Below are positions 1 through 54,771 of a stretch of DNA of 54,771 nt, one piece after another (positions within the stretch are counted from its first letter, which is position 1; each line of letters opens with the position of its first letter). The notes under the pieces were generated by a model that was not told the DNA's origin, did no database searches, and saw nothing but the letters and a program-made list of their open reading frames with translations. A program made the position numbers and the translations under genes. Source of the stretch: Acidobacteriota bacterium. Its GTDB lineage: Bacteria > Acidobacteriota > HRBIN11. The DNA lies in contig JAUQPV010000001.1 in NCBI GenBank assembly GCA_030550225.1, positions 1 to 54,771 on the forward strand, in the 5' to 3' direction.

Positions 1-534
<534 letters not shown>

Positions 535-596
535 AGCAAGCGACACCGACTGCCCATCTGCTGATTGTCAAATTGCCGAAAAGAGGAGGTCCTGCG

Positions 597-2300
597 ATGG
601 AAAGGGTCTGGATCTTGGACACGACGCTTCGCGACGGGGAACAATCCCCGGGCGTCGCCTTAAACGCCGATCAGAAGCTGGAGATCGCCCGCGCCTTGGC
701 GGCCCTGCGAGTCGACGCCATCGAGGCCGGATTCCCTGCCTCCTCCCCGGGCGACTTCCAAGCCGTCCACCGCATCGCCCGGGAGGTGCGGGGTTGCATC
801 ATCGCCGGGCTGGCGCGGGCGGTCCCGAAGGATGTGGATGCCTGCTGGGAGGCGCTTCGTCCCGCCGAGGCGCCCCGCATCCACATCTTCATCTCCAGCT
901 CCGACATCCATATTATGCACCAACTCGAGAAGAACCGGGAAGAGGTCCTGGAGATGGCGCGGGCGATGGTCGCCCGGGCCCGTCGGTACTGCCCGGACGT
1001 CGAGTTCTCCCCGATGGACGCCACCCGGTCGGACCGGCGATTCGTCTACCAGATGTTAGAGGCCGTGATTGACGCCGGGGCGACGGTCGTCAACATCCCC
1101 GACACGGTCGGCTATGCCATCCCTGAGGAGTTTGCCGACTTTATCCGGAGCATCCGGGAGAACGTGCGCAACATTGACCGGGTGACGATTTCCGTCCACT
1201 GTCACGACGACCTGGGCCTGGCCGTCGCCAACAGCTTGGCCGCCATCCGTGCCGGTGCCCGGCAGGTCGAGGGGTGCATCAACGGCATCGGTGAACGGGC
1301 CGGCAACGCGGCCCTCGAGGAAGTCATCATGGCCCTCCGCACGCGGCGGGACTTCTTCGGGGTCGAGGTCGGCGTCGACACGACCCAAATCTATCGGGTC
1401 AGCCAGCTCGTGTCCCAGCTCACGGGCATGCCTGTCCAGCCGAACAAGGCTATCGTGGGGGTCAATGCCTTTCGCCACCAGTCGGGCGTCCACCAACACG
1501 GCGTCGTCAAGCTCCGGGAGACTTACGAAATCATCGACCCCCGAGACATCGGCCTCCCCCGGGGCGGAATCATCGTCCTCAACAAGAATTCCGGCCGGGC
1601 TGGCTTGCAGGCCCGGCTCAAGGAGTTGGGCTACACGCTGAGTGAGGCAGAGATGGACCGGGTCTTCCAGGCCTTTAAAGAGTTGGCCGACCAGAAGGGC
1701 GAGGTCCACGATGCCGATTTGGTGGCCCTCATGACGGCCGAGCGGGCCCCGACCGGGGAGGCCTTCCAACTGGACCTCCTGCAGGTGTCCTGTGCCAACG
1801 GGACACCGACGGTCACGGTCCGGCTCGTCGGCCCGGAGGGGCGGGTCGTCGAGACGACCGTCACGGGGACGGCGCCCCTGGAGCCGTCCTACCGGACGAT
1901 GGGCGACCTGGTGGGTACGTCCCATCGCTTGGTCGAGTCCTACCAGGTCAAAACCGTCCCTGATCCGGCCGATGACTCGTGTTGCACCGTGACGGTCTGG
2001 ATCGACGTGAATGGCCATGGCTTCATCGGCCGCGGCACCGACCCGGACATCATCGTAGCCGCTTCCCGGGCCTTGAAGGATGCTCTCAACCAGTTCCTGA
2101 CGCGGGGGGTCCACCCAGCGGCCCACCGACCGAGTGAGGTCACGGTCCGCATCGACGCCGACGGTCGTCAGTTGGTCGGTCGGGCCCGCAGTACGGACGT
2201 CCTCGTGGCCTCGGCCCGGGCCTTGATGGACGCCCTTCACGGCGTCTTGGCGGCGAGCACGTCCGCCGAGGAAGCCGTTCCCGTCGTCTCCCGCCGATGA
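597..2300 (+). CDS. leuA: 2-isopropylmalate synthase (LeuA/CimA family) with an extended C-terminal regulatory region
   Basis: ATG at 597 follows AAGAGGAGG. The N-terminus [20 protein letters not shown] plus [16 protein letters not shown] are hallmark HMGL-like/LeuA motifs. The listed ORF start at 120 overlaps ilvC and is rejected. The gene lies directly upstream of leuCD. LeuA and citramalate synthase cannot be distinguished by eye. Confidence 0.85.
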
Positions 2301-2344
2301 TGCCGGGGGCGTCCCCAACCCAGAGACGGCTCGAGGAGGACCCG

Positions 2345-3754
2345 ATGGCCCCGAAGACGCTCTTCGAGAAGGTCTGGGAGGCCCACGTCGTCGACGAAGC
2401 CGACGGCCGGGCCCTCCTGTATGTGGACCTCCACCTCGTCCATGAGGTGACCTCGCCCCAAGCCTTTGAAGGCCTCCGCCTGACCGGTCGCCGGGTCCGC
2501 CGCCCTGACCTGACGGTGGCGACAGTCGACCACAACGTGCCGACGGAGTCTCGGCCCAGCCCGATCCTCGACGCCATCGCCCGACGCCAGGTCGAGGCCC
2601 TACGGGAGAACTGCGAGATTTTTGGTGTCACCTACTTTGGAATCGAGTCGGACCGGCAGGGGATCGTCCACGTCATCGGTCCCGAGCTGGGCTTAACCCA
2701 GCCCGGCATGGTGATCGTGTGCGGCGACTCCCACACGTCGACCCACGGGGCCTTCGGGGCCTTGGCCTTCGGCATCGGGACCTCCGACGTCGAGCACGTC
2801 CTGGCGACCCAGTGCATCTGGATGAAGAAGCCCAAGACGATGGAGATTCGCGTCGAAGGCCAGCTCCCCCGGGGCGTCACGGCCAAGGACCTGATCCTGG
2901 GCATCATCGGCCGGATCGGTGTCGACGGCGCCGTCGGCCACGTCGTCGAGTACACGGGTTCGGCCATCCGGGCCCTCTCGATGGAGGGCCGGATGACCGT
3001 CTGCAACATGTCTATCGAAGCCGGTGCCCGGGCTGGGATGATCGCCCCTGATGCCACGACCTTCGCCTATCTGGAGAGTCGGCCCTTCGCCCCCCGGGGC
3101 CGGGAGTGGGAACGGGCCCTCGCCTACTGGCAGAGCCTGCCGACGGACCCCGGCGCTGCCTATAACAAGACCGTCGTCATCGACGCCGGCACGATGGAGC
3201 CTTACGTGACGTGGGGGACTCGACCCGACCAGGTCGCCCCCATCACGGGCCGGGTGCCCGACCCGGCCTCCTTGGCCCGACCCGAGGACCGGGCGGCCGC
3301 CGAGCGGGCCCTCCAGTATATGGGCTTGGAACCCGGGACGCCCATCCAGGAGATCTGGGTCGACCGAGTCTTCATCGGGTCGTGTACGAACGCCCGCATC
3401 GAAGACCTCCGGGCGGCCGCCGCCGTCGTACGGGGCCGACGGGTCCACCCCCGGGTCCGGGCGATGGTCGTGCCCGGCTCGACCCAAGTCAAGCGCCAGG
3501 CCGAGGCCGAGGGCCTCGACCGGATCTTCAAAGAGGCCGGCTTCGAGTGGCGAGAGTCGGGTTGCTCGATGTGTCTCGGGATGAATCCTGACATCTTGCG
3601 ACCCGGCGAGCGGTGCGCCTCGACGTCGAACCGGAACTTCGAAGGCCGACAGGGTCCTGGCGGACGGACCCACCTGGTCAGTCCCCTCATGGCGGCCGCC
3701 GCCGCCATCGCCGGCCGATTCGTGGACATCCGGACTTGGGATTGGGACGAGTAG
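2345..3754 (+). CDS. leuC: 3-isopropylmalate dehydratase large subunit
   Basis: [16 protein letters not shown]...[15 protein letters not shown]...CGDSHT...[11 protein letters not shown]...GCSMCLGMN are aconitase-family LeuC motifs. GAGGAGGA lies 6 nt upstream of the ATG at 2345. An alternative ATG at 2297 overlaps the leuA stop. Confidence 0.92.
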
Positions 3755-3823
3755 GTCCTGCGCTGCATTTTACCCGACACCCGGCACTTACCACCCGACA
3801 CCGAAGTCGAGGAGGTCGTCCTG

Positions 3824-4447
3824 ATGGAACCCTTCCGACGCCATACCGGTATCGTCGTGCCCCTGGACCGGTCCCATGTCGACACGGACCAGATCATGCC
3901 CAAGCAGTTCTTGAAGCGCATCGAGCGGACCGGCTACGGGGAGTTCCTGTTCTTCCACTGGCGGTACCGACCCGACGGTCGACCCGACCCGACGTTTGAA
4001 CTCAACGGGCCTGCATATCAGGGCGCCACGATCCTGGCGACGGGCCGCAACTTCGGATGCGGCTCCTCCCGAGAGCACGCCGTATGGGGCCTGAAAGACT
4101 ACGGTTTCCGGGTCCTCATCGCTCCTTCGTTCGCCGACATCTTCTTCCACAACTGCATCCAGAACGGCCTCCTGCCGGCGGTCGTGACAGAAGAGGCCGC
4201 CCGGGCCATCATCGACCGGGCCCGGACCCAGCCCGGATGGCGACTTACGGTCGACTTAGAGCGTCAGATCCTCTCGGACGAGGCTGACCTGTACATCGAG
4301 TTCCATATCGACCCCCAGGCCCGGGAACGACTCCTGAACGGGTGGGACGACATCGACCTGACCCTCCTCCGGGAGGACCGCATCCGTGCCTACGAACGAC
4401 GACGACCCAAGTGGCTCCCCCGTGTCAGTCAGCCATCAGGAACATAG
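3824..4447 (+). CDS. leuD: 3-isopropylmalate dehydratase small subunit
   Basis: MEPFRRHTGIVVPLDRSHVDTDQIMPKQFLKRI...GRNFGCGSSREHAVWGL is typical LeuD. GAGGAGG RBS; the gene follows leuC. Confidence 0.92.
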   Translation: MEPFRRHTGIVVPLDRSHVDTDQIMPKQFLKRIERTGYGEFLFFHWRYRPDGRPDPTFELNGPAYQGATILATGRNFGCGSSREHAVWGLKDYGFRVLIAPSFADIFFHNCIQNGLLPAVVTEEAARAIIDRARTQPGWRLTVDLERQILSDEADLYIEFHIDPQARERLLNGWDDIDLTLLREDRIRAYERRRPKWLPRVSQPSGT

Positions 4448-4480
4448 GCAGTCGGCGGTCGGAGGTGCGAGGCGCGGGAA

Positions 4481-4590
4481 GATTGCGAATTGCGAATTTC
4501 GGATGTCGAATTGGGGAACGGGGACGGGGAAAGCCCCGGCGTGCACCCTGGATTCCCGGCGCCTAAATCCGCGATCCGCAATTCGCATTC
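4481..4590. repeat. Inverted repeat with tandem-heptamer arms (GCGAATT/GCGGATT type) in the leuD-proC spacer
   Basis: Left arm 4481-4516 is gattGCGAATTGCGAATTTCGGATGTCGAATTgggg. Right arm 4566-4590 (aaatccgcgatccgcaattcgcattc) is its imperfect reverse complement. The loop is about 50 nt. Confidence 0.8.
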
Positions 4591-4828
4591 ATCTTGCATA
4601 CCCGATGTGCATATTTTAAGACGCCCGCATAACTGCGTGCGCTCGGTGTTTGTGACGCCGTCATGACCGGCGGCGTCAGGATAGAGGACGCCGGCATAAC
4701 TGCCGGCGTTCGGAAATACATTGCATGGATAGGTCGTGACCAAAACGCGCACGTCGGGTCTGCATCGTGTATCCCGACTCATGGCCCTGCCTCGTGCATC
4801 CTATAAGCTCATGCCGGGAGGGCTCACG

Positions 4829-5650
4829 ATGTTCCAAGACAAGCGCATCGCCGTCATCGGCGTCGGCAAGATCGGCGGTGCCCTTATCGCCGGCCTCCTC
4901 CAGAGCGGCATGGTCCGGCGGGAGGCCATCGCCGGGAGTACGGGCCATGCGGAGACGGCCCGTCGAGCGGCCCAGACTTACGAGATCCCTGTCCTGACCG
5001 ACAACCGGGCCCTCGTTCGGGACCGAGACATCATCATCCTGGCCGTCAAACCCCAGACCATTCGAAAAGTCGTCGCCGAGGTCCGGGACCTGATCACGCC
5101 GGACCGGTTGGTCGTCACCCTGGCGGCCGCCACGCCGACGGCCCGAATCGAAGAGGTCTTGGAACGGCCTGTTCCGGTCGTGCGAGCGATGCCCAACATG
5201 CCCTGCCTCATACAGAAGGGGATGACCGTCCTGTGCCCGGGCCGTTATGCGCAAGAGACCCACGTCCAGATGGCCTACGCCCTCTTTCAGCCCCTGGGCC
5301 GGGTCGAGGTCATCGACCACGAAGACCTGATGGACGCCGTGACGGCCCTCTCGGGAAGCGGGCCGGCGTATGCCTACATCATCATCGAGTCGCTGGCCGA
5401 GGGCGGCGTCAAAGTCGGCCTCCCTCGAGACCTGGCGACGACCCTGGCGGCCCAGTCTCTCCTGGGCGCGGCGGCCATGGTCCTGGAAACCCGGGAGCAC
5501 CCGGCCCGCCTGAAAGACGAGGTGACGACCCCGGCCGGCGTGACCATCGACGGCATCATGGAACTCGAAGACGGTGGCCTTCGCGTGACCCTCATCAAGG
5601 CCGTCGACCGGGCGACCCGGAAGTCCAAGGAGCTGTCCCGCGTCCATTGA
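4829..5650 (+). CDS. proC: pyrroline-5-carboxylate reductase
   Basis: MFQDKRIAVIGVGKIGGALIAGL is a Rossmann GxGxxG N-terminus. ...AMPNMPCLIQKGMTVL...SGSGPAYAYIIIESLAEGGVKVGLPR...TTPAGVTIDGI are typical ProC motifs. GGGAGGG RBS. The ORF start at 4736 runs through the upstream repeat region and is not favoured. Confidence 0.9.
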   Translation: MFQDKRIAVIGVGKIGGALIAGLLQSGMVRREAIAGSTGHAETARRAAQTYEIPVLTDNRALVRDRDIIILAVKPQTIRKVVAEVRDLITPDRLVVTLAAATPTARIEEVLERPVPVVRAMPNMPCLIQKGMTVLCPGRYAQETHVQMAYALFQPLGRVEVIDHEDLMDAVTALSGSGPAYAYIIIESLAEGGVKVGLPRDLATTLAAQSLLGAAAMVLETREHPARLKDEVTTPAGVTIDGIMELEDGGLRVTLIKAVDRATRKSKELSRVH

Positions 5651-5767
5651 GTAGGGCACAAGGCCAATACCCGGATGCTATGCTCTGTGCGCTATGCCCT
5701 TTGCGCTTTGCTCTTTGCCTTCTTCATCTCTCCCCTCAAACCGGGGATGGGTTCGGGGCGCCCACTC

Positions 5768-5796
5768 TTGACAGGCGCGGGGTGAAAACTTATTTT
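5768..5796 (+). promoter_or_regulatory. Candidate sigma-70 promoter (TTGACA-N17-TATTTT) about 370 nt upstream of gltB
   Basis: TTGACA at 5768-5773, a 17-nt spacer, then TATTTT at 5791-5796. No annotated gene lies immediately downstream. Confidence 0.3.
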
Positions 5797-6163
5797 TGAG
5801 GCGGTACCCGATATCCCCCTGAAGGGAGGCCAAGCATGGAATCTGCAGACCGTCGTCGGGTCCATGGCTTCTCTGGATTTGCTTCCTCTTCGATTTTCCC
5901 CCTCTCGCCGTCCCCGCGAGTTTGGGTCCTGCGTCTGGTCCTGCATAGGCCGGCCCGGGCCGTCCGGTAAGCCGGCACTTCATCGCCGCACGCGTCCCTG
6001 CGGACTCCTTTGGCAGGTCTGATCGCCTCGGAATTTTTAAATTTTAATTCTTTATTAGTGCATTTATTTTATAAAACTTGGAAAAGGCACGACCCAGCCA
6101 TCCAACACCTAAGGCCCAACACCGAACTCTACCCGCCCCGCTCCACGACTTCGGGAGGTACAG

Positions 6164-9100
6164 GTGATGGGGACGCCGGTTCGACGCCCAACTCCCTTGT
6201 ACGATCCCCGGCGTGAGCAAGACGCCTGCGGTGTCGGTTTTGTCGTTCGACTGGACGGTCAGAAGACCCACGAGGTCGTCCGGACGGCTATCGAGGCTGT
6301 CGTCCGCTTGAGTCATCGGGGTGCCCTCGACGCCGACGCCCGGACGGGTGACGGCGCCGGTATCCTGGTCCGTCTACCCCGACCCTTCTTCGCCCGGGAA
6401 GCGGTCCGTTTAGGTCTCCATATCTCATCTCTCCATCAGCTCGCCGTGGCGATGGTCTTCTTACCGTCGGACCCGGCGGCGGCCGCCGAGGCCCGGCGGG
6501 TCTTCATGCGCGCCTTCGCCGACCGACAACTTCAAGTCTTAGGCTGGCGCCCTGTCCCCGTCTGCCCCGACGTCCTGGGCGACCGGGCCCGCCGGGACTG
6601 TCCGACGATCGAACAGGCCCTAATCGTCCCGGCGACGGACCTCACGGGCGTGGACTACGAGCGACGTCTGTACTTAGCCCGGAAGACGGCCGAAGCCCGC
6701 TGGCGGGCCGGATCCATCGATGGGGCCTACGTCGTCTCATGCTCCCACCGGACGCTGGTCTACAAGGGCTTGCTGGCCGCCAAGCAGTTGGCGGCCTTCT
6801 ACCCGGACCTGTCCGACCCGGACTTCGCTTCGGACTTTGCGATCTTCCATCAGCGCTATAGCACGAACACCCTTCCGAGCTGGCCCCTGGCCCAGCCCTT
6901 CCGATTTCTCGCCCACAACGGTGAGATCAATACGTTGACCGGAAACGTCCTCTGGATGCAGGCGCGGGAGGCGGACCTGGCGGCCTCCGTGTGGGGCCCG
7001 GACGGGGACGTCCTCCGGCCTGTCGTCGTGCCGGGCGGAAGCGATTCGGCGATGCTGGACAACGTCCTCGAGCTCCTGGTCCTCTCGGGACGGAATGTCC
7101 TGCACGCGGTTCGACTCCTGATCCCCGAGGCGTGGGAGCACCGGCGGGACCTGCCGCCTGAGTGGCGGGCCTTCTACGATTTTCATGCCGGCGTCATGGA
7201 ACCTTGGGACGGGCCGGCCGCCATCGCCTTTACGGACGGACGCTACGTGGGCGCTCTCTTGGATCGGAACGGCCTACGGCCCCTGCGGTATCAGGTCCTG
7301 CGGGACGGCTGGCTCATCGCCGCCTCCGAGGCCGGCGTCATCGATGGGCCGCCCGAGCGGATCCTCCACCGAGGCCGCCTGGGCCCCGGCGACATCATCG
7401 CCGTCGATACGGCGACGGGAACCCTCTTGCAGAAGACCGAGATCATGGACCGGCTCACGGCGGCGCGGCCTTACGCGCATTGGGTCCGGCGGCGCTTCCG
7501 CTTTCAGCCGGGCCGGCCTCCCCAGACCTTCGGCCCGGTGCCCGAGCCCTTGACCCGGTGGCAACGGGCCTTCGGGTGGACCCACGAAGACGTCCGGATG
7601 GTCGTCCAGGCCATGGCCGAGCAGGGGCAGGACTTAGTCTGGTCGATGGGCGACGACACGCCCCTGGCGGTCCTGTCGAGTCGCCGCCGGCCCCTGACGT
7701 TCTACTTCAAGCAACGCTTTGCCCAGGTCACGAATCCGCCCATCGACCCCCTACGGGAAACGCTCGTCATGTCCCTGGACGTCTACCTGGGTCCCCGACC
7801 GAACTTCCTCGAGGAGTCCCTCGACCACGTCCGGGCCGTCCACCTGACGAGTCCCATCTTATCCGAGGCCGACCTGGCGGCCTTGCTCCAGTCGGCGCCC
7901 CTGCGCTACCGGACCCTGGGATGTTACTTCCCGGCCGACGACCCGGCGCGTCTGGCCCCGGCCCTGGAGGCTCTCCTTCAGGAAGCCGAAAAGGCCGTCG
8001 ACGACGGCGCCGAGCTACTCGTCTTGACCGACCGATGCATCGGACCCGACCGGGCGCCGATCCCCATGCTCCTGGCTGTCTCGGCCGTGCACCACCATCT
8101 CATCCGGCGGGGCAAGCGGCTTCAGACCGACATCGTCGTCGAGACGGGGGCTGTGTGGGACATCCACCATGCGGCCCTCCTGATTGGCTTTGGGGCCAGT
8201 GCCGTCTGTCCCTACCTGCTGTTTGCGACGGCCCGTCACCTGGCGACCCACGAACGGAACCTGGGCGGGCTTTCACCGGAAGAAGCCGTCGAGCGTTGTC
8301 GTCGGGCCTTGGAGAAGGGCCTCCTCAAGATCATGGCCAAGATGGGGATCTCGGCTCTCCGGTCCTATCGGGGCGCGCAGGTCTTTGAGATCCTGGGCCT
8401 TGCCCACGAGGTCGTCGAGCGCTACTTTCCCCACACGCCGGCCCGCCTGGGCGGCGTTAGCCTGACGGACATCGCCGAGGACGTCTTGGCGTGGCACCGG
8501 GCGGCTTTTCAGGCATCGGCCGCGTCGGACCGGCTCCCCGACATCGGCTACATCCGGTACCGGGGTGACGGGGAGTTCCACGCCTTCCATCCCGAGATGG
8601 TGCGGGCCCTCCATCGGGCCGTCGAGACGGGCGATTGGGAAGACTACGAGCGCTACCTGGAGGTCCTCCGCAAGGCCCCGCCCCATACCCTACGGGACCT
8701 CCTGGAGGTCGTCTCCGACCGGCCGCCGGTCCCCCTCGAGGAGGTCGAGCCGGCCGAGGACATTATCCGTCGGCACTTCGTCGTTTCGGGCATGTCTCTG
8801 GGTGCCCTCTCGTGGGCGGCCCACCGGACCTTGGCCATCGCCATGAACCGACTGGGAGCCCGGAGCAATTGCGGGGAGGGCGGCGAAGACCCGGCTTGGT
8901 ACCGGCCTCAAGCGGGCGGTGACCGGGCCGACCATCGAGTCAAGCAGGTCGCCTCGGGCCGCTTTGGCGTGACGACCGAGTACCTTGTTCGGGCCGACGA
9001 GCTCGAGATCAAGATCGCCCAGGGGTCCAAGCCAGGCGAGGGCGGCCAACTTCCGGGCCTCAAGGTCAGCGCCTTCATCGCCCGTATCCGGCATACCGTC

Positions 9101-10687
9101 CCGGGCGTCGCCCTGATCTCGCCGCCACCCCATCACGACATTTACAGCATCGAGGACCTGGCTCAGCTCATCTATGACCTCAAGGCGGTCAACCCCCGTG
9201 CCCGAGTCGGCGTCAAGCTCGTCGCCGAAAGCGGGGTCGGGACCATCGCCGCCGGCGTCGCCAAGGCCTATGCCGACTACGTCCAGGTCGGGGGGATGGA
9301 GGGCGGGACGGGCGCTTCGCCCCTGTCGTCCATCAAGAACGCCGGCTGTCCCTGGGAACTGGGCCTGGCTGAGACTCAGCAGGCCCTCATCCGGAACGGT
9401 CTCCGGGGTCGGGTCCGTGTGCGGGTCGACGGAGGGTTCAAGACAGGCCGAGACGTCATCGTGGCGGCCCTCCTCGGGGCCGAGGAGTTCGGATTCGGAA
9501 CGGCCGCCCTCGTGGCGATGGGCTGTAAGATGGCTCGCCAGTGTCACCTGAATACGTGTCCGACGGGGATCGCCACCCAACGGGAGGACCTGATCCGGGA
9601 GCGCTTCCGGGGAACGCCCGAGGGCGTCATTCGGTTCTTTACCTTCATCGCCGAGGAAGTCCGGCGATGGCTGGCCGCCCTGGGCTACCGGCGGCTGGAA
9701 GAGGTCGTCGGCCGCGTCGACCTGCTTCGGCCCCGGGCCCAGGTCGACTGTCCCCGGGCGGCGAAGCTGGACCTGACACCGCTCCTGGCCGACGTGGCCG
9801 CTGAAGACTCCGAACCCCGCCGGTGTGTCCAGGACCGGAACGACCCGCCCCATCCAGTCTTCGACGAGCGCGTCCTGGCCATCATCCGGCCGGCCCTCGA
9901 AAAGGGCGAGCCGGTCGTCTATGAGGGATCCGTCCAGAATTCGGACCTGACCGTCGGGGCCCGCATCGCTGGCGAGATCGTCCGGCGCCACGGCCTCCGG
10001 GGCCTGCCCCCACGAACCGTCGAACTTCGGCTCCGGGGCGCGGCCGGCCAGAGCTTCGGGGCCTTCTGCGTCGAGGGCCTCCGGCTGGTCTTAGAGGGCG
10101 AGGCCAACGATTACGTCGGCAAGGGCATGAGCGGCGGCGAGATCGTCATCCGGCCCCCGTCGAATGCGACCTTCCGGCCGGAAGAAAACGTCATCGTGGG
10201 GAACACGGTCCTCTACGGTGCCACAGGCGGCCGGGTCTTCATCGCCGGTCGGGCCGGTGAGCGGTTCGCCGTCCGCAACAGCGGGGCTGTCGCCGTCGTC
10301 GAGGGCGTCGGCGACCATGCCTGCGAGTACATGACCCAGGGTTGCGTCGTCGTCCTGGGGCCGACGGGATGGAACTTCGGGGCCGGCATGAGCCACGGCC
10401 GGGCCTATGTCTACGACCCGGCCGGCGAGTTTCCCGATCGGTGCCACGCCGAATGGGTCGTCGCCCGGCGACTGGAGCTCGACCGGGCCGAGGAGCTCCG
10501 AAGCCTCCTCCAGGACCACTGGGCGGCGACGGGAAGCCCTCGGGCGGCGGACCTGCTGTCCGCATGGCCGGCCTGCGTCGGCGACTTCTGGGTCGTCGAA
10601 CCGAAGGCGGCCCCGGCCGTCGCTCCACCGCCGGAGACGACCGAGCAAGCCGAACCCGTCCCCGTCCGCGTCCGCCGCCCGACATAG
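6164..10687 (+). CDS. gltB: glutamate synthase large subunit (GltB-type, about 1500 aa); no gltD-like small subunit is adjacent
   Basis: The N-terminal amidotransferase Cys (...REQDACGVGFVVRLDG), the FMN/Fe-S domains (...GGTGASP..., CHLNTCPTGIATQ) and the C-terminal GXGXG beta-helix (GNTVLYGATGGRVFIAGRAGERFAVRNSG) are all present. GGGAGG RBS; the start is GTG 6164 or ATG 6167. Confidence 0.95.
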   Translation: MMGTPVRRPTPLYDPRREQDACGVGFVVRLDGQKTHEVVRTAIEAVVRLSHRGALDADARTGDGAGILVRLPRPFFAREAVRLGLHISSLHQLAVAMVFLPSDPAAAAEARRVFMRAFADRQLQVLGWRPVPVCPDVLGDRARRDCPTIEQALIVPATDLTGVDYERRLYLARKTAEARWRAGSIDGAYVVSCSHRTLVYKGLLAAKQLAAFYPDLSDPDFASDFAIFHQRYSTNTLPSWPLAQPFRFLAHNGEINTLTGNVLWMQAREADLAASVWGPDGDVLRPVVVPGGSDSAMLDNVLELLVLSGRNVLHAVRLLIPEAWEHRRDLPPEWRAFYDFHAGVMEPWDGPAAIAFTDGRYVGALLDRNGLRPLRYQVLRDGWLIAASEAGVIDGPPERILHRGRLGPGDIIAVDTATGTLLQKTEIMDRLTAARPYAHWVRRRFRFQPGRPPQTFGPVPEPLTRWQRAFGWTHEDVRMVVQAMAEQGQDLVWSMGDDTPLAVLSSRRRPLTFYFKQRFAQVTNPPIDPLRETLVMSLDVYLGPRPNFLEESLDHVRAVHLTSPILSEADLAALLQSAPLRYRTLGCYFPADDPARLAPALEALLQEAEKAVDDGAELLVLTDRCIGPDRAPIPMLLAVSAVHHHLIRRGKRLQTDIVVETGAVWDIHHAALLIGFGASAVCPYLLFATARHLATHERNLGGLSPEEAVERCRRALEKGLLKIMAKMGISALRSYRGAQVFEILGLAHEVVERYFPHTPARLGGVSLTDIAEDVLAWHRAAFQASAASDRLPDIGYIRYRGDGEFHAFHPEMVRALHRAVETGDWEDYERYLEVLRKAPPHTLRDLLEVVSDRPPVPLEEVEPAEDIIRRHFVVSGMSLGALSWAAHRTLAIAMNRLGARSNCGEGGEDPAWYRPQAGGDRADHRVKQVASGRFGVTTEYLVRADELEIKIAQGSKPGEGGQLPGLKVSAFIARIRHTVPGVALISPPPHHDIYSIEDLAQLIYDLKAVNPRARVGVKLVAESGVGTIAAGVAKAYADYVQVGGMEGGTGASPLSSIKNAGCPWELGLAETQQALIRNGLRGRVRVRVDGGFKTGRDVIVAALLGAEEFGFGTAALVAMGCKMARQCHLNTCPTGIATQREDLIRERFRGTPEGVIRFFTFIAEEVRRWLAALGYRRLEEVVGRVDLLRPRAQVDCPRAAKLDLTPLLADVAAEDSEPRRCVQDRNDPPHPVFDERVLAIIRPALEKGEPVVYEGSVQNSDLTVGARIAGEIVRRHGLRGLPPRTVELRLRGAAGQSFGAFCVEGLRLVLEGEANDYVGKGMSGGEIVIRPPSNATFRPEENVIVGNTVLYGATGGRVFIAGRAGERFAVRNSGAVAVVEGVGDHACEYMTQGCVVVLGPTGWNFGAGMSHGRAYVYDPAGEFPDRCHAEWVVARRLELDRAEELRSLLQDHWAATGSPRAADLLSAWPACVGDFWVVEPKAAPAVAPPPETTEQAEPVPVRVRRPT

Positions 10688-10815
10688 TCCTTCCGACGTC
10701 GCGCTATCGCCGCAGCGACATGCTGGGACGGCCTCCCACAGGAACGACTTCGGGAGGCGTCCGTGCCCTGTCCGGGACTGCCGGTTATAATAAGGTGCTT
10801 TCGGAGGTCAAAGTC

Positions 10816-11442
10816 TTGCTACGGCTTCAGAAGGTAGTCATCGAGAATTACAAGGGCATCGAGCGGGCCGAGTTGGAGCCGGCCCGCGACGTGACATTGA
10901 TCATCGGCATCAACGGCGCCGGCAAGACCTCCTTGGTGGAAGCCATCCGTCTGCTGGGAGAGCTCACCCAAGGAAGCGACACACGATGGCTAAAGATGCT
11001 CTTTGCGACTCGGTCTCGGGAGGGGTTCGTCGGTTGCCTTCCTTGGAGGGAGCCGACCCGAGAGATGGCCTGGACCGTCACGGCCATTATGGAGGACGAC
11101 TCCGAAGTAGAGTACCGGCTCACCTTGGCGGCGAATCCGGTCGGTGACCCCACCGTGGCGAAAGAGGAATTTCGGTTAAACGGGGAAGTTCAGGTCCGCT
11201 GGGACCCAAAGCAAAGTGCTTGGGTCTCGGGAGAGCAAATTCTAATGGGTATGGTGCCGCCGCGCCTTTCGGAGGACCTCGTAATCGGGAGGACTGGACA
11301 AAGGTTATACTCCTATTCGATGACAATCAGAGGGACAAGGTCTCCCAGAAGGCTTCGACGGTCCGACCGGGCGACTTGCCTGGCGTTCCGATATGCGTCC
11401 TTTTTATCCCCTATATGCATGCGTGGGTCAAGGACATGCTGA
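10816..11442 (+). pseudogene. AAA/ABC-type P-loop ATPase N-terminal fragment (OLD/abortive-infection-like), apparently truncated or decayed
   Basis: TTG at 10816 follows GGAGGT. LLRLQKVVIENYKGIERAELEPARDVTLIIGINGAGKTSLVEAIRLLGE resembles the N-terminus and Walker A of AAA_15/AAA_21/OLD-type ATPases. No Walker B or signature motif follows in any frame. The three frames between 11.2 and 11.7 kb are broken, and local GC is visibly lower than the flanks. Confidence 0.45.
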
Positions 11443-11701
11443 ATCCAAGCGATGCGGCAGAATTAGACCGACGGCCTCGAGGGCAAAGATACGGCTAAAC
11501 GTCTGGAGACTTATGATTCCATCAACGATCCGACTTCTGTTCTTCAGGAACTTCGGGAGGCCCTGCAATGTCAATGCAAGCGGGGCCGTCACTTTCCGGA
11601 CGATTTCCGTCCCTCCGGGTCCCGACGTCGACCCGGCAGAAGGCGGTAATTTTCCGCTGAACGGATGACAGGACGATGGGACAGCACTTGGAGAGAAGTC
11701 G

Positions 11702-12859
11702 TCACCGAGAGCCGGACGGGCCGGAAGGCCTCGGTACTTTGTCAGCCGTCTCCCCGTCACTTTCTTCCAGGGCGGCGGCGATGCGCTCACCCATCGTGGT
11801 CGTGTCTACGACGGTCGTGCCGGTGGAAGCGATGTCGGGGGTCCGGTATCCAGCGGCCAGGACGGCCGCGACGGCCCGTTCGACGGCTTCGGCCGCTTGG
11901 GGCAAGCCCAGGGAGTAGCGGAGCATGAGAGCGGCCGACAGGATCATCCCGATGGGATTGGCGACGCCTCGGCCGGCGATGTCGGGGGCCGACCCGTGGA
12001 CGGGCTCGTAGAGGCCCAGGCCCGTGCCGTCCCGGCGGCGTCGGCCCAGGCTGGCCGACGGAAGTAAACCGAGGCTCCCCGTCAGGGCGGCCGCCTCGTC
12101 GGTCAGGATGTCGCCGAACATGTTTTCGGTGACGAGGACGTCAAAGTCGGCCGGCCGCCGGACCAACTGCATGGCACAGGTATCGACCAGCATGTGACGG
12201 AGTTCCACGTCGGGATACGCCCGGGCGACTTCCTCGGCGATGGCCCGCCAGAGGCGGCTGGAGGCGAGGACGTTGGCCTTATCGACGCTGGTCAGCCGTC
12301 GGCGCCGCTGGCGAGCCAGCTCGAAGGCGACCCGCAGGACCCGTCGGATTTCCGCTTCCGAATATCGAAGGGTGTCGACGGCCTGGCGGCCCCGGCGATT
12401 CTGCCACTGGCGTTGAGGCCGTCCGAAGTACAGCCCGCCGGTCAGCTCCCGGACGACGATGAAATCGACGTCGCGGGTCACGTCCGGCCGGAGGGGGGAC
12501 GCCTCTTGGAGCCATGGGTAGGTCTGGACGGGCCGAAGGTTGGCGAAGAGGCCGAGACCCTTCCGGAGGGTCAGGAGTCCCTGCTCAGGTCGGACAGGCG
12601 CTCGCGGGTCGTCCCATCGAGGGCCTCCGACGGCGCCCAGGAGGACGGCATGAGCCCGGCGACACCGCTCCAGGGTCTCGGGCCGGAGGGCCACGCCGTA
12701 GCGGTCGATGCAAGCCCCGCCGATGAGGTCTTCATGAAACTCGAAGCGGACGCCGAAACGTCGCTCGACGACCTGGAGGACCCGCAGGGCCTCAGCCATG
12801 ACCTCGGGCCCGATGCCGTCGCCTGGCAGTACGATGATGCGGCAGACGCGTGTCTGCAT
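11702..12859 (-). CDS. leuB: 3-isopropylmalate dehydrogenase
   Basis: [25 protein letters not shown]...[11 protein letters not shown]...[26 protein letters not shown]...[13 protein letters not shown] are LeuB/IDH-family motifs. ATG at 12859 is preferred over the TTG at 12895. Confidence 0.92.
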
Positions 12860-13190
12860 GGTATCAGGATGCGTGGCACGGAAGGCGAGATACAAGGTAC
12901 AGGATTATGAATTTGAAAAATGGCCGATGAGACGTCGGCCTGGCCTACAGGCCAGAAGCCTCCTTCTATGGCCTGACTCTCCAGCCAACCCCAACGGACC
13001 CGTCGGCGCCGGTACGTTCTCCGAGTTCCTGTCTGCACGTGTTGAATGAGGACCTGTCTCCCTCGGGTGCATCTCGGAGGAAGCGCTCCTCTGCCCAGCC
13101 CCAGGATAAATCAGGTACGACGTCACGTCCGGTACGTCCAAAACGGCTGACCGGCTCATCCGAGTGTCCTCGGACTGGGACATGGCTGCA

Positions 13191-13859
13191 TTATACCAAG
13201 GAGCGCTGAACTGGGTTTCCCATAGAGATAGCCACCTCGACGCCGACGTGCTCCGGACAGTCGACCCGGAGCGTCGCCGGGCCCAGGGGGCGGTCCAGCA
13301 GGGCGCAGTGGTGGGGCGTCGGTGTGCCGGGATGGGCGTCCGGTCGGAAGAACCGACAGGTGAGGCACATCCGGGCGACCGTGATGACGCCGGCCCGCTG
13401 GAGTTCGACGATGAGGCGCATCAGGAAATTCAAGACGGATGTCTTCTCGTCCAGCCCCGCAAAGCTAAGGGAGTCCCGGACAGTGTTGGCCCACGCCGCC
13501 AGGCGACGGGCCAGCCGGCGGCCATCAGGCGTCAGGTCAAGGACGGACGAGCGGCGGTCTGAGACGTCCGGTCGGCGTCGGACCAAGCCCTTTGACTCCA
13601 GGGCACTTACGGCGTCACTGACGGTCGCCTTGGTCAGTCGGAAGGCCTGGGCCAGGCCGCTCACGCGGCGGTGCACCTTGGGTTGATACAGCAGATAACA
13701 CAGGAACTGGACCTGGATAGGACTCAAGCCGTGGGTCTGGCCGACCCGCCAGAGGAGGACCCGGAAGGCCTGGGCCAGACGCTCGAGGGCGGCGACGACC
13801 TTACTGTCGACGTCGTCGTGCTGGAAGGTGAGGTCCCACACGGGGGGACGTTGGGTCAT
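13191..13859 (-). CDS. MarR-family winged-helix regulator with a Cys/His-rich C-terminal domain
   Basis: LSPIQVQFLCYLLYQ...VSGLAQAFRLTKATVSDAVSALESKGLVRRRPDVSDRRSSVLDLTPDG is a MarR wHTH. The C-terminal part carries CLTCRFF...HHCALLD...VDCPEH. The gene is divergent from the cytochrome P460 gene. Confidence 0.8.
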   Translation of the reverse strand: MTQRPPVWDLTFQHDDVDSKVVAALERLAQAFRVLLWRVGQTHGLSPIQVQFLCYLLYQPKVHRRVSGLAQAFRLTKATVSDAVSALESKGLVRRRPDVSDRRSSVLDLTPDGRRLARRLAAWANTVRDSLSFAGLDEKTSVLNFLMRLIVELQRAGVITVARMCLTCRFFRPDAHPGTPTPHHCALLDRPLGPATLRVDCPEHVGVEVAISMGNPVQRSLV

Positions 13860-14416
13860 GGGGACTTTCTCCGCACTGTTCGCAAGATAAGTCGTCGGGC
13901 CGGGTCAGTCAAGCCGCCGGGGCTGTAGGGATGGGAAGGGCCGTCGCATCAGGTCCGAGGCGGCCCTCGGGAAGAGGCGAATCGGCTCGACGGATTTCCT
14001 GCCCCTCGCTTGCGGGCCCTCCCCCGCCGCCACCGCCGGGACTCGATGGCCACCACCTCAGGGTAGACGCCTCCCGCCCACCCGCATCGGGGTCTCGGCG
14101 TACGGCCACCCGCCGCCGAAAACGTCGTCGTGCGCACCCGCCGTCTCGACCGGCGGAACGTCTGGACTTCTCTAACAAACTCCGTGCCATCCGGACGTTT
14201 GGGTTCCCGGACCGCTCGGCCTCACGCTTTCGACCCCCAGACCCCGGGAAGGGCCCTCTCTGCGTGTTTACCCGCATGAACACTTTGTCTAACCGTTTGG
14301 ACAAGCGATGACTCCTGTCTCGACTGAATGAAGTAGGACACCGGAGACGAGTTTAGGGATTTAAACACGTCTTGTTGTTGTCCTCGGGCGGCCAGCTCCT
14401 GGCTTCCTCGGGTTTC

Positions 14417-14445
14417 TTGACAGAGGGGGTGGTGACGGGTATAAT
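14417..14445 (+). promoter_or_regulatory. Consensus sigma-70 promoter (TTGACA-N17-TATAAT) for the cytochrome P460 gene
   Basis: TTGACA at 14417-14422, exactly 17 nt of spacer, then TATAAT at 14440-14445. It lies 34 nt upstream of the ATG at 14479. Confidence 0.7.
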
Positions 14446-14463
14446 AGTTAGGAATCCTAACTA
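14445..14463. promoter_or_regulatory. Perfect 19-bp palindrome (TAGTTAGGA-A-TCCTAACTA) overlapping the -10 and start region; candidate operator
   Basis: The 9-bp arms are exact reverse complements. The palindrome sits between the -10 hexamer and the AGGAGG RBS of the P460 gene. Confidence 0.6.
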
Positions 14464-14478
14464 ATAGGAGGTTCGACG

Positions 14479-14970
14479 ATGCGACACCTGCGTCTCCTGA
14501 CCCTCCTCGGCGGAGGCCTCCTGGCCCTCTCGACCCTCGCCTCCCGACCGACCCCCGCCGCCGACCCCGTCCCCTACCCGGAGGGCTACCGCCGATGGGC
14601 TCACGTCAAGTCCATGGTCATTCAGCCGGGCCACCCCCTCTTCGAGGCCTTCGGCGGCATCCATCACATCTACGCCAACCCCAAGGCCCTCACCGCCTAC
14701 CAAAAAGGCACTCCCTTTCCCGACGGGAGTGTCATCGTCTTCGACCTCCTCGAGGCTAAGACCGAGAATGGTGCCCTCGTCGAGGGTGCCCGCAAGGTCG
14801 TCGGCGTGATGTTCAAGGACCGCAAGCGCTACGCCTCGACGGGCGGTTGGGGATTTGAAGGCTTCAAGGGCGACACCCAGGAGCGGGTCGTCCAAGACAT
14901 GAATCAGTGCTTCGGCTGTCACATGTCGGCCAAAGACACTGACTACGTCTTCAGTCGGTACCGCCCCTAA
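14479..14970 (+). CDS. cytochrome P460 / cytochrome c'-beta family protein (periplasmic, one CxxCH)
   Basis: Signal peptide MRHLRLLTLLGGGLLALSTLA; YPEGYRRWAHVKSMVI...GIHHIYANPKALTAY...FPDGSVIVFDL; a C-terminal CFGCH haem motif. AGGAGG RBS. Confidence 0.75.
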   Translation: MRHLRLLTLLGGGLLALSTLASRPTPAADPVPYPEGYRRWAHVKSMVIQPGHPLFEAFGGIHHIYANPKALTAYQKGTPFPDGSVIVFDLLEAKTENGALVEGARKVVGVMFKDRKRYASTGGWGFEGFKGDTQERVVQDMNQCFGCHMSAKDTDYVFSRYRP

Positions 14971-14985
14971 GCGGTCCTCCCGAGC

Positions 14986-15008
14986 GGCGTCCCGTCCCAT
15001 GGGACGCC
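14986..15008. terminator. Hairpin between the convergent P460 and dnaG genes
   Basis: GGCGTCCC (14986-14993) pairs with GGGACGCC (15001-15008) across a 7-nt loop, followed by a T/C-rich run. The U-tract is weak. Confidence 0.35.
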
Positions 15009-15104
15009 TCCCTCTTCTCTAAGCTGGGAGACACCCCTCTTGGGTTAAAGGTCGGAGTCGGCTCTTTTCAAGATACACATGGTGACGAGGTGGGTGGCCC
15101 GATC

Positions 15105-16949
15105 TCAGGATGGCGAAGACCCCAGGCGGTGGAGACCGGAAGCCCGTTCGAGGTCCATCAGTTCCCGGGTCAGCTCATAGACCTGACGGGCGACGTCAGG
15201 GTCGAGGCGTTCCCGACGGCGGGCCAACTCATTCCGCAAGCGCCGGAAATAGACGATGTGGAGGAGCTCGACGGCCTCGGTGAAGACCCGTTCGTCCCAC
15301 GGAGTCTCATCCCGGAGCAAGTCGTGCACCCAAAGGTTTTCCGGTGGTTCGGAGAACACCTCCAGCAGGAGGGGCCAGTCCACGGTCCGGCCGGCGTACC
15401 AGGCGTCGTAGAGGAATCGCAGGAGGCGATGACTTCGGGCGACCTCCAAGATGGCCTCCCCGACGCGAGCCATGAGCCGCTCGAAGAGGTCGGGCCGTTC
15501 GACTAAACCCCGAAGGATTCCCTTCTCGTAAAACGGCAGAGACGTTCCCTCAGGTGTCCATGTCGGAGAGGTCCAGCTGGGACCTGAGACTCGGGACTCG
15601 CGACTCGATTTCCGATGAAGCCAGCGGAGGAAGTCGGCGTACAACTGGGCGGGTGGCTCGAGGCCCAAGCGGCGGGCGATCTGGAGAGCGGCGTAGTAAC
15701 GGCCCGACTGATGGGGGACACGGGCCAGGAGTTGGAAGAGGGCCTGAAGAGCCTGGCGGTCCTGAATGACGGCGGCGGCCGACCGTTCCCAGCGGGCGTC
15801 GTCCCGCCGCAGGGTCGGCCATTCATCGGGGCTCACGCCGGCATGGCGGGTCATCAGGTAGAACAAGGCGAAGTCCCACCCGTCCATCGCCTCGACGAAG
15901 GCCCGTTCGAGGGCTGGGGGGCCGGCACGCCCGAGGACTTCGGCAGGGTCCTTCCCTCCAGTCCACCGCAGAAAGGACGGCGCAAAGCCGCCGCCGACGA
16001 GTTCGTGGAGGGCCTCCCAGGCGGCCTTTTGGCCCGACTCGTCGGCGTCGAAGCCGACCCACACGCGGTCGGCATGTCGTTGGATCCATCGGACATGGTC
16101 GGCCGTCAGGGCCGTCCCCATCAGGGCGACCGTGTGGGGCCAGCCGTGGAGAGCCATAAGGACAGCGTCGAAGTAGCCCTCGACCAGGACGACGGCCCGC
16201 CGCTGGCGGACCGCCGGGGCAGCCCATCTGAGGCCAAACAGCGTCTGGGATTTCCGAAAAACGGGCGTCTCGGGGCTATTTAGATACTTGGGGACGCCTT
16301 CTTCCAGGGCCCGGCCCGCCAAGGCCACGACCCGCCCGGCCGGGTCGTGAATCGGGAACACGATACGGTTTCGTAAGAGGTCGAACCACCGGCCGTCTCG
16401 CTCGATAAAGAGTCCGCACTGGGCGATGACCCATGTCGGGACGTCGGCTTGCCTGAAATGGTCATACAGGGCTTGGCCATCCGGCGGTGCGTAGCCGAGG
16501 CCATAGGCTTCCCAGGCCGTCTCGGGGACGCCACGACCCTCGAGATAGGCCCGGGCCTCGGCGGCCGCCTCCGTATGAAGGGCCTGTCGGTAAAATCGGT
16601 GAGCCCGGTCCAGGGCCTGAATGAGGGCGGCGACCTGGCGGTCCCGGTCCGTCGTCGGCTCGCCGGGTGGCGGCGGAAGCTTCCAACGTTCTTGAAGCAG
16701 ACGCAGGACGCCCGGAAAGTCCAGATTCTCGGCCGTCTGTAGAAACCGAAAGACGTCCCCGCCCCGGTGGCATCCGAAGCAGAAGAAGCTGTTCGTCTCG
16801 GGAAACACGTAGAAACTCGGCGTCCGTTCCGGATGAAGGGGACAGAGGCCCACCCACCGACGACCCACGCGCCGGAGTTTCGTGTAAGCGCTGAAGACCT
16901 CGATGGGGTCGATGTGCTCACAAAGCCACGTCAGCCATGTACTGGCCAT
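15105..16949 (-). CDS. dnaG: DNA primase
   Basis: CHC2 zinc finger (GLCPLHPERTPSFYVFPETNSFFCFGCHRGGDVFRFL) and TOPRIM region (AVVLVEGYFDAVLMALHGW...VWVGFDADESGQKAA). ATG at 16949 fits the usual distance to the zinc finger; an alternative ATG lies at 16997. Confidence 0.9.
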   Translation of the reverse strand: MASTWLTWLCEHIDPIEVFSAYTKLRRVGRRWVGLCPLHPERTPSFYVFPETNSFFCFGCHRGGDVFRFLQTAENLDFPGVLRLLQERWKLPPPPGEPTTDRDRQVAALIQALDRAHRFYRQALHTEAAAEARAYLEGRGVPETAWEAYGLGYAPPDGQALYDHFRQADVPTWVIAQCGLFIERDGRWFDLLRNRIVFPIHDPAGRVVALAGRALEEGVPKYLNSPETPVFRKSQTLFGLRWAAPAVRQRRAVVLVEGYFDAVLMALHGWPHTVALMGTALTADHVRWIQRHADRVWVGFDADESGQKAAWEALHELVGGGFAPSFLRWTGGKDPAEVLGRAGPPALERAFVEAMDGWDFALFYLMTRHAGVSPDEWPTLRRDDARWERSAAAVIQDRQALQALFQLLARVPHQSGRYYAALQIARRLGLEPPAQLYADFLRWLHRKSSRESRVSGPSWTSPTWTPEGTSLPFYEKGILRGLVERPDLFERLMARVGEAILEVARSHRLLRFLYDAWYAGRTVDWPLLLEVFSEPPENLWVHDLLRDETPWDERVFTEAVELLHIVYFRRLRNELARRRERLDPDVARQVYELTRELMDLERASGLHRLGSSPS

Positions 16950-17052
16950 AGACCCGCCGTCCAAAGATGATGCATAGCGAGTGGCGGACGTCGCCATTCG
17001 CTATCCATGCTATGGCAGGACCGCGCCGGCGTCAAAGGGGCGATGCCCCTTA

Positions 17053-17265
17053 GATGCGAATTGCGAATTGCGGATTGCGGATTGGGGAGTCCGGATCGGG
17101 TAGACGGGAGCCCTTCGGGACCCCGAGAGTCGTCCCGACGTCTCTCTTGTCGGACGCCGCCAGTAACGGGGGCGTCGAAAACTCGGAACGCCGGCTGTCA
17201 TGCGGACGTCCTCTCCGTCGTCCGCTTGAAGGATCCACTTACCCCATTCGCAATCTGCGAATGGA
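17053..17265. repeat. Inverted repeat with tandem-heptamer arms (GCGAATT/GCGGATT type) in the dnaG-hfq spacer
   Basis: Left arm 17053-17087 is gatGCGAATTGCGAATTGCGGATTGCGGATTgggg. The right arm at about 17242-17265 (ccccattcgcaatctgcgaatgg) is an imperfect reverse complement. The loop is about 150 nt. The unit matches the 4.5 kb locus. Confidence 0.75.
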
Positions 17266-17327
17266 TTTGCCTTTTCACGTCTTCCGACCCAAAATAGAGA
17301 AGATGCATCCCGATGAGGAGGCTCTTT

Positions 17328-17633
17328 ATGGTGGCCCAGCAGAGCGGCGGGCCGGGTGTGCCCGGAGGGCGTCCGCCTCAGATGCGGCCCAAGCCGGCTC
17401 CGCGCCCGGGAGGCGGATATCCAGCCATCGGCGGTCCCCAGTTCGGCTTTAATAGCTTAGTGCGTCAGGCGATCGAGACCCGGAAGGCTGTCATCCTGGA
17501 GCTCATGACGGGGGAGACCCTTCAAGTCACCTTGCTTCGGGAAGACCAGTTTACGCTGACGGTCCTCCTGAAGGACGAGATCCGCATCGTTTACAAACAC
17601 GGGATCAAGCAGTTGATCTTTACCAAAGAATGA
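17328..17633 (+). CDS. hfq: Hfq-like Sm-fold RNA chaperone with a Pro/Gly-rich N-terminal extension
   Basis: The core FNSLVRQAIETRKAVILELMTGETLQVTLLREDQFTLTVLLKDEIRIVYKHGIKQLIF aligns with the Hfq Sm1/Sm2 motifs (...V.I.L..G..L.G.I..FD.F...L......VYKHAIS...). GAGGAGG lies 5 nt before the ATG at 17328; an alternative ATG is at 17313. Confidence 0.7.
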   Translation: MVAQQSGGPGVPGGRPPQMRPKPAPRPGGGYPAIGGPQFGFNSLVRQAIETRKAVILELMTGETLQVTLLREDQFTLTVLLKDEIRIVYKHGIKQLIFTKE

Positions 17634-17655
17634 GGCCAGGTAGGGGCTTGAGGGC

Positions 17656-18660
17656 TCAATCCAACGCTCGATAAAATCCCCACGTAGCGTCCCAAAGTGA
17701 TTTCCAGGCCCACCATGCACGCCCGAGGGGGGTGTCTGTCTCGACGTGCGTCAGGACGGGGACTTCCACGAAGCGGACAGTCGGTGACTGCCAGGCCTGC
17801 GCCAGACGTCGAGACTCTTCGATAGGAATGGCGGGGTCGGCTGGACTGTGCAGGATCCACGTCGGTACGTTCCAGGGGCGGATGACATGGGCAATCGGGG
17901 AGAGTTCCCGAAGCACGGCCTGAAAGTCTGGCGGGGTCTGCCGGCACCAAGCTGAGACCTCTTCGACCGACTGACAGGCCCACAGGCGTTCGGCTTGATG
18001 CCGGATCGTCTCCTCCGACCATCCGTGAGTCCGGCCCCATCCTTCTAAGGCTTGGCGGACGGCCGACCGGACGCTGGCCGTGTCCCATCCGTACAAGCGC
18101 TCACCGAGGAGGCCGACGGCCATCAAGCGGCAGGCGTCGGCGTAGGCCCCAACGGTCGCCACGGCCCGCAGGCGGGGCCATGAAGGTTCGGACCCAAGAG
18201 CCCGCAAGGCCGGACCGGCTCCGACACTGATGCCCACCAAGGCCCACGCCGGACATCGACCCTCTACTTCCTGAAACAGCCGTTTCATTTGGGGGACGAC
18301 CTGGGGGTCGAATCGAAATTCAGCCAGAGCAGGGACATGAGGCACGTAGGCGTCCAATCCGCTCCAGGCCAGAGCCCGGGCGAAGTCCTCCAGGCGGGGG
18401 TCGTCTTTGCCGTCCGGTGTGAGGCCGTGGACGACGACGACGCAGGGCCGGCCCGGGGGGGCCGTGTGGGAGAACCAGTGGTCCACGGCCCATCCGCCGG
18501 CCATCGAGAGGGTCTCTACGCCGACCGGGAGCGGGGCCGACGCCGAGGACCACAGGCCCCACATCAAGGCCAGGGCCGGTAGGACCGTCCGCATCCCCCA
18601 GAGGACCAGGCCATAAGCGACGACCCCGAGTCCGATCCAAGCGAACCGACGATACGCCAT
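17656..18660 (-). CDS. alpha/beta-hydrolase fold protein with an N-terminal membrane anchor
   Basis: Nucleophile elbow GISVGAG. CVVVVHGLTPDGKDDPRL resembles an oxyanion-region strand. A hydrophobic N-terminus follows MAYRRFAWIGLGVVAYGLVLWG. The longer ORF start at 18759 reads through the heptamer repeat at 18679-18720. Confidence 0.6.
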   Translation of the reverse strand: MAYRRFAWIGLGVVAYGLVLWGMRTVLPALALMWGLWSSASAPLPVGVETLSMAGGWAVDHWFSHTAPPGRPCVVVVHGLTPDGKDDPRLEDFARALAWSGLDAYVPHVPALAEFRFDPQVVPQMKRLFQEVEGRCPAWALVGISVGAGPALRALGSEPSWPRLRAVATVGAYADACRLMAVGLLGERLYGWDTASVRSAVRQALEGWGRTHGWSEETIRHQAERLWACQSVEEVSAWCRQTPPDFQAVLRELSPIAHVIRPWNVPTWILHSPADPAIPIEESRRLAQAWQSPTVRFVEVPVLTHVETDTPLGRAWWAWKSLWDATWGFYRALD

Positions 18661-18940
18661 CGGCCCATCCTCAAGCATATGGCGAACAGCGAACGCCAAA
18701 TGGCGAATAGCAAACGGCGACCTATCTGCCGACCTGCCCACCCCTATCCCATCCGGCACCTTCGGGAGGGGAGCCGCAAAGGAACGAATCGATGGAGTCC
18801 TACCTCATCAACAAGGATAAACAAGGATAAACGGCCAGCTGGGTATCGCCTTTGCGTCCGAGGAAGCTTATACTACAATGGACACTCGGCCGCTTCCAAG
18901 GCCCCTGTCGGGAAGGACAGGCCGAGACCGGGTGGAGACG

Positions 18941-19510
18941 ATGCTCAAAAAGGACACTTTGGTGGACCTGTTTGAGAATCCTTACTTCCAAGAAGTGCTG
19001 GATCAGGCCTTGCGTCAGATCGTCGCCCTGCGGTCGGACCGACGACCCTTTCAGCTCCTCATCGAGTTTCTTCAGTCGGCCAACGTAGACTTCGACTGGG
19101 AGCAGTTTCAAGCCCTGGCCCAACGGAATGCCCGCTGGTATTTGGTCAACTCGGAGCCCTTTCTGAAGGAGCTGGCGGCGACCCTCGAGGAAATGCAGGG
19201 TTGCAAGAACTCGTGGACTTCTATGAACTGCGCGGTCGTACTGTCCAGCGGGACACCCAAACTGGAAGTGTCGGCTCGCTCCGGCTTGCGGGAAATATTC
19301 ACGATGCGGGATAACTTTGATAACTGGCTCCGCTTCGTCAACAACATCTTGGAGACGATGGCCAGCACGCTGAATCAGCAGGTATGGATGCCATCCGAGG
19401 CTGAGCAACTCGTTACTTGGGACGAACTCCTGAATCAGACCGAGCAATGGCTGGAGGCCATCAAGAGCGCCCTCCAGCAGTGGCACAACCGATACAACAG
19501 CAAGCAGTAA
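18941..19510 (+). CDS. hypothetical all-helical protein in a lower-GC patch (no family recognised)
   Basis: The ATG at 18941 (MLKKDTLVDLFENPYFQEVL...) is preceded by GGTGGAG. The frame is open to 19510. Composition is clearly less GC-rich than neighbouring genes. The listed start at 18878 is less likely. Confidence 0.5.
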   Translation: MLKKDTLVDLFENPYFQEVLDQALRQIVALRSDRRPFQLLIEFLQSANVDFDWEQFQALAQRNARWYLVNSEPFLKELAATLEEMQGCKNSWTSMNCAVVLSSGTPKLEVSARSGLREIFTMRDNFDNWLRFVNNILETMASTLNQQVWMPSEAEQLVTWDELLNQTEQWLEAIKSALQQWHNRYNSKQ

Positions 19511-19674
19511 GGTAAGGCGTCGGGTCAGGTGCTGAAGGACGGAGGGCCTCATCGGTCATGGGGCGAAAGACGGGTAGCGGGCCGACGACGTACCGTTGCG
19601 CCGCTCGCTACTCGCCATGGGCCATCCCCTCCTACGCGCCACGAGTCACGGCCCACGAACTCCTCTATCGCTTG

Positions 19675-20694
19675 TCACTCCGAAAACGTCTCTAAGGGAG
19701 CCATTCGCAATCGCAGGGAGGGGACCGGCGCGTTAGGTACCAGCCGGTCGGACCGGACGGCCGACTGCAGGGCAGGCCAGGTCGTCTGAAGGTGTTGGAA
19801 GAGAGCCTCGGCGGCGACCCGGTGGGCGATCTCGCTAGGATGGGGATCCAGGGCCGGGACGGCTTGCAGGCGTCGGGTGTCCATCCCCCAGAAAACCTGA
19901 AGTAAGTCCAACCACGGGAGGCCCTCCGCCTGGAGGAGCCGGTGGACCTGCCGATGGATATCTTGAAATGGATAGTCCCTGTTCATCGGAAAACCTACGT
20001 GGGGCCAGATCACGAACAAGCAGGGCACGCCGTGACGCCGACACTCCTGCCCGACCTCGGCGACGACCCGCCGGTGCCGTTGCCACGGCTGTCCCTGAGG
20101 ATCGTAGAGGCCCCGAATGTAGTGCTCCTGGGCCCGACGGAACCGGCGAGCCCACCGCTGATAGTCGATCCAGTAAACCAATCGAGAGGACCGGCGTAGT
20201 CGCTGGACCCAGGCCGGCGTGGCCGTCAGACTCTGCTGGAGACGTAAAATCTCCGCCGGGATCGGCCCCGTGTCGGGGTCATTGATAAAGTACCCGAAGA
20301 TCACGAGGTCCGGTCGATAGCCCCAAGCGGCCCGAAGTTGGCCGAGTTCGTCCTCGGTCGAAGCCCCACTGACGGCCCAGTTTAGGACCTCATAGGTCTC
20401 CTGACCTATCGCCGTGTTCAGGAACCACTCTAAGAGCTTCGGATAGGTCTGCGGGGGCTGTACGTTAGCGCCCCAGGTGTAAGAATCGCCAAGGACCAAG
20501 ACCCGGATGACCCCTTGGGGTTTCTCCGGGGCGTACACGCGATCCCGATAGGGTCGTTGGGGGTCTTCGACGACGACAAAGGTCGGCCGGTCCCATACCC
20601 GGGAGGGCGGCATCCAAAGCCACCGGAGCCCCGTCTCGGCGACAGCCAGGACGACGATCAGGCTGTATGCCGTCCCTCGAATCCAACGTCCCAC
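19675..20694 (-). CDS. SGNH/GDSL-family hydrolase with an N-terminal membrane anchor
   Basis: Block I is VLVLGDSYTWG. Later GYFINDPD, and Asp/His near the C-terminus (DPHPSEIAHRVAA, a DxxH-type motif). A GTG at 20694 with GAGG upstream is preferred. The ATG at 20733 lies inside the repeat arm (it would encode PNCRTAEF). Confidence 0.65.
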   Translation of the reverse strand: MGRWIRGTAYSLIVVLAVAETGLRWLWMPPSRVWDRPTFVVVEDPQRPYRDRVYAPEKPQGVIRVLVLGDSYTWGANVQPPQTYPKLLEWFLNTAIGQETYEVLNWAVSGASTEDELGQLRAAWGYRPDLVIFGYFINDPDTGPIPAEILRLQQSLTATPAWVQRLRRSSRLVYWIDYQRWARRFRRAQEHYIRGLYDPQGQPWQRHRRVVAEVGQECRRHGVPCLFVIWPHVGFPMNRDYPFQDIHRQVHRLLQAEGLPWLDLLQVFWGMDTRRLQAVPALDPHPSEIAHRVAAEALFQHLQTTWPALQSAVRSDRLVPNAPVPSLRLRMAPLETFSE

Positions 20695-20705
20695 GAGGTA
20701 CCTCG

Positions 20706-20864
20706 GAAATTCGGCAGTCCGACAGTTCGGCAATCCGGCAGGTGGGCGGCCACGGAAGAGGAGGCGGAAGATAAGACGGCGGGTTTTGTCAGGGCCTCGG
20801 TCTTGGGCCTTCTATGCCTATCTGCCGAATCCCGAACTGCCGAACTCCCGAATTGCCGGATTCC
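20706..20864. repeat. Inverted repeat with tandem-octamer arms (TTCGGCAG/CTGCCGAA type) in the SGNH-priA spacer
   Basis: Left arm 20706-20742 is gaaattcggcagtccgacagttcggcaatccggcagg. Right arm 20822-20864 is ctgccgaatcccgaactgccgaactcccgaattgccggattcc. The loop is about 80 nt. Confidence 0.8.
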
Positions 20865-20867
20865 CCT

Positions 20868-23423
20868 TTATACAAGCTCGTAGGGATCGACCTGAAGACG
20901 TAGGAAGTCCCGTCGGAAGGGGAGCCGGGCCAGGACGTCCCGAAGGGCCTGGCGGACGGTCCGCCGGTCTGTCGTCCGGATGAGGACGTGGTACCGGTAC
21001 TTCCCCTGAAGCCGCCACAGGAGCGGCTGGACCGGCCCGTGGACCTGCGTCTGGGGGATCGAGCGCTCTGTCAAGAGGTCCGCCAGCGTCTGCGCATACT
21101 GTCGGGCCAAGGCGTGCTCGGGATGGACGACCGTCAGCAGGACGATACTCGTGAAAGGCGGATACTGAAACCGCTGACGGTATGCCAATTCCTCTCGGAA
21201 GAAGCCCTCGTAGTCGTGTTGACATGCATAACGAATGGCGTAGTGCTCGGGTCGATACGTCTGGATGATGGCCCGGCCCGGCCGGTCGGCCCGGCCGGAG
21301 CGGCCGACGACCTGCGTGATGAGCTGAAACAGCCGCTCGTGGGACCGAAAGTCGGGTAGGCCCGTACTCGTGTCCGCCTCCAGGACACCGACCAGCGTGA
21401 CCCGCGGGAAGTGGTGGCCTTTGGCGACCATCTGGGTCCCGACGAGGACCTGGACCCGGCCCTCGTAAAAGTCGCCCAGCAGTCGAAACAGCTCTCGGGG
21501 CCGGCTCAGCGTGTCCCGGTCGAGGATGCCCACACGCACGCCGGGAAACTCCTTTTCCAGAAGGGTCTGTACTCGTTCCGTCCCGATGCCCGTGGCGATG
21601 AGGTACGGGCTCTCGCAGACGGGACACCGTTTTGGGACCGGCTCGGTCGCATCGCAGTAGTGGCATCGCAGGACACCGGCTTTCTTGTGCAGGACCATGT
21701 GGATGCTACACTGCGAGCATGTCAGGACGTGGCCGCAAGCCCGGCACTGCACGAAGGGCGCATAACCCCGACGGTTGATCAGGACGATGGCCGTCTCCCC
21801 CCGGTCCAGCGTCTCCCGAAGCGACGTCATCAGGAGGGGCGAAAAGAAGGGGTGGCTCCCCCGGGCATAGGCATCCCGCATGTCGACCAGGACGACCTCC
21901 GGCAGGACGGCTCCCGGGACGGCCCGCTGAGTCAACCGGTACAGGCCGTACGTGCCCTGCCGGGCGTGGGCATACGTCTCGACCGACGGCGTGGCTGTCA
22001 CGAGGAGCGCCACGGCGTTCTCGAACCGGGCCCGGGCGAGGGCCATCTCCCGGGCGTTGTAGACCGGAAGTTCATCCTGCCGATAAGACCCGTCCTGCTC
22101 CTCGTCGACGACGAGGACGCCGACGTCCTCCAGGGGCGCGAAGATGGCCGACCGGGCGCCCAGGACGATGCGGGCCTCACCCGTGCGGATCCGCCACCAC
22201 TCGCTCGTCCGCTGGGCCGGCGTCATCTCGCTGTGGAGAACGGCCAGGAGGTCGCCAAACTGACGGCGGAACCGCTGAGTCACGGCCGGAATCAGGGCGA
22301 TTTCCGGCATCAGGACGAGGGCCGTCTTGCCCCGCCGGACGGCCGCCTCGATAAGGCGTAGGTAGACCTCCGTCTTGCCGCTCCCGGTCACGCCGTACAG
22401 GACGCCGGCGTGGAAAGTCCCGGCCTCGACGTACCTCTGAAGGGACTCCAGGACGGCCCGCTGTTCGTCGTTGAGGATGACGGTCGTCTCACCACCGACA
22501 GGAGCGTCCCAGACGATAGGTCGGGGGTGGTATTGCTCGTAAAGCTGAATCCATCCCCGGGCGACCATCCGGCGGAGCCGGTCCCGAAGTCGCCGCTGGG
22601 CCGCCTGGGGGTCGGCCTCGGAGGATTCGGCGCCCCGGACCTGCTCAGCCAGCTCCTCCAGCAGGACATCCCGACCCGCCTGCGTCAAGTACGCCAAGAT
22701 GTCCCGATAGGCCCCCGGCACCCGCTCGCCGTCGGCCGGCGGGCGCACGAGATGGACGACCGTCGTCTTGGGGACCTTCGCCCGCTGATGGAGACGTTCC
22801 CGGACCTCGACCCAGCCCCGGGCCCGCAGGTACTGGACGGCCGCATGAAGGCTCCTCGACCCGACGGCCCGCCGGATCTTCGGGAGCGTCGCCTTCCGAA
22901 CTTCGGCCACGTACAGGAGCACGCGCGCCCACAAGGGCAAACGCCTCTGCGGAGCGCCGGCAGCCCACCCGGCGGCGGCCTGCAGGCCCGCCGGCGTGAT
23001 GCGGACCTCGGCCCGGTGCAGGGCGTGGAGACCCGGCGGGATGGCCAGGTGGAGGTAAGCCCCTAAGGGCTGAAGATAGTAGTCAGCCGCCCATCGGAGG
23101 AGGCGGACCAGCGGCGGCGGACACAGGGGCTGCGGGTCCAGGACGAGGTCGACGGGCTTGTAACGGACCCCCGGTCGGTCCAAAGGGGCCGCCTGGGGAT
23201 CGACGACGTAGCCCGTCACCCGCCGGTTCCGCAGGGGCACGACGACCCGCAAGCCGACCTGCGGCTCGACGCCCGCCGCCTCAGGCCACAAGTAGGTCAG
23301 GTTCTCGTACGGGAACTGTCGGGTCCAGACCTGCACGAGGCGGCCCGGGACTGTCGCCGGCCTCGGCTCCGCCTCGGCCGCCGGGACCCACAGCGCCGTT
23401 TTCGTCGTCTTTAGGTCCGACAT
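20868..23423 (-). CDS. priA: primosomal protein N' (PriA helicase)
   Basis: Walker A GVTGSGKTEVY; DExx motif VLVVDEEQDGSY; Cys-rich zinc insertion (CRACGHVLTCSQCSIHMVLH...LRCHYCD...CPVC). ATG at 23423 follows GGAAGGTGG. The ORF extension to 23684 is not supported. Confidence 0.9.
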   Translation of the reverse strand: MSDLKTTKTALWVPAAEAEPRPATVPGRLVQVWTRQFPYENLTYLWPEAAGVEPQVGLRVVVPLRNRRVTGYVVDPQAAPLDRPGVRYKPVDLVLDPQPLCPPPLVRLLRWAADYYLQPLGAYLHLAIPPGLHALHRAEVRITPAGLQAAAGWAAGAPQRRLPLWARVLLYVAEVRKATLPKIRRAVGSRSLHAAVQYLRARGWVEVRERLHQRAKVPKTTVVHLVRPPADGERVPGAYRDILAYLTQAGRDVLLEELAEQVRGAESSEADPQAAQRRLRDRLRRMVARGWIQLYEQYHPRPIVWDAPVGGETTVILNDEQRAVLESLQRYVEAGTFHAGVLYGVTGSGKTEVYLRLIEAAVRRGKTALVLMPEIALIPAVTQRFRRQFGDLLAVLHSEMTPAQRTSEWWRIRTGEARIVLGARSAIFAPLEDVGVLVVDEEQDGSYRQDELPVYNAREMALARARFENAVALLVTATPSVETYAHARQGTYGLYRLTQRAVPGAVLPEVVLVDMRDAYARGSHPFFSPLLMTSLRETLDRGETAIVLINRRGYAPFVQCRACGHVLTCSQCSIHMVLHKKAGVLRCHYCDATEPVPKRCPVCESPYLIATGIGTERVQTLLEKEFPGVRVGILDRDTLSRPRELFRLLGDFYEGRVQVLVGTQMVAKGHHFPRVTLVGVLEADTSTGLPDFRSHERLFQLITQVVGRSGRADRPGRAIIQTYRPEHYAIRYACQHDYEGFFREELAYRQRFQYPPFTSIVLLTVVHPEHALARQYAQTLADLLTERSIPQTQVHGPVQPLLWRLQGKYRYHVLIRTTDRRTVRQALRDVLARLPFRRDFLRLQVDPYELV

Positions 23424-23760
23424 GCCCACCTTCCACTCCCCGCGTCCCGTCAAGTTAAGCCATCTCGACCCCTCGCATCTAATGCCCTTGCATGGTCGGG
23501 GCGACTCGGCAGGTCGCCCCATAGATGTTGTAAGGCGCGGGCCTGCCCCGGGCTGGACCCTCGGTACAGGCCCCGGCCTGCGTCCTCCGACCCATCCGGG
23601 TCTACCCCCATCGACCCTGCTTATCCTGGAGCCTGAAACGCCGACGTGCAACCCCGACCCGCTGTCTGTTCGAAGACCATTCAATGGATGTCTGCTTGAC
23701 TTTTTTTTTTTCTAACGGAGTAAGATCACAGGGAACCCTTAAGTCATAGGGAGGTGGATC

Positions 23761-24027
23761 ATGACTGGAAAAGTGCTTCCATGTCGAGACTTTAGGTCTT
23801 ACGGGGGAGGAGTACTGTGCGCGGGGGGCCGCCTCATATTTTATGTAGAATCCGACCAAGCCACGGAAGGATGGTGGGTCTCCGATACGCTTTCAGAAGC
23901 GACTCCGAGACCTCGGCGGGGCGCCTTGATAGAAGTTCGAAGTACGTCGGCCAAACTCATAGTTCCTAAGGAGGATACGGCTTTCTCGATCATGGACCTG
24001 CAGTTACACCGCTCATGGGTTCCGTAG
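23761..24027 (+). CDS. small hypothetical protein (88 aa) in a lower-GC patch
   Basis: GGGAGGTGG lies 4 nt upstream of the ATG. No recognisable family. It is preceded by a T11 tract inside a possible promoter. Confidence 0.35.
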   Translation: MTGKVLPCRDFRSYGGGVLCAGGRLIFYVESDQATEGWWVSDTLSEATPRPRRGALIEVRSTSAKLIVPKEDTAFSIMDLQLHRSWVP

Positions 24028-24032
24028 CCCCT

Positions 24033-24839
24033 TCATCTATGTTTGATCCCAGGAGGCCGATCCAGTCCCTTCCCTAAGCTGACGGGGGATGGGGATGAAG
24101 GGAAACGGGTCGGGAGAGTCGGTCCCCGCAGGCGGACAGGCTCGGCGGCGGCCCGGAGCCGGAGGTTCAGGGCCTCGACGAAGAGCGAAAAGCCCATCGC
24201 AAAGTAGATGTAGCCCCGCTCGATGTGGCGGCCCAGGCCCTCGGCGACCAGCATGACGCCGATCAGCAGGAGGAAGCTCAGGGCCAGCATCTTGACCGTC
24301 GGGTGCCGCTCGATGAACCGATGGACGGCCTCGGCGCTGACCAGCATGACGCCGATGGCCAGGACGATGGCCGTCCCCATGACCCACACCTGGCGGGCCA
24401 TCCCGACGGCCGTGATGACCGAATCCAGGGAGAATACGACGTCGATCAGAGCGATCTGGACGACGACCCCCACGAGAGACCCTGCCTTTGGAGCCGACCG
24501 CGTCCCGGCGGCACCCTCCAGCTTATCGTGAATCTCGTACGTGCTCTTGGCGATTAAGAACAAACCGCCCAGGAGCAAGATGAGACTCTGCCCGGAGACG
24601 GGCATGTCCAGGACGGGCAGGACAAACAGGGGCTTTGTCAGTCGCATGATCCAGGTCAGCGTAAAGAGGAGCGCCAGCCGCGTGACGAGGGCCGCCAAGA
24701 GGCCCAACCGGCGGGCGAGGGGTTGCCGGTCTCGGGGAAGCCGACCCGAGACGACCGAGATGAACACGATGTTGTCGATGCCCAGGACGACCTCCATGGC
24801 CGTCAGGGTCGCTAAGGCGATCCAAGCCTCGATGGTCAT
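24033..24839 (-). CDS. TerC/Alx-family integral membrane protein
   Basis: MTIEAWIALATLTAMEVVLGIDNIVFISV and a second ...IALIDVVFSLDSVITAVGM repeat are TerC signatures. The start overlaps the ribD stop (ATGA). Confidence 0.85.
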   Translation of the reverse strand: MTIEAWIALATLTAMEVVLGIDNIVFISVVSGRLPRDRQPLARRLGLLAALVTRLALLFTLTWIMRLTKPLFVLPVLDMPVSGQSLILLLGGLFLIAKSTYEIHDKLEGAAGTRSAPKAGSLVGVVVQIALIDVVFSLDSVITAVGMARQVWVMGTAIVLAIGVMLVSAEAVHRFIERHPTVKMLALSFLLLIGVMLVAEGLGRHIERGYIYFAMGFSLFVEALNLRLRAAAEPVRLRGPTLPTRFPSSPSPVSLGKGLDRPPGIKHR

Positions 24840-25963
24840 GCCTGTCCTCCTCTTGTAGACAGGTCGGTATCAGCCCGTTCCAGGACGCACAGCCAGTCAT
24901 CGTCCAGGGGGCAAAGGTTCCGGAGTCGCCATCGCAGAGGCCCCGTCGCCAAGGTGTCGAGATAACTCGCCAGGCCGAGGCTGTGGACGTCGCCGAAGAC
25001 GGTCGAGGCGATGAACAGCCACATCTCATCGGCTCGGCCCTCGGCCAGAAAAGACGAAAAGACTCGGCTTCCGCCCTCGACGAGGAGCCGGTGGACGTCG
25101 TAGTCGGCCAGGCGTCGGAGGACGGCGCCCAGGTCGAGGTACCCGGGCGCCGTCGTCGGGACGCCTTCGTAGCGGACGGAATCCGTCCCGGCCGGCGGCG
25201 TACGGGTCTTGTCGTGGAACACGATCGTCGGGTGGGGAACTTGGAAGACAGGGTGGTCCGACGGTAGGGAAAGGTCTGCATCCAGGAAGACCCGCCAGAC
25301 GGGCTTATCAGAGACCAGCCGAGGCAGACGAGGCCGGAGGTCGGGGGTGTCCAGGTCGGCCGTCCGGGCCCCGACGAGGACGGCGTCACAGGTGGCCCGC
25401 AGGTGGTGGACCCACGAGCGAGTGCGTTCTGATGTGATCCACAAGCGCCGACTGTCCGGACGGGCGATCCGGCCGTCGGCCGTCAGGGCCGCCTTCAGGA
25501 CGACCCAAGGGCGACGCGCCCGGACCCATGTCGCAAAGCCCCGCAGAAGCGTCTGAGCCTCGGCCTCCAGGACGCCAACCGCCACGTCCAGGCCGGCCTG
25601 TCTCAGGGTCTCGACGCCCCGGCCGTGGACCTGGGGATTTGGGTCGAGGGTCGCGACGACGACACGTCCGACGCCGGCCTCGAGGACGGCGTCCGTGCAG
25701 GGCGGCGTCCGGCCGTGGTGACAGCAGGGTTCGAGGGTCACGTAGAGAGTCGCTCCCCGGGTGCGGCGTCCAGCTTGTCGGAGGGCCCAGACTTCGGCAT
25801 GAGGCGTCCCCGCCCGGACGTGGAAGCCCTGGCCGACGGCCCGGCCGTCTTGGACGACGACGGCCCCGACGGGCGGGTTCGGGGCTGTCGACCCCAGCCC
25901 CAGGCGCGCCAGCCGCAGGGCCGCCGCCATCCAGAAGGCGTCCGAGGTCCGATGCCCGGCCAC
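24836..25963 (-). CDS. ribD: bifunctional riboflavin biosynthesis deaminase/reductase
   Basis: Deaminase zinc motifs HAEVWAL...TLEPCCHHGRTPPC, followed by a reductase domain (...LKAALTADGRIA...LLVEGGSRVFSSF). Confidence 0.9.
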   Translation of the reverse strand: MAGHRTSDAFWMAAALRLARLGLGSTAPNPPVGAVVVQDGRAVGQGFHVRAGTPHAEVWALRQAGRRTRGATLYVTLEPCCHHGRTPPCTDAVLEAGVGRVVVATLDPNPQVHGRGVETLRQAGLDVAVGVLEAEAQTLLRGFATWVRARRPWVVLKAALTADGRIARPDSRRLWITSERTRSWVHHLRATCDAVLVGARTADLDTPDLRPRLPRLVSDKPVWRVFLDADLSLPSDHPVFQVPHPTIVFHDKTRTPPAGTDSVRYEGVPTTAPGYLDLGAVLRRLADYDVHRLLVEGGSRVFSSFLAEGRADEMWLFIASTVFGDVHSLGLASYLDTLATGPLRWRLRNLCPLDDDWLCVLERADTDLSTRGGQA

Positions 25964-25970
25964 AGCGCCG

Positions 25971-27080
25971 TCATTCAGTATGGGGCCGGATCTGGAAGCG
26001 CTTCTCGAGGTCCTTCATCCGCTCGACGATGCCGCCGTACTCGAGCTCCTCGTAGGGGAGCATGGCGGGGCCGAAGAAGCCCTGCCGCCGGAGCTCGAGG
26101 GCTTTCTCGGCGATGCGGTCCTGGACCGACCGCCAGAACGGATGGTCGAAGGGGTCGGCCGCCTCGGTGAACTTCCCGTTGTGGACGCATAGGGCGTGGC
26201 AGGTCACGATGGGCGGTCCGTCGAAGTACGAGACGTGCGTGTTGTGCGGGACGGGCATCAGGGGGCCGTTGTGGGACCCCCGCATGAAGCCGGCGACATA
26301 GTGCCCAATGGCGAAGGGGGCCAGCATCTCCCCAGCCGCCGGGAAGTCCCCCTGGACACGGACGATCATGACGGGGTCGTCCTTGCCGACGTACTTGCCA
26401 GCGATGTTCCGGAGCCGGCTCGTGCTGACGACGGCGGCCTGTTCGCCCGTGGCCCGGTTGTAGATGGCCTCGATAGAGAAACGCTCCGTGTCCCGAAGCA
26501 AGGCGGCAATGTCGTAGAGGTCTTCCGGGGCATTCAGCTCGATGATCCGGTCGGCCTCCGTGTAGTTGACGTCCATGATGACGAACTTAAAGCCCTTGCC
26601 CAGCTTGGGGCTCAGGATCAGGCCCGAGCAGAACATGGGGTCGGCGAAGGCCAGGTACAGGGGCAGGTTGTAAGCCCCGGGGCTCGTCTTGTCGGCGGCA
26701 AAGAAGAGGAACGGCTCGTTGGGTCGTTCCTCGAACTCGATCTCGGCGACCATCGGGCCCATGCCCCGGACGTTGCCGGAGAAGGCGTCCTTCAGGAGGT
26801 CTTGGCCGGCCCCGTAGAGGCCCTGGGCCTTGGCAACCTGCGTTCCCTTCATGAAGGCCTCAAAGGCCAGCTTATGGACGTCGGCGTCGTTGGGGCCTCG
26901 GTGATGGGCCATCAGGATGGCGATGTCGTCCCCCGTATAGCTGACGTAGACGTCCGAGATCAGGTCCCGTCCGTTTTCCCGGACGTACCCCTCGACGGTC
27001 TCCAGGAGGGCCCGGGAGGGCTTGATGTGGCCGCCGATACTGCCGATGTCTGCCTTGATGACCGATAAAGTCGTCTTCAT
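25971..27080 (-). CDS. fructose-1,6-bisphosphate aldolase/phosphatase (class V, archaeal-type bifunctional FBPase)
   Basis: MKTTLSVIKADIGSIGGHIKPS...VYVSYTGDDIAILMAHHRG...FFAADKTSPGAYNLPLYLAFADPM...GPPIVTCHALCVHNGKF match this highly conserved family. GAGGAGG RBS at the ATG at 27080. Confidence 0.85.
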   Translation of the reverse strand: MKTTLSVIKADIGSIGGHIKPSRALLETVEGYVRENGRDLISDVYVSYTGDDIAILMAHHRGPNDADVHKLAFEAFMKGTQVAKAQGLYGAGQDLLKDAFSGNVRGMGPMVAEIEFEERPNEPFLFFAADKTSPGAYNLPLYLAFADPMFCSGLILSPKLGKGFKFVIMDVNYTEADRIIELNAPEDLYDIAALLRDTERFSIEAIYNRATGEQAAVVSTSRLRNIAGKYVGKDDPVMIVRVQGDFPAAGEMLAPFAIGHYVAGFMRGSHNGPLMPVPHNTHVSYFDGPPIVTCHALCVHNGKFTEAADPFDHPFWRSVQDRIAEKALELRRQGFFGPAMLPYEELEYGGIVERMKDLEKRFQIRPHTE

Positions 27081-27319
27081 CGTCGCCTCCTCGAATCGAT
27101 GGGAGTGGCCGACGTCGGCCCGGTCAGGGGCCTGAGCCGACGGATGGCCGGAACGGTCCCCCCAGGACGTAGGCGAAATCATTGTATCGGAACCCATGTT
27201 CGATTGCAACCTTTTCCCGAGAGTCCTAAACTTAACCCGAGCTGTAGGCCTGGGGTCGGCGAAGGGCGAAGGGTGAGGAGAGACCGGTCTGTCACGATTC
27301 GCCGTTCGCCATTCTCGGT

Positions 27320-27672
27320 GGGGGCGAACAGGTTTCGACGGAGGTGCGTGGGAGGACAGGTGGCATGCCGTGGGCCTGTCCGCTCGTCAACTGGACAGGG
27401 GCCAATAAGTGCCAACACTGATCTCGCCCTGGCGGCTTAACCGATAGCCGTCACGCCGCCAGACGGGCGCCCGTCCCGTCTGGACCGGTGTCATATTACG
27501 GGCTATGGCGCCGGGTGCGCCTCGGTCCTGGCGTCGAGATCGAAGGGGCTGGTCCCCGCCTTGACCCTGCCCGTCGGGGCCGGCGGGGACGAGAGGTAAA
27601 AGACGGGCTAAGCATGTAGAAGCCTGTCCGACTGGCCTCCGGACGCGGGTTCGATTCCCGCCGCCTCCACCA
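27320..27672 (+). ncRNA. ssrA: tmRNA (SsrA)
   Basis: The 5' end GGGGGCGAACAGGTTTCGACGGAGG pairs with the 3' end ...GGACGCGGGTTCGATTCCCGCCGCCTCCACCA (T-arm, acceptor stem with G:U at position 3, CCA). The tag reading frame is GCC AAC ACT GAT CTC GCC CTG GCG GCT TAA (27411-27440), encoding ANTDLALAA, and is preceded by AATAAGT. Confidence 0.9.
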
Positions 27673-27764
27673 AAAAATATCCGAAAATATCCGGGTCCTG
27701 GGTCTGGAGGATCCCGAGGGAAGCGACCGACGGCCAGACCGTATCTCCCGGGAAGGGACGTTCT

Positions 27765-29264
27765 TTGAAATCGTCGGGCATGTGGCGTGAGGTCCTGATC
27801 ACCCAGCTCGGCTCAGAGGTCTTGGTGGCGGTCGTCGAGGATGACCGTCTTGTCGAGTTCCATGCCGACGAACCCCGGGGCTCCAGTCTGCTGGGCAACA
27901 TCTATAAGGGACGGGTTAAGTCGATCCTACCCGGCATGGACGCCGCCTTCATCGATATCGGTGAGCCCCAAGACGGTTTCCTGTATATCACCGACGTCCG
28001 CCCCGTCGTCGCCCGACTCCTGTACGGTGACACGGATGGCCTACCGGCCGGTCGTTGGAGGCGTCCCCAGCATATCGGGGAAGCCCTTCACGAGGGCGAT
28101 GAGGTCCTCGTTCAGGTCAAACGGGACCCCATCCAGTATAAGGCTCCCCGCGTTTCGACCAAGATCACGCTGACGGGCACGTACTTGGTATATACGCCCG
28201 TCCAACCTCATGTGGGCGTCTCGTCCCGCATCACGAACCCCCAGCGCCGTCAGCACCTGAAGGCGCTCGGTCGAGCCTGGGTCGCCGGCCGGGGCGGCCT
28301 TATCTTCCGGACGGCCAGCGCCGCCATCCCCGACGAGACCCTGGAACAGGAATGGCGGAGCCTGCAACAGACGTGGCAGAAAGTCCTTCGGCTGGCTCGG
28401 TCCCACCCGGCCCCGTGCTTGCTATACCGGGAACCGCCGACCCTGCTTCGCCTGATCCGGGACCTGGTCAATCCGGGCCTCCGCCGCATCTGGGTCGATT
28501 CCCCGAACCTCTACCGTTGGCTCCAAGAGCAGTTAGGCGAACACCATCCCGAGTGGCTTCCCTATCTCCAGTTGTATACCGACAGCTCGCCTCTCTTTTA
28601 CCGGTACCAGATCCACCGGGAGCTCCAGCGGATCTTGAAGCCCCGAGTGTGGCTGAAGTCCGGCGCCTACCTGGTGATCAATCAGACGGAAGCCCTCGTG
28701 GCCATCGACGTGAATACGGGAAAGAACATCGGCCTCACGGACTTCCAAGACAGCGTCTTTCGGGTCAACTTGGAGGCCGTCGGGGAGATCGTCCGCCAGA
28801 TCCGCCTTCGAAACCTCGGTGGGCTCATCCTGATCGACTTCATCGACATGACCTCACCGGAACACTGGCAGAAGCTCCGAGAGGCCCTGGAGGCTGAACT
28901 TAAGCGGGACCGGATGCGGACCTACATCCTCCCCCAGTCCAGTACGTCCCTCGTCCTGCTGACCCGCCAGAAGGCGCAGGCTTCTCTCCTGCACCACTTG
29001 GGTCAAGTGTGCCCCCGATGCCACGGCCGGGCCTTCGTCTATAGCCCCCGGGTGACGGCCTGGGAAATCATCTGGAAGCTGTCCCAAATCAAGAAGGGCC
29101 TCTTTCAGCGAGCCGTCGTCCGAGCCCACCCCCGGGTCACCGAGCTCCTTCGAGGGACCTACCGGGAGCACTTGCGTTCGATATGCCGCCAGATCCGGGC
29201 TGAGGTCGAACTCCGGGAAGACGGCAACCTGGCGTGGGAATCCTACGACCTGACGTTTCATTAA
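27765..29264 (+). CDS. rng: ribonuclease E/G family protein (RNase G-like)
   Basis: S1 domain (GNIYKGRVKSILPGMDAAFIDIGEPQDGFLYI) and catalytic core (...LVINQTEALVAIDVNTGK...NLEAVGEIVRQIRLRNLGGLILIDFIDM). The start is TTG 27765 or ATG 27780. Confidence 0.88.
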   Translation: MKSSGMWREVLITQLGSEVLVAVVEDDRLVEFHADEPRGSSLLGNIYKGRVKSILPGMDAAFIDIGEPQDGFLYITDVRPVVARLLYGDTDGLPAGRWRRPQHIGEALHEGDEVLVQVKRDPIQYKAPRVSTKITLTGTYLVYTPVQPHVGVSSRITNPQRRQHLKALGRAWVAGRGGLIFRTASAAIPDETLEQEWRSLQQTWQKVLRLARSHPAPCLLYREPPTLLRLIRDLVNPGLRRIWVDSPNLYRWLQEQLGEHHPEWLPYLQLYTDSSPLFYRYQIHRELQRILKPRVWLKSGAYLVINQTEALVAIDVNTGKNIGLTDFQDSVFRVNLEAVGEIVRQIRLRNLGGLILIDFIDMTSPEHWQKLREALEAELKRDRMRTYILPQSSTSLVLLTRQKAQASLLHHLGQVCPRCHGRAFVYSPRVTAWEIIWKLSQIKKGLFQRAVVRAHPRVTELLRGTYREHLRSICRQIRAEVELREDGNLAWESYDLTFH

Positions 29265-29339
29265 AAAGAGTGACGGAGGCGGGACCCGTGAAATCGACCT
29301 TGGCACGCTCATTCCTTCATCCATTCGTCTCCCAATGAC

Positions 29340-29846
29340 ATGGCGGAACGACCATACTGTGTAGCCGGCATCGACCCCCACAAGGACTTCATCGCCGTGG
29401 CCGTCCTGGCCCCGGACCGGGTCGTCCGGGTCGGCGTGATCCGGTGCGAGCCCTTCGTCCGCCTGCGGCGGCGGCTGGAGCGCATCCTGGCCGACGTCCG
29501 CTACGTCGGCATCGAGTGGCCCTACTTGGGGAAGAGCCCCCACAGCTATGCGACGGTCTTGGAGACGGCGGCGACCGTCCGGACGCTCGTCCGCCTGATG
29601 GGGATCCCGAGCGTGCGCGTCCGGGGGAGCCAGTGGATGCGGCTCCTGAAGACCCGACGTCGGACCCGAGCCTATCTCAAGCAAGCGGCCCGGCGCCTGG
29701 CCCGACAGGCCACCCATCGAAGCTTGACGTCGGACCAGAGCGACGCCGTCTGCATCGGCCTCTGGCTCCTGGACCGCCTGGTCGTCCACGGCCGCCTGGA
29801 CCCACCCGTCCCCCTCCTGGAACGTACGGGCCTTCGGGCGCAGTAG
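29340..29846 (+). CDS. small RuvC-fold (RNase H-like) nuclease-like protein
   Basis: VAGIDPHKDFIAVAVL, then ...YVGIEWPYLGKSPHSYATVLETAATVRTL..., then ...SDQSDAVCIGLW. These align with the RuvC catalytic D / E / D..D blocks (GIDPG, AIEQ, ADAADA). There are no ruvAB neighbours. Confidence 0.5.
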   Translation: MAERPYCVAGIDPHKDFIAVAVLAPDRVVRVGVIRCEPFVRLRRRLERILADVRYVGIEWPYLGKSPHSYATVLETAATVRTLVRLMGIPSVRVRGSQWMRLLKTRRRTRAYLKQAARRLARQATHRSLTSDQSDAVCIGLWLLDRLVVHGRLDPPVPLLERTGLRAQ

Positions 29847-29952
29847 GGCCATTCAGGAGATGGGCTCAGTGCCGGGATACCGACATCACCGAACGTCTGC
29901 CGTCTTTCCCGGACGGTCCGGCTCCCGGACTGCCGGACCGCCGGACTGCCGG

Positions 29953-30822
29953 ATGGCCGAACTGCCGAACTGGCGGTCGGCCCTGGAGGCCCTGGCCCGT
30001 CGGTTTCCTCGGCCCCAGACGCCCTGGGACGACCCCCTGGCCTTCGTGTATCGGTACGAAGACACCCGGGACCGGGCCGTCGTCGCCTACCTCGTGAGCT
30101 TTCTGGCCTTCGGCCACGTGCGGGCCATCGCCCGGGCCGTCGAGCCCCTCCTCGACCGACTCGGCCCCCGGCCGAGCCAGGCCCTCGTCGAGGCGTCTCC
30201 GACCGACCTGCGTCGGTGGGTCCACGGGTGGCGCTATCGCTTTATCCCGGCCGAAGCCCTCTACGGAATCCTGGCCTGGATTCGAGATCGGCTCGATCGA
30301 TGGGAGTCGCTGGAGGCTTACTTTCGGGCGCAGGTCGAGGGGTCCCCTTCGCTTCGGGATTTTGCCGAGACCCACGGTCAGGCCGGTCGCCAATTCTTTC
30401 AGCGCCGCGTCCCGGACGTCCCGCGGGTAAAGGCCCGGTTTCTCTTCCCGGTCCCACCCCGGAGTGCGTGCAAACGCCTGGCCTTGTTCATCCGGTGGAT
30501 GACCCGCCCGGCACCGCCCGACTTGGGTCTATGGGATTTCTGGCCTCGGGCCTGGGTATTCGTCCCAGTCGATACCCACCTGGCCTTCCTGGCTCGCCTG
30601 TGGGGCTGGGCCGACGGACGTGTCCCCGACTGGACCTTCATGGAGCAGGTCGCTTCCGTCTTGGCCGCCCTCTGTCCGGAAGACCCGCTTCGGTACGATT
30701 ACGCCATTACCCAGCTGGGGATCCGCCGTCTCTGTCATCGCCGGCCGGAGCTTCGGCGGTGTGGGGTATGTCCCATGCGGAGCGTTTGCCCCTATCCGGC
30801 TGGAAGCGATCCGTCTGGGTGA
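29953..30822 (+). CDS. DUF2400/TIGR02757-like protein (HhH-GPD-like fold with a C-terminal Cys cluster)
   Basis: Family recalled from ...FLFPVPPRSACKRLALFIRWMTR...VPVDTHLAFLARLWG... and a terminal CHRRPELRRCGVCPMRSVC. The start is uncertain because 29925-29975 is an octamer-repeat arm. Confidence 0.5.
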   Translation: MAELPNWRSALEALARRFPRPQTPWDDPLAFVYRYEDTRDRAVVAYLVSFLAFGHVRAIARAVEPLLDRLGPRPSQALVEASPTDLRRWVHGWRYRFIPAEALYGILAWIRDRLDRWESLEAYFRAQVEGSPSLRDFAETHGQAGRQFFQRRVPDVPRVKARFLFPVPPRSACKRLALFIRWMTRPAPPDLGLWDFWPRAWVFVPVDTHLAFLARLWGWADGRVPDWTFMEQVASVLAALCPEDPLRYDYAITQLGIRRLCHRRPELRRCGVCPMRSVCPYPAGSDPSG

Positions 30823-31070
30823 AAAGGCCCGACGGGTGGGTGAAAAGACCCGGTGGGCAAGGGCGAAAAGCAGAGGCACTGTTCATTGTGGGTGAAGGAA
30901 TGCCTGAAGAACCTGTTCAGATGAGGGAAGTCGAGGTTTTTACCCTCGAACGCTTCCTTGGTCCTGATCGAGTACGGTGATCGGCTCGATGGCCCACCGG
31001 TCTTGAAACAGGGACGGGGCAGAAAGAGATCCCCGCCCTCTGACCTTGGCAGGAGCCCTGGGGGTGCGCA

Positions 31071-31079
31071 TGGTATAAT
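31071..31079 (+). promoter_or_regulatory. Extended -10 element (TGGTATAAT) upstream of the sensor kinase gene
   Basis: TGnTATAAT at 31071-31079, 28 nt before the ATG at 31107. There is no good -35 at 17 nt. Confidence 0.3.
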
Positions 31080-31106
31080 CGGACCTCCGGAGAGGGGAGG
31101 TCGGCG

Positions 31107-32507
31107 ATGCAGTCGATAGCCCTCAAGATTTCTATCCCCATCATATTAAGTATATTTCTATTTTTTGGAATTTTGGGGTATCACTCCTACACGGAACGGC
31201 GGGCGGCGTTCCGACGCCTCGTCGAACAGGACTCTCAGACCGTCCTCCGGGTCGTCGCCCAGGGGATCGCCCTCCTGATGGAGGTCAAATCCCGGGACCA
31301 CATCCTGGAGCTTATGCAGAATGCCCGGGCTGAGATGGGTGCCAGCCGCCTGGAAGCTCGCTCGCCCGACGGACGCTATACCCTCCGGGTATCGGACCCC
31401 GCGGTACCCCCCCAGGGGTCGACCGAGTGGCTCCAGGTGCGAGTGCCTCTACCGGCTCGGGATACCTGCCGCCGATGTCACGCGATGGCGACTCAGACGG
31501 AGGGATATTTAGAGGTCCGACGGAACATCGGTCCCCTGATGGCCATGGCCCGTTCTTGGTACACCCGGGCGAGTCTGACCCACCTTCTGGCATCGATCTT
31601 GCTTAGCTTATCCATCGCCGTGACCGTCCACTGGACCGTCCGGCGACCCCTCCAGCGGTTGATCGGAGCCATGGAACGGGTAGCCCAAGGACATTGGGAC
31701 GTGACCTTACCCATTCAAGGGCAGGACGAGATCGCCTCCCTGGCCCGCCACTTCAACTCGATGTTGGAGCGGCTTCGGGTTTATCAGGAGGAGCGGGAAC
31801 GGGAGCAGCGGGTCAAGCTCCAGCAGGCCGAGCACATGATGTCGGTCGCCGAGATGGCCGCCTCGCTGGCGCATGAGATCAAGAACCCCTTGGCCGGTAT
31901 TCAGTCGGCGTTGACGGTCCTATTTGAGCAGGAGGACCTGCGGCCGGAAGCTCGGGAGGTCTACGAGTCCATTATCCAGGACCTGAGTCGTATTAACCAG
32001 GTCCTGGAGGACCTCTTGCAGTACGCGCGACCCCGGCCCATCGAGTGGACGGCCGTAGACCTGGGGAGCCTGGTCGAGTCGGTCGTCCAGCGGGTTTTCC
32101 CGAGGGTACGGGAAAAGGGCCTCCAGCTTCATACGGACCTGACGGCCGACGTCCCTGTCGTCCAGGGCGACCCCCATCAGCTTCATCAGATGCTGTACAA
32201 TTTACTCCTCAACGCCATCCAGGCGACCGACGAAGGCGGCCGGGTGACGGTCGGTCTTCGGTCCCGTCCGGAGGCCGATGAAGTCGAGCTGTGGGTCGAG
32301 GATACGGGCCACGGAATTCCGCCTGACAAGTTGGACCTCGTCCTCAAGCCTTTCTATTCGACGAAACCGGGCGGGACCGGCTTAGGACTCCCTATTTGTT
32401 TGCGGATCATCGAAAACCATGGGGGGCGGCTCTCGATCGAGTCGGAAGTCGGTCGGGGCTCGACCTTCCGGGTTTACCTCCCCATCCGGGGGGCAGGTCG
32501 TGCATGA
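31107..32507 (+). CDS. sensor histidine kinase with two TM helices, a periplasmic domain carrying one CxxCH, HAMP, HisKA and HATPase domains
   Basis: TM1 is IPIILSIFLFFGILGY. The periplasmic segment contains CRRCH (31467-31481). TM2 is LLASILLSLSIAVTVHW. HAMP segment RRPLQRLIGAMERV...; H-box SLAHEIKNPLAGI; N/G boxes NLLLNAIQAT, DTGHGIP, GGTGLGL. Confidence 0.88.
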   Translation: MQSIALKISIPIILSIFLFFGILGYHSYTERRAAFRRLVEQDSQTVLRVVAQGIALLMEVKSRDHILELMQNARAEMGASRLEARSPDGRYTLRVSDPAVPPQGSTEWLQVRVPLPARDTCRRCHAMATQTEGYLEVRRNIGPLMAMARSWYTRASLTHLLASILLSLSIAVTVHWTVRRPLQRLIGAMERVAQGHWDVTLPIQGQDEIASLARHFNSMLERLRVYQEEREREQRVKLQQAEHMMSVAEMAASLAHEIKNPLAGIQSALTVLFEQEDLRPEAREVYESIIQDLSRINQVLEDLLQYARPRPIEWTAVDLGSLVESVVQRVFPRVREKGLQLHTDLTADVPVVQGDPHQLHQMLYNLLLNAIQATDEGGRVTVGLRSRPEADEVELWVEDTGHGIPPDKLDLVLKPFYSTKPGGTGLGLPICLRIIENHGGRLSIESEVGRGSTFRVYLPIRGAGRA

Positions 32508-32526
32508 CATAGATATTTCGGGAAAG

Positions 32527-33900
<1,374 letters not shown>

Positions 33901-33933
33901 TGTTCGGGATGCGGGATGGGGGGAGGGGTAAGG

Positions 33934-36003
33934 ATGGGCGGTTTTCGGAGAGGGCTCTTTTGGGCGTGGGGGAGCCTCATCGGCGTGGCGGCTTTGGCGT
34001 GGGCTCAAACGCCGCCTTGTCAAACGTGTCATAAGGACGTCCATGTCACGTCCCCGGCCCATGCCGACCTGGACTGTACAGATTGCCACTCCAACGTGAC
34101 GAAGGTCCCCCATCCGCCCAAGCTCTTGAAGCAATTGGGCGGCGACGCTCTCTGTCGGCAATGTCACGACGACGTCGTTCCCCAAGTCGCCGCCAGTGTC
34201 CATGGGCCCGAAACCTGTGGCGACTGTCACGGGCCGGCCCACGAGATCCCGCCCCCCCGATGGACCGTCTGTGGGGACTGTCACGCGGAGGCGACGGAAG
34301 CCTTTCAGGCCAGCTCTCATCAGAAGAGCCTGAACTGTAGCTCTTGCCATGAAGGCGTTCACGCCCTTCGGTCCCCGAAACAACCCGGATCGAGGGTCCA
34401 CCCCTTCCAGCAGATTCAAACCTGTGGGACCTGTCATGCGAAGCCGCCCCAGCTCATCGACGGGTACCTCCAAAGCGTCCACGGCCGGGGCCTGCTCCTG
34501 GCCGGTCTGGTGACGGCGCCGGCCTGTAGCGATTGTCATGGAAGCCATGGTGTCTTTCCGGTCCGGGACGTCCGCTCGACGGTATCGGCCCGAAATGCGC
34601 CCCTCACGTGCGGGCGGTGTCACGTCGGCGTCTTGGACGTGTGGTCGAAAGAGAGCGTCCACGGCCAGCTCTGGCGGGAGGGTCGGACCGGCGGACCGGT
34701 CTGCACGACCTGTCACGGGTCCCACCGGATTCAAGAGCCGAGGGCCGGCATCCAACGCCTGAAGTTTCCCGAGACTTGCGGCGGGTGTCACGGAGAGCGC
34801 TATCACACGTACCGGGACGGGTTCCACGGCCAGGCCACGGGCCTGGGGTTCCTGACGGCGGCCACTTGTTCGGACTGCCATACGCCGCATCAGAACGAAC
34901 CAGCCCGGGACCCGAAGTCATCTGTACATCCGGCGAATCTGACTCGAACCTGCGGTCGATGCCACGGTCCGGTCACGGCCGCCTTTGTGACCTTTGACCC
35001 CCATGCGGACCCCCGGGACCCCCGGAGGAGCCGGCCGGTCTACTACGTATGGCTCTTCATGACGAGTCTGCTGGTGTTCGTCTTCGGATTCTTTGGAATC
35101 CATACCCTCCTCTGGCTTCAGCGATCGGTCGTGGGCGCGCTCCGGGGTGAGTTCCACTCGATCCGACGATGGAAGGACGAGACCGTATGGGTCCGGCGAT
35201 TTGCGCCGGTCCACATGTGGACCCACGTGGCCATCGTCGTTAGCTTCCTGCTCCTGGCCGCCACGGGCCTTCCCCTCAAGTACCACTATACCCGGTGGGG
35301 ACCCGTCCTCGCTTCGTGGCTGGGGGGCGTCGATACGACCCGCCTGCTTCACCGGGTTGGGGCCGTGATCACGTTCGGATACGCCGTCTTCCATCTGGGC
35401 TATATCCTCTACTGGGCCGGCCTCCGGAGAGACTGGGGCATCCTATGGGGCTGGCGGTCGATGACGCCCCGGTGGCAGGACCTCGTCGACCTTTGGCGCA
35501 ACGTACGGTATTTCCTGTACTTGGGTCCCCGACCCCGCCTGGACCGATGGACGTACTGGGAAAAGTTCGACTACTTCGCTGTCTTCTGGGGCGTCGTCAT
35601 CATCGGCTTCTCGGGCCTCTTCTTGTGGCTCCCCAAGTTTTGGACTCGGTTCCTCCCCGGATGGGTCCTCAATGCCGCCTTCGTCGTCCATAGTGACGAG
35701 GCTCTTCTGGCCGTAGGATTCATCTTTATCTTCCACTTCTTCCATAATCATCTCCGGCCGGAGAACTTCCCGCTGGACCCCGTCGTGTTCATCGGGAGCC
35801 TGCCCCTGAAACGATTTCAGGAAGAGCGGCCGGCCGAATACCAGCGCCTGGTCGAGAGCGGCGAGCTGGAGAAGTACCTGGAAGGCCCGCCGTCCAAGTG
35901 TCAGGTCCGCCTGGCTTACATCTTTGGATTTCTGACGCTGACGGTCGGGGTCCTCCTGATTGGTCTGATTCTGGCCACGGCCCTGGGGGCCCTTCGGTCA
36001 TGA
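33934..36003 (+). CDS. 13-CxxCH multihaem cytochrome c fused to a C-terminal polytopic cytochrome b-like membrane domain (CbcL-like architecture)
   Basis: Signal peptide. Thirteen CxxCH motifs: CQTCH, CTDCH, CRQCH, CGDCH x2, CSSCH, CGTCH, CSDCH x2, CGRCH x2, CTTCH, CGGCH. About 6 TM helices follow, with conserved His pairs (HRVGAVITFGYAVFH, VHSDEALLAVGFIFIFHFFHNH), as in FdnI/HydC/Ni-hydrogenase cytochrome b type domains. GGAGGGG lies before the ATG at 33934; an alternative ATG is at 33916. Confidence 0.8.
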   Translation: MGGFRRGLFWAWGSLIGVAALAWAQTPPCQTCHKDVHVTSPAHADLDCTDCHSNVTKVPHPPKLLKQLGGDALCRQCHDDVVPQVAASVHGPETCGDCHGPAHEIPPPRWTVCGDCHAEATEAFQASSHQKSLNCSSCHEGVHALRSPKQPGSRVHPFQQIQTCGTCHAKPPQLIDGYLQSVHGRGLLLAGLVTAPACSDCHGSHGVFPVRDVRSTVSARNAPLTCGRCHVGVLDVWSKESVHGQLWREGRTGGPVCTTCHGSHRIQEPRAGIQRLKFPETCGGCHGERYHTYRDGFHGQATGLGFLTAATCSDCHTPHQNEPARDPKSSVHPANLTRTCGRCHGPVTAAFVTFDPHADPRDPRRSRPVYYVWLFMTSLLVFVFGFFGIHTLLWLQRSVVGALRGEFHSIRRWKDETVWVRRFAPVHMWTHVAIVVSFLLLAATGLPLKYHYTRWGPVLASWLGGVDTTRLLHRVGAVITFGYAVFHLGYILYWAGLRRDWGILWGWRSMTPRWQDLVDLWRNVRYFLYLGPRPRLDRWTYWEKFDYFAVFWGVVIIGFSGLFLWLPKFWTRFLPGWVLNAAFVVHSDEALLAVGFIFIFHFFHNHLRPENFPLDPVVFIGSLPLKRFQEERPAEYQRLVESGELEKYLEGPPSKCQVRLAYIFGFLTLTVGVLLIGLILATALGALRS

Positions 36004-36055
36004 AGCCAGGCACTAAGGCAATAGGCAGTAAGGCAATGACCGACTGGAGGCCTGC

Positions 36056-37117
36056 ATGGTCCGATTTCCCGCCATCGGCAAAATCAGTCCCGAATTTTTC
36101 GACCGACACGTCTTCCCCCGACTGGGCGCCCGGCGGCTCGAGGTCCTCGTCCCGCCCCGTCACGGCGTGGACGTCGGGGTCGTCCAGATCGGCCCAGACC
36201 TGGTCATGGCCATCACGACGGACCCCATCTATATCGTCCCCCAATATGGGTGGGAACGAGCGGCCTGGTTTGCCTGGCACATCCTGGCCAGCGACGTGAC
36301 GACCAGCGGATTCCCGCCCGCCTACGCCGCCTTCGACTTCAACTTGCCGATGGAAATGACCGAAGAGGCCTTTGAGCGCATCTGGGCCGTCATCGACAGG
36401 GAGAATCAGAAATACGGCGTGACCGTCATCGCTGGCCATACGGGGCGGTATCCCGGCGTGGACTACCCGATGGTCGGCGGGGCGACCTTCATCGCCGTCG
36501 GGCCCCGAGACCGTTATCTGACGGCTGACATGGCCCGCCCCGGCGACCTGGTCGTCGTCACGAAGGGGGCGGCCATCGAAGCCGTCGGGATTCTGAGTAA
36601 CACTTTCCCGAATTACGTTCGGGCCCATTTAGGCGATGCCGTCTTCCGAAAGGCGGCGGCCCTCTTTGATCAGATGAGCACCGTCGAGGACGCCCTGACG
36701 AGCGTCTCGGTCGGCGTCCGGGATGAAGGCGTCACGGCCATGCACGACGCCACTGAGTGCGGGGTCCTGGGGGGCGTCTGGGAAGTCGCCGAGGCCAGCG
36801 GTCAGGGGGTCGTCCTGTACAAGGACGAAATCCCCGTCTTGGAGGAGGTCCGGGCCGTCTGTGACCTCTTTGGGATCGACCCCTACACGGCCATCAGCGA
36901 GGGTACGCTGATCGTCACGGTCCGGCCGTCTCGGGCCGACGACCTCCTGAAGGTCCTCGGCGACCGGGGCATCCTGGCCCGGGTCGTCGGCGAAATTCGG
37001 CCGCCGGAGCAGGGCAAGGTCCTTATCGAAGGCGGTCAGGCTCGGCCCCTTGAACACCCGCGGGTCGACCCCTTCTGGGGTGCCATGCAGAGGGCTCTCG
37101 AGCAGGGCCTCACGTGA
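36056..37117 (+). CDS. AIR-synthase-related (PurM/HypE/ThiL superfamily) protein
   Basis: GVDVGVV...AITTDPIY...VIAGHTG...GDLVVVTKG fits the PurM-like N and C domains. GGAGG RBS. It is the last gene of the plus-strand kinase/regulator/cytochrome unit. It lacks the C-terminal PRIC motif of genuine HypE. Confidence 0.65.
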   Translation: MVRFPAIGKISPEFFDRHVFPRLGARRLEVLVPPRHGVDVGVVQIGPDLVMAITTDPIYIVPQYGWERAAWFAWHILASDVTTSGFPPAYAAFDFNLPMEMTEEAFERIWAVIDRENQKYGVTVIAGHTGRYPGVDYPMVGGATFIAVGPRDRYLTADMARPGDLVVVTKGAAIEAVGILSNTFPNYVRAHLGDAVFRKAAALFDQMSTVEDALTSVSVGVRDEGVTAMHDATECGVLGGVWEVAEASGQGVVLYKDEIPVLEEVRAVCDLFGIDPYTAISEGTLIVTVRPSRADDLLKVLGDRGILARVVGEIRPPEQGKVLIEGGQARPLEHPRVDPFWGAMQRALEQGLT

Positions 37118-37295
37118 CGTTCGGTGTTGGGTCTTGGGTGCTGGGTGTCCGGTATGAAAGACCCCAGACCACCGACCATAGACCTGTTTCGGAGGCCTGG
37201 TTCGCTTCGTCTCGAGACGGGGTACTCCAATGACTCCGTCAGGTCTATGGTCTGACGTCTTCTTTGGACCTAACACCCGACACCGAACACCGAAG
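37118..37295 (+). repeat. About 180-nt structured repeat element, copy 1 (G-rich heptamer arm, conserved core, C-rich arm)
   Basis: Arms are at 37118-37152 (cgttcGGTGTTGGGTCTTGGGTGCTGGGTGTCCgg) and 37266-37295 (ggacctaacacccgacaccgaacaccgaag). The core ggtatgaaagacc...caccgacc...ggttcgcttcgtc..gagacggg...gactccgt..ggtct..ggtctg is shared with the reverse complement of 43137-43300. The element fills the whole convergent gap 37118-37297. Confidence 0.8.
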
Positions 37296-37297
37296 AC

Positions 37298-40150
37298 CTA
37301 TTCGTGGCACTCCTGACAGACCTTCGGGTCGGGGCGGAGGCGGCCGGCCGCGTGACAGGTCCCGCAGGCCAGGTCTAAGTCCTCGGGACTGGCATGGAGG
37401 CGATGCGGAAACGTGCGTCCGTCGGCCAGCCGGAGGTCGCCCGGCGGTCCGAGGCCGTGACAGTCCTGACAGGCCCGGCGGACTTCCGGGGCGTGGTGGC
37501 AAGGGCCGCAGGCCAGGCCCGGTCGCAGGACCTCGGCGGGTTCCCGGACTTCGTGGGGCCGATGGCAGGTCTCACACGCCAGGGCCTGGACGGTGATGTG
37601 CTTCGCATGGGAAAAGGTATAGCCCCGATAGGGAGCTGTCTGAAGTTCGATCCCCTGGTGACAGTTCATGCAGGAAGACGTATAGGGGACCTGCACCCAA
37701 GCTGGGAGACGGACCGGACGGCCTCGGACGGTCTCTTGGACCTGCCGGTAACTCCAGGCCAACAGGGCCAAGGCATAGTCGGGATTGTGAATCCCGTTAG
37801 CCTGGCGGAGGAATTCAAGGTTCGCCTTTACGTCTTGCAAGACCGGGGCGGCGGGTGCCCAGCGGACGGCCGATGCATAGGCCGTCTCGACGTCCCGCAG
37901 GGCCCGTTCGAGTACGACCTTCCACTGGAGATAGATCTTCCGGTACCGGGTCCCGTGGCAGGCCATACAACTGACTTCGTTGGCCCGCCGGAGGCCACCC
38001 CGGGCCGCGTGTTCGAGGAAGTGACATCCCTCGCAGTCGACGCCCGTCAGGAACATCTTGCTGGGTCGGGGCGGAACGCCCTTCCCGCCGAGGCCGGCGT
38101 ACAGGTCCCGGGTGGGAGCGTGGCCGCTCAAGTGGCATCGCTCGCACGCCGTGGCGGCCGGCGTCAGGGGGAGACGACCATGCTGAATTTCCTGATGGCA
38201 GTCGGTGCACTCGACTTTATGTTCCGTCACGTGCTGATGGTGGAGGTAGGCTTCATCCCCGAACCGGGCCAGTCGTTGCGGCTCGTTGTGACAGGTCAGA
38301 CAGCGCTCCCGGGGGACGGCTCCCTCGCCCCGGATGCTCTTCTGATGGCACCACACGCACTCCATCCCGAAGCGCCGAACGTCGCCGTGGTCGAAGCGGA
38401 CGCCCTGGGCCTCGACGGGTCCGGAGGGCGGAATGTGGCAGAGCTCACATCGGGCGGGTCCGGTGCCCAAGCGTTGGTTCTTGAAGTGGCACAGGAAGCA
38501 CGTCGATTCGGTGACCGTGATGTGAAGGCCCTGGACGATCTGGGAGTGGCAGGACGTACAGCGGAGCCGCATCCCCCGCCGGAGTTCCAGAAGGTGGGGC
38601 GCATGGTCGAAGACGATGTCATGGAAGACTTCCTTTCCTTGAAGCAAACGCCGTTCGTGACACCGCAGGCAACTGGCATCTTCGACCTCGGCCCAGGGGT
38701 TCGGCCCGTAGGTCTGAGTGATGTACTGAGCGGCCATCGAGAGGGCCTCGTACTTCTTCCGGAATTCGGACGTGATCCCCGGAGGGATGTGGCAATCTAC
38801 GCAGGGGACGTTCCGATGGGTCGACGCCTTCCAGGACTGATAGTAGGGTTGCATGACGTGGCAAGAGCCGCAGAAGGCCGGCGTCGAGGTCACCTGCATC
38901 AACAAGAAGACCGTCAACAGGAGACCGCCCAGGCCGACCATCAACCAGAGGGCACCCCATCGGACGCTTCCCCGCTCGTCGGGGGGACCCTCCGGCGGCT
39001 TCTCGCCAGAAAGGCCGGCCCGTCGGATCTCCAAGAGGGCCACCGTCAGGAGGAGGTAAAACCAAAAGGCGATGAGGAGAAACCGTTGGGCCGTCCGATG
39101 ACCCCGCCAACGCTGGACCTCGCTCCGGATCTCACTGGCGATGGAACGGACCTTTCGGGTCTCGGCCTCGATATCCCCGACCTGCAGGCTGTGGACGACC
39201 GGCTGGACGCCGCTCAGGAAGGTCCGAGCCTCTTCCAGCCGCTCCTCCATCGCCCGGGTCGGGACGCCGACGGCCCGGGCCGCCTCGAGGGCCGTCTGGG
39301 CTTCTTGGAGGTCGGCGGTGGCCGTCCTCAGGAGGGTCTGGATCTCGGCGGCGACCTTCATGGGTCGTTGGCCGGTCTCATGGCACTTTCCGCAGACCTC
39401 CACGAGCCGTTCGGGGTTGACCCGGGTGGTCGCATGGTTGTCATGACAGGCCACGCAGGCGGGCAGGCCCCGGCTTAGAAAGGCCCGGGCGTGCGGGCTC
39501 TGGAGGAACATTTCCATGGACCGGGTATGGCACAACCCGCAGACTTCTGAGACTTCCCGAACGCTGGGCGGGGCGGCCCCATGCTTGCCATGGCAAGTCG
39601 CACAGTGAGGCGCCCGGGGATGGCCCGAGGCCAGCGCCTGGAAGTGAACGCTGGCGCGGTACTGGTCCACGACATCGGCCGATAGGCCGTACCGCTCCAT
39701 AAGCTCCTTTTGAGCGTGACACCGACCGCAGGTCTCGGCAACATTCTCTCGATAGACCCGGCTTCGGGGATCTTGGGCCGGTCGGATGTCATGGGTCCCG
39801 TGGCAGTCCGTACAGACGGCGACCCGGGTATCACCTCGGGCCAAGGCCTGCCCATGATACGAACTCTGATAATACAGGTACTGGTCAATAGGTATGTTGA
39901 AGGGCCGCATCCGCTCCGGGTCGCTGTGGCAGTCGGCGCAGAGCCGGGGGATTTGAGACCGCTCGGGCACGCCCCGGAAGTCTTTCCCGTGAGCGGCCTC
40001 CATCTCGAGCGGGCCCTCGACGCCGCCGTGGCAGGCCGTACAGGGCACGCCCTTACGGCTATGGGCATCTTCCGCAAAGCGAGCCTTCAATTCGCTGTGG
40101 CACGTCAGACATGTGGACGCCAGCATGAGGACGAAGACGGCCGCATTCAT
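37298..40150 (-). CDS. giant multihaem cytochrome c with 27 CxxCH: an N-terminal 9-haem domain, a TM hairpin, then a NapC/NirT/NrfH-like segment and further haems (18 CxxCH)
   Basis: The start MNAAVFVLMLASTCLTCH (ATG at 40150) lies just after the cytochrome b stop. The first 355 aa are paralogous to the 11-haem protein (shared blocks GDTRVA.C.DCH, DPRS.VY, VCGLCHT, SPHA.AF). Two TM helices map to about 38891-39085. Next comes TSTPAFCGSCHVMQPYYQSWKASTHRNVPCVDCHIPPG (NapC/NirT-like), then 16 more CxxCH up to the terminal CQECHE. Confidence 0.85.
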   Translation of the reverse strand: MNAAVFVLMLASTCLTCHSELKARFAEDAHSRKGVPCTACHGGVEGPLEMEAAHGKDFRGVPERSQIPRLCADCHSDPERMRPFNIPIDQYLYYQSSYHGQALARGDTRVAVCTDCHGTHDIRPAQDPRSRVYRENVAETCGRCHAQKELMERYGLSADVVDQYRASVHFQALASGHPRAPHCATCHGKHGAAPPSVREVSEVCGLCHTRSMEMFLQSPHARAFLSRGLPACVACHDNHATTRVNPERLVEVCGKCHETGQRPMKVAAEIQTLLRTATADLQEAQTALEAARAVGVPTRAMEERLEEARTFLSGVQPVVHSLQVGDIEAETRKVRSIASEIRSEVQRWRGHRTAQRFLLIAFWFYLLLTVALLEIRRAGLSGEKPPEGPPDERGSVRWGALWLMVGLGGLLLTVFLLMQVTSTPAFCGSCHVMQPYYQSWKASTHRNVPCVDCHIPPGITSEFRKKYEALSMAAQYITQTYGPNPWAEVEDASCLRCHERRLLQGKEVFHDIVFDHAPHLLELRRGMRLRCTSCHSQIVQGLHITVTESTCFLCHFKNQRLGTGPARCELCHIPPSGPVEAQGVRFDHGDVRRFGMECVWCHQKSIRGEGAVPRERCLTCHNEPQRLARFGDEAYLHHQHVTEHKVECTDCHQEIQHGRLPLTPAATACERCHLSGHAPTRDLYAGLGGKGVPPRPSKMFLTGVDCEGCHFLEHAARGGLRRANEVSCMACHGTRYRKIYLQWKVVLERALRDVETAYASAVRWAPAAPVLQDVKANLEFLRQANGIHNPDYALALLAWSYRQVQETVRGRPVRLPAWVQVPYTSSCMNCHQGIELQTAPYRGYTFSHAKHITVQALACETCHRPHEVREPAEVLRPGLACGPCHHAPEVRRACQDCHGLGPPGDLRLADGRTFPHRLHASPEDLDLACGTCHAAGRLRPDPKVCQECHE

Positions 40151-40161
40151 GCCGACCTCGT

Positions 40162-41136
40162 TCAATAATAACTTCCGACCCACGCCAGGGCGATATACCC
40201 CAGCGCCGCCATCAAGGCCCACCACCGGAGGGTTCCCCGCCGCCGATCGTCCAGCCAGGGCAAAAGGGTCCAAAAGGCCAGTAACGCCAGAAAACCCCAT
40301 CCCAGGACCCACCCCGGCGTCCGAGGTTCCAGCCACTGAAGAGGTCGAAAATACCAGGGTGCCCGGGTCACGGGTGGCGGATGCAGGACGTCGGCGACTT
40401 CTGGATGGAGAGGCGGGGCCAAGACGGCCAGGGTCGTCAGGCCGCCGACCCACAGCAGAAGGGCGCTTAGACCCCAGTGGACCCAATCCGGGTAGACCGG
40501 CCGACTCAGACTGGGCCGCCGGAGTCCGGACCGCAGGGAGACATACACATGAGTAAAGGTCAATGCGATGAAAAGCCCGGGCAGGGCCGAAACGTGCAGG
40601 AAATAAAAGCGCGTCAAGGTATCCTGCGTGACGTCGGTCCCGCCGACGAGGAAGGAAAAGAGGGCCCCGAGCCCCGGGAGTCGACGGATCTCTTCCAAGG
40701 CCCGAACCGTCGTCCAGAGGGCCGTCTGGCTCCAAGGCAGGAGGTGACCCGTCACGTCCGAGAGGACCAGCAGGACCAGAAGACCCGTCCCGACGAGCCA
40801 TTGACCCCGAAGGCGCAAGTAGTCCCGCTGGACTAAGATCCCCAGACCATGAAGAACGGCAAGCCCCATCAAGACATAGGCCCCCCAGTGATGGACCGAG
40901 TGGATGACCTCCCCCAAGAAGACCCGATAGCGGATGAGGTTCACGCTCTCGAAGGCCCGTTCGACCGTCGGCCGGTAGTAAAAAGCCAGCAAAGCCCCCG
41001 TGAAGGCCTGGACACCGAAGCCCAGCAGGAGGAGAAGACCCGGGAGGTGATGCCATCCGAAGGCCCACCGGGTCGTCCGCCACGAACGCGGTATCCAGCT
41101 CCGGAAATCGCCGCCTTTCCGCTGCTTGAAAGACAT
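40162..41136 (-). CDS. cytochrome b (bc/b6f-type), copy 2, divergent
   Basis: Bis-His haem ligand pairs VHHWGAYVLMGLAVLH and FLHVSALPGLFIALTFTH; GHLLPWSQ. The Qo-site PEWY position reads APWYFRP. Length 324 aa. Confidence 0.85.
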   Translation of the reverse strand: MSFKQRKGGDFRSWIPRSWRTTRWAFGWHHLPGLLLLLGFGVQAFTGALLAFYYRPTVERAFESVNLIRYRVFLGEVIHSVHHWGAYVLMGLAVLHGLGILVQRDYLRLRGQWLVGTGLLVLLVLSDVTGHLLPWSQTALWTTVRALEEIRRLPGLGALFSFLVGGTDVTQDTLTRFYFLHVSALPGLFIALTFTHVYVSLRSGLRRPSLSRPVYPDWVHWGLSALLLWVGGLTTLAVLAPPLHPEVADVLHPPPVTRAPWYFRPLQWLEPRTPGWVLGWGFLALLAFWTLLPWLDDRRRGTLRWWALMAALGYIALAWVGSYY

Positions 41137-41223
41137 CGACCCTACTCCATCACTTCGTCGTCACTCCGTCATTTCGTTCCTCCATCACTCCGTTACTTTG
41201 TCGTCAGCCCATCACCTCCTTCC

Positions 41224-41646
41224 CTAAAACCGGATGTATACCTGGCCCTGGACGACCTCAACCGCATATCGCGGGAGAGCGCTGGGCGGCGGACCCTGCA
41301 GGACGTTGCCGCTGAGGTCGAACACGCCCCCGTGGCAGGGGCACAGGATGACGTCCCGTTGGGGCGTCCAGCTCACGCCGCACCGCCGGTGGGTGCATAG
41401 GGCCGAAAAGGCCAGCCACTGGTGTTCATTCCGCCGGATCAGCAGGACGGGTCGGTCGGCGACGAAGACGACCCGACTGCTCCCCGGGGCCAACATGTCG
41501 GCCGGCCCGACCCGATAGCCTGAGGCGCTCGACCCGACATTCTCCCGGGGGGGCCGTAAGAACCGCCACAGGGCGTAAAGCCCGGAACCTACCCACAGCG
41601 CTCCCACCAGTCGAACCAGCCACTCCAGGAAGAGCCGCCGCCTCAT
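41224..41646 (-). CDS. Rieske [2Fe-2S] protein, copy 2
   Basis: CTHRRCGV...CPCHGGVFD cluster-binding boxes. N-terminal MRRRLFLEW anchor, Tat-like. The ATG overlaps the stop of the upstream 11-haem gene (ATGA at 41643-41646). Confidence 0.85.
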   Translation of the reverse strand: MRRRLFLEWLVRLVGALWVGSGLYALWRFLRPPRENVGSSASGYRVGPADMLAPGSSRVVFVADRPVLLIRRNEHQWLAFSALCTHRRCGVSWTPQRDVILCPCHGGVFDLSGNVLQGPPPSALPRYAVEVVQGQVYIRF

Positions 41647-43115
41647 GGCTTCAATCTCTTGTCCCGGGACCGGGCCTCGATCTGCCGGATCTTGAGGTAC
41701 AGGGCGATGACCAAGAGCGTGATCCACAGCGTGGCGAAAGCAAAGCCCTTCCGGCGGAAGTCAAATTCGGCCAAGGCCCGCTGACCTGCCGTTCGGGCTT
41801 GCTCGGCGGTCTGAACGGCCGGCTCGACGACCTTCTGGACCTCGGCGGGGTCCGACGTGTGGACGACCGTCCGGGCCTTCAAGTAGGCGTTGTGGACATC
41901 CCGGAGTTGAAACCAGGCGTCGGCCACGTCCATGCCCTTCTGTTCGGCGGCCGTCAGGAGGCGCCGGGCCTCCTCTTCCAGTATGACCAGACGTCGAATC
42001 GTTTCATACATCATACGGGCCACTTGGGTGCCCTTGTCGTCCATCGAGTGGCACTTTCGGCACATGAAGACAGGGGCCTCGGGCTGGAGCTGGTCGAGGG
42101 ACGTCGTCGGGACCTCGTGATTACCGTGGCAGGCTTCGCACTGCGGGAGGCCCTTCTTTTCGAAGGCGGCCGCGTGGGGACTCTTGCTGAAGTACTCGGC
42201 ATTCAGGGTATGACAGAGGCCGCACACGTGGGAGAGCGTCTGCACGCCAGGCGGCATGGCGCCGTGGTTGCCGTGGCAGTCGTTGCAGGCCGGGGCCCCC
42301 GTGTCGTGTTTCTCCAGGAGGGCCCGGCCGTGGGCCGTCGAAGCGTAGAGGTCGTATTGATTCGTCGGAATCCCGTAAGGCTTCATGTATGCAGGGTCGC
42401 TGTGGCACCGGGCGCACATGATGGGCACGTTGACGGCGTACACGCTGGACCGGGGGTCCTTCGGGGGATAGATGGTATGGGCCGTGTGACAGTCCGAACA
42501 GGTGGCGACCCGGGTGTCACCCTGCTGGAGCCGCTGACCGTGACGGCTCGTCCAATACTTCTCCAGTTGGTCCGTCGGGAGGGCCGGATTAAACTTCCGC
42601 ATGTAGGCAGGGTCGGCATGACATCGAGCGCACAAGAAGACCTCCCGGGTCGGGTAGGTCGGCGACTGGGGGTCCCGGCTGGAGCGAATCTCATGGACGT
42701 CGTGACAACTGACACAGGTCGCCACGTCGGCCTTTCCGTGCACGCTGGTCTCAAAGCGTTGGAACTGGATGGTATCGATCGAACTGGCCCACTGGGCCAT
42801 CCGGGATTCGTTCGCGTGGCAGGCGTTGCAGGTCTGCGTGATCTGAGCGCCCTTGGGAACGCCGATATACCCCTTCTTGGGGTCCATCGCCGCGTCCATA
42901 TCGGCCTGGGTCGGGTCGCCGCCGTGACAGCCGGCGCAGGAGATGCCTTTCTGGAAATGAACGTCATTGACATACTTCTGGGAAGGGGTGTCTTCCAAGA
43001 GCTCCCGATGACAGGTCCGACACTGGTCCTGCGTCTGCGCCTGCCCGGTTTGCAGGCCGCCGCCTAAGACCAACGCCAAGACCCCGACGATGACCCAAAT
43101 GCCAAAGCGCTGCAT
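41643..43115 (-). CDS. 11-CxxCH multihaem cytochrome c with a C-terminal TM anchor
   Basis: MQRFGIWVIVGVLALVLGGG signal peptide. Eleven CxxCH: CRTCH, CAGCH, CNACH, CVSCH, CARCH x2, CSDCH, CNDCH, CGLCH, CEACH, CRKCH. A coiled-coil-like segment is followed by FAFATLWITLLVIALYL. The ORF extension to 43274 runs through the repeat element. Confidence 0.85.
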   Translation of the reverse strand: MQRFGIWVIVGVLALVLGGGLQTGQAQTQDQCRTCHRELLEDTPSQKYVNDVHFQKGISCAGCHGGDPTQADMDAAMDPKKGYIGVPKGAQITQTCNACHANESRMAQWASSIDTIQFQRFETSVHGKADVATCVSCHDVHEIRSSRDPQSPTYPTREVFLCARCHADPAYMRKFNPALPTDQLEKYWTSRHGQRLQQGDTRVATCSDCHTAHTIYPPKDPRSSVYAVNVPIMCARCHSDPAYMKPYGIPTNQYDLYASTAHGRALLEKHDTGAPACNDCHGNHGAMPPGVQTLSHVCGLCHTLNAEYFSKSPHAAAFEKKGLPQCEACHGNHEVPTTSLDQLQPEAPVFMCRKCHSMDDKGTQVARMMYETIRRLVILEEEARRLLTAAEQKGMDVADAWFQLRDVHNAYLKARTVVHTSDPAEVQKVVEPAVQTAEQARTAGQRALAEFDFRRKGFAFATLWITLLVIALYLKIRQIEARSRDKRLKP

Positions 43116-43300
43116 GATTTCGACCCTTCGAGCAATCGGTGTTGGGGGCTGGGTGTTGGGTCCAAGGAGACTACAGACCCCAGACCGAACGGAGTCGTCG
43201 GAATAGCCCGTCTCAGGACGAAGCGAACCTGACCCCCGGAATAGGTCGGTGGTCAGTCGTCCGTGGTCTTTCATACCAAATACCTACCACCCGACATCTC
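43116..43300 (-). repeat. About 180-nt structured repeat element, copy 2 (inverted relative to copy 1)
   Basis: The reverse complement of 43137-43300 aligns with 37118-37295 over the arms and core (see copy 1). A left flank gatttcgacccttcgagcaatcggtg is shared with 50081-50118. Confidence 0.8.
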
Positions 43301-43386
43301 CATCCAGTATCGTGACGCCGTGATGAAGTCCACCCCAGGCCGTCGCCGGAGCGAACGGCCCGGGATCGGCGTCGTCACGACGCCTC

Positions 43387-44460
43387 CTATGACCGGAAGC
43401 CCCATAGCGTCATCGTAGCAATATAGACAAGCACGATCCATCCGATGAGATGAGCGATTTCATTCCGATACTTGCCGAGCCGCCCCTCCCAGAAGGGCAC
43501 CGTCATCCACAAGAGGCCGCCGAGCGTGAAAAACAAGACACCCACGAACTCCCCCTCCAGGAAGAAGACCTTCGCCGGCAGGATCTTCAGGGTCTGATAC
43601 ATAAACAGAAAGTACCACTCGGGCTTGATCCCTGGCGGCGCCGGCGCAAAGGGGTCGGCCTTCGGACCCAACTCCCACGGATAAAAGACGGCCAAAAAGG
43701 CCAGGACATTCAAAACGATCAGCCACAAGAGGAGGTCCCGGAGCAAGAAGTTCGGAAAGAAAGGCATCCGCCGCTTCTCCGACTCGGGTCGCCCGGCCCA
43801 GGACTCGGGTTCGGCGATGCCCTGCCGCTGGATGAACAGCAGATGGAGGGTCAGCAGGATGGTGAAGATGCCCGGCAGGAGCGCTACATGCAGGCCGAAA
43901 AAGCGGGCCAGGGTCGCCCCGCTGACCTCCTCACCGCCCCGGAGGATTCGGACTAATTCATGACCGATGGCCGGGACCGAGCCGACAATTTCGGTCCCGA
44001 CCCGTGTCGCAAAGAAAGCCAACTGGTTCCAGGGCAGGAGGTACCCCGTGAAGCCGAAAAACAGAGCCAGCACCAGGAGGAGAAAGCCGCTGACCCACGT
44101 GAGCTCCCGGGGCTTTCGATAGGCTCGCGTGAAGTACACGCTAAACATGTGAATGAAGACCGTCAGGATCATCAGGTTGGCGCCCCAACTGTGAATGGAC
44201 CGGATCAGCCATCCGAACCGGACCTGGGACATGATGAAGCGTACGCTCTCGTAGGATGCGTCCTCGCCGACCCGGTAGTACATCAAGAGCAGGATGCCCG
44301 TCGTCACTTGGACCAAAAAAAGGAAGAGGCTGACGCCACCAAAATAGTACCAAATGGTGTGCCGGTGCATGGGCACGTACTTGTGGGACATGAATTCGAC
44401 GAGGGCCTGGAGTTGATATCGCTCGTCCAGCCACCGATAGATGCGCCGCCACATAGTCAC
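43387..44460 (-). CDS. cytochrome b (bc/b6f-type, fused N- and C-terminal parts), copy 1
   Basis: [20 protein letters not shown] and [19 protein letters not shown] haem ligand pairs; GYLLPWNQ; canonical Qo motif PEWYFLF. Length 357 aa. Confidence 0.9.
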
Positions 44461-44475
44461 TACCCCACCGCTACA

Positions 44476-44721
<246 letters not shown>

Positions 44722-44724
44722 CCA

Positions 44725-45174
44725 TTAGGCCTCCCGCGTGACGTATACGTCGTCCCCCCGAACGACGACCTTCAGGGGCTCCAGGGGCCGCGGCGGGGGA
44801 CCGGCGATGTTGATACCGTTTAGGTCAAAACGCCCGTTGTGACAGGCGCACCAGATCAACTTCCAGTCCGGCCGGTACTGGACGATGCAGGCCAGATGCG
44901 TACAGGTCGCTGTAAAGGCCTTGAAGTCCCCAAACTCCGTCCGAATGAGGAGTACAGGCTCGTTCCCAAACCGGACGACCCGCCCCGAGTTGGGCTCAAA
45001 GTCGTCGACCTTCCCAACCTTGACGGCCGACAGCCGCGCCTCGGGGACCCGGGGCGGGATGATGTACTGAATAATGGGATATAAGACGGACGAAATCCAA
45101 CCGACGATACCCAGGCCGAGAAGCCAGTCGATGAAGCTTCGTCGGGTCACACCCCTCATCGGCCACCCCCTCAA
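44725..45174 (-). CDS. Rieske [2Fe-2S] protein, copy 1 (Tat signal)
   Basis: Twin-arginine TRRSFIDWLLGLG; cluster boxes CTHLACIV...CACHNGRFD. Confidence 0.88.
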   Translation of the reverse strand: MRGWPMRGVTRRSFIDWLLGLGIVGWISSVLYPIIQYIIPPRVPEARLSAVKVGKVDDFEPNSGRVVRFGNEPVLLIRTEFGDFKAFTATCTHLACIVQYRPDWKLIWCACHNGRFDLNGINIAGPPPRPLEPLKVVVRGDDVYVTREA

Positions 45175-45346
45175 ATATACCGCCGAGCGAATACGGAATA
45201 GGGTCCCGGGTGCCAGGTCCAGAGAAAAGGGGACTACAGATTACAAACGATGGACCCCACACCTGTAGGGTCTCAGGGACGAGGCCACCTGGTCCAACGA
45301 GACAAGGCCCCGGGTCCCTATCCTCCCGGGGCCGGCACCTGAAGTG

Positions 45347-45718
45347 TCACTTCTTACCCTTCAGGGAGAACAGCCACTCGGCCAGGGTCTTGAGTTCCGC
45401 CTCCGTCCCCTTAAAGAGGACCTTATGCTTTTTGCCGTCCTTTTCGACCTTCTTCAGGAGGTAGTCCTGAATCCACTGGGCGCTCTCGACCTTCGAACCG
45501 ACGTCCGACAGGTCCGTCACCTTCGCTTCTGCTTCTTCTCCCTCAGCGGCCTTTTTCGCCTCGATGCCCTCGGCCTTGATGCTGTGGCACATCGTGCACT
45601 TGTACTTGGTGAAGAGCTCCTTGCCCGAGGCGGCCTTCTCCTGGGCCGTCGCCGCTCCCGTCAGGCCGACGACCAGGACGGCCGCCCATGCCATCCATGC
45701 CCACGATGCGATCCGCAT
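45347..45718 (-). CDS. monohaem class I cytochrome c (123 aa), tandem copy A
   Basis: Signal peptide MRIASWAWMAWAAVLVVGLTGAATAQ and a single CTMCH. The mature part differs from copy B at one residue by my reading (QDYLL versus QDWLL). Confidence 0.85.
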   Translation of the reverse strand: MRIASWAWMAWAAVLVVGLTGAATAQEKAASGKELFTKYKCTMCHSIKAEGIEAKKAAEGEEAEAKVTDLSDVGSKVESAQWIQDYLLKKVEKDGKKHKVLFKGTEAELKTLAEWLFSLKGKK

Positions 45719-45849
45719 AAGTGAACCTCCCTTTGCTCTATATCATTTTTAAGGAATCTCTCAGACCCCCAGGAGTCATCCCGGCATCCTCCTCGCGGGC
45801 CGGACATGCCCTGAAAACGGGTGGAGCTGGGACCCGGGGACCTGAAGCG

Positions 45850-46221
45850 TCACTTCTTACCCTTCAGGGAGAACAGCCACTCGGCCAGGGTCTTGAGTTC
45901 CGCCTCCGTCCCCTTGAAGAGGACCTTATGCTTTTTGCCGTCCTTTTCGACCTTCTTCAGGAGCCAATCCTGAATCCACTGGGCGCTCTCGACCTTCGAA
46001 CCGACGTCCGACAGGTCCGTCACCTTCGCTTCTGCTTCCTCTCCTTCCGCGGCCTTCTTGGCTTCGATGCCCTCGGCCTTGATGCTGTGGCACATCGTGC
46101 ACTTGTACTTGGTGAAGAGTTCCTTGCCTGAAGCGGCCTTCTCCTGGGCCGTCGCCACACCGGCCAGGCCGACGACCAGGAGAGCCGCCCATAACATCCA
46201 TAACCATGATGCCATTCGCAT
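45850..46221 (-). CDS. monohaem class I cytochrome c (123 aa), tandem copy B
   Basis: MRMASWLWMLWAALLVVGLAGVATAQ signal peptide, CTMCH, 503-bp register with copy A. The ORF extension to 46509 runs through the repeat arms. Confidence 0.85.
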   Translation of the reverse strand: MRMASWLWMLWAALLVVGLAGVATAQEKAASGKELFTKYKCTMCHSIKAEGIEAKKAAEGEEAEAKVTDLSDVGSKVESAQWIQDWLLKKVEKDGKKHKVLFKGTEAELKTLAEWLFSLKGKK

Positions 46222-46240
46222 GGTGGCCCTCCTTCTTCCA

Positions 46241-46389
46241 GGATGCAAGGCGCAAGATGCAGGATAGGGACTTTGGATATCGATGAATCCCGGGCGTGGT
46301 ATCCGACATCCGGGCACCTCTCGTCGAAGCCTGGCTTTAGTCCCCTCCCCTCCTGCATCCTGTACCCTGCATCCCGCATCGTGCATCCC
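46241..46389. repeat. Inverted repeat with tandem-heptamer arms (GATGCAG/GATGCAA type)
   Basis: Left arm 46241-46269 is ggatgcaaggcgcaagatgcaggataggg. Right arm 46349-46389 is cctcctgcatcctgtaccctgcatcccgcatcgtgcatccc. It lies between the porin gene and cytochrome c copy B. Confidence 0.8.
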
Positions 46390-46538
46390 GAAATAAAAGA
46401 GCGGCCCCTTCCCGCACAGCCGTGCAGGAAGGGGGCGGGTAGTGGGGGGGGTGCTGGATTCCTTGCCTTCCCGACGACTCCGACGTCTACTCCATCGTCC
46501 CTCGACCAATGCTTCATTTCAACGGGAGTAACGGAGCA

Positions 46539-48869
46539 CTAAAACGTGTAGCTGACCTTCATGTAGAACACGGTGACGTTATAGCCCTTCAGTTGAGTCC
46601 CCATAAGGGTCGCCTCGTTGAACGCACCGGCCGCCGTGACCGGGATATACGCGAAGCCGACGGTACTCAGGTCGTCGTCGTAGCGGAACTTCTCCCAAAG
46701 GGCACCGAGCGTGTACGTCAGACCCCGCGTCACGCTATATCGGAGGCTGGCGTTCAAGACGTGGAACCGGACGTCATCGACCTGGTCGAAACTCACCGGC
46801 TCAAAGGGATTCGCATCGTTGGCCGATGTCCCGACAGGGCTCACGAAGGCGACGGCCCCATCGGACTTCGAGTACGTATAGGACACGTCCGCCGTCAGCT
46901 TCCGCGGCTTCAGCAGAACGGCCTGCAGGCCCCCGCCCAGGCTGTGGAGCTTGTCCTTCTCGTCGGACGTCCAGTTGCTGAGCGAATCTAGACCGGTTTC
47001 CCGCACATAGGGATCGCCGACACCGTTCCGAGCCCACTGCCGCACCTTCTGGCTGTTTTTGTACCCTTCGAAGCTATAGAAGGCAAACAGGCTGACTTGC
47101 TCCGTCAGCGCATAGTCAGCGTCGACGGAATAGACGGTCCGACGGTCGTTCAAGAGTCCAAAGGGGGAATCCCGGAAATTGTCCTTCCCGTAGACGACCG
47201 ATCCCGAGAGAGTCAGCTTGTCCGTAGGAGCCACCGAGACCATCCACAAGACGCTGTCCCGGTCCCGATTCGCCTGGTCGTATTTCCGCAGGAAGGGGAG
47301 TTGAGGCGGGTTCCTGACCTCCTCCTCACCCAGATGAGAGGCGATGAAGGGGATCATAAAGTCGTATTCGCCCCGCCGCCGGGAACGTTCGTAGGCGGCC
47401 CGGAGAGTCAACCAGGACAGGGGTGTCGTGTCGAGGGCAACCTTGAAGATGTTGTCGTCCTGCTCGGCGACCTCCCGGAAGACCCGGTCGGTCCGGATAA
47501 ACCGGTAGCCAAGCGTGAGCGTCGTCGATTTCCAGACGTCCAGACCCAGGTCTACCGAAAAGCTATTCTTCTTAAAGCCGGTCGGGATGTTGGCCGCCGG
47601 TTCGGGCTCCCAGACGGCGTCCACCCAGACGCGGCCCGGGAAGTGAATCTGTTCCGACTTGTTGTCCCAATGGTAGAAGTTGTACTTGAGTTTTAGGCGG
47701 GTGAATCGCAGGGGCTTGGACGTCAGCAACAGCTGAAGCTGGGTAACGTCAACCTTCAGGTCCGCCTGCTGGATGGGCAGACTGGCCTTATCCCAGGCGT
47801 CGAAGGGGACAGGCTCGCCGGGGACCCTGCTCGGGGCACCCTTGCGGATGGCCCGGTTGGTCGTGTAAGGGACTAAGGGGTCGTTCTGGGTCAGGCGCCC
47901 GAAGGAGGCCGTGGCCGAAAGCCGACTCTCGAGGGGGAGGTCCATCAGGACACCGCTGAATGAGAAGTAGTGCGCCCGGTTGTTGGGATACAGGTCGATT
48001 AGACCCGAGGCCGGCCCGGCCAGATAGGACTGGCGATAAGCCGTCGCCGTCGTGCTGTCCGTCGCCCGGTAGGGGTTCGCCCACGTCAGGGTGTCGATGT
48101 TGTTCGCGAAGTCCGAGAAATAGTAGCTGACGTTCACGAAGAGGGGCTTGCGGCCGTATTCGGCGGCGAGACGCACCTGGGTCGTGTCGTAGTCGATAGG
48201 CTCCGGGATTTCGACCACGTTGCCGAAGCCAAAGTTACCACTAAAGGGTCGTGTGCCCTCCCGTTTCTCGAAGCGGGTCTCCGCCGTCAGCCGGAAGGGG
48301 TCCCAGGCGACGACCTTCAGGTCGGCCCGGAAGGTCTTCCGAAAGAGGGCTTCATCGAAGGTCGCGGCCCCGGGTAGGTAGCCCAGGATGCGGCTGACCA
48401 GGTCCGTCGGCGACCGGGACGACTGCAAGTCACTTTGAAGCCGCGGACTCAACTGAAGATTACCAGTCCCGATGCCCGAAAACAGAGACTGGGCGTCAAA
48501 GGCAAACCGGTGGGGGATCTTGTCATAGGTCAGATCCAGCTTGAACCATCCGAACCGCTGACTGGTCAGTTGGAGGAGTTGGTCGTCCCGGGCGATATTC
48601 TTCGCCAGAGCCTCCAAGATGTAGGCACCCCGGCGGTACCGGACCATTACGTCGCCCCACGAGCCTGGCGGAAAGGCTCGGTACTCGGTGAACTTCGCCG
48701 AGTCCCGGAGATGGCTCACGGCGGCGGCTGTAACTTCCGTCTGGACCGTCACCGTGGGCTTGACTTCTTCTTGGAACTTCTCCTTCTCTTGGGCCCACCC
48801 ATAGGACACGATGGACGATAAGAGCAGGATTGTCCCCCCCATGACAAGAATTCTCGCACGTTCCGACAT
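46539..48869 (-). CDS. MtrB/PioB-family outer-membrane beta-barrel (decahaem-associated porin)
   Basis: Signal peptide. N-terminal KFTEYRAF...LDLTYDKIPHRF resembles the MtrB/PioB signature (KFGEY..., YDxIPH). The body is long, with alternating beta-strand character, and ends in an aromatic residue (...YMKVSYTF). It lies immediately downstream of a decahaem gene (12-nt gap). GGAGGGAGG RBS. Confidence 0.8.
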   Translation of the reverse strand: MSERARILVMGGTILLLSSIVSYGWAQEKEKFQEEVKPTVTVQTEVTAAAVSHLRDSAKFTEYRAFPPGSWGDVMVRYRRGAYILEALAKNIARDDQLLQLTSQRFGWFKLDLTYDKIPHRFAFDAQSLFSGIGTGNLQLSPRLQSDLQSSRSPTDLVSRILGYLPGAATFDEALFRKTFRADLKVVAWDPFRLTAETRFEKREGTRPFSGNFGFGNVVEIPEPIDYDTTQVRLAAEYGRKPLFVNVSYYFSDFANNIDTLTWANPYRATDSTTATAYRQSYLAGPASGLIDLYPNNRAHYFSFSGVLMDLPLESRLSATASFGRLTQNDPLVPYTTNRAIRKGAPSRVPGEPVPFDAWDKASLPIQQADLKVDVTQLQLLLTSKPLRFTRLKLKYNFYHWDNKSEQIHFPGRVWVDAVWEPEPAANIPTGFKKNSFSVDLGLDVWKSTTLTLGYRFIRTDRVFREVAEQDDNIFKVALDTTPLSWLTLRAAYERSRRRGEYDFMIPFIASHLGEEEVRNPPQLPFLRKYDQANRDRDSVLWMVSVAPTDKLTLSGSVVYGKDNFRDSPFGLLNDRRTVYSVDADYALTEQVSLFAFYSFEGYKNSQKVRQWARNGVGDPYVRETGLDSLSNWTSDEKDKLHSLGGGLQAVLLKPRKLTADVSYTYSKSDGAVAFVSPVGTSANDANPFEPVSFDQVDDVRFHVLNASLRYSVTRGLTYTLGALWEKFRYDDDLSTVGFAYIPVTAAGAFNEATLMGTQLKGYNVTVFYMKVSYTF

Positions 48870-48881
48870 GGCCTCCCTCCT

Positions 48882-49868
48882 TCAGCGGGCTAATATTTTG
48901 CCGGATGGATGGTTGCTTCCGTGGATTTGGGAATGGCAGTTCAGACAGTTCCGGTAGAAGGCTCGGTTGTTCAACGCTTGATACGCCGAGAGTCCCTGAG
49001 CGGCCTGCTGAGGATTCAAAGCATACAGCCTACCCGGGTGGCCGCTATTGGAATGACAACTCTGGCACAGGAAGGGCGTCTTCGACACCAAAAGCTTGGT
49101 ATGGGACGATCCATGCGGTGTGTGGCAAGTCCCACAGCTTTCCGTCGCCGGGGGGTGCTCCCACAGGAAGGGACCCCGCTTTTCCGCATGACACTCGTAG
49201 CACTTTTCATTGATCGAATTGGCGGCGATTAGCTTGTCGGTCACCGTACCGTGGGGGTTGTGACAGCTCGTGCACTCCATCCGGCCTTCCCGAACGGGAT
49301 GGTGAGAATTCTTGAGAATCTCGGCCTTCACCTGCTGATGACACGTCGTGCAGGTCTCGACCTCCGTCGGCTTGGCCAGATTCTTCGGATAGCCGCTATG
49401 GACGCTGTGGCAGTTCGTGCAGGCCAAATTCCGACTTTCGTGAGGACTCCCATGCCAGAGGGCGACCTTCGTCGTCATCGTCTCATGACAGCTCAGACAG
49501 ACAGCGTTCCGCTCCTCGACCGAGAGCTTCGACTTCGGACCCAGGACCCGAATCGAGACGTTGGCCGATCCCGTCGGAGCGGCGGAGCTGTCCCCATTCC
49601 CGGGGACTTCGCCGCCTTGCTCCTTCACGTGCGCCGCCCCGGGGCCGTGGCAGGTCTCGCACCCGAATTTGGCCTCCGGCGTGCGCTTGTCTTCCTTCAC
49701 GCCGTGGGTGGTCTGGATGTAACTCTGGTAGTACGGTGCGTGACACTCGCGACACGCCTGCGTGCCCACGTAGCCCTTCGCTGGGGGAGCTTCCTGGGCT
49801 GCCGGAACCGACGCCGTGAGGAGGAACCCGACCAGACATCCGATGAGGATGAAAATCTTTGGCTTCAT
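48882..49868 (-). CDS. MtrA/DmsE/PioA/MtoA-family periplasmic decahaem cytochrome c
   Basis: Signal peptide MKPKIFILIGCLVGFLLTASVPAAQ. Exactly 10 CxxCH in about 330 aa: CRECH, CETCH, CLSCH, CTNCH, CTTCH, CTSCH, CYECH, CGTCH, CQSCH, CLNCH. GGAGGGGG lies before the ATG at 49868; an alternative ATG is at 49883. Confidence 0.85.
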   Translation of the reverse strand: MKPKIFILIGCLVGFLLTASVPAAQEAPPAKGYVGTQACRECHAPYYQSYIQTTHGVKEDKRTPEAKFGCETCHGPGAAHVKEQGGEVPGNGDSSAAPTGSANVSIRVLGPKSKLSVEERNAVCLSCHETMTTKVALWHGSPHESRNLACTNCHSVHSGYPKNLAKPTEVETCTTCHQQVKAEILKNSHHPVREGRMECTSCHNPHGTVTDKLIAANSINEKCYECHAEKRGPFLWEHPPATESCGTCHTPHGSSHTKLLVSKTPFLCQSCHSNSGHPGRLYALNPQQAAQGLSAYQALNNRAFYRNCLNCHSQIHGSNHPSGKILAR

Positions 49869-50109
49869 CACCGCCCCCTCCATTCCCTAAAATCGGATGG
49901 TCTCTGTATCCTACAATTTCCGTTCCAAACCCCCTGAAAGTCGGGGTGCCGGGCCGTAGGAAGCGCATCGGGTGGAAATAGGCAGGTCGGCCGATCATGG
50001 CTCATAGCGGATGGCTTAGAGTCCTATGAGCTATGACCTATGAGTGCATCCGAGCCGTTCGGTTCGTGAAAACCCGCATGGATTCGGCTTTTCCGACCCT
50101 TCGAAAAAT

Positions 50110-50200
50110 CGGTGCTCGGTGCTGGGTGTTGGGTGTTGGGTGTTGGGTTCTTGAAAAAGGGACCTAACACCTAACACCGAGCACCCAGCACCCAACACCC
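50110..50200. repeat. Tight hairpin with GGGTGTT-heptamer arms; the G-rich arm is a canonical G-quadruplex motif
   Basis: Left arm 50110-50150 is cGGTGCTCGGTGCTGGGTGTTGGGTGTTGGGTGTTGGGTTC. Right arm 50161-50200 is gacctaacacctaacaccgagcacccagcacccaacaccc. The loop is 10 nt. GGGTGTTGGGTGTTGGGTGTTGGG lies at about 50124-50147. Confidence 0.85.
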
Positions 50201-50471
50201 ATTCTGTCTGAAAAATCGTGCTTCCCGGCCCATGGAAAAGGCCGTCCCGACGCCATTCTCCCGAACCGAACGGCCTTACTAAGCTATCTGCCTCCGTCCC
50301 TTGCCTGCGCGAAATCACCCATAGGTGGGTGATTTCACCCGCGGTCCTACGGAAGGGGCGAGCCAATTGCTTTGTTGTGATCGGAGTGGACGCCACGGGC
50401 CGACGGAGACGTCGGCCCGCAGGCCGGAGGCCTGTGCCACCGCTTTATTGCGACAGACTTACTGCAAAACG

Positions 50472-50804
50472 TTACTGACGCCGCAGGAAGGCTACGAGAT
50501 CTCGAATTTCCTGTTCGGTCAAGGAGATGCGGGGCATTGGCGGAAACCCCGGGTTGCGGGGCCGGCGTCCGGTCTGGCGGTAGACGATCTCAGGGTCGGT
50601 GAGCCACAGTTCCAGCATAGTGGCGTCATAGCGGCGGCCGACGCCCCGCAGGTCAGGACCTGCCTTGGGGCCTTGGCCGATCGTGTGACAGTAGGGGCAT
50701 CCCCGCTCCTGAAAGACCCGTGCCCCCCGTCGGGGGTCGCCCGAGGCACATCCGAAGCCCAGGACGACGATCAGACAACCCAGGCTCCAAGCCCGTCGCC
50801 CCAT
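50472..50804 (-). CDS. monohaem cytochrome c, probable lipoprotein
   Basis: MGRRAWSLGCLIVVLGFGCASG has a lipobox-like LGFGC. It has one CPYCH and a distal PPMP Met-ligand region. The ORF extension to 50855 reads through an octamer-repeat arm. Confidence 0.75.
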   Translation of the reverse strand: MGRRAWSLGCLIVVLGFGCASGDPRRGARVFQERGCPYCHTIGQGPKAGPDLRGVGRRYDATMLELWLTDPEIVYRQTGRRPRNPGFPPMPRISLTEQEIRDLVAFLRRQ

Positions 50805-50816
50805 TTGGTTCCTCAG

Positions 50817-50977
50817 TTTGGGAATTCGGCATCCGGCAGTTCGGGAGTTCGGCAATTCGGCAATTTGGGAATTCAGCCCTGCGGGGGTTTGATTCGGCCG
50901 TGGCCAGATATACTTGCCTTGACCGTAGGTCCGGCTGATCTCTACCCCTCTCTATCCCGGACTGCCGAACTCCCGAA
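50817..50977. repeat. Inverted repeat with tandem-octamer arms (TTCGGCAG/CTGCCGAA type)
   Basis: Left arm 50817-50876 is tttgggaattcggcatccggcagttcgggagttcggcaattcggcaatttgggaattcag. The right arm 50956-50977 (cccggactgccgaactcccgaa) is shorter. It lies in the divergent cytochrome c / hydrogenase spacer. Confidence 0.75.
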
Positions 50978-51086
50978 AAGAGCATAAGTCCCAAAATTGA
51001 GACTTCATCCGGCCCTAAAGTCCCACCTTTTGGACGGCCGCCATCCCAATGTTTCATCTGGGGCCAAGCCCTTTCCGGTTAAGGGC

Positions 51087-51102
51087 GGGCACAAAAATTG
51101 TA
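51087..51102 (+). promoter_or_regulatory. Candidate sigma-54 (-24/-12) promoter upstream of the hydrogenase small subunit
   Basis: GGGCAC-AAAAA-TTGTA has the consensus spacing of TGGCAC-N5-TTGCW. The -12 GC is GT here. It lies 37 nt upstream of the ATG at 51139. Confidence 0.3.
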
Positions 51103-51138
51103 ACCGATCTCCTATGACTCCCCTCCCTGAGGTGGTCT

Positions 51139-52287
51139 ATGTGGGGTGGCATCCAAACTCTCCACACCTGGGAACGTTCAGGCCTCCTGGACGACGCCTG
51201 GAGTCGTCGGGAGTTCCTGAAGTTCTGCGGGCGGATGGCAGTCCTCTTAGGACTTTCGGACGCCTTCATCCCACGGATCGCGCGAGCCCTGGAGACGGCG
51301 GTTCAAAATCGGCGGCCCTCGGTCATCTGGCTGGAATTTCAAGACTGCGCTGGGAACACGGAGTCCTTCACGCGGGCGAATTCCCCCTCGGTCGCCCAAG
51401 CGGTCTTAGAGGCCGTTTCCCTGGACTACCACGAGACGCTCATGGCGGCGGCCGGGCATCGGGCCGAGGAAGCCCGTCGGAAGGCCCTGGAGGCGAATAA
51501 GGGTCAGGTCATCGTCGTGGTCGAGGGCTCGATCCCCACGAAGGACGACGGGATTTACTGCACCATCGGCGGCAAGACGGCCCTTCAGATCATCCGAGAA
51601 GTAGAGCCTTACGCCTTGGCCTTCGTGGCTGTCGGGACCTGTGCGGCCTTCGGCGGTCTCCCCAAGGCGAATCCGAACCCCACGGGCGCCGTCGGGGTCG
51701 AGGACGTCGTCCGGACGAAGCCGGTCATCAACCTACCGGGGTGTCCGGCGAACCCGGATGTCCTGATGGGGCTTTTGGTGCACTATCTGGTCTTCAACCG
51801 TCTGCCGGACCTGGACGCCCAGCGGCGGCCCCTGTTTGCGTTCGGCAAACGGATTCACGACACCTGTGAACGGCGGCCCCACTTCGACGCCGGTCAATTC
51901 GCCCTCGCCTTTGACGACTATGGCGCCCGGCAGGGCTACTGCCTCTACAAACTCGGATGCAAGGGCCCCGAAACCTATAACATCTGCGCGTCTCTGCGCT
52001 GGAACATGCAGGCCAGCTGGCCCGTCAAAGCCGGCCATCCCTGCATCGGCTGTTCGGAGCGGGACTTCTGGGACCGGTTCACGCCTTTCTATGAGCGGCT
52101 TCCTGAGGTACGCGCCTTCGGCGTGGAACAGCGGGCCGACCGCCTGGGCGGCACGCTGGTCGGCGTGACGGCCGTCGGCGTCCTGGCCCATGCCATTTAC
52201 ACCTGGGCGGTCCGGCGGGCCGAGCGGAAGGCGGAAGAGCTGGCCAAGAAGGAAGAGGAAGCCCAGCAGAAATCCCCTGAGGGCTAA
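51139..52287 (+). CDS. hupS: [NiFe] uptake hydrogenase small subunit (Tat signal, C-terminal anchor)
   Basis: SRREFLKFCG twin-arginine motif. PSVIWLEFQDCAGNTESF, VVEGSIP, GTCAAFGG, CPANP and HPCIGCSE are Fe-S ligand patterns. The C-terminus is hydrophobic. Confidence 0.9.
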   Translation: MWGGIQTLHTWERSGLLDDAWSRREFLKFCGRMAVLLGLSDAFIPRIARALETAVQNRRPSVIWLEFQDCAGNTESFTRANSPSVAQAVLEAVSLDYHETLMAAAGHRAEEARRKALEANKGQVIVVVEGSIPTKDDGIYCTIGGKTALQIIREVEPYALAFVAVGTCAAFGGLPKANPNPTGAVGVEDVVRTKPVINLPGCPANPDVLMGLLVHYLVFNRLPDLDAQRRPLFAFGKRIHDTCERRPHFDAGQFALAFDDYGARQGYCLYKLGCKGPETYNICASLRWNMQASWPVKAGHPCIGCSERDFWDRFTPFYERLPEVRAFGVEQRADRLGGTLVGVTAVGVLAHAIYTWAVRRAERKAEELAKKEEEAQQKSPEG

Positions 52288-52299
52288 AGGAGGGGGATC

Positions 52300-54015
52300 A
52301 TGGCTCGCATCGTCGTCGACCCTATCACCCGTATCGAGGGGCACCTCCGCATTGAAGCCGAGGTGGACGGCGGACGCATCGTGCGGGCCTACTCGTCTTG
52401 CACGATGTGGCGGGGCGTCGAACGGATCCTCATCGGGCGGGACCCCCGGGACGCCTGGGCCTTTGCCCAGCGCATCTGTGGGGTCTGCACGACCGTCCAC
52501 GCCTACGCCTCCATCCGGGCCGTGGAGGACGCCCTGGGCATCGACGTGCCCCCGCTGGCCCAAGCCTTCCGGAACCTTATGATCGCTACCCAGAACGCTC
52601 ACGACCACGTCATGCATTTCTACCACTTGCACGCCCTCGACTGGGTCAACGTCCCGAATGCCCTGAAGGCGGACCCCAAGAAGACGGCTGACCTGGCGCA
52701 TGCCATCTCCGACTGGCCGAACTCCAGCGAGGCCTACTTCCGGGACGTCCAGAGCAAACTCAAGAAGTTCGTCGAGTCGGGTCAGCTCGGGATCTTCGAC
52801 AACGCTTACTGGGACCATCCGGCCTACAAGCTCCCGCCGGAGGCGGACCTCCTGGCCGTGGCTCACTACCTGGAGGCCCTGGACTGGCAACGGCGGGTCA
52901 TCCGGATTCTCACCTTCCTGGGGGGTAAGGACCCCCATCCCAACTTCCTGGTCGGTGGCGTCCCTCTGTCGGTCAACTTAGCGTCCCCGTCGGTTGTTAA
53001 CGCCGAGGTCCTCTCCATGATCAAGACCCACATCGACGAGCTGAAGGCGTTCGTCGAGAAGGTCTACATCCCGGACCTCATTGCCATCGCCGGCTTTTAC
53101 AAGGAATGGGCTCAATGGGGTGCCGGCGTCGGCAACTACCTGGCGTACGGCGAGCTCCCCGAGGGGAAGACGAACGAAATCGACCGGCTGTACCTCCCCC
53201 GCGGTGCTATCCTGGGTCGGGACCTCCAGACGGTCCACGACGTCGACCCCAAGGACCCCGAGCAGGTCCAGGAGTCCGTGGCTCACTCGTACTATCGTTA
53301 CAGCCGGGGCGACAGCGCTTTGCTCCATCCCTTCGAGGGCGAGACGGAGCCGAACTACACAGGTCCCAAGCCGCCGTATGAGTACCTCAACGTGGAGGGC
53401 AAGTATAGTTGGTTGAAGGCGCCTCGCTGGCGGGGCCACAGCATGGAAGTCGGTCCCCTGGCCCGGATGCTGGTCGCTTATGCCAAGGGCAAGCCCTACG
53501 TGAAGGAGAAAGTCGACTACGTCCTCCAGAAACTGGACGTGCCGATAACGGCCCTGTTCTCGACCCTGGGTCGGACGGCCGCCCGGGCTATCGAGGCCTG
53601 GGTCATGGCGGAGTACCTACCGCAGGTCTACGACCGCATCATCTCCCTCATCCGGGCAGGCGATACGACGACCTTCAACAGTCTAAAGTGGGACCCCTCG
53701 ACGTGGCCCCGGGAGGCGAAGGGCTTCGGTTATATGGAAGCGCCTCGCGGCGCTCTGGGTCACTGGGTCACGATTCGCGACGGCAAGATCGCCCACTACC
53801 AGTGTGTCGTCCCCTCGACATGGAACGGCGGACCCCGGGACGCGGCCGGCCAGCCCGGCCCTTACGAGGCCGCCCTGGAGGGTACGCCTATCCAGAACCC
53901 GGAAGCCCCCCTGGAGCTCCTGCGGACGGTCCATTCCTTTGACCCCTGCATGGCCTGTGCGGCCCACATCTACGACGTCCAGGGCCGGGAAATCGTCCGG
54001 GTCCGGATCCAGTGA
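52300..54015 (+). CDS. hupL: [NiFe] uptake hydrogenase large subunit
   Basis: MARIVVDPITRIEGHLRIE, N-terminal RICGVC motif, C-terminal DPCMACAAH followed by a short cleavable tail. Both C-terminal Cys residues are ordinary Cys codons, so this is not a Sec enzyme. Confidence 0.92.
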   Translation: MARIVVDPITRIEGHLRIEAEVDGGRIVRAYSSCTMWRGVERILIGRDPRDAWAFAQRICGVCTTVHAYASIRAVEDALGIDVPPLAQAFRNLMIATQNAHDHVMHFYHLHALDWVNVPNALKADPKKTADLAHAISDWPNSSEAYFRDVQSKLKKFVESGQLGIFDNAYWDHPAYKLPPEADLLAVAHYLEALDWQRRVIRILTFLGGKDPHPNFLVGGVPLSVNLASPSVVNAEVLSMIKTHIDELKAFVEKVYIPDLIAIAGFYKEWAQWGAGVGNYLAYGELPEGKTNEIDRLYLPRGAILGRDLQTVHDVDPKDPEQVQESVAHSYYRYSRGDSALLHPFEGETEPNYTGPKPPYEYLNVEGKYSWLKAPRWRGHSMEVGPLARMLVAYAKGKPYVKEKVDYVLQKLDVPITALFSTLGRTAARAIEAWVMAEYLPQVYDRIISLIRAGDTTTFNSLKWDPSTWPREAKGFGYMEAPRGALGHWVTIRDGKIAHYQCVVPSTWNGGPRDAAGQPGPYEAALEGTPIQNPEAPLELLRTVHSFDPCMACAAHIYDVQGREIVRVRIQ

Positions 54016-54033
54016 CGGAAAGGGAGGACGGCC

Positions 54034-54738
54034 ATGGCGGAACGACCTGAGTCTCGGATCATTTACATGAAAGTGTGGCAGGCGCCGGTTCGCATCGCCC
54101 ACTGGTTGATGTTCGTCAGCGTCGTCACCCTGGGGATCACGGGGTACCTCATCGGGAATCCGCCGTTTTCGGCCCCTGTCGAAGCCTCTCGGATATACAC
54201 CTTTGGGACGATTCGCTTTCTCCACTTTCTGGCCGGCTACGTCCTCCTCGCCTCGTTCTTGCTCCGGCTGTACTGGGGGTTCGTCGGAAACCGTTTCAGC
54301 CGATGGGTCACGATGCTCCCTATCCGGAAGCCGCAGTGGCGTTGGATGTGGGGAGAGACCCGGAGCCTCTTCTGGCCCCGTATCCGGTATTACGCCTACA
54401 CGGGTCATTCCCCGCTGGGCAACCTGGTGTACCTCCTGGTGTATCTCGGCGTCCTGTTCTCGATCGTCACGGGGTTCACGCTGTACGCCCATCAGAAGTA
54501 CACGCCCTTCTGGCGGACCCTCGGCGCTTGGGGTCTCGCCCTCTTTGGCCACAACCTCAACTTCGTCCACCTCCTCCATCACCTGATGCTGTGGTTCTTC
54601 GCCATCTTTCTGGTCGTCCACCTGTACCTGGTCGTGTACACGATGGTCGTGACCCGGACGACGGAAATCGACACGATGATTTCAGGCAAAAAATTCGTCT
54701 TTGAGGAAGAGTTGGCGCCTGAAGCCGAAAAGCCCTAA
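54034..54738 (+). CDS. hupC: Ni/Fe-hydrogenase b-type cytochrome subunit
   Basis: Four TM helices with conserved His (RIAHWLMF, RFLHFLAGY, HHLMLWFFAIFLVVH), and the expected position after the large subunit. Confidence 0.85.
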   Translation: MAERPESRIIYMKVWQAPVRIAHWLMFVSVVTLGITGYLIGNPPFSAPVEASRIYTFGTIRFLHFLAGYVLLASFLLRLYWGFVGNRFSRWVTMLPIRKPQWRWMWGETRSLFWPRIRYYAYTGHSPLGNLVYLLVYLGVLFSIVTGFTLYAHQKYTPFWRTLGAWGLALFGHNLNFVHLLHHLMLWFFAIFLVVHLYLVVYTMVVTRTTEIDTMISGKKFVFEEELAPEAEKP

Positions 54739-54771
54739 GTGGTTCCCCTCCCGCGCCCGCCCCTCCCGGCC

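Follow-up and report, generated by a model that had tools for sequence, protein, structure and literature searches.

Tandem arrays of the window

The analysed window, a stretch of 54,771 nucleotides from an Acidobacteriota bacterium, carries dnaG, priA, a tmRNA gene, an mtrB/pioB-like porin gene and a cytochrome cluster. Its spacers contain tandem arrays with a period of 7 or 8 nt, which were called with TRF; second arms that were too short or degenerate for TRF were seen by eye in the sequence (Table 1). An element is defined by two arms, each a tandem array in which a 7- or 8-nt word is repeated 3-10 times; on either strand, the G- or purine-rich array is located 5'.

Table 1. Period-7 and period-8 arrays of the window (e, arm seen by eye; z, folding score against shuffles; G001, sister species)
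Feature	Position	Arrays	Repeat words	Setting	z	State in G001
Hairpin	4482-4587	4482-4513, 4566-4587	(GCGAATT/TCGGATG)x4.6 + (AATCCGC)x3.1; loop ~52 nt	between two + genes	-3.3	arms abut, loop missing; spacer adds a (GACCATA)n hairpin
Hairpin	17055-17263	17055-17088, 17243-17263 e	(GCGAATT/GCGGATT)x4.3 + CCCCATTCGCAATCTGCGAATGG; loop ~155 nt	divergent spacer upstream of dnaG	-3.2	kept; 6-7-nt (one-unit) indels in both arms
Octamer hairpin	20710-20858	20710-20741, 20822-20858	(TTCGGCAG)x3.8 + (CTGCCGAA)x4.8; loop ~80 nt	between two - genes, priA downstream	-5.1	kept; 8-nt unit loss in left arm
78-nt insert with hairpin	27235-27312	27258-27273, 27296-27312 e	(GGCGAAG)x2.3 ... (ATTCGCC GTTCGCC)	8 nt upstream of tmRNA gene (27320-27672)	-4.0	missing as one clean block
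D-type nested hairpin, ~185 nt	37119-37298	37119-37148, 37159-37184, 37268-37298	outer (GGGTGTT-type)x4.3 + (AACACCG-type)x4.4; inner (AGACCAC/GACCATA) + (TATGGTC); core conserved		-7.0	unit gains and losses
D-type element, second copy, inverted, more degenerate	43138-43297	43138-43161, 43277-43297 e	79% identity to core		-2.7	missing; spacer 285 nt here, 66 unrelated nt there
Hairpin	44472-44721	44472-44517, 44680-44721	(GATGCGA/GATACGA)x6.6 + (TCGCATC/TCGTATC)x6.0	encloses half MITE-A frame (~44530-44600; inner anchor 44571-44594) and octamer words	-7.2	spacer with just a 27-nt solo MITE end
Hairpin	46241-46388	46241-46266 e, 46351-46388	(GATGCAR)x~3.5 + (CTGCATC)x5.4	upstream of mtrB/pioB-like porin gene	-4.6	position conserved
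MITE-A copy	50044-50284	50109-50148, 50162-50201	core (GGGTGTT)x4.4, 13-nt loop, (AACACCC)x5.7	TIRs 50050-50069, 50259-50278	-12.0	
Hairpin	50814-50977	50814-50874, 50957-50977 e	long octamer arm (TTCGGSAR)x6.6 + short partner CCGGACTGCCGAACTCCCGAA		-3.4	
Heterologous convergent pair	18679-18745		(GGCGAAY/AGCGAAC)x~6, then directly CCTATCTGCCGACCTGCCCACC, other word family	hairpin impossible		spacer 168 nt here, 36 unrelated nt there
Single C-rich array	5677-5718	5677-5718	(GCTTTGC/GCTATGC)x6		-1.5	conserved
Single octamer array	29909-29976	29909-29976	(CCGGACTG)x8.5	overlaps gene start		
Single G-rich array	33885-33922		(GATGCGG)x5.1	15-nt gap region between two + genes		
Single array	36008-36037	36008-36037	(AGGCAATA/AGGCACTA)x3.9	between cytochrome genes		
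Single C-rich degenerate array	41144-41216	41144-41194	TCACTCCG/TCACTTCG type	upstream of 27-haem cytochrome gene		heterologous pair flanking REP-like elements
Very degenerate C-rich array	3771-3807	sequence inspection only, under TRF threshold	ACCCGAC type		no excess	

An initial annotation had proposed a window-wide family of inverted repeats with arms of tandem heptamers or octamers. Both the TRF calls and the arms read in the sequence confirm this family, and each of the ten paired loci folds more stably than its shuffled versions (60 dinucleotide shuffles per locus; z from -2.7 to -12.0); such an excess is absent in six of the six single arms tested (z from -1.5 to +1.1). As had been stated, the unit differs by locus within a constant architecture, and operon ends, divergent spacers and the cytochrome cluster all contain hairpins. 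The spurious peptides pointed out at that stage were recovered as well: MAELPNW at 29953-29973 on the + strand and PNCRTAEF, an ORF extension, at 20707-20730 on the - strand. The array at 18679-18720 is not single but adjoins a C-rich array built of words from a different family, that at 3771-3807 is very degenerate, and the one at 33885-33922 (GATGCGG x5) had been overlooked.

Genome-wide abundance, pairing and polarity

In the 2.8-Mb genome, a MAG of 385 contigs, TRF revealed 1,552 arrays of period 7 or 8. The number of rows per Mb is 344 for period 7 and 252 for period 8, compared with 56 for period 6 and 55 for period 10. An order-3 Markov simulation gave 30 and 61 rows per Mb for periods 7 and 8, which corresponds to an enrichment of roughly 10x and 4x, respectively. 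The spike at these periods rises over both the other periods and the Markov control. Enrichment across the genome and excess folding stability, two checks named in the initial annotation, both speak for a real feature. Arrays at this density are genome-wide and limited to the genus, and they comprise more than 30 word families, octamers included.

Neighbouring arrays with equal unit length are inverted in 145 cases and direct in 6. In 137 of the 145 inverted pairs, the 5' arm is G- or purine-rich and the 3' arm is C-rich, a polarity followed by 34 of 37 word families (132 vs 11 when scored by purine skew). Among all adjacent arrays less than 250 nt apart, the orientation +- was found 204 times and -+ 24 times. 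Arm lengths within a pair are correlated (rho 0.34). About 30% of the convergent pairs mix word families, and the arms of such pairs cannot pair.

Turnover between sister species

The window is collinear with G001:C1 of the sister species, and every break in collinearity coincides with a repeat locus. Aligned blocks contain only 46% of the arrays, compared with 68% of intergenic bases. The indel lengths inside arrays peak at the unit length, and the dominant words of the two species differ. Hairpins thus appear and vanish between sister species, and arms change by gain or loss of whole units (Table 1). Several hairpins are unique, with neither another copy nor a target duplication; the insert at 27235-27312, for which no target duplication relative to G001 and no second copy in the genome were found, is an example, and for hairpins of this kind a local origin fits better than transposition.

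Mobile carriers and PF05635 cassettes

Some hairpins travel and multiply as part of an IS5-derived MITE, and others are multicopy elements with the arrays as termini. The MITE, termed MITE-A, is characterized by (i) a length of about 240 bp; (ii) TIRs; (iii) 4-bp YTAN target duplications; (iv) one empty site; and (v) an end sharing 80-87% identity with that of a DDE_Tnp_1 transposase gene located on contig C251. About 150 MITE-A frames are present in the genome, and the loop flips within a single frame orientation. The D-type element (~185 nt) has about 29 genome copies, which are no longer similar beyond the outer boundary of the heptamer arms. For the hairpin at 50814-50977, the genome contains about 8 relatives of full length, and up to 75 sites match in the arm only. 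The suggestion of MITE relics or REP-like sequences made in the initial annotation therefore holds in part only: the locus 50110-50200 is the core of the IS5-derived MITE with 4-bp duplications, and the loci starting at 37118 and 43137 are copies of the ~185-nt multicopy element. No association of the arrays with a GTAG/CGTC tag or with a RAYT-type gene, proposed as a search target, was found.

Convergent tandem arms bracket PF05635 genes in all 11 cases with both flanks available in genomes G000, G001 and G003. The same holds for 11 of 14 genes in other Acidobacteriota (12 genomes), 2 of 2 in Xanthomonadaceae and, in the cyanobacterium Moorena, 5 of 6; the sum is 29 of 33. In X. arboricola and Luteimonas, the sole PF05635 gene is bracketed by GGGATTS arms. 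Within the genus, arm families are common to the gene-less hairpins and to every complete PF05635 (S23p, Avd-like) gene, and a 561-nt cassette with GGGTGTT arms occurs in three copies, 96-97% identical. The encoded protein matches TIGR02436; among solved structures, 2GSC of X. campestris is the nearest. PF05635/TIGR02436 is a four-helix bundle, the S23p "23S rRNA intervening-sequence protein", related to the Avd protein of DGRs.

Between the hairpins of the window and the PF05635 cassettes, no interior homology was found; with the exception of a truncated copy on C195, the arms alone are shared, so that the gene-less hairpins are at most putative cassette derivatives. PF05635 genes occur also in Acidobacteriota without a period-7/8 spike in the DNA sampled, so that the presence of the gene does not predict hairpin density.

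Relation to known repeat families

The inverted-pair arrangement was unfamiliar to the initial annotation, but it has been described for Xanthomonas in 2015 and for Geobacter metallireducens in 2009 (PMC4692102, PMC2700814). Xanthomonas genomes contain 70-75 convergent inverted tandem-heptamer pairs each (Rehm 2015, PMC4692102). The GGGAATC repeats of X. campestris and X. axonopodis are likewise G-rich, mostly intergenic heptamers of about 4 units that read G-rich first on either strand; their length varies between species while the arrangement stays. They differ in that a single word dominates, which has been considered as able to form G-quadruplexes, whereas most of the more than 30 families found here are unable to form G4, the density is about 10 times higher and some hairpins lie inside an IS5-derived MITE. 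Rehm 2015 reports no association with mobile elements and leaves the PF05635 gene unmentioned.

In G. metallireducens, classes 1-3 of paired "global regulator binding sites" also consist of 3-5 tandem 7-9-nt repeats on each of the opposite strands at variable distance, with tens of pairs in contrast to the hundreds found here. Several site classes occur per genome, with IS elements at fixed distances, and the pairs were read, without a test, as sites of IHF/HU-type regulators (Aklujkar et al. 2009, PMC2700814).

The PF05635 cassettes of the genus have the layout of the ORF-bearing 23S rRNA intervening sequences (IVS) of Coxiella burnetii and Leptospira, in which S23p is PF05635. The IVS is a selfish element of about 430 nt with terminal inverted repeats and the S23p ORF in the loop; in Coxiella, its terminal stem of about 28 bp is cleaved by RNase III, and GACAGAT tandem heptamers vary in number between strains (Warrier et al. 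2016, PMC4990558). In contrast, the window elements are ORF-less and lie between protein genes rather than in rRNA, and their cutting by RNase III is putative.

The STRR of filamentous cyanobacteria are intergenic tandem heptamers of several word families too, and such arrays bracket the PF05635 genes of Moorena; they are mostly described as single arrays, with few paired ones reported for Nostoc (PMC4692102). Bacterial MITEs and REP/BIME families (Correia/NEMIS, REPINs) are similarly small, non-coding, intergenic, hairpin-forming and multicopy, with a presence varying between relatives. MITE-A satisfies the MITE definition, whereas arms of tandem short words are not known as a feature of these families. 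The Foldback (FB) transposons of Drosophila possess long inverted termini built from short tandem units, the number of which differs from copy to copy and between the two arms, around a variable or absent middle; with their eukaryotic host, 10-31-bp units and a different transposase, they serve as an analogy only.

Origin and role of the paired arrays

It is reasonably probable that the paired arrays belong to an extensive class of non-coding palindromic elements, selfish and unstable intergenic filler rather than dedicated regulatory sites. The elements are real, fast-changing, of a known kind and probably selfish, while their function and mode of spread are what we infer. The gene-less hairpins would be satellites or derivatives of the PF05635 gene-bearing cassettes. 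Once transcribed, their 21-45-bp stem may be cut by RNase III, a gene for which is present in this genome, by analogy with the ORF-bearing intervening sequences; such cutting would account for the tolerated insertion inside operons. Slippage, together with recombination among arrays that belong to the same word family, may keep the arms similar, and selection for pairing at each locus is presumably not what keeps them alike.

Alternatively, nothing moves: a short quasi-palindrome with a duplicated 7-8-nt word would grow in place by polymerase slippage and fold-back (hairpin-coil) synthesis, the common words resulting from gene conversion between arrays. The unique hairpins without target duplications, the unit-length indels, the correlated arm lengths and the unmirrored arm variants agree with this, as does the hot-spring origin of the organism, since thermophilic DNA polymerases reportedly extend tandem-repeat hairpin oligonucleotides readily in vitro. 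Ogata 2000 and Ogata & Miura 2000, to whom this is ascribed, are cited in PMC13061963. Such an origin is nevertheless rather unlikely: dozens of loci share the same small set of word families, which also turns up across phyla, multicopy elements preserve their cores and the order of units in their arms, MITE-A undergoes bona fide transposition, the same architecture exists in mesophiles (Xanthomonas, Moorena), and the G-first polarity is left unexplained.

Strong predicted folding and the position of many hairpins right after stop codons or between operon genes would suit selected RNA structures, i.e. REP/BIME-like sites of bidirectional termination, mRNA stabilisation or processing. In Xanthomonas, most repeats of this kind are transcribed (PMC4692102), and homologous IVS stems are documented as RNase III-processed. 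However, array density per kb, based on crude gene calls, does not differ between divergent, tandem and convergent spacers, and a T-run follows the 3' arm in only 12 of 143 pairs (8%), which makes the terminator role considered in the initial annotation unlikely. Locus-by-locus co-variation of the arms, named there as a check, was not found; the sense strand has no excess of G:U-compatible mismatches (102 vs 88), so that selection at the RNA level is unsupported. With this compensatory or wobble signature missing, half of the arrays not conserved in a sister species whose genes are ~91% identical, and heterologous pairs unable to fold, selected RNA structures are quite improbable, and the evidence agrees better with non-coding elements that are mobile or unstable than with terminators or regulator sites.

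A global DNA-binding protein with one protomer per 7-8-bp word would agree with the iterated short words, the strict orientation and the opposite-strand pairing at variable distance known from G. metallireducens classes 1-3 (PMC2700814). It is very doubtful, because more than 30 unrelated word families would demand equally many specificities, the same locus has other words in the sister species, and promoter-bearing spacers are not favoured. Moreover, a spacing of 7-8 bp does not align sites on one helix face. A healed-break scar, in which both 3' ends left by a double-strand break or an excision gained G-rich repeats before being joined into head-to-head arrays as in a telomere-telomere fusion, predicts the convergent G-first polarity (204 vs 24), unequal arm lengths, unrelated junction "loops" and heterologous pairs, but is barely credible given that no RVT_1 reverse transcriptase was found in G000-G003, leaving no candidate enzyme, that loops and unit order are conserved in multicopy elements and that loops hold PF05635 genes.

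The initial annotation had noted neither the heterologous pairs nor the strict polarity with the G/purine-rich arm first, and it lacked the link to PF05635 cassettes.

Arrays of the window and their abundance

On the reading favoured by the analysis, the elements of the window lack an ORF and belong to a widespread class of palindromes armed with tandem words; within the genus these palindromes have multiplied, in part as passengers of an IS5-derived MITE (MITE-A). In the source MAG (G000; 2.79 Mb, 385 contigs, 64% G+C) the window corresponds to contig C196, whose DnaG shares 89% identity with the one from "Acidobacteria bacterium SKYB104"; the genes on it include leuA/aconitase-type ones, gltB, dnaG, priA, multihaem cytochromes and an MtrB/PioB porin. 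The arrays (tandem runs of one 7- or 8-nt word) lie where the initial annotation had placed them; nearly all are recovered by TRF and their complementary partners are visible in the sequence. Its claim of paired, hairpin-forming arms likewise stood up to folding: the ten paired loci gave z = -2.7 to -12.0, and the six arms listed as single gave z of about 0 (ViennaRNA, 60 dinucleotide shuffles each). Both peptides quoted there as spurious ORF extensions have been located. In Rfam 15 at the gathering score no array locus of the window was matched, the sole match being the tmRNA gene. In the sister species (G001), the tmRNA holds a 343-nt block within the T-arm region, just ahead of the 3' ...TCCCGCCGCCTCCACCA end; this block could be the scar of an integration event or else an intervening element.

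The family, first described from the window, is enriched in the full genome: TRF at score 30, which lets in some chance arrays, returned 344 rows/Mb at period 7 and 252 at period 8, against 56 at period 6 and 55 at period 10, and an order-3 Markov simulation gave 30 and 61 rows/Mb at periods 7 and 8, respectively. After merging, the arrays of this fragmented MAG number 1,552 (one every 1.8 kb) and are built from 318 canonical words, the most frequent being GGGTGTT (134), CGGCAGTT (72), GCGGATT (63) and GCGAATT (61). About two-thirds of the arrays lie outside the gene calls, which are crude, home-made and span 81% of the genome. Assemblies break at arrays, as 82 of the 770 contig ends of G000 lie within 150 nt of one. 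In the relative SKYB104, the contig with dnaG stops precisely at the ortholog of the repeat locus 17055-17263 of the window. With about a quarter of the intergenic spacers in the genus carrying elements and about a tenth of the contig ends breaking there, the elements influence gene starts as well as operon spacers and annotation (e.g. spurious ORF extensions). Among the relatives, which are not independent samples, G001 has the same array density with different dominant words (GACCATA is the commonest, GGGTGTT is absent), samples of a second genus of the family contain a few long single arrays, and samples of four more distant Acidobacteriota display no period-7/8 spike.

Architecture of the arrays

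Neighbouring arrays of equal unit length, at most 400 nt apart, are inverted in 145 cases and direct in 6, and the gaps between them are bimodal (10-20 nt and 40-200 nt). The arms obey a polarity rule: the 5' arm has more G than C in 137 of the 145 inverted pairs and in 34 of the 37 word families, and the exceptions to the G skew (GACCATA, AGACCAC) are purine-rich words; by purine skew, 132 pairs place the purine-rich arm first and 11 the opposite. For neighbouring arrays of any word less than 250 nt apart, the G-rich array precedes the C-rich one in 204 pairs and follows it in 24, while 39 pairs consist of two G-rich and 37 of two C-rich arrays. About 60 of the 204 convergent pairs, some only 0-22 nt apart (e.g. 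window 18679-18745), join arms from unrelated word families and are for this reason unable to pair. The lengths of the two arms in a pair show a weak correlation (rho 0.34) and differ by a median of one unit. Two Xanthomonas-type features are present in the G000 arrays: (i) intergenic tandem G-rich units of about 7 nt in about four copies; (ii) convergent pairing on opposite strands, the G-rich array first. Any mechanism must account for the G- or purine-first convergent polarity, kept even with non-complementary arms, and also for the lack of locus-specific covariation and of spacer-type preference.

Functional readings

The spacer, T-run, mismatch and complementarity tests support neither a selected RNA structure, nor a promoter-linked binding site, nor a selected terminator. 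Selection at the RNA level would be expected to leave a strand asymmetry of wobble mismatches, and no such signal was obtained: mismatches in tandem spacers are G:U-compatible on the sense strand in 102 cases and on the antisense strand in 88 (p = 0.35). Covariation of the paired arms, raised in the initial annotation, did not appear, complementarity being 0.848 within a locus and 0.872 across loci of one word family. The terminator role suggested there is rejected because of the scarcity of T-runs (12 of 143 pairs have at least four T within 12 nt past the 3' arm) and the even density of array-holding spacers, which number per kb, on crude gene calls, 1.0 for divergent, 1.2 for tandem and 1.0 for convergent spacers. 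The REP-like reading, with its associated tyrosine transposase, found little: the conserved GTAG/CGTC tag of REP/BIME elements was sought in the arrays and not found, and the single weak Y1_Tnp match (27 bits, contig C103) is unlinked to arrays. Telomerase-like repeat addition is rejected, as no reverse transcriptase was found in the four genomes searched (G000-G003).

Carrier elements and turnover

MITE-A is about 240 bp long, with 20-nt TIRs, 4-bp YTAN direct-repeat flanks and, in the window copy, a GGGTGTT hairpin at its centre; 337 TIR matches and 152 inner anchors were counted genome-wide. It is a mobile element, and the only one for which a target duplication together with an empty site was found. 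The MITE-A frame is restricted to the genus. Besides the GGGTGTT hairpin it hosts eight or more other central modules, all of them paired tandem-word arrays, and within one orientation of the frame the GGGTGTT loop is found either way round. The element around the only IS5-family transposase gene of the MAG shares about 66 nt at its left end with the MITE-A end (80-87% identity); its right end was not found and the contig is possibly chimeric. This gene is absent from the assemblies of G001 and of the two other relatives compared (G002, G003).

The D-type family, an element of about 185 nt, comprises about 29 copies, which are similar right up to the outer boundary of four heptamer units in conserved order and no further, so that the arrays are the termini of the element. 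Of the long loops, 71% recur as repeats elsewhere. A further element of about 100 nt, whose TIR is GAACTCATCTCAAAA and whose core is a GC-rich hairpin, is inserted within other hairpin elements, in their loops or interiors, or lies beside them. A REP-like element (GTAGTAGCGCAATT...), likewise nested in hairpins or adjoining them, forms a family separate from the arrays.

In the plain hairpins, the arrays are the only inverted repeats. No target duplication was seen at their indels (27235-27312, a clean 78-nt insertion relative to G001, and those on contigs C47 and C65), and the plain hairpins thus lack the target duplication of a MITE.

Locations of elements and neighbouring features in the window, the source MAG (G000) and the sister species (G001)
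Feature	Location	Observation
MITE-A, TIRs	window 50050-69 and 50259-78	CAGAGCCGTTCGGyyCGTGA at both ends
MITE-A, central hairpin	window 50109-50201	GGGTGTT
MITE-A, sister-species copy	G001 C1:223491-223749	ATAA duplication; inserted in (GATGCAG)n array; G000 site empty
IS5-family transposase gene	G000:C251:73-1010	DDE_Tnp_1, two-frame
D-type elements	window 37119-37298; 43138-43297	
Plain hairpins	window 4482; 17055; 20710; 27235; 46241; 50814	
GAACTCATCTCAAAA-TIR element	G000:C89:492-751; C316:9165-9264; C96:4077-4299	one insertion missing from G001
REP-like double hairpin	G000:C326:3393-3494	GTAGTAGCGCAATTyATTGCGC...; GTAG duplication
REP-like copies	G001:C1 spacer orthologous to window 41129-41221	several copies between a heterologous array pair
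Spurious ORF extensions	window 29953-29973 (+); 20707-20730 (-)	
tmRNA gene	window 27320-27672	Rfam, 180 bits
tmRNA of G001	C1 near 315220-315562	343-nt block
772-nt block	window 10682-11453	missing from G001; clean junction
370-nt block	window 14026-14395 (core 14006-14190)	missing from G001
Orthologous PF05635 cassettes	G000:C376:5448-6040; G001:C13 (L187)	

G001:C1:289042-342858 matches the window collinearly with 85-96% identity; all breaks fall at repeat-bearing spacers. The elements turn over: the two species hold different ones at spacers 4437, 15014, 18671, 29264, 41129, 43101 and 44466. Units slip as well, the arrays common to both (17055, 20710, 37119) differing by 6-9-nt indels, and within-array indel lengths peak at the unit length over 394 kb of G000/G001 alignment. 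Aligned blocks include 46% of arrays versus 68% of intergenic bases. The 772-nt block bears an ORF start with the P-loop-like motif GINGAGKTS and therefore resembles a gene fragment of recent insertion or truncation. The first ~185 nt of the 370-nt block are a separate multicopy element, not heptamer-built, of which G001 and G002 hold many copies (77-91% identity).

PF05635 cassettes and related words in other taxa

PF05635 (S23p, "23S rRNA intervening-sequence protein") has 8-10 matches in G000 and 7 in G001, and none on the contig of the window. The genes are bracketed by arrays: in 11 of the 11 with both flanks available (two of them in the second genus) a G-rich array lies 29-110 nt upstream and a complementary C-rich one 31-186 nt downstream. 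A terminal stem of about 20-45 bp made of tandem words, a feature of intervening-sequence cassettes, is present. The proteins match TIGR02436, and their nearest solved structure is 2GSC (X. campestris). Arm words of the cassettes are also those of gene-less hairpins (GGGTGTT, GGATTGC, GGCGAAT, CGGCAGNT, GGCAGTAA). Of the GGGTGTT-armed cassette there are three copies of 96-97% identity and one truncated copy, and its other matches in the genome, window 50111-50199 included, cover the arms only; the cassettes show no interior homology to the window loops, the arms alone being in common.

Tandem 7-8-mer inverted arms, with a separate word each, surround 11 of 14 sampled PF05635 genes in 12 other Acidobacteriota. 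In a cross-phylum check, read by eye from repeat-finder output and unscored against controls, the sole such gene of Xanthomonas arboricola and that of a Luteimonas sp. lie between GGGATTS arms, and STRR-like arms surround five of six in Moorena bouillonii. PF05635 genes are present also in genomes without the array spike. Hairpins of the form (GGGTGTT)n-loop-(AACACCC)n occur in Pyrinomonadaceae, other Acidobacteriota, a Planctomycetota MAG and Desulfatirhabdium; among 80 loci with at least four GGGTGYT units, a complementary array lies downstream at 7 and upstream at none. (GGGAATC)5 was found in Xanthomonadales, cyanobacteria, Thermoanaerobaculia, Gemmatimonadota and others. Perfect arrays of 5-10 units of this "Xanthomonas word" occur in the Thermoanaerobaculia MAG JBBRDK01 (L206, L247, L256), and in Gemmatimonadota, Vibrio and cyanobacteria too, so identical words are common to different phyla.

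Tandem heptamers have stood unexplained in bacterial genomes since 1990, and the question is now testable. Convergent inverted GGGAATC pairs number 70-75 per Xanthomonas genome (Rehm et al. 2015, PMC4692102), paired tandem 7-9-mers are described in G. metallireducens (Aklujkar et al. 2009, PMC2700814), and heptamer repeats have been reviewed together with the polymerase-slippage idea (MacGregor 2015). The 23S rRNA intervening sequence of Coxiella has a 28-bp terminal stem, cut inside by RNase III, and tandem GACAGAT heptamers in strain-variable number (Warrier et al. 2016, PMC4990558). By analogy, RNase III, whose gene (rnc) is present in G000, may process the stems. PF05635, among the commonest small "hypothetical" genes and regarded as Avd-like (PMC10053308), i.e. 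related to Avd, the accessory protein of DGRs, offers a concrete candidate partner protein. To judge from the shared arm words, the gene-less hairpins may descend from PF05635 cassettes, and the protein could play some role for the arrays. Among the papers searched that mention PF05635, TIGR02436 or the protein name, no link to heptamer-armed hairpins was found. A wider and rather doubtful proposal concerns the heptamer and octamer arrays described over decades from unrelated bacteria: cyanobacterial STRR, the Xanthomonas GGGAATC pairs, the Geobacter paired sites and the present hairpins would without exception be satellites, themselves lacking an ORF, of a single ancient cassette family that spreads horizontally, whose Avd-like four-helix-bundle protein (PF05635) would recognise the arms and mobilise or maintain them, the purine-first polarity being the footprint of that mechanism.

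In one pair of orthologous PF05635 cassettes, all G001 units of the 5' arm read ATTGTGA versus ATTGCGG/GATTGCG in G000, and the 3' arm stays AATCCGC. The C-to-T change is concerted over the whole array, and the altered units would still pair as G:U in the sense RNA of the gene.

Follow-up and report, generated by a model that had tools for sequence, protein, structure and literature searches.

Several kinds of short palindromic or tandem repeats are known from bacterial intergenic DNA. The ERIC (or IRU) elements of Enterobacteria and the Correia elements (NEMIS) of Neisseria are imperfect palindromes of 100-160 nt in transcribed spacers. Correia elements have defined terminal inverted repeats, duplicate a TA target, and occur in hundreds of copies. 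Another group is formed by the repetitive extragenic palindromes (REPs), which are also found as hairpin-forming doublets (REPINs) and in mosaic combinations (BIMEs) (PMC3116915, PMC3733652). Finally, bacteria contain heptamer repeats, such as the STRR sequences of cyanobacteria, the GGGNATC repeats of Xanthomonas and Nostoc (PMC4692102), and the TAACTGA repeats of Beggiatoaceae (PMC4679880). In the literature, we found no description of the repeats discussed below in Acidobacteria or in the hot-spring Acidobacteriota bacterium HR11.

Here we analyze two inverted copies of an intergenic sequence in a 54,771-nt stretch of DNA from an Acidobacteriota bacterium ("the window"). An earlier note on this DNA described them as hairpins that flank four cytochrome genes, and proposed that the flanked genes form a cassette or an invertible segment. 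We think it probable that the copies are instead paralogues of a small noncoding palindromic repeat that is specific to the lineage around HR11.

Two homologous copies in a cluster of cytochrome genes

Copy 1 fills the entire 180-nt spacer between the stop codon of an AIR-synthase-like gene (37117, + strand) and the stop codon of a gene for a 27-haem cytochrome (37298-37300, - strand). Copy 2 sits between the stop codon of cytochrome b-1 (43387) and the start codon of an 11-haem cytochrome (43115). The surrounding genes are:

36056..37117, + strand: AIR-synthase-related (AIRS) gene, convergent on the operon, with a stop codon directly next to copy 1
37298..43115, - strand: bracketed gene block (from Pfam, gene calls in loci L005 and L086, and CXXCH counts)
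37298-40150, - strand: 27-haem gene (CXXCH count 27)
40162-41136, - strand: cytochrome b-2 (Pfam)
41224-41646, - strand: Rieske-2 (Pfam)
41643-43115, - strand: 11-haem gene (CXXCH count 11)
43387..45174, - strand: cytochrome b-1 and Rieske-1 block (Pfam)
43387-44460, - strand: cytochrome b-1 (Pfam)
44725-45174, - strand: Rieske-1 (Pfam)

These positions agree with the earlier note in that the copies bracket exactly four cytochrome genes (11-haem, Rieske-2, cytochrome b-2, and 27-haem) and that copy 2 lies within the first Rieske-cytochrome b-cytochrome c triplet. In about 80 genomes from several phyla, cytochrome b-1 is followed by the 11-haem gene. Because this gene belongs to the conserved triplet, the bracketed block cuts across an operon unit and is not a unit itself. 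According to Pfam, the open reading frames between 33.9 and 49.9 kb encode only cytochromes, Rieske proteins, MtrAB-like proteins, and the AIRS-like protein. We found no recombinase or transposase domain in the 30 open reading frames of the window that were scanned with Pfam (a few small ones were outside the scan), and none is recorded among the neighbouring genes in the gene tables of the syntenic loci L001 and L094.

Copy 1 (37118-37298) and the reverse complement of copy 2 (43137-43300) are homologous, so the copies are in inverted relative orientation. As the earlier note claimed, they align over most of their length: the local alignment between the spacer at 37118-37298 and the reverse complement of the spacer at 43116-43386 covers 157 nt at 78.3% identity, with one 1-nt gap. 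The alignment score is 139, as compared to 17.0 +/- 2.3 (maximum 32) in 1,000 shuffles and a maximum of 41 among 392 real windows from both strands of the same sequence. A repeat finder also reports this pair as the longest inverted repeat of the window (arms 37136-37264 and 43164-43292, 129 nt, 78% complementary). All of the shared blocks that had been listed are present in both copies, with caccgacc shifted by one heptamer, and the longest exact match is 13 nt. Since the copies are only 78% identical, neither is a recent donor of the other.

Could low-complexity, GC-rich heptamer arrays resemble each other this much by chance? The heptamer classes of the arms do recur at many spacers (such as 3770, 6094, and 50107 in the window and 2905-2936 in HR11) and give partial matches by themselves. 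But the 55-nt centre is not periodic, and it aligns without gaps at about 78% identity, with identical blocks of 13 and 8 nt. Also, the formal alignment is well above both the shuffles and the rest of the window. We reject chance similarity, whose probability is practically nil.

A nested and modular hairpin

The element is nested and modular. Outer inverted arrays of GGTGTTG-type heptamers surround inner arrays of GACCNNN heptamers with the opposite polarity, and these surround a unique centre of about 55 nt, which has its own short stem-loop. The arms have a lag-7 autocorrelation of 0.60, versus 0.19 (no periodicity) for the centre. The parts of the two copies are:

37118..37298, + strand: copy 1, complete element (orientation set by GGTATGAAAGACC read left to right)
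37123..37150, + strand: copy 1 outer left arm, GGTGTTG GGTCTTG GGTGCTG GGTGTCC (TRF period 7)
37151..37270, + strand: copy 1 core, the module in common with copy 2 (covariance model R1, 140 bits)
37160-37187, + strand: copy 1 GACCNNN inner arm, part of the core
37188-37239, + strand: copy 1 non-periodic centre, including the CGTCTCGAGACG stem-loop
37242-37262, + strand: copy 1 NNNGGTC inner arm, part of the core
37266..37298, + strand: copy 1 outer right arm, C-rich heptamers GGACCTA ACACCCG ACACCGA ACACCGA AGACC
43137..43306, - strand: copy 2, inverted relative to copy 1; reads in the sense direction of the cytochrome operon
43159..43277, - strand: copy 2 core, inner heptamer arms and centre (R1, 125 bits; gapless relative to the copy 1 core)
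43137..43163, - strand: copy 2 intact outer arm, proximal to the 11-haem gene, GGACCCAACACCCAGCCCCCAACACCG in operon sense (TRF 43138-43161)
43278..43306, - strand: copy 2 degenerate outer arm, TGGATGGAGATGTCGGGTGGTAGGTATTT, which pairs poorly with 43137-43163 on the sense strand

In copy 1, the four GGTGTTG-type heptamers of the outer left arm (37123-37150) pair with the outer right arm (37266-37298), whose final base overlaps the 27-haem stop codon. The core contains a perfect 13-bp stem (GACCATAGACCTG / CAGGTCTATGGTC). The minimum free energy of the copy 1 fold is -90.2 kcal/mol (z = -6.5 on the + strand and -6.0 on the - strand). In copy 2, where the promoter-proximal outer arm at 43278-43306 is degenerate, the fold is weak as a result (z = -0.9 in operon sense and -2.6 in antisense). 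So terminal inverted repeats are present at both ends of copy 1, while one of the two arms of copy 2 has decayed, and the statement that each copy is a long hairpin is right for copy 1 and only partly right for copy 2. Across the copies, 95.8% of the cells for hairpin pairs hold standard pairs, versus 33-51% if the partner is slid, and two of the pairs show compensatory changes. (With three sequences, the covariation is not significant: 56 of 500 shuffles reach the observed value.) The description of the sequence as a repeated, hairpin-forming, MITE- or REP-like intergenic element is supported.

The copies have separate histories

We compared the locus to its relatives, including about 21 kb from bacterium HR11 (GCA_002898535.1, locus L094), whose proteins are 91-96% identical to those of the window. 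The gene order in HR11 is identical (Rieske-1, cytochrome b-1, 11-haem, Rieske-2, cytochrome b-2, 27-haem, and the convergent AIRS gene). Copy 1 is present at the orthologous junction of the 27-haem and AIRS genes (L094 16135-16319; nhmmer E = 1e-34; 120 bits with covariance model R1). This shows that copy 1 is older than the split from HR11, as judged by its orthologous position.

In contrast, copy 2 is absent from the orthologous sites of HR11, SKYB104, L092/L093, L096-99, and the JGI relatives. Each relative has a different spacer at this site: 25 nt in HR11, 30 nt in L097-99, and 105 nt of unrelated sequence in SKYB104. In L092/L093, whose 11-haem protein is 98% identical, the spacer is 162 nt and contains only a short hairpin that consists of arms. 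The loop of this arms-only hairpin (GGGTTCTTGAAAAGGGACC) recurs in the window at 50145-50163, within a similar hairpin:

50107..50203, strand not assigned: arms-only relative ("form A") with GGTGTTG-type arms and loop GGGTTCTTGAAAAAGGGACC but without the core, upstream of an MtrA-like gene

Form A has 42-nt arms (83%) and folds with z = -9.3. Because the loop recurs, the arms-only hairpin is a canonical form and not a random product of deletion.

Copy 2 is thus polymorphic for presence and absence at orthologous sites, and these comparisons show that it is, among the alleles we have compared, limited to this strain's allele of the spacer between cytochrome b-1 and the 11-haem gene. The identity between the window and L092 is mosaic, with blocks at 100% alternating with blocks at 89-96%, and copy 2 lies in a diverged block. 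This points to the replacement of an allele by recombination. When we compared the filled site in the window to the empty sites in L092, SKYB104, and HR11, no target-site duplication could be defined, as the flanks have diverged and the boundaries are ambiguous (GAAAG / CTTTC).

Given these separate histories, the inverted orientation of copy 2 and the four genes between the copies are incidental. Judging from the locus comparisons, the two copies arrived independently, and they mark neither an inserted nor an invertible cassette of cytochrome genes.

Copy number and heptamer arrays across the lineage

With nhmmer and the covariance model, we found three copies of the centre, of which two are in the window and one is in HR11, and no others in the roughly 308 kb of loci that we searched. 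Weak matches at L094 2909-2968, L006 270-350, and L096 398-503 and 10086-10195 belong to other heptamer-arm hairpins, or to arrays, whose centres differ. (The matches at L096 398-503 and SKYB104 270-350 are stand-alone hairpins with GACC-type arms and other centres.) A 23-nt pattern from the centre (GGTTCGCTTCGTCNNGAGACGGG) had no matches in the GTDB species representatives or in IMG/VR. The HR11 copy contains this pattern and yet went unmatched, so HR11 and the source genome are evidently outside the collection of representative genomes. Another centre pattern (GGTTCGCTTCGTCNNGAGACG) had five matches in JGI metagenomes, all of them chance matches inside unrelated coding sequence.

There is a hint of a third copy. 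Logan contigs from at least four samples all end at 37201, and an abutting contig begins at 37179. If 37 nt (37172-37208) were repeated exactly elsewhere between other flanks, a k=31 assembly graph would break in this way. At its far end, the abutting contig reaches 33 nt into a known 300-nt repeat, D1, so repeats do break these contigs. However, the hint consists of the break positions, and the same breaks could arise if the arrays had a complex polymorphism of length in the population. A 28-mer from the suspected third copy had no matches in IMG/VR.

The heptamer arrays themselves are common. The window, HR11, and L096-98 have 2.8-5.6 arrays with a period of 7 or 8 per 10 kb, versus 0-1.2 in other lineages; in a test for enrichment, the density of heptamer arrays was 4.2 per 10 kb, against the same 0-1.2. 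About half of the window's spacers have lag-7 or lag-8 periodicity, and there are at least eight inverted pairs of arrays. These surveys show that the element is part of a lineage-wide set of tandem arrays with units of 7 and 8 nt. These arrays, which are usually in inverted pairs, turn over quickly between strains. (The window also has a separate family of 26-nt palindromes, GGACGCCGGCATNACTGCCGGCGTYC, at 4625-4715, which is more REP-like.)

The bracketed genes are unlikely to be an invertible segment or a cassette

If the copies were recombination sites, then the 5.9-kb cytochrome block might flip as a switch. The geometry fits, as inverted repeats of about 130-160 nt flank the genes, and contigs from several samples break inside copy 1. 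But the breaks, at 37201 (left) and 37179 (right), are not where a crossover between the copies would place them: if it took place in the shared 13-mer (37199-37211), the contigs would end at 37211 and 37199. All of the Logan contigs that cross copy 2 or its site (L005, L086, L092, and L093, which come from four further samples) are in the window's orientation, as is HR11, which has a single copy. At 13 nt, the longest exact identity between the copies is below the roughly 25 nt that are generally considered necessary for RecA-type recombination. No invertase or tyrosine-recombinase domain (as in Hin-, Gin-, or Fim-type systems) was found among the window ORFs that we scanned. Furthermore, inversion would part the 11-haem gene from its conserved operon partners. 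The proposal that the segment inverts is therefore not supported, and we consider it very improbable.

The cassette proposal, in which the four genes arrived together between flanking MITE-like copies in the style of a composite transposon, is just as improbable. In its favor, most genomes, and the close relatives L096-L099 as well, lack the second triplet (Rieske-2, cytochrome b-2, and 27-haem) on the downstream side of the 11-haem gene. But the variable block begins after the 11-haem gene and not at copy 2, and there is no element at the junction of the 11-haem gene and Rieske-2 (where Rieske-2 overlaps the 11-haem stop by 4 nt). HR11 has the whole block and copy 1 without copy 2, so comparing the locus across relatives does not support the bracketing as a cassette. 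In L096, the deletion runs from around codon 30 of Rieske-2 to beyond the AIRS gene, rather than from element to element. Because L096 retains the first 30 or so codons of Rieske-2, it represents a deletion state, with end points that are unrelated to the element. Nor was the block duplicated recently: the two triplets are old paralogues that share only 35-38% amino-acid identity. With the block present in HR11 without copy 2, and the L096 deletion ending away from the flanking elements, we reject a composite transposon or mobile cassette.

Does the element encode an RNA or a protein?

The element might instead be a dedicated structured RNA with control over the cytochrome operons (as a cis-regulatory leader, a 3'-UTR element, or a small RNA), and both its sequence and its fold would be under selection for that function. 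Both copies are in spacers that are transcribed within clusters of respiratory genes; since the split from HR11, copy 1 has stayed at the same site, and it folds far better than shuffled sequences; and the hairpin is maintained, with the two compensatory pairs. However, copy 1 diverges at about the neutral rate. Its versions in the window and HR11 share 92.4% identity and differ by three indels, one of which is the gain or loss of two heptamer units (14 nt); in the flanking 27-haem and AIRS genes, the identity at fourfold-degenerate sites is 89-91%. This implies that copy 1 evolves near-neutrally and that the sequence itself is probably little constrained. When copies 1 and 2 are compared, centre and arms are conserved to about the same degree (about 78%, by a count on the local alignment). 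Copy 2 has lost much of the fold and is dispensable in every relative that we examined, the same spacers in relatives carry unrelated hairpins or nothing, and the covariation falls short of significance, as mentioned above. There was also no match to an Rfam family: at the gathering thresholds, the whole window matched tmRNA only, and with the threshold relaxed to E <= 10, both copies had only chance sub-threshold matches. A selected RNA of this kind is, in our judgment, quite unlikely.

The hairpin is not a canonical intrinsic terminator either, since no T-run (U-tract) follows the full hairpin on either strand. A scan for terminator-like sites found 13, versus 7.3 +/- 3.0 expected, which is not an enrichment. 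The sole such site inside copy 1 (37237-37257 plus TCTTCTTT) is not conserved in copy 2 or in HR11. Scanning for promoter and terminator consensus sequences was not informative for the element.

We also considered a small protein. The ATG within GGTATGAAAGACC opens a 33-codon reading frame in copy 1 (MKDPRPPTIDLFRRPGSLRLETGYSNDSVRSMV). The same frame is open in both copies, and in copy 2 it continues into the 11-haem gene, which automatic gene calls extend to 543 amino acids from this ATG (L086; P0132). By our count on the alignment, several of the codon differences between the copies are synonymous. But in copy 1 of HR11, the ATG is missing (GGTA-GAAAG) and one nucleotide of the frame is deleted, which led us to reject the reading frame. 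The substitutions between the copies are spread across codon positions 1, 2, and 3 (6, 6, and 9), which is not a coding pattern, and there is no Shine-Dalgarno sequence. The true start of the 11-haem protein (MQRFGIW, with a signal peptide) aligns with the start in SKYB104. A small protein is hardly credible.

How the repeat might spread, and why it matters

We return to our preferred explanation, a lineage-specific palindromic repeat. The core of about 120 nt would be a discrete module in the loop of an arms-only hairpin. Its probable route of spread is gene conversion or recombination among copies of the repeat, or else hairpin-directed transposition, and the lengths of the arrays may change by slippage. 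Since both copies appear to be in transcribed spacers, their RNA should form long stem-loops. By analogy with REP, ERIC, and Correia elements, these could act as stability or processing structures at 3' ends or between cistrons.

A bolder version, which we consider unlikely without being far-fetched, is that the core is a miniature mobile module whose specific insertion site is the tetraloop-like tip (TTGAAAAG) of heptamer-arm hairpins that are already in place, and that it inserts via a hairpin-directed mechanism in HR11-like Acidobacteriota that has not been described before. If so, then the mechanism would involve single-strand transposition or templated gene conversion. It would be responsible for assembling inverted heptamer arrays in most spacers, nesting them, and exchanging them rapidly, and it might affect the processing of operon RNAs in a thermophile.

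For the annotation and evolution of this extracellular-electron-transfer cluster, the extra Rieske, cytochrome b, and 27-haem module should not be treated as a repeat-flanked mobile or invertible cassette. More broadly, this thermophilic Acidobacteriota lineage has spacers packed with inverted 7- and 8-nt arrays, which vary even among strains whose neighbouring proteins are about 98% identical. These repeats break short-read assemblies (as in the Logan contigs) and mislead gene callers (the 11-haem gene was called 53 codons too long). They also offer an opportunity to study, in a natural setting, the origin, nesting, and turnover of palindromic repeats. If the ends of mRNAs or relative expression within cytochrome operons depend on the hairpins, then their gain or loss in a strain could be a cheap way to retune respiratory stoichiometry.

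Comparison with known repeat families

The heptamers ACCTAAC and GTTGGGT fit the loose consensus of integron attC sites (RYYYAAC ... GTTRRRY). We rejected this identification, as the copies are inverted, the genes are conserved members of an operon, and no integrase was found in the window ORFs that we scanned.

Like MITEs, the element is small and noncoding, has inverted ends, and is polymorphic for insertion between strains. Unlike MITEs, its "terminal inverted repeats" are variable tandem arrays instead of fixed ends for binding a transposase, and we identified no target-site duplication at the sites that were compared and no cognate transposase among the window ORFs that were scanned.

The element also shares features with REPs, REPINs, and BIMEs. 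It is short, noncoding, and hairpin-forming; it is confined to intergenic spacers, often at the 3' ends of genes or between cistrons; it is modular or mosaic; it varies in presence between close strains; and its evolution seems to be selfish or near-neutral. However, its arms are tandem 7-nt arrays, while a REP is a single palindromic unit of 20-40 nt. The GTAG or CGTC tag of REPs and REPINs is not present in the element, no RAYT (Y1 transposase) gene was found among the ORFs scanned in the 55-kb window, and the copy number of this centre looks low.

As with ERIC and Correia elements, we see a single long imperfect hairpin of about 120-180 nt in transcribed intergenic regions, which would likely act through RNA stem-loops. 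ERIC variants have short and long forms that differ by an internal block, much as arms-only hairpins differ here from arms with a core. On the other hand, there is no sequence similarity to these elements, the phylum is different, and in the DNA that we examined, we saw no counterpart to the defined terminal inverted repeats, TA target duplication, and hundreds of copies that typify Correia elements.

Heptamer repeats offer another parallel. The element's units are 7 nt long, strongly enriched in spacers, and near the ends of genes, and, as in STRR sequences, they are arranged in tandem in intergenic DNA with a variable number of units (HR11 has two extra). Some arrays, such as (GGGTGTT)4 at 50118-50148, also fit the G-quadruplex motif. 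But the published heptamer families are direct arrays, whereas here several classes of unit coexist, mostly as inverted pairs of arrays that form long hairpins, sometimes nested or around a unique centre.

Two similar inverted elements among cytochrome genes

Two inverted copies of an element lie in a region of the window where minus-strand cytochrome genes converge on an AIR-synthase-related (AIRS) gene.

Features around the two copies, in the order of the minus strand
48882-49883, minus strand, MtrA-like gene
46539-48869, minus strand, MtrB/PioB-like gene
between the MtrB/PioB-like gene and Rieske-1, minus strand, two small cytochrome c genes
44725-45174, minus strand, Rieske-1
43387-44460, minus strand, cytochrome b-1
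43137-43306, minus strand, copy 2
41643-43115, minus strand, 11-haem cytochrome c gene (11 CXXCH motifs counted)
41224-41646, minus strand, Rieske-2 (4-nt overlap with the 11-haem stop codon)
40162-41136, minus strand, cytochrome b-2
37298-40150, minus strand, 27-haem cytochrome c gene (27 CXXCH motifs counted)
37118-37298, plus strand, copy 1
36056-37117, plus strand, AIRS gene, convergent on the cytochrome genes

The earlier note had described two similar inverted stretches with four cytochrome genes between them, one stretch separating cytochrome b-1 from the 11-haem gene. Both the similarity and this gene geometry hold up. The longest inverted repeat found in the window by a repeat search has arms at 37136-37264 and 43164-43292 (129 nt, 78% complementary). 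A local alignment of the two whole spacers covers 157 aligned nt at 78.3% identity. Its score of 139 compares with 17.0 +/- 2.3 (maximum 32) for 1000 shuffles and with at most 41 in 392 other real windows, both strands considered. The core of copy 1 (the inner arms and centre) aligns without gaps to the reverse complement of copy 2 (MAFFT). The two copies are truly similar, with about as much divergence in the centre as in the arms. Searches of the 54.8 kb with nhmmer and a covariance model found the centre only in copies 1 and 2, and neither copy matched an Rfam family.

Copy 1 fills the whole 180-nt spacer, from stop codon to stop codon:

Parts of copy 1
37123-37150, outer left arm, four GGTGTTG-type heptamers
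37160-37187, inner left arm, four GACCNNN heptamers
37188-37239, centre, about 52 nt, with a CGTCTCGAGACG stem-loop
right side, in mirror order, inner arm of NNNGGTC and then outer arm of CAACACC type

The lag-7 autocorrelation is 0.60 in both arm regions versus 0.19 in the centre. The earlier note took each copy to be a long hairpin. This is right for copy 1, which is predicted to fold into one long hairpin (-90.2 kcal/mol, z = -6.5; z = -6.0 for the opposite strand), but copy 2 folds weakly (z = -0.9 in the operon sense and -2.6 in antisense). Copy 2 retains its centre with the inner arms and also the outer arm adjoining the 11-haem gene; its far outer arm has decayed. (The conserved start of the 11-haem gene is the ATG at 43115. 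In L086, a Logan contig, and in P0132, a 543-aa cluster member, the automatic gene call is lengthened by 53 codons upstream into copy 2, window 43116-43274, and begins at the ATG of GGTATGAAAGACC.)

Copy sites in relatives

Exact protein matches indicate the same organism in Logan assemblies from several sequencing runs. To find relatives, we followed the proteins that cluster with the 11-haem protein at 90% identity. The Logan contigs L092 and L093 represent a strain with an 11-haem protein 98% identical to that of the window. Bacterium HR11 (GCA_002898535.1; locus L094) matches the window at 91-96% in its proteins and at 80% in fourfold-degenerate sites. The others include SKYB104, an Acidobacteria MAG (cytochrome b 92% identical), and the JGI and ENA contigs L096-L099. 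HRBIN11 is a class of Acidobacteriota in GTDB naming (PMC11778308). The window probably belongs to this class, judging by how close it is to HR11.

HR11 is collinear with the window over the whole cluster and has copy 1 at the same junction of the 27-haem and AIRS genes (L094 16135-16319; nhmmer E 1e-34; covariance model 120 bits), with two extra heptamer units on one inner arm. The two versions of copy 1 share 92.4% identity and differ by three indels, against 89-91% identity at the fourfold-degenerate sites of the genes on either side. The hairpin is retained, as 95.8% of pair cells are standard pairs versus 33-51% with the partner slid. Two pairs have compensatory changes, which is not significant with three sequences. 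A 33-codon ORF starting in GGTATG was considered and rejected for lack of conservation, since its ATG is missing in HR11 and its frame is shifted there.

Copy 2 is missing from HR11, where just 25 nt separate cytochrome b-1 from the 11-haem gene. This spacer is different in every relative:

Spacer between cytochrome b-1 and the 11-haem gene in other relatives
L097-L099, 30 nt
SKYB104, 105 nt, unrelated sequence
L096, 251 nt, unrelated sequence
L092/L093, 162 nt, short hairpin GGCGTTAGGTGCTGGGTTC-TTGAAAAG-GGACCCAACACCCAACGCC

The L092/L093 hairpin has the outer arms and no core. Its loop is found again in the window's own arms-only hairpin at 50107-50203, so the arms-only form counts as a family member in its own right, with the core apparently a module inside its loop.

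Between window 41100-45015 and L092, nucleotide identity is a mosaic in which blocks of 100% alternate with blocks of 89-96%, and copy 2 lies inside a diverged block. Such a mosaic points to frequent homologous recombination between strains that occur together. The copy-2 allele may have been acquired in this way, rather than by a very recent insertion, which would account for a copy that is decayed and yet confined to one strain.

No support for a cassette or an invertible segment

We then considered whether the copies delimit a four-gene cassette, as the earlier note had proposed. The comparisons do not support this. First, collinear HR11 does without copy 2. Second, the 11-haem gene belongs with Rieske-1 and cytochrome b-1: a search with cytochrome b-1 retrieved 80 loci (Acidobacteriota, Kryptonia, Ignavibacteria, Bacteroidota, Zixibacteria, and others), in which cytochrome b comes after a Rieske gene and immediately before an 11-haem homologue (37-55% identity). 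The lineage-specific part is the second triplet, made up of Rieske-2, cytochrome b-2, and the 27-haem gene, and its upstream boundary does not lie at copy 2. (The two triplets are paralogues with only 35-38% protein identity.)

Relatives with an 11-haem protein at least 90% identical vary in the region downstream of the 11-haem gene. L096 keeps roughly 30 codons from the start of Rieske-2 before it resumes beyond the AIRS gene (L096 3861-4080); it is a deletion variant, with end points unrelated to the element. L097-L099 instead have DUF3179, a CRP-family regulator, and mercury-resistance genes (L097 11470-11840).

Inversion of the segment by recombination, also raised earlier, is not supported either. 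The contigs spanning copy 2 or its site (L005, L086, L092, and L093) all have the window's orientation, and the longest stretch that the two copies share exactly is 13 nt. A Pfam scan of the ORFs from 33.9 to 49.9 kb found no recombinase near the segment. Any two copies with random orientations have an even chance of being inverted, so the inverted orientation carries no meaning.

Contigs from at least four samples do end inside copy 1, at 37201, and the abutting contig (L086) starts at 37179. Given a k=31 graph, these ends imply that the 37-mer at 37172-37208 (CCGACCATAGACCTGTTTCGGAGGCCTGGTTCGCTTC) also occurs in another context. If copy 2 were the crossover partner, the ends would be expected at 37211 and 37199, unlike those observed. 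The other end of L086 stops 33 nt into D1, a 300-nt repeat in the window, so repeats do break these contigs. The break in copy 1 hints that the genome has a third, closer paralogue at another place, or else it reflects array-length polymorphism in the population. It is not evidence for inversion.

Heptamer arrays across the lineage

The window has 4.2 tandem arrays of period 7 or 8 per 10 kb, and HR11 and L096-L098 have 2.8-5.6, versus 0-1.2 in other lineages, GC-rich ones included. About half of the window's spacers have lag-7 or lag-8 periodicity. Long hairpins arise from at least eight inverted array pairs, which differ in unit class (ATTGCGA, TTCGGCAG, TACGAGA, and GGTGTTG). Spacer arrays, mostly inverted pairs, lie at 4482-4588, 17053-17262, 20701-20865, 29909-29976, 44472-44725, 50107-50203, 50814-50975, and elsewhere, and their 7- or 8-nt units also include CCGGACTG.

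Close relatives have different repeat classes at the same site. Between Rieske-1 and cytochrome b-1, the window (44461-44724) has a 264-nt hairpin with TACGAGA/ATGCGAG arms (z = -6.2), L092 (292-434) has a 143-nt hairpin with GGTGTTG-type arms, and HR11 (L094 8870-8907) has just 38 nt. Since most operon spacers over 80 nt carry such elements, the position of copy 2 is unremarkable.

Other repeats share these spacers. A module of about 57 nt with TCGAAGGGTCGGAAAAGC occurs at 44543-44599, 50052-50108, and, in part, 43118-43132, beside or within operon hairpin elements (two exact 18-mers versus 0.11 expected by chance). Its start resembles the ribosome-binding region of the 11-haem gene, and among the loci compared it is found only in this organism. 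A separate family of REP-like palindromes of about 26 nt (GGACGCCGGCATNACTGCCGGCGTYC) forms spacer clusters of two or three (window 4625-4715 and L094 11990-12140); these enlarge HR11's spacer between Rieske-2 and cytochrome b-2 to 381 nt, versus 87 nt in the window. At 50118-50148, (GGGTGTT)4 fits the canonical G-quadruplex motif, with four G3 tracts and 4-nt loops (for comparison, see PMC4692102). The G-rich arms of both copies contain three G3 tracts, and hairpin and quadruplex folding could compete.

Several respiratory modules adjoin one another at 33916-54738. Besides the two Rieske/cytochrome b modules and their 11- and 27-haem cytochromes, the region encodes an outer-membrane conduit of MtrA/MtrB(PioB)-like type, a NiFe hydrogenase, a sigma-54 two-component pair, and a fusion of a 13-haem cytochrome with a b561-like domain. 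It resembles an extracellular-electron-transfer cluster of a hot-spring Acidobacteriota. Within it, a 503-nt tandem duplication (45334-45633 and 45837-46136; 300 nt at 95% identity; the repeat in which L086 ends) yields two copies of a 123-aa cytochrome c gene that is single-copy in HR11, L096, and L097. The window also has a cytochrome P460 gene (14479-14970) and a tmRNA gene (27320-27672; 180 bits; tag peptide ANTDLALAA).

Nature of the element

Copies 1 and 2 are probably two independent members of a lineage-specific, modular palindromic repeat. From the pattern of presence and absence and the nesting of the core, we infer that the element is mobile. The earlier suggestion of a MITE-like element is plausible as to its nature. 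No transposase was found among the window ORFs scanned, and no target-site duplication could be defined in the alignment of filled and empty sites. A more specific reading, in which the core is a module that targets hairpin loops in a hypervariable set of heptamer hairpins, seems unlikely to us.

If transcribed, copy 1 would form a stable stem-loop at the convergent gene ends and copy 2 one between cistrons. By analogy, such stem-loops could plausibly affect 3'-end formation or RNA stability. The hairpins lack the U-tract of intrinsic terminators. The closest known kinds of repeat are the REP/REPIN/BIME, ERIC, and Correia-type elements, and the arms resemble STRR-type heptamer repeats.

Follow-up and report, generated by a model that had tools for sequence, protein, structure and literature searches.

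We asked whether the genes of this locus, in which an MtrAB-type outer-membrane conduit lies in line with two Rieske/cytochrome b modules and very large multihaem cytochromes, specify a single electron route across the cell envelope, and in which direction electrons would travel along it. The window, that is the whole stretch analysed (54,771 nucleotides, 54.7 kb), comes from a hot-spring Acidobacteria-type bacterium. As far as pathway architecture is concerned, the locus probably encodes parts of an envelope-spanning electron route of the thermophilic HR11 (‘Fischerbacteria’/Acidobacteriota) lineage. Gene identities, folds, topology signals, fusion anatomy and recurrent synteny are shown by the analysis; from these we infer that the products would form physical complexes, use menaquinone as substrate and pass electrons from one part to the next.

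The ten minus-strand genes described in an earlier note on this DNA were all recovered in the order given there (Table 1), together with its 50 CxxCH motifs (10 + 1 + 1 + 11 + 27), the ATGA overlap between the Rieske-2 start codon and the 11-haem stop codon, and the 11-nt gap before the 27-haem gene. An eleventh gene, upstream of mtrA, had been missed; as it encodes a monohaem cytochrome c, the array total is 51 CxxCH. The MtrA-like gene has an alternative ATG start at 49883. Spacing is looser than the short gaps or overlaps reported: computed with the best start codons, the nine junctions from mtrA to the 27-haem gene measure 12, 317, 131, 187, 270, 271, −4, 87 and 11 nt, so that five of them are 131 to 317 nt long. 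Hairpin elements built of heptamer repeats lie in the long junctions. The one between Rieske-1 and cytochrome b-1 has arms of 36 nt, 92% complementary, with a predicted RNA fold of −116 kcal/mol (z −5.2), and this junction is 270 nt long here, versus 15 nt in the relative L007. The position of the terminator-like hairpin after mtrB is kept in L006, L007 and L014, where, in an alignment read by eye, the stem sequence varies but the G+C-rich hairpin form stays. The ‘single array’ of the earlier note thus holds for gene order, but a single operon is doubtful because of this conserved hairpin; at least two transcription units are probably present, with mtrAB ending at the hairpin.

Table 1. Positions of the array genes, hairpin elements and neighbouring genes in the window.
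Feature	Coordinates	Strand	Details
HAMP histidine kinase and sigma-54-dependent response regulator	31107..33900	+	directly upstream of CbcL-like gene
CbcL-like protein	33916..36003	+	695 aa; 13 CxxCH fused to cytochrome b561-type membrane domain
27-haem protein, C-terminal part (residues 396-950)	37298..38965	-	18 haems
27-haem protein, N-terminal part (residues 1-377)	39020..40150	-	9 haems
Cytochrome b-2	40162..41136	-	324 aa; PF00033
Rieske-2	41224..41646	-	140 aa; PF00355
11-haem cytochrome	41643..43115	-	490 aa; signal peptide; C-terminal membrane anchor
Cytochrome b-1	43387..44454	-	355 aa; PF00033 and PF00032
Inserted hairpin element, Rieske-1/cytochrome b-1 junction	44455..44724	-	arms of 7-nt tandem repeats
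Rieske-1	44725..45159	-	144 aa; PF00355
Monohaem cytochrome c, copy B	45347..45718	-	tandem duplicate of copy A
Monohaem cytochrome c, copy A	45850..46221	-	123 aa; signal peptide
Terminator-like hairpin and T-run, just 3' of mtrB	46405..46434	-	13-bp stem, 9 G-C pairs
MtrB/PioB-family outer-membrane beta-barrel	46539..48869	-	776 aa
MtrA/DmsE-family periplasmic decahaem cytochrome	48882..49868	-	328 aa; 10 CxxCH; signal peptide
Monohaem class-I cytochrome c, eleventh array gene	50472..50804	-	110 aa; PF00034
Membrane-bound [NiFe] uptake-type hydrogenase (small subunit, large subunit, cytochrome b)	51139..54738	+	

Genes on both sides provide context. The CbcL-like gene, convergent with the array and outside the ten genes, encodes a further quinone-pool module and has counterparts in the related clusters L012, L094, L069, L077 and L053; regulator pairs similar to the one beside it accompany L001 and L009. 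The hydrogenase genes are divergent from the array, an adjacency also found in L006, L007, L014, L015 and L016.

Profile searches confirmed both halves of the proposed conduit. The MtrA-like protein scored 274.2 bits with TIGR03508 (cut-off 192.2) and matched MtrA of the Mtr complex (PDB 6r2q_A) with an E-value of 3e-70. The 776-aa protein, proposed to be an MtrB/PioB barrel, scored 334.3 bits with PF11854 and 259.7 with TIGR03509 (cut-off 240.05), and matched 6r2q_B by sequence (E 1.5e-17); its AF2 model (pLDDT 82.6) had 6r2q_B as best Foldseek match (E 2.8e-42, TM 0.87 normalised to the target), the next matches lying at TM ~0.4. The reported lack of an MtrC/OmcA-like cytochrome was borne out, since none of the OmcA/MtrC models reached threshold, and a six-frame scan of the 54.7-kb window found MtrA, the 11-haem and 27-haem proteins and the 13-haem CbcL-like protein as its only multihaem ORFs.

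Three monohaem cytochromes c accompany the conduit. The eleventh gene product (PF00034, 46 bits) has a PPMP motif for a Met ligand and a signal peptide ending in a conserved Cys, so that it is possibly a lipoprotein; it is 86% identical to the product of the L007 gene at the same position upstream of mtrA. Copy A scored 30.1 bits with PF00034. Copies A and B share 94% amino-acid identity and 92.9% nucleotide identity over 382 nt; there are two such copies in L014 and one in L007. As copy A aligns a His with the Met ligand of related proteins, bis-His ligation is predicted for the tandem cytochromes.

Rieske, cytochrome b and NapC/NirT domains were all detected by profile searches, as anticipated. 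In module 1, Rieske-1 has a twin-arginine N-terminus (TRRSF) and the cluster motifs CTHLAC...CACHNGRF, and is 92% identical to its L007 counterpart and 50-64% identical to the Rieske proteins of other triplets. Cytochrome b-1 (PF00033, 183.8 bits) joins a b6-like N-terminal half to a subunit-IV-like half; the four His ligands of the haems are present, and the Qo motif reads PEWY. Its best solved relative is cytochrome b6 (215.8 bits), whose haem-ci Cys aligns with a Tyr here, the Cys for haem ci being absent. The 11-haem cytochrome, with 3960 homologues, comes after Rieske and cytochrome b genes in L001, L002, L004 and L007, and is the proposed c subunit of module 1.

In module 2, Rieske-2 (PF00355, 57.2 bits; CTHRRC...CPCHGGVF) is 40% identical to Rieske-1, and cytochrome b-2 (PF00033, 88.8 bits) is 35% identical to cytochrome b-1. 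The latter is divergent: the four His ligands are retained, and the Qo motif is APWY, without the acidic residue. Only 8 matches at E ≤ 1e-30 were found among 1.84 billion representative proteins, of which the best (49% identity) also has APWY and the others PPWY, PAWY or AVWY. The Ser and Tyr that serve as hydrogen-bond donors are missing from both Rieske proteins; as their removal lowers the potential by ~130 and ~65 mV (PMC12954380), this suggests a low-potential chain.

The 27-haem protein consists of a 9-haem bc-type subunit fused to an 18-haem NrfH/NapC-type cytochrome. Its N-terminal part, with 9 haems, a membrane helix and a coiled region, is a homologue of the c subunits that accompany Rieske and cytochrome b in triplets: residues 1-377 share 36% identity with residues 120-478 of the 11-haem protein, and 42-44% with free-standing 9-haem proteins of 382-400 aa (L013, L094, L095). 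The C-terminal part contains a second membrane helix and the NapC-like unit that had been suspected inside this protein: PF03264 scored 46.1 bits (cut-off 24.1), residues 406-498 match NrfH 2j7a_C (E 1.6e-10), and a CGSCHVM motif follows the helix immediately. This part carries 18 haems in all and is 49-57% identical to free-standing 18-haem proteins of 552-594 aa. The topology, two membrane helices with a loop of ~20 residues between them, is consistent with a fusion. In other Acidobacteriota the 9-haem and 18-haem proteins are encoded by adjacent, overlapping genes (4-nt overlap in L013, L094 and L095); L013 has this pair, and in L012, L094 and L095 it forms a unit with Rieske and cytochrome b (PPWY) genes.

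The placing of a multihaem protein in the position of cytochrome c1 agrees with the wider survey. Genes of Rieske-cytochrome b-multihaem triplets overlap or nearly abut in every context examined, and in L001, L004 and L094 the stop of the cytochrome b gene and the start of the multihaem gene overlap by 4 nt; the multihaem proteins have a C-terminal membrane anchor, and P0358 is a natural cytochrome b-9-haem fusion protein. Both units belong to conserved operon types found elsewhere. The types are distinct, and the two modules are not the equivalent parallel copies first supposed.

In the route that we propose, an MtrB-type barrel would sheathe an MtrA-type decahaem wire in the outer membrane, and the three monohaem cytochromes c, one His/Met and two predicted bis-His, would act as periplasmic shuttles. 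In the inner membrane, two different Rieske/cytochrome b complexes would be coupled to the menaquinone pool, a substrate suggested by the Rieske motifs and general knowledge of the phylum. Module 1 (PEWY type) would use the anchored 11-haem cytochrome in the place of cytochrome c1, and module 2 (APWY/PPWY type) an anchored 9-haem subunit, joined in this lineage to the 18-haem NrfH/NapC-type quinol dehydrogenase that is usually encoded next to it; the fusion would thus set a Q-cycle engine and a second quinone site on one 27-haem wire. The CbcL-like cytochrome and the adjacent hydrogenase would feed or drain the same pool.

The earlier note held that direction cannot be read from the sequence, and we agree. 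The route is probably reversible, and we lean only slightly towards uptake, with Fe(II) or some other external donor as the source; the bc modules would then run backwards under proton-motive force and reduce menaquinone. This lean is due to the lack of a surface cytochrome in the scanned window, to monohaem class-I shuttles like those of the Sideroxydans mto cluster, whose MtoD is bis-His (PMC13390432), to the traits of HR11, which carries genes for Cyc2 and the Calvin cycle and grew in Fe(II)-containing medium at 65-70 °C (PMC5877337), and to the published reading of the RBG-1 cluster discussed below.

Outward respiration is a possible but rather unlikely alternative. Electrons from H2, by way of the adjacent uptake hydrogenase, or from organic donors would pass through the menaquinone pool to the bc modules, the NrfH-like unit and the CbcL-like protein, then to the monohaem cytochromes and MtrAB. 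Acceptors could be soluble or chelated Fe(III), Mn(IV), humics or a partner cell; each quinol-oxidising module might suit a different acceptor potential, and Q-cycle modules would make export proton-motive. All Rieske/cytochrome b complexes oxidise quinol in their forward reaction, and Rieske motifs of low potential agree with an anaerobic chain fed by menaquinol. With its four quinone-pool modules, the locus recalls the several inner-membrane cytochromes of Geobacter (PMC2825233, PMC5877670) and the quinol oxidases, tuned to different potentials, that metal reducers possess. Outward transfer is the setting in which CbcL and proteins of the NapC/NirT type are best known (PMC6295460), and homologous triplets lie among such cytochromes in Ignavibacteriales and other anaerobe-type contexts; all close relatives keep the hydrogenase adjacency, and such a hydrogenase would suit metal reduction driven by H2. 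However, solid acceptors normally need a surface multihaem cytochrome, of MtrC/OmcA or other type, and the 54.7 kb hold none; metal reducers do not typically use monohaem class-I cytochromes as shuttles; and the HR11 lineage, with its Calvin-cycle genes and Cyc2, was kept in a bioreactor set up to imitate geothermal groundwater that carries Fe(II) (PMC5877337).

Less probable still is a respiratory gene island with no dedicated pathway, in which MtrAB and the upstream cytochrome c would be independent, the bc modules would be general quinol:cytochrome c oxidoreductases, and proximity would reflect co-regulation or chance. The partners of the modules would then be terminal reductases or oxidases of the periplasm or membrane, with genes at other loci. 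The conserved hairpin sets mtrAB off, and long gaps occur among the other array genes. Many triplets have no conduit within 10 kb (e.g. L001, L004, L095), many MtrAB loci have no Rieske/cytochrome b neighbour (e.g. L009, L010), and MtrAB with a triplet was seen in none of the 8 well-flanked loci whose MtrB is 38-57% identical. The closest relatives (L007, L015, L016; 83-84% MtrB identity) share the order mtrA-mtrB-cytc-Rieske-cytb-11-haem, but module 2 is absent from this locus in L007 and is therefore not obligatory for the conduit. Yet MtrAB adjoins such modules in unrelated metagenomic lineages: with MtrB only 25-32% identical, the association was found in 5 of 9 loci with enough flank, in differing gene orders and orientations (divergent in L053; co-linear in L069, L077 and L085), which is hard to explain without functional linkage. 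Moreover, the Blastocatellia cluster L012 has both of these modules, a CbcL-like protein and two monohaem cytochromes together with a putative conduit of another kind, and the array holds no canonical cytochrome c1 or other acceptor gene.

It is most improbable that misassembly or sequencing error joined two genes into the 27-haem ORF or created the whole arrangement: although separate proteins are much the most usual state (of the best 120 matches, 119 are 543-628 aa long) and the fusion is seen only in this lineage, proteins of 950/951 aa with the same fusion and 95-100% identity occur in independent assemblies (Logan SRR27730023 (L011), bacterium HR11 GBC83849.1 and others), a cytoplasmic linker at the junction connects two predicted membrane helices in frame, and L011 has the gene order of the window.

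The proposed route has precedents, and the claim that the combined arrangement is undescribed was overstated. The Mtr cluster of Zixibacteria RBG-1 (Castelle et al. 2013) has the same combination of MtrA, MtrB, two monohaem cytochromes, several multihaem cytochromes and a cytochrome b/Rieske complex, without an extracellular cytochrome, and was interpreted as serving Fe(II) oxidation (PMC3903129). Geobacter has an analogous cluster, ext/cbc6, where a porin-cytochrome conduit lies beside Rieske, cytochrome b and 10- and 12-haem cytochromes, proposed to be a quinol oxidase for metal reduction (PMC2825233, PMC5877670). This kind of cluster has therefore been noted before; what this one adds is a telling gene fusion, that of the 9-haem and 18-haem cytochromes.

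Listing of open reading frames, inspection of start codons and counting of motifs bore out what the earlier note had read at this locus, namely ten minus-strand genes in the order given in the table, which hold exactly the 50 CxxCH motifs then counted. The overlap of Rieske-2 with the 11-haem gene and the short gap between cytochrome b-2 and the 27-haem gene were also found as described. The array includes an eleventh gene, for a further monohaem cytochrome c, whose product is 86% identical to that of the gene in the same position in L007, a related locus with an MtrB 83% identical to that of the window. Searches with HMMs supported the family assignments, curated thresholds being passed wherever such thresholds exist.

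Genes of the array and neighbouring genes discussed in the text
Feature	Coordinates	Strand	Length	Remarks
MtrA-like	48882-49868	-	328 aa	10 CxxCH
MtrB-like	46539-48869	-	776 aa	
Monohaem cytochrome c copy A (cytcA)	45850-46221	-	123 aa	
Monohaem cytochrome c copy B (cytcB)	45347-45718	-	123 aa	
Rieske-1	44725-45159	-	144 aa	
Cytochrome b-1	43387-44454	-	355 aa	
11-CxxCH cytochrome	41643-43115	-	490 aa	
Rieske-2	41224-41646	-	140 aa	ATGA overlap with 11-haem gene
Cytochrome b-2	40162-41136	-	324 aa	
27-CxxCH cytochrome	37298-40150	-	950 aa	11 nt past cytochrome b-2
Eleventh gene, monohaem cytochrome c	50472-50804	-	110 aa	PF00034, 46 bits
CbcL-like protein	33916-36003			13 CxxCH
Sigma-54 response regulator	32419-33900			
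Type-V fructose-1,6-bisphosphate aldolase/phosphatase	25971-27209	-		PF01950, 523.6 bits

The gaps between the ten genes were less uniformly short than had been claimed: with the best start codons, the junctions measure 12, 317, 131, 187, 270, 271, −4, 87 and 11 nt in the order of the table. In L007, 15 nt separate Rieske from cytochrome b, and 30 nt cytochrome b from the multihaem gene. Since the long junctions of the window carry inserted hairpin elements, with arms made of imperfect 7-nt repeat runs, and those of L007 are tight, we infer that the ancestral array was tight and that the long gaps are secondary.

Intergenic elements of this kind, in which some of the tandem repeats are of 8 nt, are found at 44472-44517/44680-44725, 50107-50148/50162-50203, 37119-37148/37268-37298, 46241-46264/46351-46388 and 4478-4504/4567-4593. 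The first of them, in the gap between Rieske-1 and cytochrome b-1, has 36-nt arms that are 92% complementary (RNA fold of −116 kcal/mol, z −5.2). An exact 18-nt core, TCGAAGGGTCGGAAAAGC, is common to two of the hairpin copies (positions 44578-44595 and 50087-50104; 0.11 such matches expected by chance), and arrays of period 7 or 8 are also present near 5677, 17055, 20712, 20822, 29909, 33885, 36008, 43138 and 50814. These hairpins resemble the STRR repeats of cyanobacteria. At 44001-52000, a segment that takes in mtrAB, the genes for the monohaem cytochromes and Rieske-1, the G+C content is 58-61%, while most of the window has 63-68%; either the A+T-richer inserted repeats or a foreign origin could account for the difference.

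A different hairpin, of 13 bp, G+C-rich and followed by a T-run, lies directly 3′ of mtrB (46434-46405). It is kept in position in the related loci L006, L007 and L014, where, in an alignment judged by eye, the stem sequence varies and the hairpin form stays. It looks like a real terminator or attenuator that likely parts mtrAB from the cytochrome c and Rieske genes, and mtrAB is probably a transcription unit of its own. Promoter scans of the window gave one sigma-70 site, for 2.2 expected, and 18 matches to the sigma-54 consensus, for 14.4 expected, which is not above chance. Among the weak sigma-54-like sites, TGGAAC-N5-TTGTA (49912-49927, minus strand) is placed just 5′ of mtrA, and GGGCAC-N5-TTGTA (51087-51102, plus strand) just 5′ of the divergent hydrogenase small-subunit gene; a gene for a sigma-54 response regulator is present in the window (table).

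The assignment of the 776-aa protein as an MtrB/PioB-type barrel withstood an attempt at refutation. It scores 334.3 bits with PF11854 (cut-off 23) and 259.7 bits with TIGR03509, the MtrB/PioB family (cut-off 240.05). An AlphaFold2 model built with 25 homologues (pLDDT 82.6, pTM 0.77) consists nearly entirely of strands, and its top Foldseek match is 6r2q_B, the MtrB of the solved Mtr complex (E 2.8e-42, target-normalised TM 0.87), followed by TonB-dependent receptors with a TM of about 0.4. Its partner, which has a signal peptide, scores 274.2 bits with TIGR03508 (DmsE/MtrA family, cut-off 192.2) and matches 6r2q_A in the PDB with an E value of 3e-70. The end of mtrA is 12 nt away from mtrB, and this mtrA-mtrB pairing is common to most related MtrB loci. 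The absence of an MtrC/OmcA-like surface cytochrome, also put forward earlier, holds for these 54.7 kb, the extent covered by a six-frame scan of the window: no multihaem ORF was found beyond those of the array, save that of the CbcL-like protein. With TIGR03507 (MtrC/OmcA-type), window proteins gave sub-threshold partial matches only, so that the set of genes defining MtrCAB is not present in the window.

The monohaem genes cytcA and cytcB form a tandem duplication, with 92.9% nucleotide identity over 382 nt, limited to the coding region; two monohaem copies are found in L014 and one in L007. Both proteins have a His (GKKHK) at the site where the homologues of two related loci, L012 and L085, have the Met ligand (GKGKMP and GKKPMP). 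Bis-His ligation is therefore predicted, as in MtoD, which is bis-His (PMC13390432). A sequence search of the PDB (E ≤ 1) returned weak c551/c552 matches for the monohaem cytochromes, none of them significant, from a PDB copy that may lack MtoD; the likeness of the tandem cytochromes to MtoD is in predicted ligation and role only.

Both Rieske proteins match PF00355 and contain the cluster motifs, CTHLAC...CACH in Rieske-1 and CTHRRC...CPCH in Rieske-2, together with twin-arginine anchor N-termini (TRRSF and MRRRLF). Both cytochromes b match PF00033 and, by alignment, keep the His pairs of helices B and D, that is four ligands each. They differ at the Qo motif, which is PEWY in cytochrome b-1 and APWY, without an acidic residue, in cytochrome b-2, whose relatives have PPWY, PAWY or AVWY. 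The N-terminal half of cytochrome b-1 is b6-like (215.8 bits to cytochrome b6); both proteins are single fused polypeptides, not split b6/subunit IV. A b6f-type complex with haem ci (cN) was ruled out, as a Tyr aligns to the b6 Cys in cytochrome b-1. Neither protein reached the 290-bit cut-off of the Geobacter ExtP equivalog (NF040969), with 217.8 bits for cytochrome b-1 and 128.6 for cytochrome b-2. An exhaustive search of 1.84 billion representative proteins gave 8 matches to cytochrome b-2 at E ≤ 1e-30, the best of which is 49% identical and likewise APWY. In the first cytochrome b of L012 (7424-8530), a locus from Blastocatellia, and in the homologous proteins P0356, P0357, P0360, P0361 and P0366, an Arg stands at the expected second helix-B His ligand. 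Unlike several cytochromes b of the module 2 type (Rieske-2, cytochrome b-2 and 27-haem genes), that of the window retains this His. The substitution may mean that haem bH is altered or lost in part of the clade.

At the Ser and Tyr positions of high-potential Rieske proteins, the window has CHNGRF (Rieske-1) and CHGGVF (Rieske-2). Mutation of this Ser or Tyr lowers the potential by ~130 and 65 mV, respectively (PMC12954380). As both residues are missing from both proteins, we expect low-potential clusters, suited to menaquinol, with predicted potentials of about +150 mV or less. For cytcA, with its predicted bis-His ligation, we expect a lower potential than for the His/Met cytochrome encoded by the eleventh gene.

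No c1-like gene for a monohaem cytochrome c1 was found in the array, where each cytochrome b gene is followed by an 11- or 27-CxxCH gene. The proposal that a multihaem protein takes the place of c1 agrees with the topology of these proteins, a periplasmic haem domain with a C-terminal anchor, which is c1-like. Module 2 is 35-40% identical to module 1 (Rieske-1, cytochrome b-1 and 11-haem genes). Given this identity, and the closer counterparts that each has in other genomes, a recent duplication of module 1 was ruled out as the origin of module 2. The 11-haem family comprises 3960 scored homologues, mostly 45-57% identical over their full length. Every context examined (one ENA contig, two JGI contigs, one Ignavibacteriales genome and L007) had the same gene order, with a Rieske protein of ~145 aa, a fused cytochrome b of ~355-360 aa, then the 11-haem protein, often with overlapping stop and start codons. 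No solved structure matched the 11-haem protein by sequence.

The 27-haem protein is made of two parts. In the first (residues 10-377) lie nine haems, a coiled stretch and a membrane helix; it shares 36% identity with the portion of the 11-haem protein that holds its last nine haems and its anchor. The second (residues 393-950) starts with another membrane helix and carries 18 haems, the first of which has the motif CGSCHVM; its identity to proteins of 552-594 aa that stand alone is 49-57%. The NapC-like unit that had been placed within this protein was recovered by PF03264 at residues 407-539 (46.1 bits, cut-off 24.1). A membrane helix (residues 396-414) precedes this four-haem NapC/NirT unit, and the quinol dehydrogenase NrfH (2j7a_C) matches residues 406-498. 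The free-standing homologues have CGSCHIM or CGTCHVM at the first haem, in keeping with the CXXCHXM motif described for NrfH-type members (PMC13390432). Scores with the NrfH, NapC and TorC equivalogs fell below the cut-offs (59.1 vs 134.2 for TIGR03153, 20.8 vs 310.6 for TIGR02161, 34.6 vs 478.2 for TIGR02162). On sequence grounds, the 18-haem NapC/NirT-type part is a distinct subfamily. One full-length match, 95% identical, was found among the best 120 database matches of the 27-haem protein, and further copies of 950 or 951 aa occur in independent assemblies. These copies rule out a misassembled reading frame and, with so few full-length matches, indicate that the fusion is real and confined to this lineage.

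Elsewhere the two parts are separate genes. In L094 (Polarisedimenticolia) and L095, the 9-haem and 18-haem genes overlap by 4 nt and lie 3′ of a Rieske gene and a PPWY-type cytochrome b gene. L013 has the same overlapping pair, the gene upstream being cut by the contig end, and L012 has the same set of Rieske, PPWY-type cytochrome b, 9-haem and 18-haem genes, with a gap of about 100 nt. L012, L094 and the window are alike in having this four-gene unit beside a PEWY-type triplet of Rieske, cytochrome b and multihaem genes and a CbcL-like protein. In a representative library we also found P0358 (692 aa), in which a PPWY-type cytochrome b is fused to an anchored 9-haem cytochrome that shares 46% identity with the first part of the 27-haem protein. 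This fusion independently supports the view that the multihaem protein belongs to the Rieske/cytochrome b core as a subunit. Jointly, the two fusions make a case for one complex of Rieske, cytochrome b, 9-haem and 18-haem NrfH-type proteins. We tentatively propose, while holding it rather doubtful, that such a complex (with a PPWY- or APWY-type cytochrome b), of a kind not characterised before, and the 11-haem module are where extracellular electron exchange is coupled to energy conservation in Acidobacteriota and several further phyla. The complex would be a Q-cycle engine with a second, non-electrogenic quinone site wired to a single chain of ~27 haems. If true, it would permit proton-motive electron export, or import driven by the proton-motive force, neither of which is possible for CymA-type systems.

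A synteny check supported the association of conduit and modules, as the neighbourhood of MtrAB and Rieske/cytochrome b genes recurs in other lineages. Metagenomes were scanned with an alignment of MtrB homologues, and 80 loci were taken and searched with the window proteins. Among loci with enough flank, a Rieske/cytochrome b module was present in both of those with an MtrB 83-84% identical to that of the window, in none of the eight at 38-57% and in five of the nine at 25-32%. Three loci of this last group (L069, L077 and L085) are co-linear, with mtrA, mtrB, Rieske, cytochrome b and 9-haem genes, a CbcL-like gene closing the arrangement in L069 and L077, and a fourth, L053, is arranged divergently and includes a protein of the 18-haem type. 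That the neighbourhood recurs in distant MtrB lineages, in differing gene orders, speaks for a functional link, though not for an obligatory one: L007 has no module 2 at the locus, and many triplets have no conduit within 10 kb. L012 has both bc-type modules together with a CbcL-like protein and two monohaem cytochromes, but joins them to another kind of putative conduit (1-3613), in which a multihaem cytochrome and a 5-haem cytochrome occur with a 702-aa protein that matches no Pfam family and may be a porin. A scan of genome contigs matched one locus, that of the nearest species representative, Acidobacteria MAG SKYB104 (MtrB 86% identical), whose contig ends just past mtrB. An exact look-up of the MtrB sequence of the window gave no record, although the homology database contains the protein (P0121).

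The MtrB and 27-haem proteins of the window cluster at at least 90% identity with GBC83856.1 and GBC83849.1 of ‘bacterium HR11’. This organism, assigned to ‘Fischerbacteria’, came from a bioreactor run at 65-70 C whose inoculum was a subsurface geothermal mat (Kato et al. 2018, PMC5877337). It has a Cyc2 homologue and Calvin-cycle genes, and was proposed to be an iron-oxidising autotroph (PMC5877337). The array is described neither in that paper nor in the ‘Fischerbacteria’ literature that we found. Its neighbours are a HAMP histidine kinase, a sigma-54 response regulator, the CbcL-like protein, a HypE-like gene and, divergent from mtrA, a membrane-bound [NiFe] hydrogenase with its cytochrome b. 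The CbcL-like protein has five C-terminal helices, which score 21.7 bits with PF01292, below the cut-off of 30.1. Housekeeping genes make up the remainder of the window (leuA, leuCD, gltB, dnaG, priA, ribD, type-V FBP aldolase/phosphatase, RNase G). The type-V aldolase/phosphatase is typical of thermophilic and autotrophic prokaryotes, and fits the lifestyle proposed for the HR11 lineage.

The locus thus presents an Mtr-type barrel with a decahaem wire, three secreted monohaem cytochromes, two Rieske/cytochrome b cores that each have the full set of cofactor ligands and a multihaem subunit of c1 topology, and an NrfH-type quinone-site module fused to one of these subunits. Electrons would pass among conduit, shuttles, multihaem subunits, Rieske clusters and quinone pool, along a route that is probably reversible. 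As to direction, if the parts do form such a pathway, we put uptake at a little better than even, because there is no surface cytochrome in the window, because the class-I monohaem shuttles are as in the mto cluster, because the HR11 lineage carries genes for Cyc2 and the Calvin cycle and its growth medium contained Fe(II), and because of the precedent of RBG-1, a Zixibacteria genome. The alternative is electron export from the quinone pool, whose chances we place somewhat under even. Quinol oxidation is the forward reaction of Rieske/cytochrome b complexes, the four quinone-pool modules at one locus recall the potential-tuned oxidases of metal reducers, and an uptake hydrogenase is a conserved neighbour.

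How electrons pass between quinone pool and conduit, and whether this step conserves energy, is settled for few models only, namely CymA in Shewanella and ImcH, CbcL and CbcBA in Geobacter. The present locus is a compact thermophilic example, in which conduit, shuttles and both module types stand together and a natural fusion tells which proteins share one complex. It should therefore be a good template for cofactor structure prediction, heterologous expression and cryo-EM. It would bear on whether thermophilic Acidobacteriota-related bacteria of hot springs oxidise Fe(II) or respire metals. What it chiefly offers is a well-defined way into the triplet family, a very large and unstudied group of respiratory modules that spans Acidobacteriota, Ignavibacteriales and Bacteroidota.

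The array is real and was rightly identified, and is of a known but uncharacterised kind. The remark in the earlier note that the combined arrangement is undescribed was overstated, since the Mtr cluster of RBG-1 and the ext cluster of Geobacter precede it. In the account of Castelle et al. 2013 (PMC3903129), RBG-1 has, like the window, MtrA, MtrB, two monohaem and several multihaem cytochromes and cytochrome b/Rieske proteins (PetAB) in one cluster, without an extracellular cytochrome, and the cluster was read as possibly serving Fe(II) oxidation. RBG-1 belongs to another phylum and comes from mesophilic aquifer sediment (PMC3903129). Compared by description, at the level of the genome figure, one PetAB complex is reported where the window has two distinct modules, and neither the 27-haem fusion nor the hydrogenase neighbour, both present in the window, is mentioned.

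The extHIJKL-extMNOPQS cluster of Geobacter sulfurreducens (GSU2940-2930), which we take to be the one also named cbc6, likewise has a porin-cytochrome conduit adjoining Rieske, b6-type cytochrome b and 10-/12-haem cytochromes. In contrast to the window, its porin is ExtI, not an MtrB/PioB barrel, its cytochrome b is split (ExtP and ExtQ) instead of fused, its multihaem genes precede the Rieske gene instead of following cytochrome b, and it is implicated in selenite/tellurite reduction. It was proposed to be a quinol-oxidising link to the periplasm (Butler et al. 2010, Jahan et al. 2018; PMC2825233, PMC5877670).

MtoAB-MtoD-ImoA(CymA) of Sideroxydans lithotrophicus ES-1 and PioABC of Rhodopseudomonas palustris share with the window an MtrAB-type conduit without a surface cytochrome. 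These clusters contain no Rieske/cytochrome b genes, whereas the window has two pairs, and they have the NapC-type unit as a separate tetrahaem protein, where the window has it within a 27-haem one. Rhodopseudomonas palustris uses ubiquinone. Both systems have, like the window, monohaem periplasmic shuttles (MtoD, PmcA) and a NapC/NirT-family inner-membrane cytochrome with CXXCHXM, and ES-1 also uses ubiquinone (PMC13390432). Among solved structures, Shewanella MtrA and MtrB are closest to the two outer-membrane parts; they belong to an MtrCAB complex whose MtrC the window lacks. In Shewanella, the tetrahaem CymA oxidises quinol by itself, and STC and FccA, both tetrahaem, are the periplasmic carriers.

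The anammox bacterium Kuenenia stuttgartiensis resembles the window in having a Rieske/cytochrome b core with multihaem c-type subunits and no cytochrome c1, and the best solved match of Rieske-1 is a Kuenenia Rieske domain (9rk4). In the Kuenenia Rieske proteins, whose potentials are +303 and +335 mV, the Ser is retained, and in one of them the Tyr as well (PMC12954380); both Rieske proteins of the window lack the two residues. The Kuenenia complexes are also modelled with haem cN, for which cytochrome b-1 lacks the Cys. Their extra subunits differ from those of the window, being NAD(P) oxidoreductase-like, and include an HAO-like protein. Acidithiobacillus ferrooxidans has two bc1 complexes, for uphill and downhill electron flow, one of which is thought to run in reverse. 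It is like the window in its two Rieske/cytochrome b complexes and is proposed to oxidise iron; its pet operon is described in PMC10654088. Its complexes are canonical bc1 with cytochrome c1 and close paralogues, whereas the modules of the window, of two types at 35-40% identity, have multihaem subunits.

To our knowledge, none of the RBG-1, Geobacter ext and anammox-type complexes has been characterised biochemically for extracellular electron transfer, and we know of no biochemical description of the Rieske-cytochrome b-multihaem triplet family. What the window adds to these systems is the presence of two distinct module types beside MtrAB, the 27-haem fusion with its implication for the composition of the complex, a thermophilic setting adjoining a hydrogenase, and the recognition of the APWY/PPWY-type four-gene unit as a conserved entity in Acidobacteriota.

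Follow-up and report, generated by a model that had tools for sequence, protein, structure and literature searches.

CbcL/MtrH/MtoC and ImcH are inner-membrane quinol oxidases of extracellular electron transfer (PMC6295460), and ImoA and CymA, of the NapC/NirT family, act with MtoAB/MtrAB conduits and monohaem cytochromes (PMC13390432, PMC6295460). In Geobacter sulfurreducens, the extHIJKLMNOPQS cluster (Cbc6) encodes a Rieske protein, a cytochrome b, cytochromes with 10-12 haems and a porin-like outer-membrane protein (PMC5877670). Here we analyzed a gene for a 27-haem cytochrome from hot-spring bacteria of the HR11 lineage, together with its neighbours in a stretch of 54,771 nucleotides (hereafter the window).

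A genuine in-frame fusion of two cytochrome genes

The gene is one open reading frame on the minus strand (37298-40150) that encodes 950 amino acids and ends in a stop codon at 37298-37300. It starts at an ATG at 40150, preceded by a GAGG ribosome-binding site and 11 nt past the stop codon of the upstream cytochrome b gene. Read-through from that gene, cytochrome b 2, was ruled out, as the frames of the two differ. The product carries exactly 27 CxxCH motifs, the number that an earlier note on this DNA had read in a single chain, and all 54 of its cysteines lie inside them; shuffled versions of the sequence contained 0.18 on average and never more than 3. Neither CxxCK nor any other atypical haem motif is present. 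Based on hydropathy, the presumed export signal is a very short hydrophobic N-terminus (MNAAVFVLMLAST; 40112-40150, minus strand) without basic residues, directly followed by the first haem cysteine at residue 14. This signal is atypically short and uncharged, and those of close relatives are equally short.

Several observations could be read as signs of an assembly or sequencing artefact, or of a recent pseudogene-like frameshift, that joined two genes. The two halves (N and C) are separate genes in every relative outside the HR11 lineage, the separate N and C genes lie in different frames so that one small indel could join them, and no N::C fusion outside this lineage was found among 1.84 billion representatives. 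However, the same fused frame was recovered full-length in five independent assemblies (NCBI and Logan) that are 95-99% identical, including GBC83849.1 of "bacterium HR11", which is named TorC in GenBank, and all 27 haem motifs are kept in all five copies. The sole indel among the fused copies lies in the linker, where one in-frame codon, exactly 3 nt, distinguishes two alleles. Compared with one of these copies (L001), 124 of 183 nucleotide differences (68%) fall at third codon positions, and dN/dS is about 0.12 overall; no region reaches 0.2, and the value for the hairpin and linker is 0.17. Because the same fused frame occurs in five independent assemblies under purifying selection, the artefact explanation, for which the earlier note had proposed a check, fails and is extremely improbable. 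The fusion is confirmed as genuine and specific to this lineage; it joined, in frame, two neighbouring genes whose translation was coupled.

Two haem modules joined by a membrane hairpin

All structural elements of the domain reading in the earlier note were verified. The N module (aa 1-377) opens with a haem domain of nine CxxCH motifs (aa 14-257; 39380-40111, minus strand, as are all features of this protein), and exactly nine CxxCH were present in 115 of the 120 sequences in its alignment (A3). Most residues of the nine motifs are invariant in this alignment, and the first motif is nearly so. In the AF2 model of the module (me131e7254e2a; pLDDT 92), the haem domain is followed by a helical stalk (aa 262-354; 39089-39367) of three long helices (262-293, 299-319 and 324-381), the last of which continues into the first membrane helix. 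The proposed paralogy with the neighbouring 11-haem protein is borne out: aa 24-377 align with its residues 173-531 at 36% identity (E = 7e-70), with the membrane helices in register. A Foldseek search of the N module against the PDB returned no significant match, and all that profile searches gave were short, local resemblances to NrfA and octahaem nitrite reductases. Structures were modeled for the two halves separately, from alignments A2 and A3, with the hairpin and the relative geometry of the haem domains outside the models. When the full protein was aligned by MAFFT together with both half-length sets (A1), the N-module homologues were misplaced, at about 19% apparent identity, and this alignment was left out of structure prediction.

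Hydropathy identified two strongly hydrophobic segments of 19-23 residues, aa 355-377 and aa 398-422, which together with the loop between them span nt 38885-39088, in agreement with the two membrane segments previously placed at about 38891-39085. The first (TM1; 39020-39088) is the counterpart of the C-terminal anchor of stand-alone 9-haem proteins and of the 11-haem neighbour. The second (TM2; 38885-38959) aligns with the membrane helix of NrfH and is the counterpart of the N-terminal signal-anchor helix of stand-alone NrfH-headed proteins. Alignment to relatives places the fusion junction in the predicted cytoplasmic linker between them (aa 378-397; 38960-39019), RAGLSGEKPPEGPPDERGSV. The description of this 20-residue loop as short and basic holds for its Arg/Lys residues beside both helices but only in part for the whole, because its center is acidic and Pro-rich and aa 375-398 contain five basic and five acidic residues.

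In the predicted topology, the short N-terminal signal would export the 9-haem domain, and the stalk would run into TM1 and cross to the cytoplasm. After the loop, the chain would return through TM2, the former NrfH-type signal anchor. Since the chain returns across the membrane in this way, the 18-haem domain must also be periplasmic, and the two-helix arrangement thus supports the earlier placement of both haem domains in the periplasm. By inspection, an internal in-frame start yielding a separate C protein was rejected: near the junction, start codons in this frame occur only at Leu403/Met404, within TM2.

The C module (aa 396-950, 18 haems) begins with an NrfH-like tetrahaem head (aa 423-545; 38516-38884), whose motifs start at aa 427, 450, 494 and 531. 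TM2 and these motifs reproduce the NapC/NirT arrangement of a membrane helix followed by four CxxCH within about 120-150 residues. Pfam PF03264 matched aa 407-539 over model positions 17-168 of 174, scoring 46.1 bits against a gathering score of 24.1, so that CGSCH (aa 427) and CVDCH (aa 450) do stand in a NapC/NirT-like context, as had been claimed. The comparison of this middle segment with NapC/NrfH, which the earlier note had called for, was significant by profile, by sequences of solved structures and by predicted fold. The Desulfovibrio vulgaris NrfH chain 2j7a_C aligned with the head at E = 1e-10 across the membrane helix and the CxxCHxM motif, with CGSCHVM (aa 427-433) opposite CTSCHIM, and the spacing of 23 residues between the first two motifs is identical in NrfH. 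When the C-module model (pLDDT 78) was searched with Foldseek, the NrfH chains 2j7a_C and 2vr0_F ranked first and second with a probability of 1.00 and target TM-scores of 0.51-0.59, over 138-150 aligned columns for targets of 145-146 residues. The NrfH equivalog model TIGR03153 gave E = 5e-16 and 59.1 bits, under its cut-off of 134.2, and a profile search of the neighbours of the 27-haem gene found no NrfA-like partner gene.

Conservation in the C module is highest in the membrane-proximal head, against about 48% identity overall across 120 homologues. Each of the following is invariant in all 120: P424, F426, CGxCHxM (including Met433), S439, W440, H445, E462, K465, K466, E468, A469, M472 and Y476. 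The Lys pair, Glu, Met and Tyr of this set belong to a membrane-surface helix. Lys82 of the NrfH quinol pocket falls within two positions of Lys465/Lys466, depending on gap placement, while Asp89 is without a clear equivalent, the HMMER alignment placing Gln475 opposite it with the invariant Glu468 nearby. A quinol site in the head is plausible but unproven, because a clear equivalent of Asp89 is missing and the TIGR03153 score lies far below its cut-off. Judging from the invariant residues, the head may react with quinone "independently" of the bc complex.

The head is followed by a further array of 14 haems (aa 546-950; 37301-38515) with a helical bundle at about aa 725-810, and all of its motifs are invariant in the 120 homologues. 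Residues 605-813 were weakly similar in sequence to PDB chain 6i5b_A (E = 8e-6), and the fold search with the C-module model gave the undecahaem S-layer cytochrome 6qvm_A as a weak match (probability 0.69). These extra haems and the helical bundle suggest a long conduit, and one might accept the fusion but take the head for a mere membrane anchor and haem scaffold that has lost its reaction with quinone, with the C half just lengthening the wire of the Rieske/cytochrome b complex across the periplasm. The unclear Asp89 position and the NrfH and NapC equivalog scores far below their cut-offs fit such a role, as does the quinol site that the bc complex already supplies. Nevertheless, a mere scaffold sits poorly with a head that is the most conserved part of sequences only about 48% identical, whose invariant Met is the haem-1 ligand in NrfH and whose Lys lies at or next to the Lys82 position, and we regard this explanation as unlikely.

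Other known classes fit the 27-haem protein less well. For TorC, only the N-terminal NapC-like part of the profiles matched, at 41.8 bits against 455 for NF011606 and 34.6 against 478 for TIGR02162, and there are 27 haem motifs here compared to five in TorC; the public name "TorC" of GBC83849.1 needs correction. The MtrA/DmsE model TIGR03508 scored 77.7 bits against a cut-off of 192.2. Membership in CbcL/MtrH/MtoC is not indicated, there being no PF01292 match and only two membrane helices.

A conserved module with Rieske and cytochrome b genes

Upstream of the 27-haem gene, also on the minus strand, profiles and motifs identified cytochrome b 2 (PF00033; 40162-41136; 324 aa), with all four haem-ligand His and a Qo motif of APWY instead of PEWY, and Rieske protein 2 (41224-41646; CTHRRC and CPCHGG). 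The latter probably starts at ATG 41646, which shares an ATGA with the stop codon of the 11-haem gene. The 11-haem protein (41643-43274) is the N-module paralogue, with 11 CxxCH and a C-terminal membrane helix, and beyond it lie cytochrome b 1 (43387-44460; 357 aa, PEWY present), Rieske protein 1 (44725-45174) and a monohaem class I cytochrome c (45347-45718; 123 aa). The same strand also encodes an outer-membrane porin of the MtrB/PioB family (46539-48869; 776 aa; PF11854, E = 2e-99; TIGR03509, 260 bits against 240) and a decahaem cytochrome of the MtrA/DmsE family (48882-49883; 333 aa, 10 CxxCH; TIGR03508, 274 bits against 192). On the plus strand, a CbcL-like protein (33916-36003) combines 13 CxxCH with a cytochrome b561-type membrane domain, and its gene lies inside the same supercluster in the relatives L005, L013 and L014. 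A NiFe hydrogenase and monohaem cytochromes are also encoded near the 27-haem gene; elsewhere, the window contains a gene for cytochrome P460.

A strong hairpin (46405-46434) separates the mtrB-like gene from the cytochrome genes downstream of it, so the link to the outer-membrane conduit may be one of neighbourhood only. Beside the module, MtrB-like genes were not detected in L003-L007, and L013 has an MtrA-like cytochrome with a candidate porin. A scan for promoters and terminators returned no more sites than in shuffled sequence.

In all nine relatives examined, the N and C halves are adjacent genes. Residues 5-377 are 44% identical to the 9-haem protein of L002 (262-1410; 382 aa), and aa 396-950 are 57% identical to its 18-haem protein (1407-3065; 552 aa). 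In all three junctions read at the DNA level (L002, L003 and L004), the stop codon of N and the start codon of C share an ATGA. The order Rieske, cytochrome b, 9-haem (N) and NrfH-headed 18-haem (C) was conserved in L003, L005, L006, L007, L013, L014 and L015, which represent several phyla. Metagenome-assembled genomes with this four-gene module are assigned to Acidobacteriota, Gemmatimonadales, WOR-3 and "Deltaproteobacteria", a spread that is a sample rather than a census, since the contig scan used one query sequence and yielded 10 loci, five of them informative. At E <= 1e-30, the fused protein matched 907 clusters formed at 50% identity. Eight long matches (P0273, P0353, P0377, P0262, P0280, P0326, P0291 and P0381) were set aside as different architectures.

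The stand-alone homologues, such as the 18-haem P0006, a "cytochrome c3 family protein" of Blastocatellia, resemble the fused protein in their haem counts of 9 and 18, their membrane helices and the Rieske/cytochrome b genes upstream. They differ in being two polypeptides whose genes have an ATGA overlap, compared to one chain that includes some 18 extra residues as a linker. The domain logic, which had been called unusual, is rare only as a covalent fusion, whereas the pairing of bc-type and NrfH-headed proteins is widespread as two adjacent genes.

The N half resembles a cytochrome c subunit of a Rieske/cytochrome b complex in its gene order, periplasmic haems and C-terminal anchor, and the stand-alone N gene in relatives always follows Rieske and cytochrome b genes. 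It is most likely the cytochrome c subunit (c1/f-equivalent) of Rieske/cytochrome b complex 2. Naturally occurring gene fusions strongly predict that the joined proteins interact physically. Read as a "Rosetta stone", the fusion indicates that the separate N and C proteins elsewhere most likely sit together in one complex, and it suggests that the bc-type complex and the NrfH-type quinol dehydrogenase work as one unit. In L015 (P0195), cytochrome b is fused to N, with C following. From the N::C and cytochrome b::N fusions, we predict a single membrane complex of cytochrome b, the 9-haem protein and the NrfH-type 18-haem protein.

Proposed function and comparison with known systems

Taking sequence and context together, we consider it probable that the fused protein unites the N and C parts of the four-gene module, the cytochrome c subunit of Rieske/cytochrome b complex 2 and an NrfH-type quinone module, in linking the quinone pool to extracellular electron transfer. 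The N half would exchange electrons with the Rieske cluster, in either direction, and the C half would add, beside haem 1 at the surface of the membrane, another quinol/quinone site, this one of NrfH type. Both would feed one chain of up to 27 haems, joining the quinone pool to periplasmic monohaem cytochromes and to the MtrA/MtrB-type conduit encoded upstream. Electrons might thus travel by way of the Rieske cluster, N, C and MtrA, leaving the cell for Fe(III)/Mn(IV) or entering it from Fe(II). Against this reading, a wire served by both a bc-type Qo/Qi machine and another quinol dehydrogenase has no obvious energetic rationale.

A role as electron donor or catalytic component in a periplasmic reductase system for, say, nitrite, hydroxylamine or sulfur compounds, as in NrfH-NrfA, in place of extracellular electron transfer, would agree with NrfH as the closest solved relative and with the partial, weak similarity of both modules to NrfA and octahaem nitrite reductases. 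The P460 gene and the several nitrogen-cycle genes reported for the HR11 genome (PMC5877337) point in the same direction. We nevertheless consider such a role very unlikely, given that atypical haem motifs and an adjacent NrfA-like gene are lacking, that the invariant His and Met residues of the 27-haem protein suffice to ligate all haems, and that the conserved neighbours are Rieske/cytochrome b and CbcL-like genes, with an MtrA-like cytochrome and a porin in the window and a candidate porin in L013.

Beyond the probable link to extracellular electron transfer, a bolder and rather doubtful proposal is that the module represents an unrecognised type of respiratory complex, with two kinds of quinone-reactive site, Q-cycle Qo/Qi and NrfH-type, on one multihaem chain. 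The HR11 fusion and the cytochrome b::N fusion of L015 would then be natural evidence that all parts form one complex. If so, the cell may select an energy-conserving or a non-conserving route, depending on the potential of its partner outside. Another option is that the bc part runs in reverse, with the NrfH part reducing quinone, when Fe(II) is oxidised.

Both cytochrome families are large, as the 907 matching clusters show. The fused protein offers a single-polypeptide target for expression, cryo-EM and spectro-electrochemistry, and its thermophile origin favors stability. A literature search found no description of a Rieske/cytochrome b module with an NrfH-headed 18-haem subunit, which is weak evidence because subscription journals lay outside its coverage.

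Among known systems, the closest is NrfH of D. vulgaris (PDB 2J7A/2VR0), the best match in both sequence and fold. The two have in common the N-terminal membrane helix, four close CxxCH and a CxxCHxM with a Met49-like Met, and an invariant Lys may lie at or next to the Lys82 position. Compared with NrfH, the 27-haem protein adds, in the HR11 lineage, a preceding 9-haem protein and a second membrane helix, is without an NrfA partner or a clear Asp89, and falls below the NrfH, NapC and TorC equivalog cut-offs; in addition, the NrfH-headed 18-haem protein is always encoded after Rieske/cytochrome b genes. From the NapC/NirT family as a whole (NrfH, CymA, ImoA, NapC and TorC), it differs by the 14 haems added after the head, while its gene context suggests a conduit partnership like that of ImoA and CymA.

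The Ext cluster of Geobacter likewise groups Rieske/cytochrome b genes with multihaem cytochromes and a porin-like protein, and cytochromes b 1 and 2 both score on the ExtP model, below its cut-off. None of the Ext cytochrome family models of NCBIfam matched the 27-haem protein, and the Ext cluster differs in having no NapC/NirT-type subunit. The 27-haem protein is not CbcL-like, because it has no b-type haem membrane domain. Even so, it shares with CbcL/MtrH/MtoC and ImcH the same presumed role, that of an inner-membrane multihaem link from the quinone pool to periplasmic carriers.

A 27-haem fusion gene and its supporting evidence

A single open reading frame on the minus strand (37298-40150, starting at ATG 40150) encodes a product of 950 residues containing 27 CxxCH motifs. 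All 54 cysteines of the product lie inside these motifs, and shuffles of the same residues yielded a mean of 0.18 motifs and a maximum of 3. A GAGG ribosome-binding site precedes the start codon, which is 11 nt beyond the TGA that ends the cytochrome b gene upstream. The GC content by codon position (0.68/0.49/0.79) is what a real gene has in a genome of 65% GC; a 694-aa ORF on the opposite strand (37394-39478) was read as a candidate shadow ORF.

Hydropathy analysis revealed two strong membrane helices, TM1 (aa 355-377) and TM2 (aa 398-422), the junction-spanning stretch reading ...LLEIRRAGLSGEKPPEGPPDERGSVR..., together with a weak hydrophobic N-terminal segment. Exactly two helices separate the haem domains, with Arg/Lys at their cytoplasmic ends (R377, R378 and R394, R398). 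Haem c is attached in the periplasm, and therefore both haem domains lie outside. The candidate export signal (40112-40150, minus strand) comprises about 13 residues (MNAAVFVLMLAST) and has no basic residue; the first haem cysteine follows it directly, and close relatives are alike. At L015, a related locus, the position of this short signal is joined directly to a cytochrome b C-terminus.

The earlier note had proposed checking whether an assembly or frameshift artefact joined two genes, which we addressed by comparing assemblies. The 90%-identity cluster of the protein contains five full-length members from different assemblies: the window copy, GBC83849.1 of "bacterium HR11" (398-kb contig), and three copies that Logan had assembled from public sequencing runs. 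All five are fused and carry the 27 motifs and the same membrane hairpin. Two linker alleles occur, ...GEKPPEGPPDERGS... and ...GEKPPPEGPSDERGS..., and their DNA differs by one 3-nt indel, the only indel in the 2.85 kb compared. Relative to L001, another copy of the fused gene, we counted 183 substitutions, of which 124 fall on third codon positions, with Nei-Gojobori dN/dS values of 0.12 overall, 0.17 in the hairpin and linker, and 0.08 in the NrfH-like head. Five fused copies, a lone in-frame indel and purifying dN/dS are not what misassembly, a frameshift introduced by sequencing or a pseudogene in decay would produce; the fusion is real.

Two modules encoded by separate genes elsewhere

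In a search of 5.8 billion clustered proteins, full-length matches were confined to the fusion's own cluster; the roughly 1,500 other matches were proteins of 550-620 aa spanning the C-terminal 58%. With aa 1-395 as query, over 2,700 proteins were retrieved, the majority 380-440 aa long. No second protein matching both halves was found by exhaustive phmmer against 1.84 billion representatives, the long matches having other architectures. Among the database matches, P0273, P0353 and P0377 (~1320-1440 aa) consist of a polytopic membrane domain (~860 aa, not assigned to a family) joined to an NrfH-headed multihaem domain resembling the C-terminal half, and represent another architecture of that family.

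The closest relative, a JGI metagenome contig (L002), encodes the 9-haem half (N) and the 18-haem half (C) as separate genes: N at 262-1410 (382 aa, 44% identity to aa 5-377) and C at 1407-3065 (552 aa, 57% identity to aa 396-950). The two genes share an ATGA overlap, and a 4-nt overlap likewise occurs in the related loci L003 and L004. The stand-alone N protein has a cytoplasmic basic tail (...EARRRVRSL, then stop) and the stand-alone C protein a cytoplasmic basic head (MRRIRW...), in agreement with the topology of the fusion. As N ends and C begins in the cytoplasm, the fusion was topologically cost-free. The reading frames of the separate genes differ, so that joining them required both stop loss and a frame change, and the fusion gained a Pro/Glu-rich linker some 10-12 residues long. 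That haem modules fuse and split is already a known theme in multihaem cytochromes (PMC11492766); the fused sequence is already public and is a further case of this theme.

The proposed paralogy of the N module to the neighbouring 11-haem protein (41643-43274, minus strand; 11 CxxCH and a C-terminal helix) was borne out, residues 24-377 aligning with residues 173-531 of the neighbour at 36% identity (E = 7e-70) with helices in register. In an alignment of 120 N homologues, most residues of the nine motifs are invariant and the first motif nearly so; eight further histidines are also invariant, one nearly so. The confident AlphaFold2 model of N (pLDDT 92, pTM 0.81) predicts a compact haem domain (aa 10-255) and long helices at 262-293, 299-319 and 324-381, the third continuing straight into TM1. 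Profile searches against the PDB and Foldseek returned no solved structure resembling the whole module.

The C module opens with about 150 residues of NrfH type, scoring above the PF03264 gathering threshold and matching TIGR03153 (NrfH) with E = 5e-16. D. vulgaris NrfH ranked first in phmmer against PDB sequences (E = 1e-10), in an alignment that includes the membrane helix and pairs CGSCHVM with CTSCHIM, and the Foldseek top hits of the AF2 model of C (pLDDT 78) were the NrfH chains 2j7a_C and 2vr0_F (probability 1.00, nearly the whole of NrfH covered). Sequence and model place the head in the NapC/NirT family, as a member of the NrfH type, in line with the NapC/NirT-like segment suggested before.

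Across 120 C homologues, ~48% identical overall, all 18 motifs are invariant and the head is the most conserved part: P424, F426, C427, G428, C430, H431, M433, S439, W440, H445, E462, K465, K466, E468, A469, M472 and Y476 are present in 120/120. The CxxCHxM Met of NrfH is a ligand of haem 1 at the quinol site, and quinol oxidation in the family depends on Lys82. No equivalent of NrfH Asp89 is evident in the head when aligned with the NrfH sequence. A helical bundle is part of the region that holds the other 14 haems. Residues 605-813 weakly resemble the uncharacterised PDB chain 6i5b_A in sequence (E = 8e-6), and Foldseek matched the model weakly to the undecahaem S-layer cytochrome 6qvm_A (probability 0.69).

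Narrower identities were rejected. Scores of the head for NrfH, NapC and TorC equivalogs fall far below the cut-offs, and no NrfA partner gene is present. The GenBank name "Cytochrome c-type protein TorC" of GBC83849.1 (P0122) is a misannotation, because TorC models score ~35-42 bits against cut-offs of 455-478. Nor is the whole 27-haem protein MtrA/DmsE-like or CbcL-like. Every factual element of the earlier observation was correct, from the motif count and the two membrane helices to the paralogy with the 11-haem neighbour.

A conserved four-gene module and its genomic context

In each of the nine related loci examined, N directly precedes C. Rieske and cytochrome b genes stand upstream of N in L003 (uncultured bacterium), L005 (Polarisedimenticolia), L006 ("Deltaproteobacteria"), L007 (Gemmatimonadales), L013 (Blastocatellia), L014 and L015; the sequence of L002 opens in the apparent tail of a cytochrome b gene, and that of L004 (WOR-3) inside N, leaving upstream genes out of view. 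A second Rieske/cytochrome b/multihaem set and a CbcL-like gene occur in L005, L013 and L014, as in the window, the CbcL-like gene lying between or beside the two sets. L013 also encodes an MtrA-like decahaem protein with an adjoining candidate porin of 702 aa, and two monohaem cytochromes c. At L015 (7990-10068), the 692-aa protein P0195 is a cytochrome b fused to a 9-haem N-type protein, preceded by a Rieske gene and followed, with a 4-nt overlap, by the NrfH-headed 18-haem C gene. We infer that two independent fusions, b::N and N::C, link cytochrome b, N and C, a classic sign of subunits of one complex. The four-gene module is undescribed in the searched literature, whose coverage excludes most subscription journals. 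We regard this conserved module, exposed by the fusion, as a more interesting object than the fusion itself.

On the minus strand of the window, the genes run in the order monohaem cytochrome c (50472-50855), MtrA/DmsE decahaem (48882-49883; TIGR03508, 274 bits vs 192), MtrB/PioB porin (46539-48869; TIGR03509, 260 bits vs 240), monohaem cytochrome c (45347-45718), Rieske 1 (44725-45174), cytochrome b 1, 11-haem protein, Rieske 2 (41224-41646), cytochrome b 2 (40162-41136) and the fusion. No MtrC-like gene was seen in the window. On the plus strand, 31107-36003 encodes a histidine kinase, a sigma-54 response regulator and a CbcL-like protein with 13 CxxCH fused to a cytochrome b561-type domain, and 51139-54738 encodes the small, large and b-type cytochrome subunits of a membrane-bound NiFe hydrogenase, divergent from the cytochrome locus.

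Cytochrome b 2 has APWY, without Glu, at the Qo PEWY site, and cytochrome b 1 has PEWY; the homologues read AVWY in L002 and PPWY in L015. These sequence variants suggest that the cytochromes b associated with the N/C module form a clade of their own. Both Rieske proteins carry CPCHGG or CACHNG followed by Phe and lack the Ser and Tyr by which high-potential bc1 Rieske proteins raise the potential of their cluster; such motifs would fit low-potential, menaquinol-type complexes. The 11-haem gene stop and the likely Rieske 2 ATG overlap as ATGA (41643-41646, minus strand), and the GTG at 41727, which the ORF finder gave as the start, probably lies too far upstream. Separating the mtrB-like gene from that for the monohaem cytochrome c is a 13-bp GC-rich hairpin followed by a T-run (46405-46434, minus strand). 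As a terminator or attenuator it could divide the locus into two transcription units, but terminator-like sites across the region are no commoner than in shuffled sequence. Elsewhere, a cytochrome P460 family protein (14479-14970, plus strand; PF16694, E = 7e-38) may be relevant to hydroxylamine or NO chemistry. A PF01950 fructose-1,6-bisphosphatase (25971-27209, minus strand), which we take to be of the archaeal/thermophile bifunctional aldolase/phosphatase type, would fit a thermophilic autotroph.

Proposed function and known systems

The HR11 genome came from the mat of a geothermal stream, enriched at 65-70 °C; HR11 was assigned to "Fischerbacteria" and proposed to be an Fe(II)-oxidising autotroph on the grounds of Cyc2 and RuBisCO (PMC5877337). 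HRBIN11 ranks as a class within Acidobacteriota (PMC11778308), its name presumably taken from the HR11 genome bin.

The earlier interpretation of the 27-haem protein is supported, its function being what we infer. On balance we favour a protein in which the cytochrome c subunit of Rieske/cytochrome b complex 2 and an NrfH-type quinone module are joined on one polypeptide. Both parts would then share a single haem chain, which would exchange electrons with periplasmic carriers and the MtrAB-type conduit. Electrons might flow in H2-driven Fe(III)/Mn(IV) reduction or in Fe(II) oxidation, a choice that the sequence does not decide. The constant pairing of a Q-cycle machine with an NrfH-type site might reflect, among other options, potential-dependent route switching or reverse operation in Fe(II) oxidation.

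The Geobacter ext cluster, itself uncharacterised, is the known precedent for a Rieske/cytochrome b set within a porin-cytochrome cluster (PMC5877670). In its logic, the closest known system is the Sideroxydans Mto pathway, which comprises MtoA/MtoB, the monohaem MtoD and PmcA, and the NapC/NirT-type inner-membrane protein ImoA (PMC13390432).
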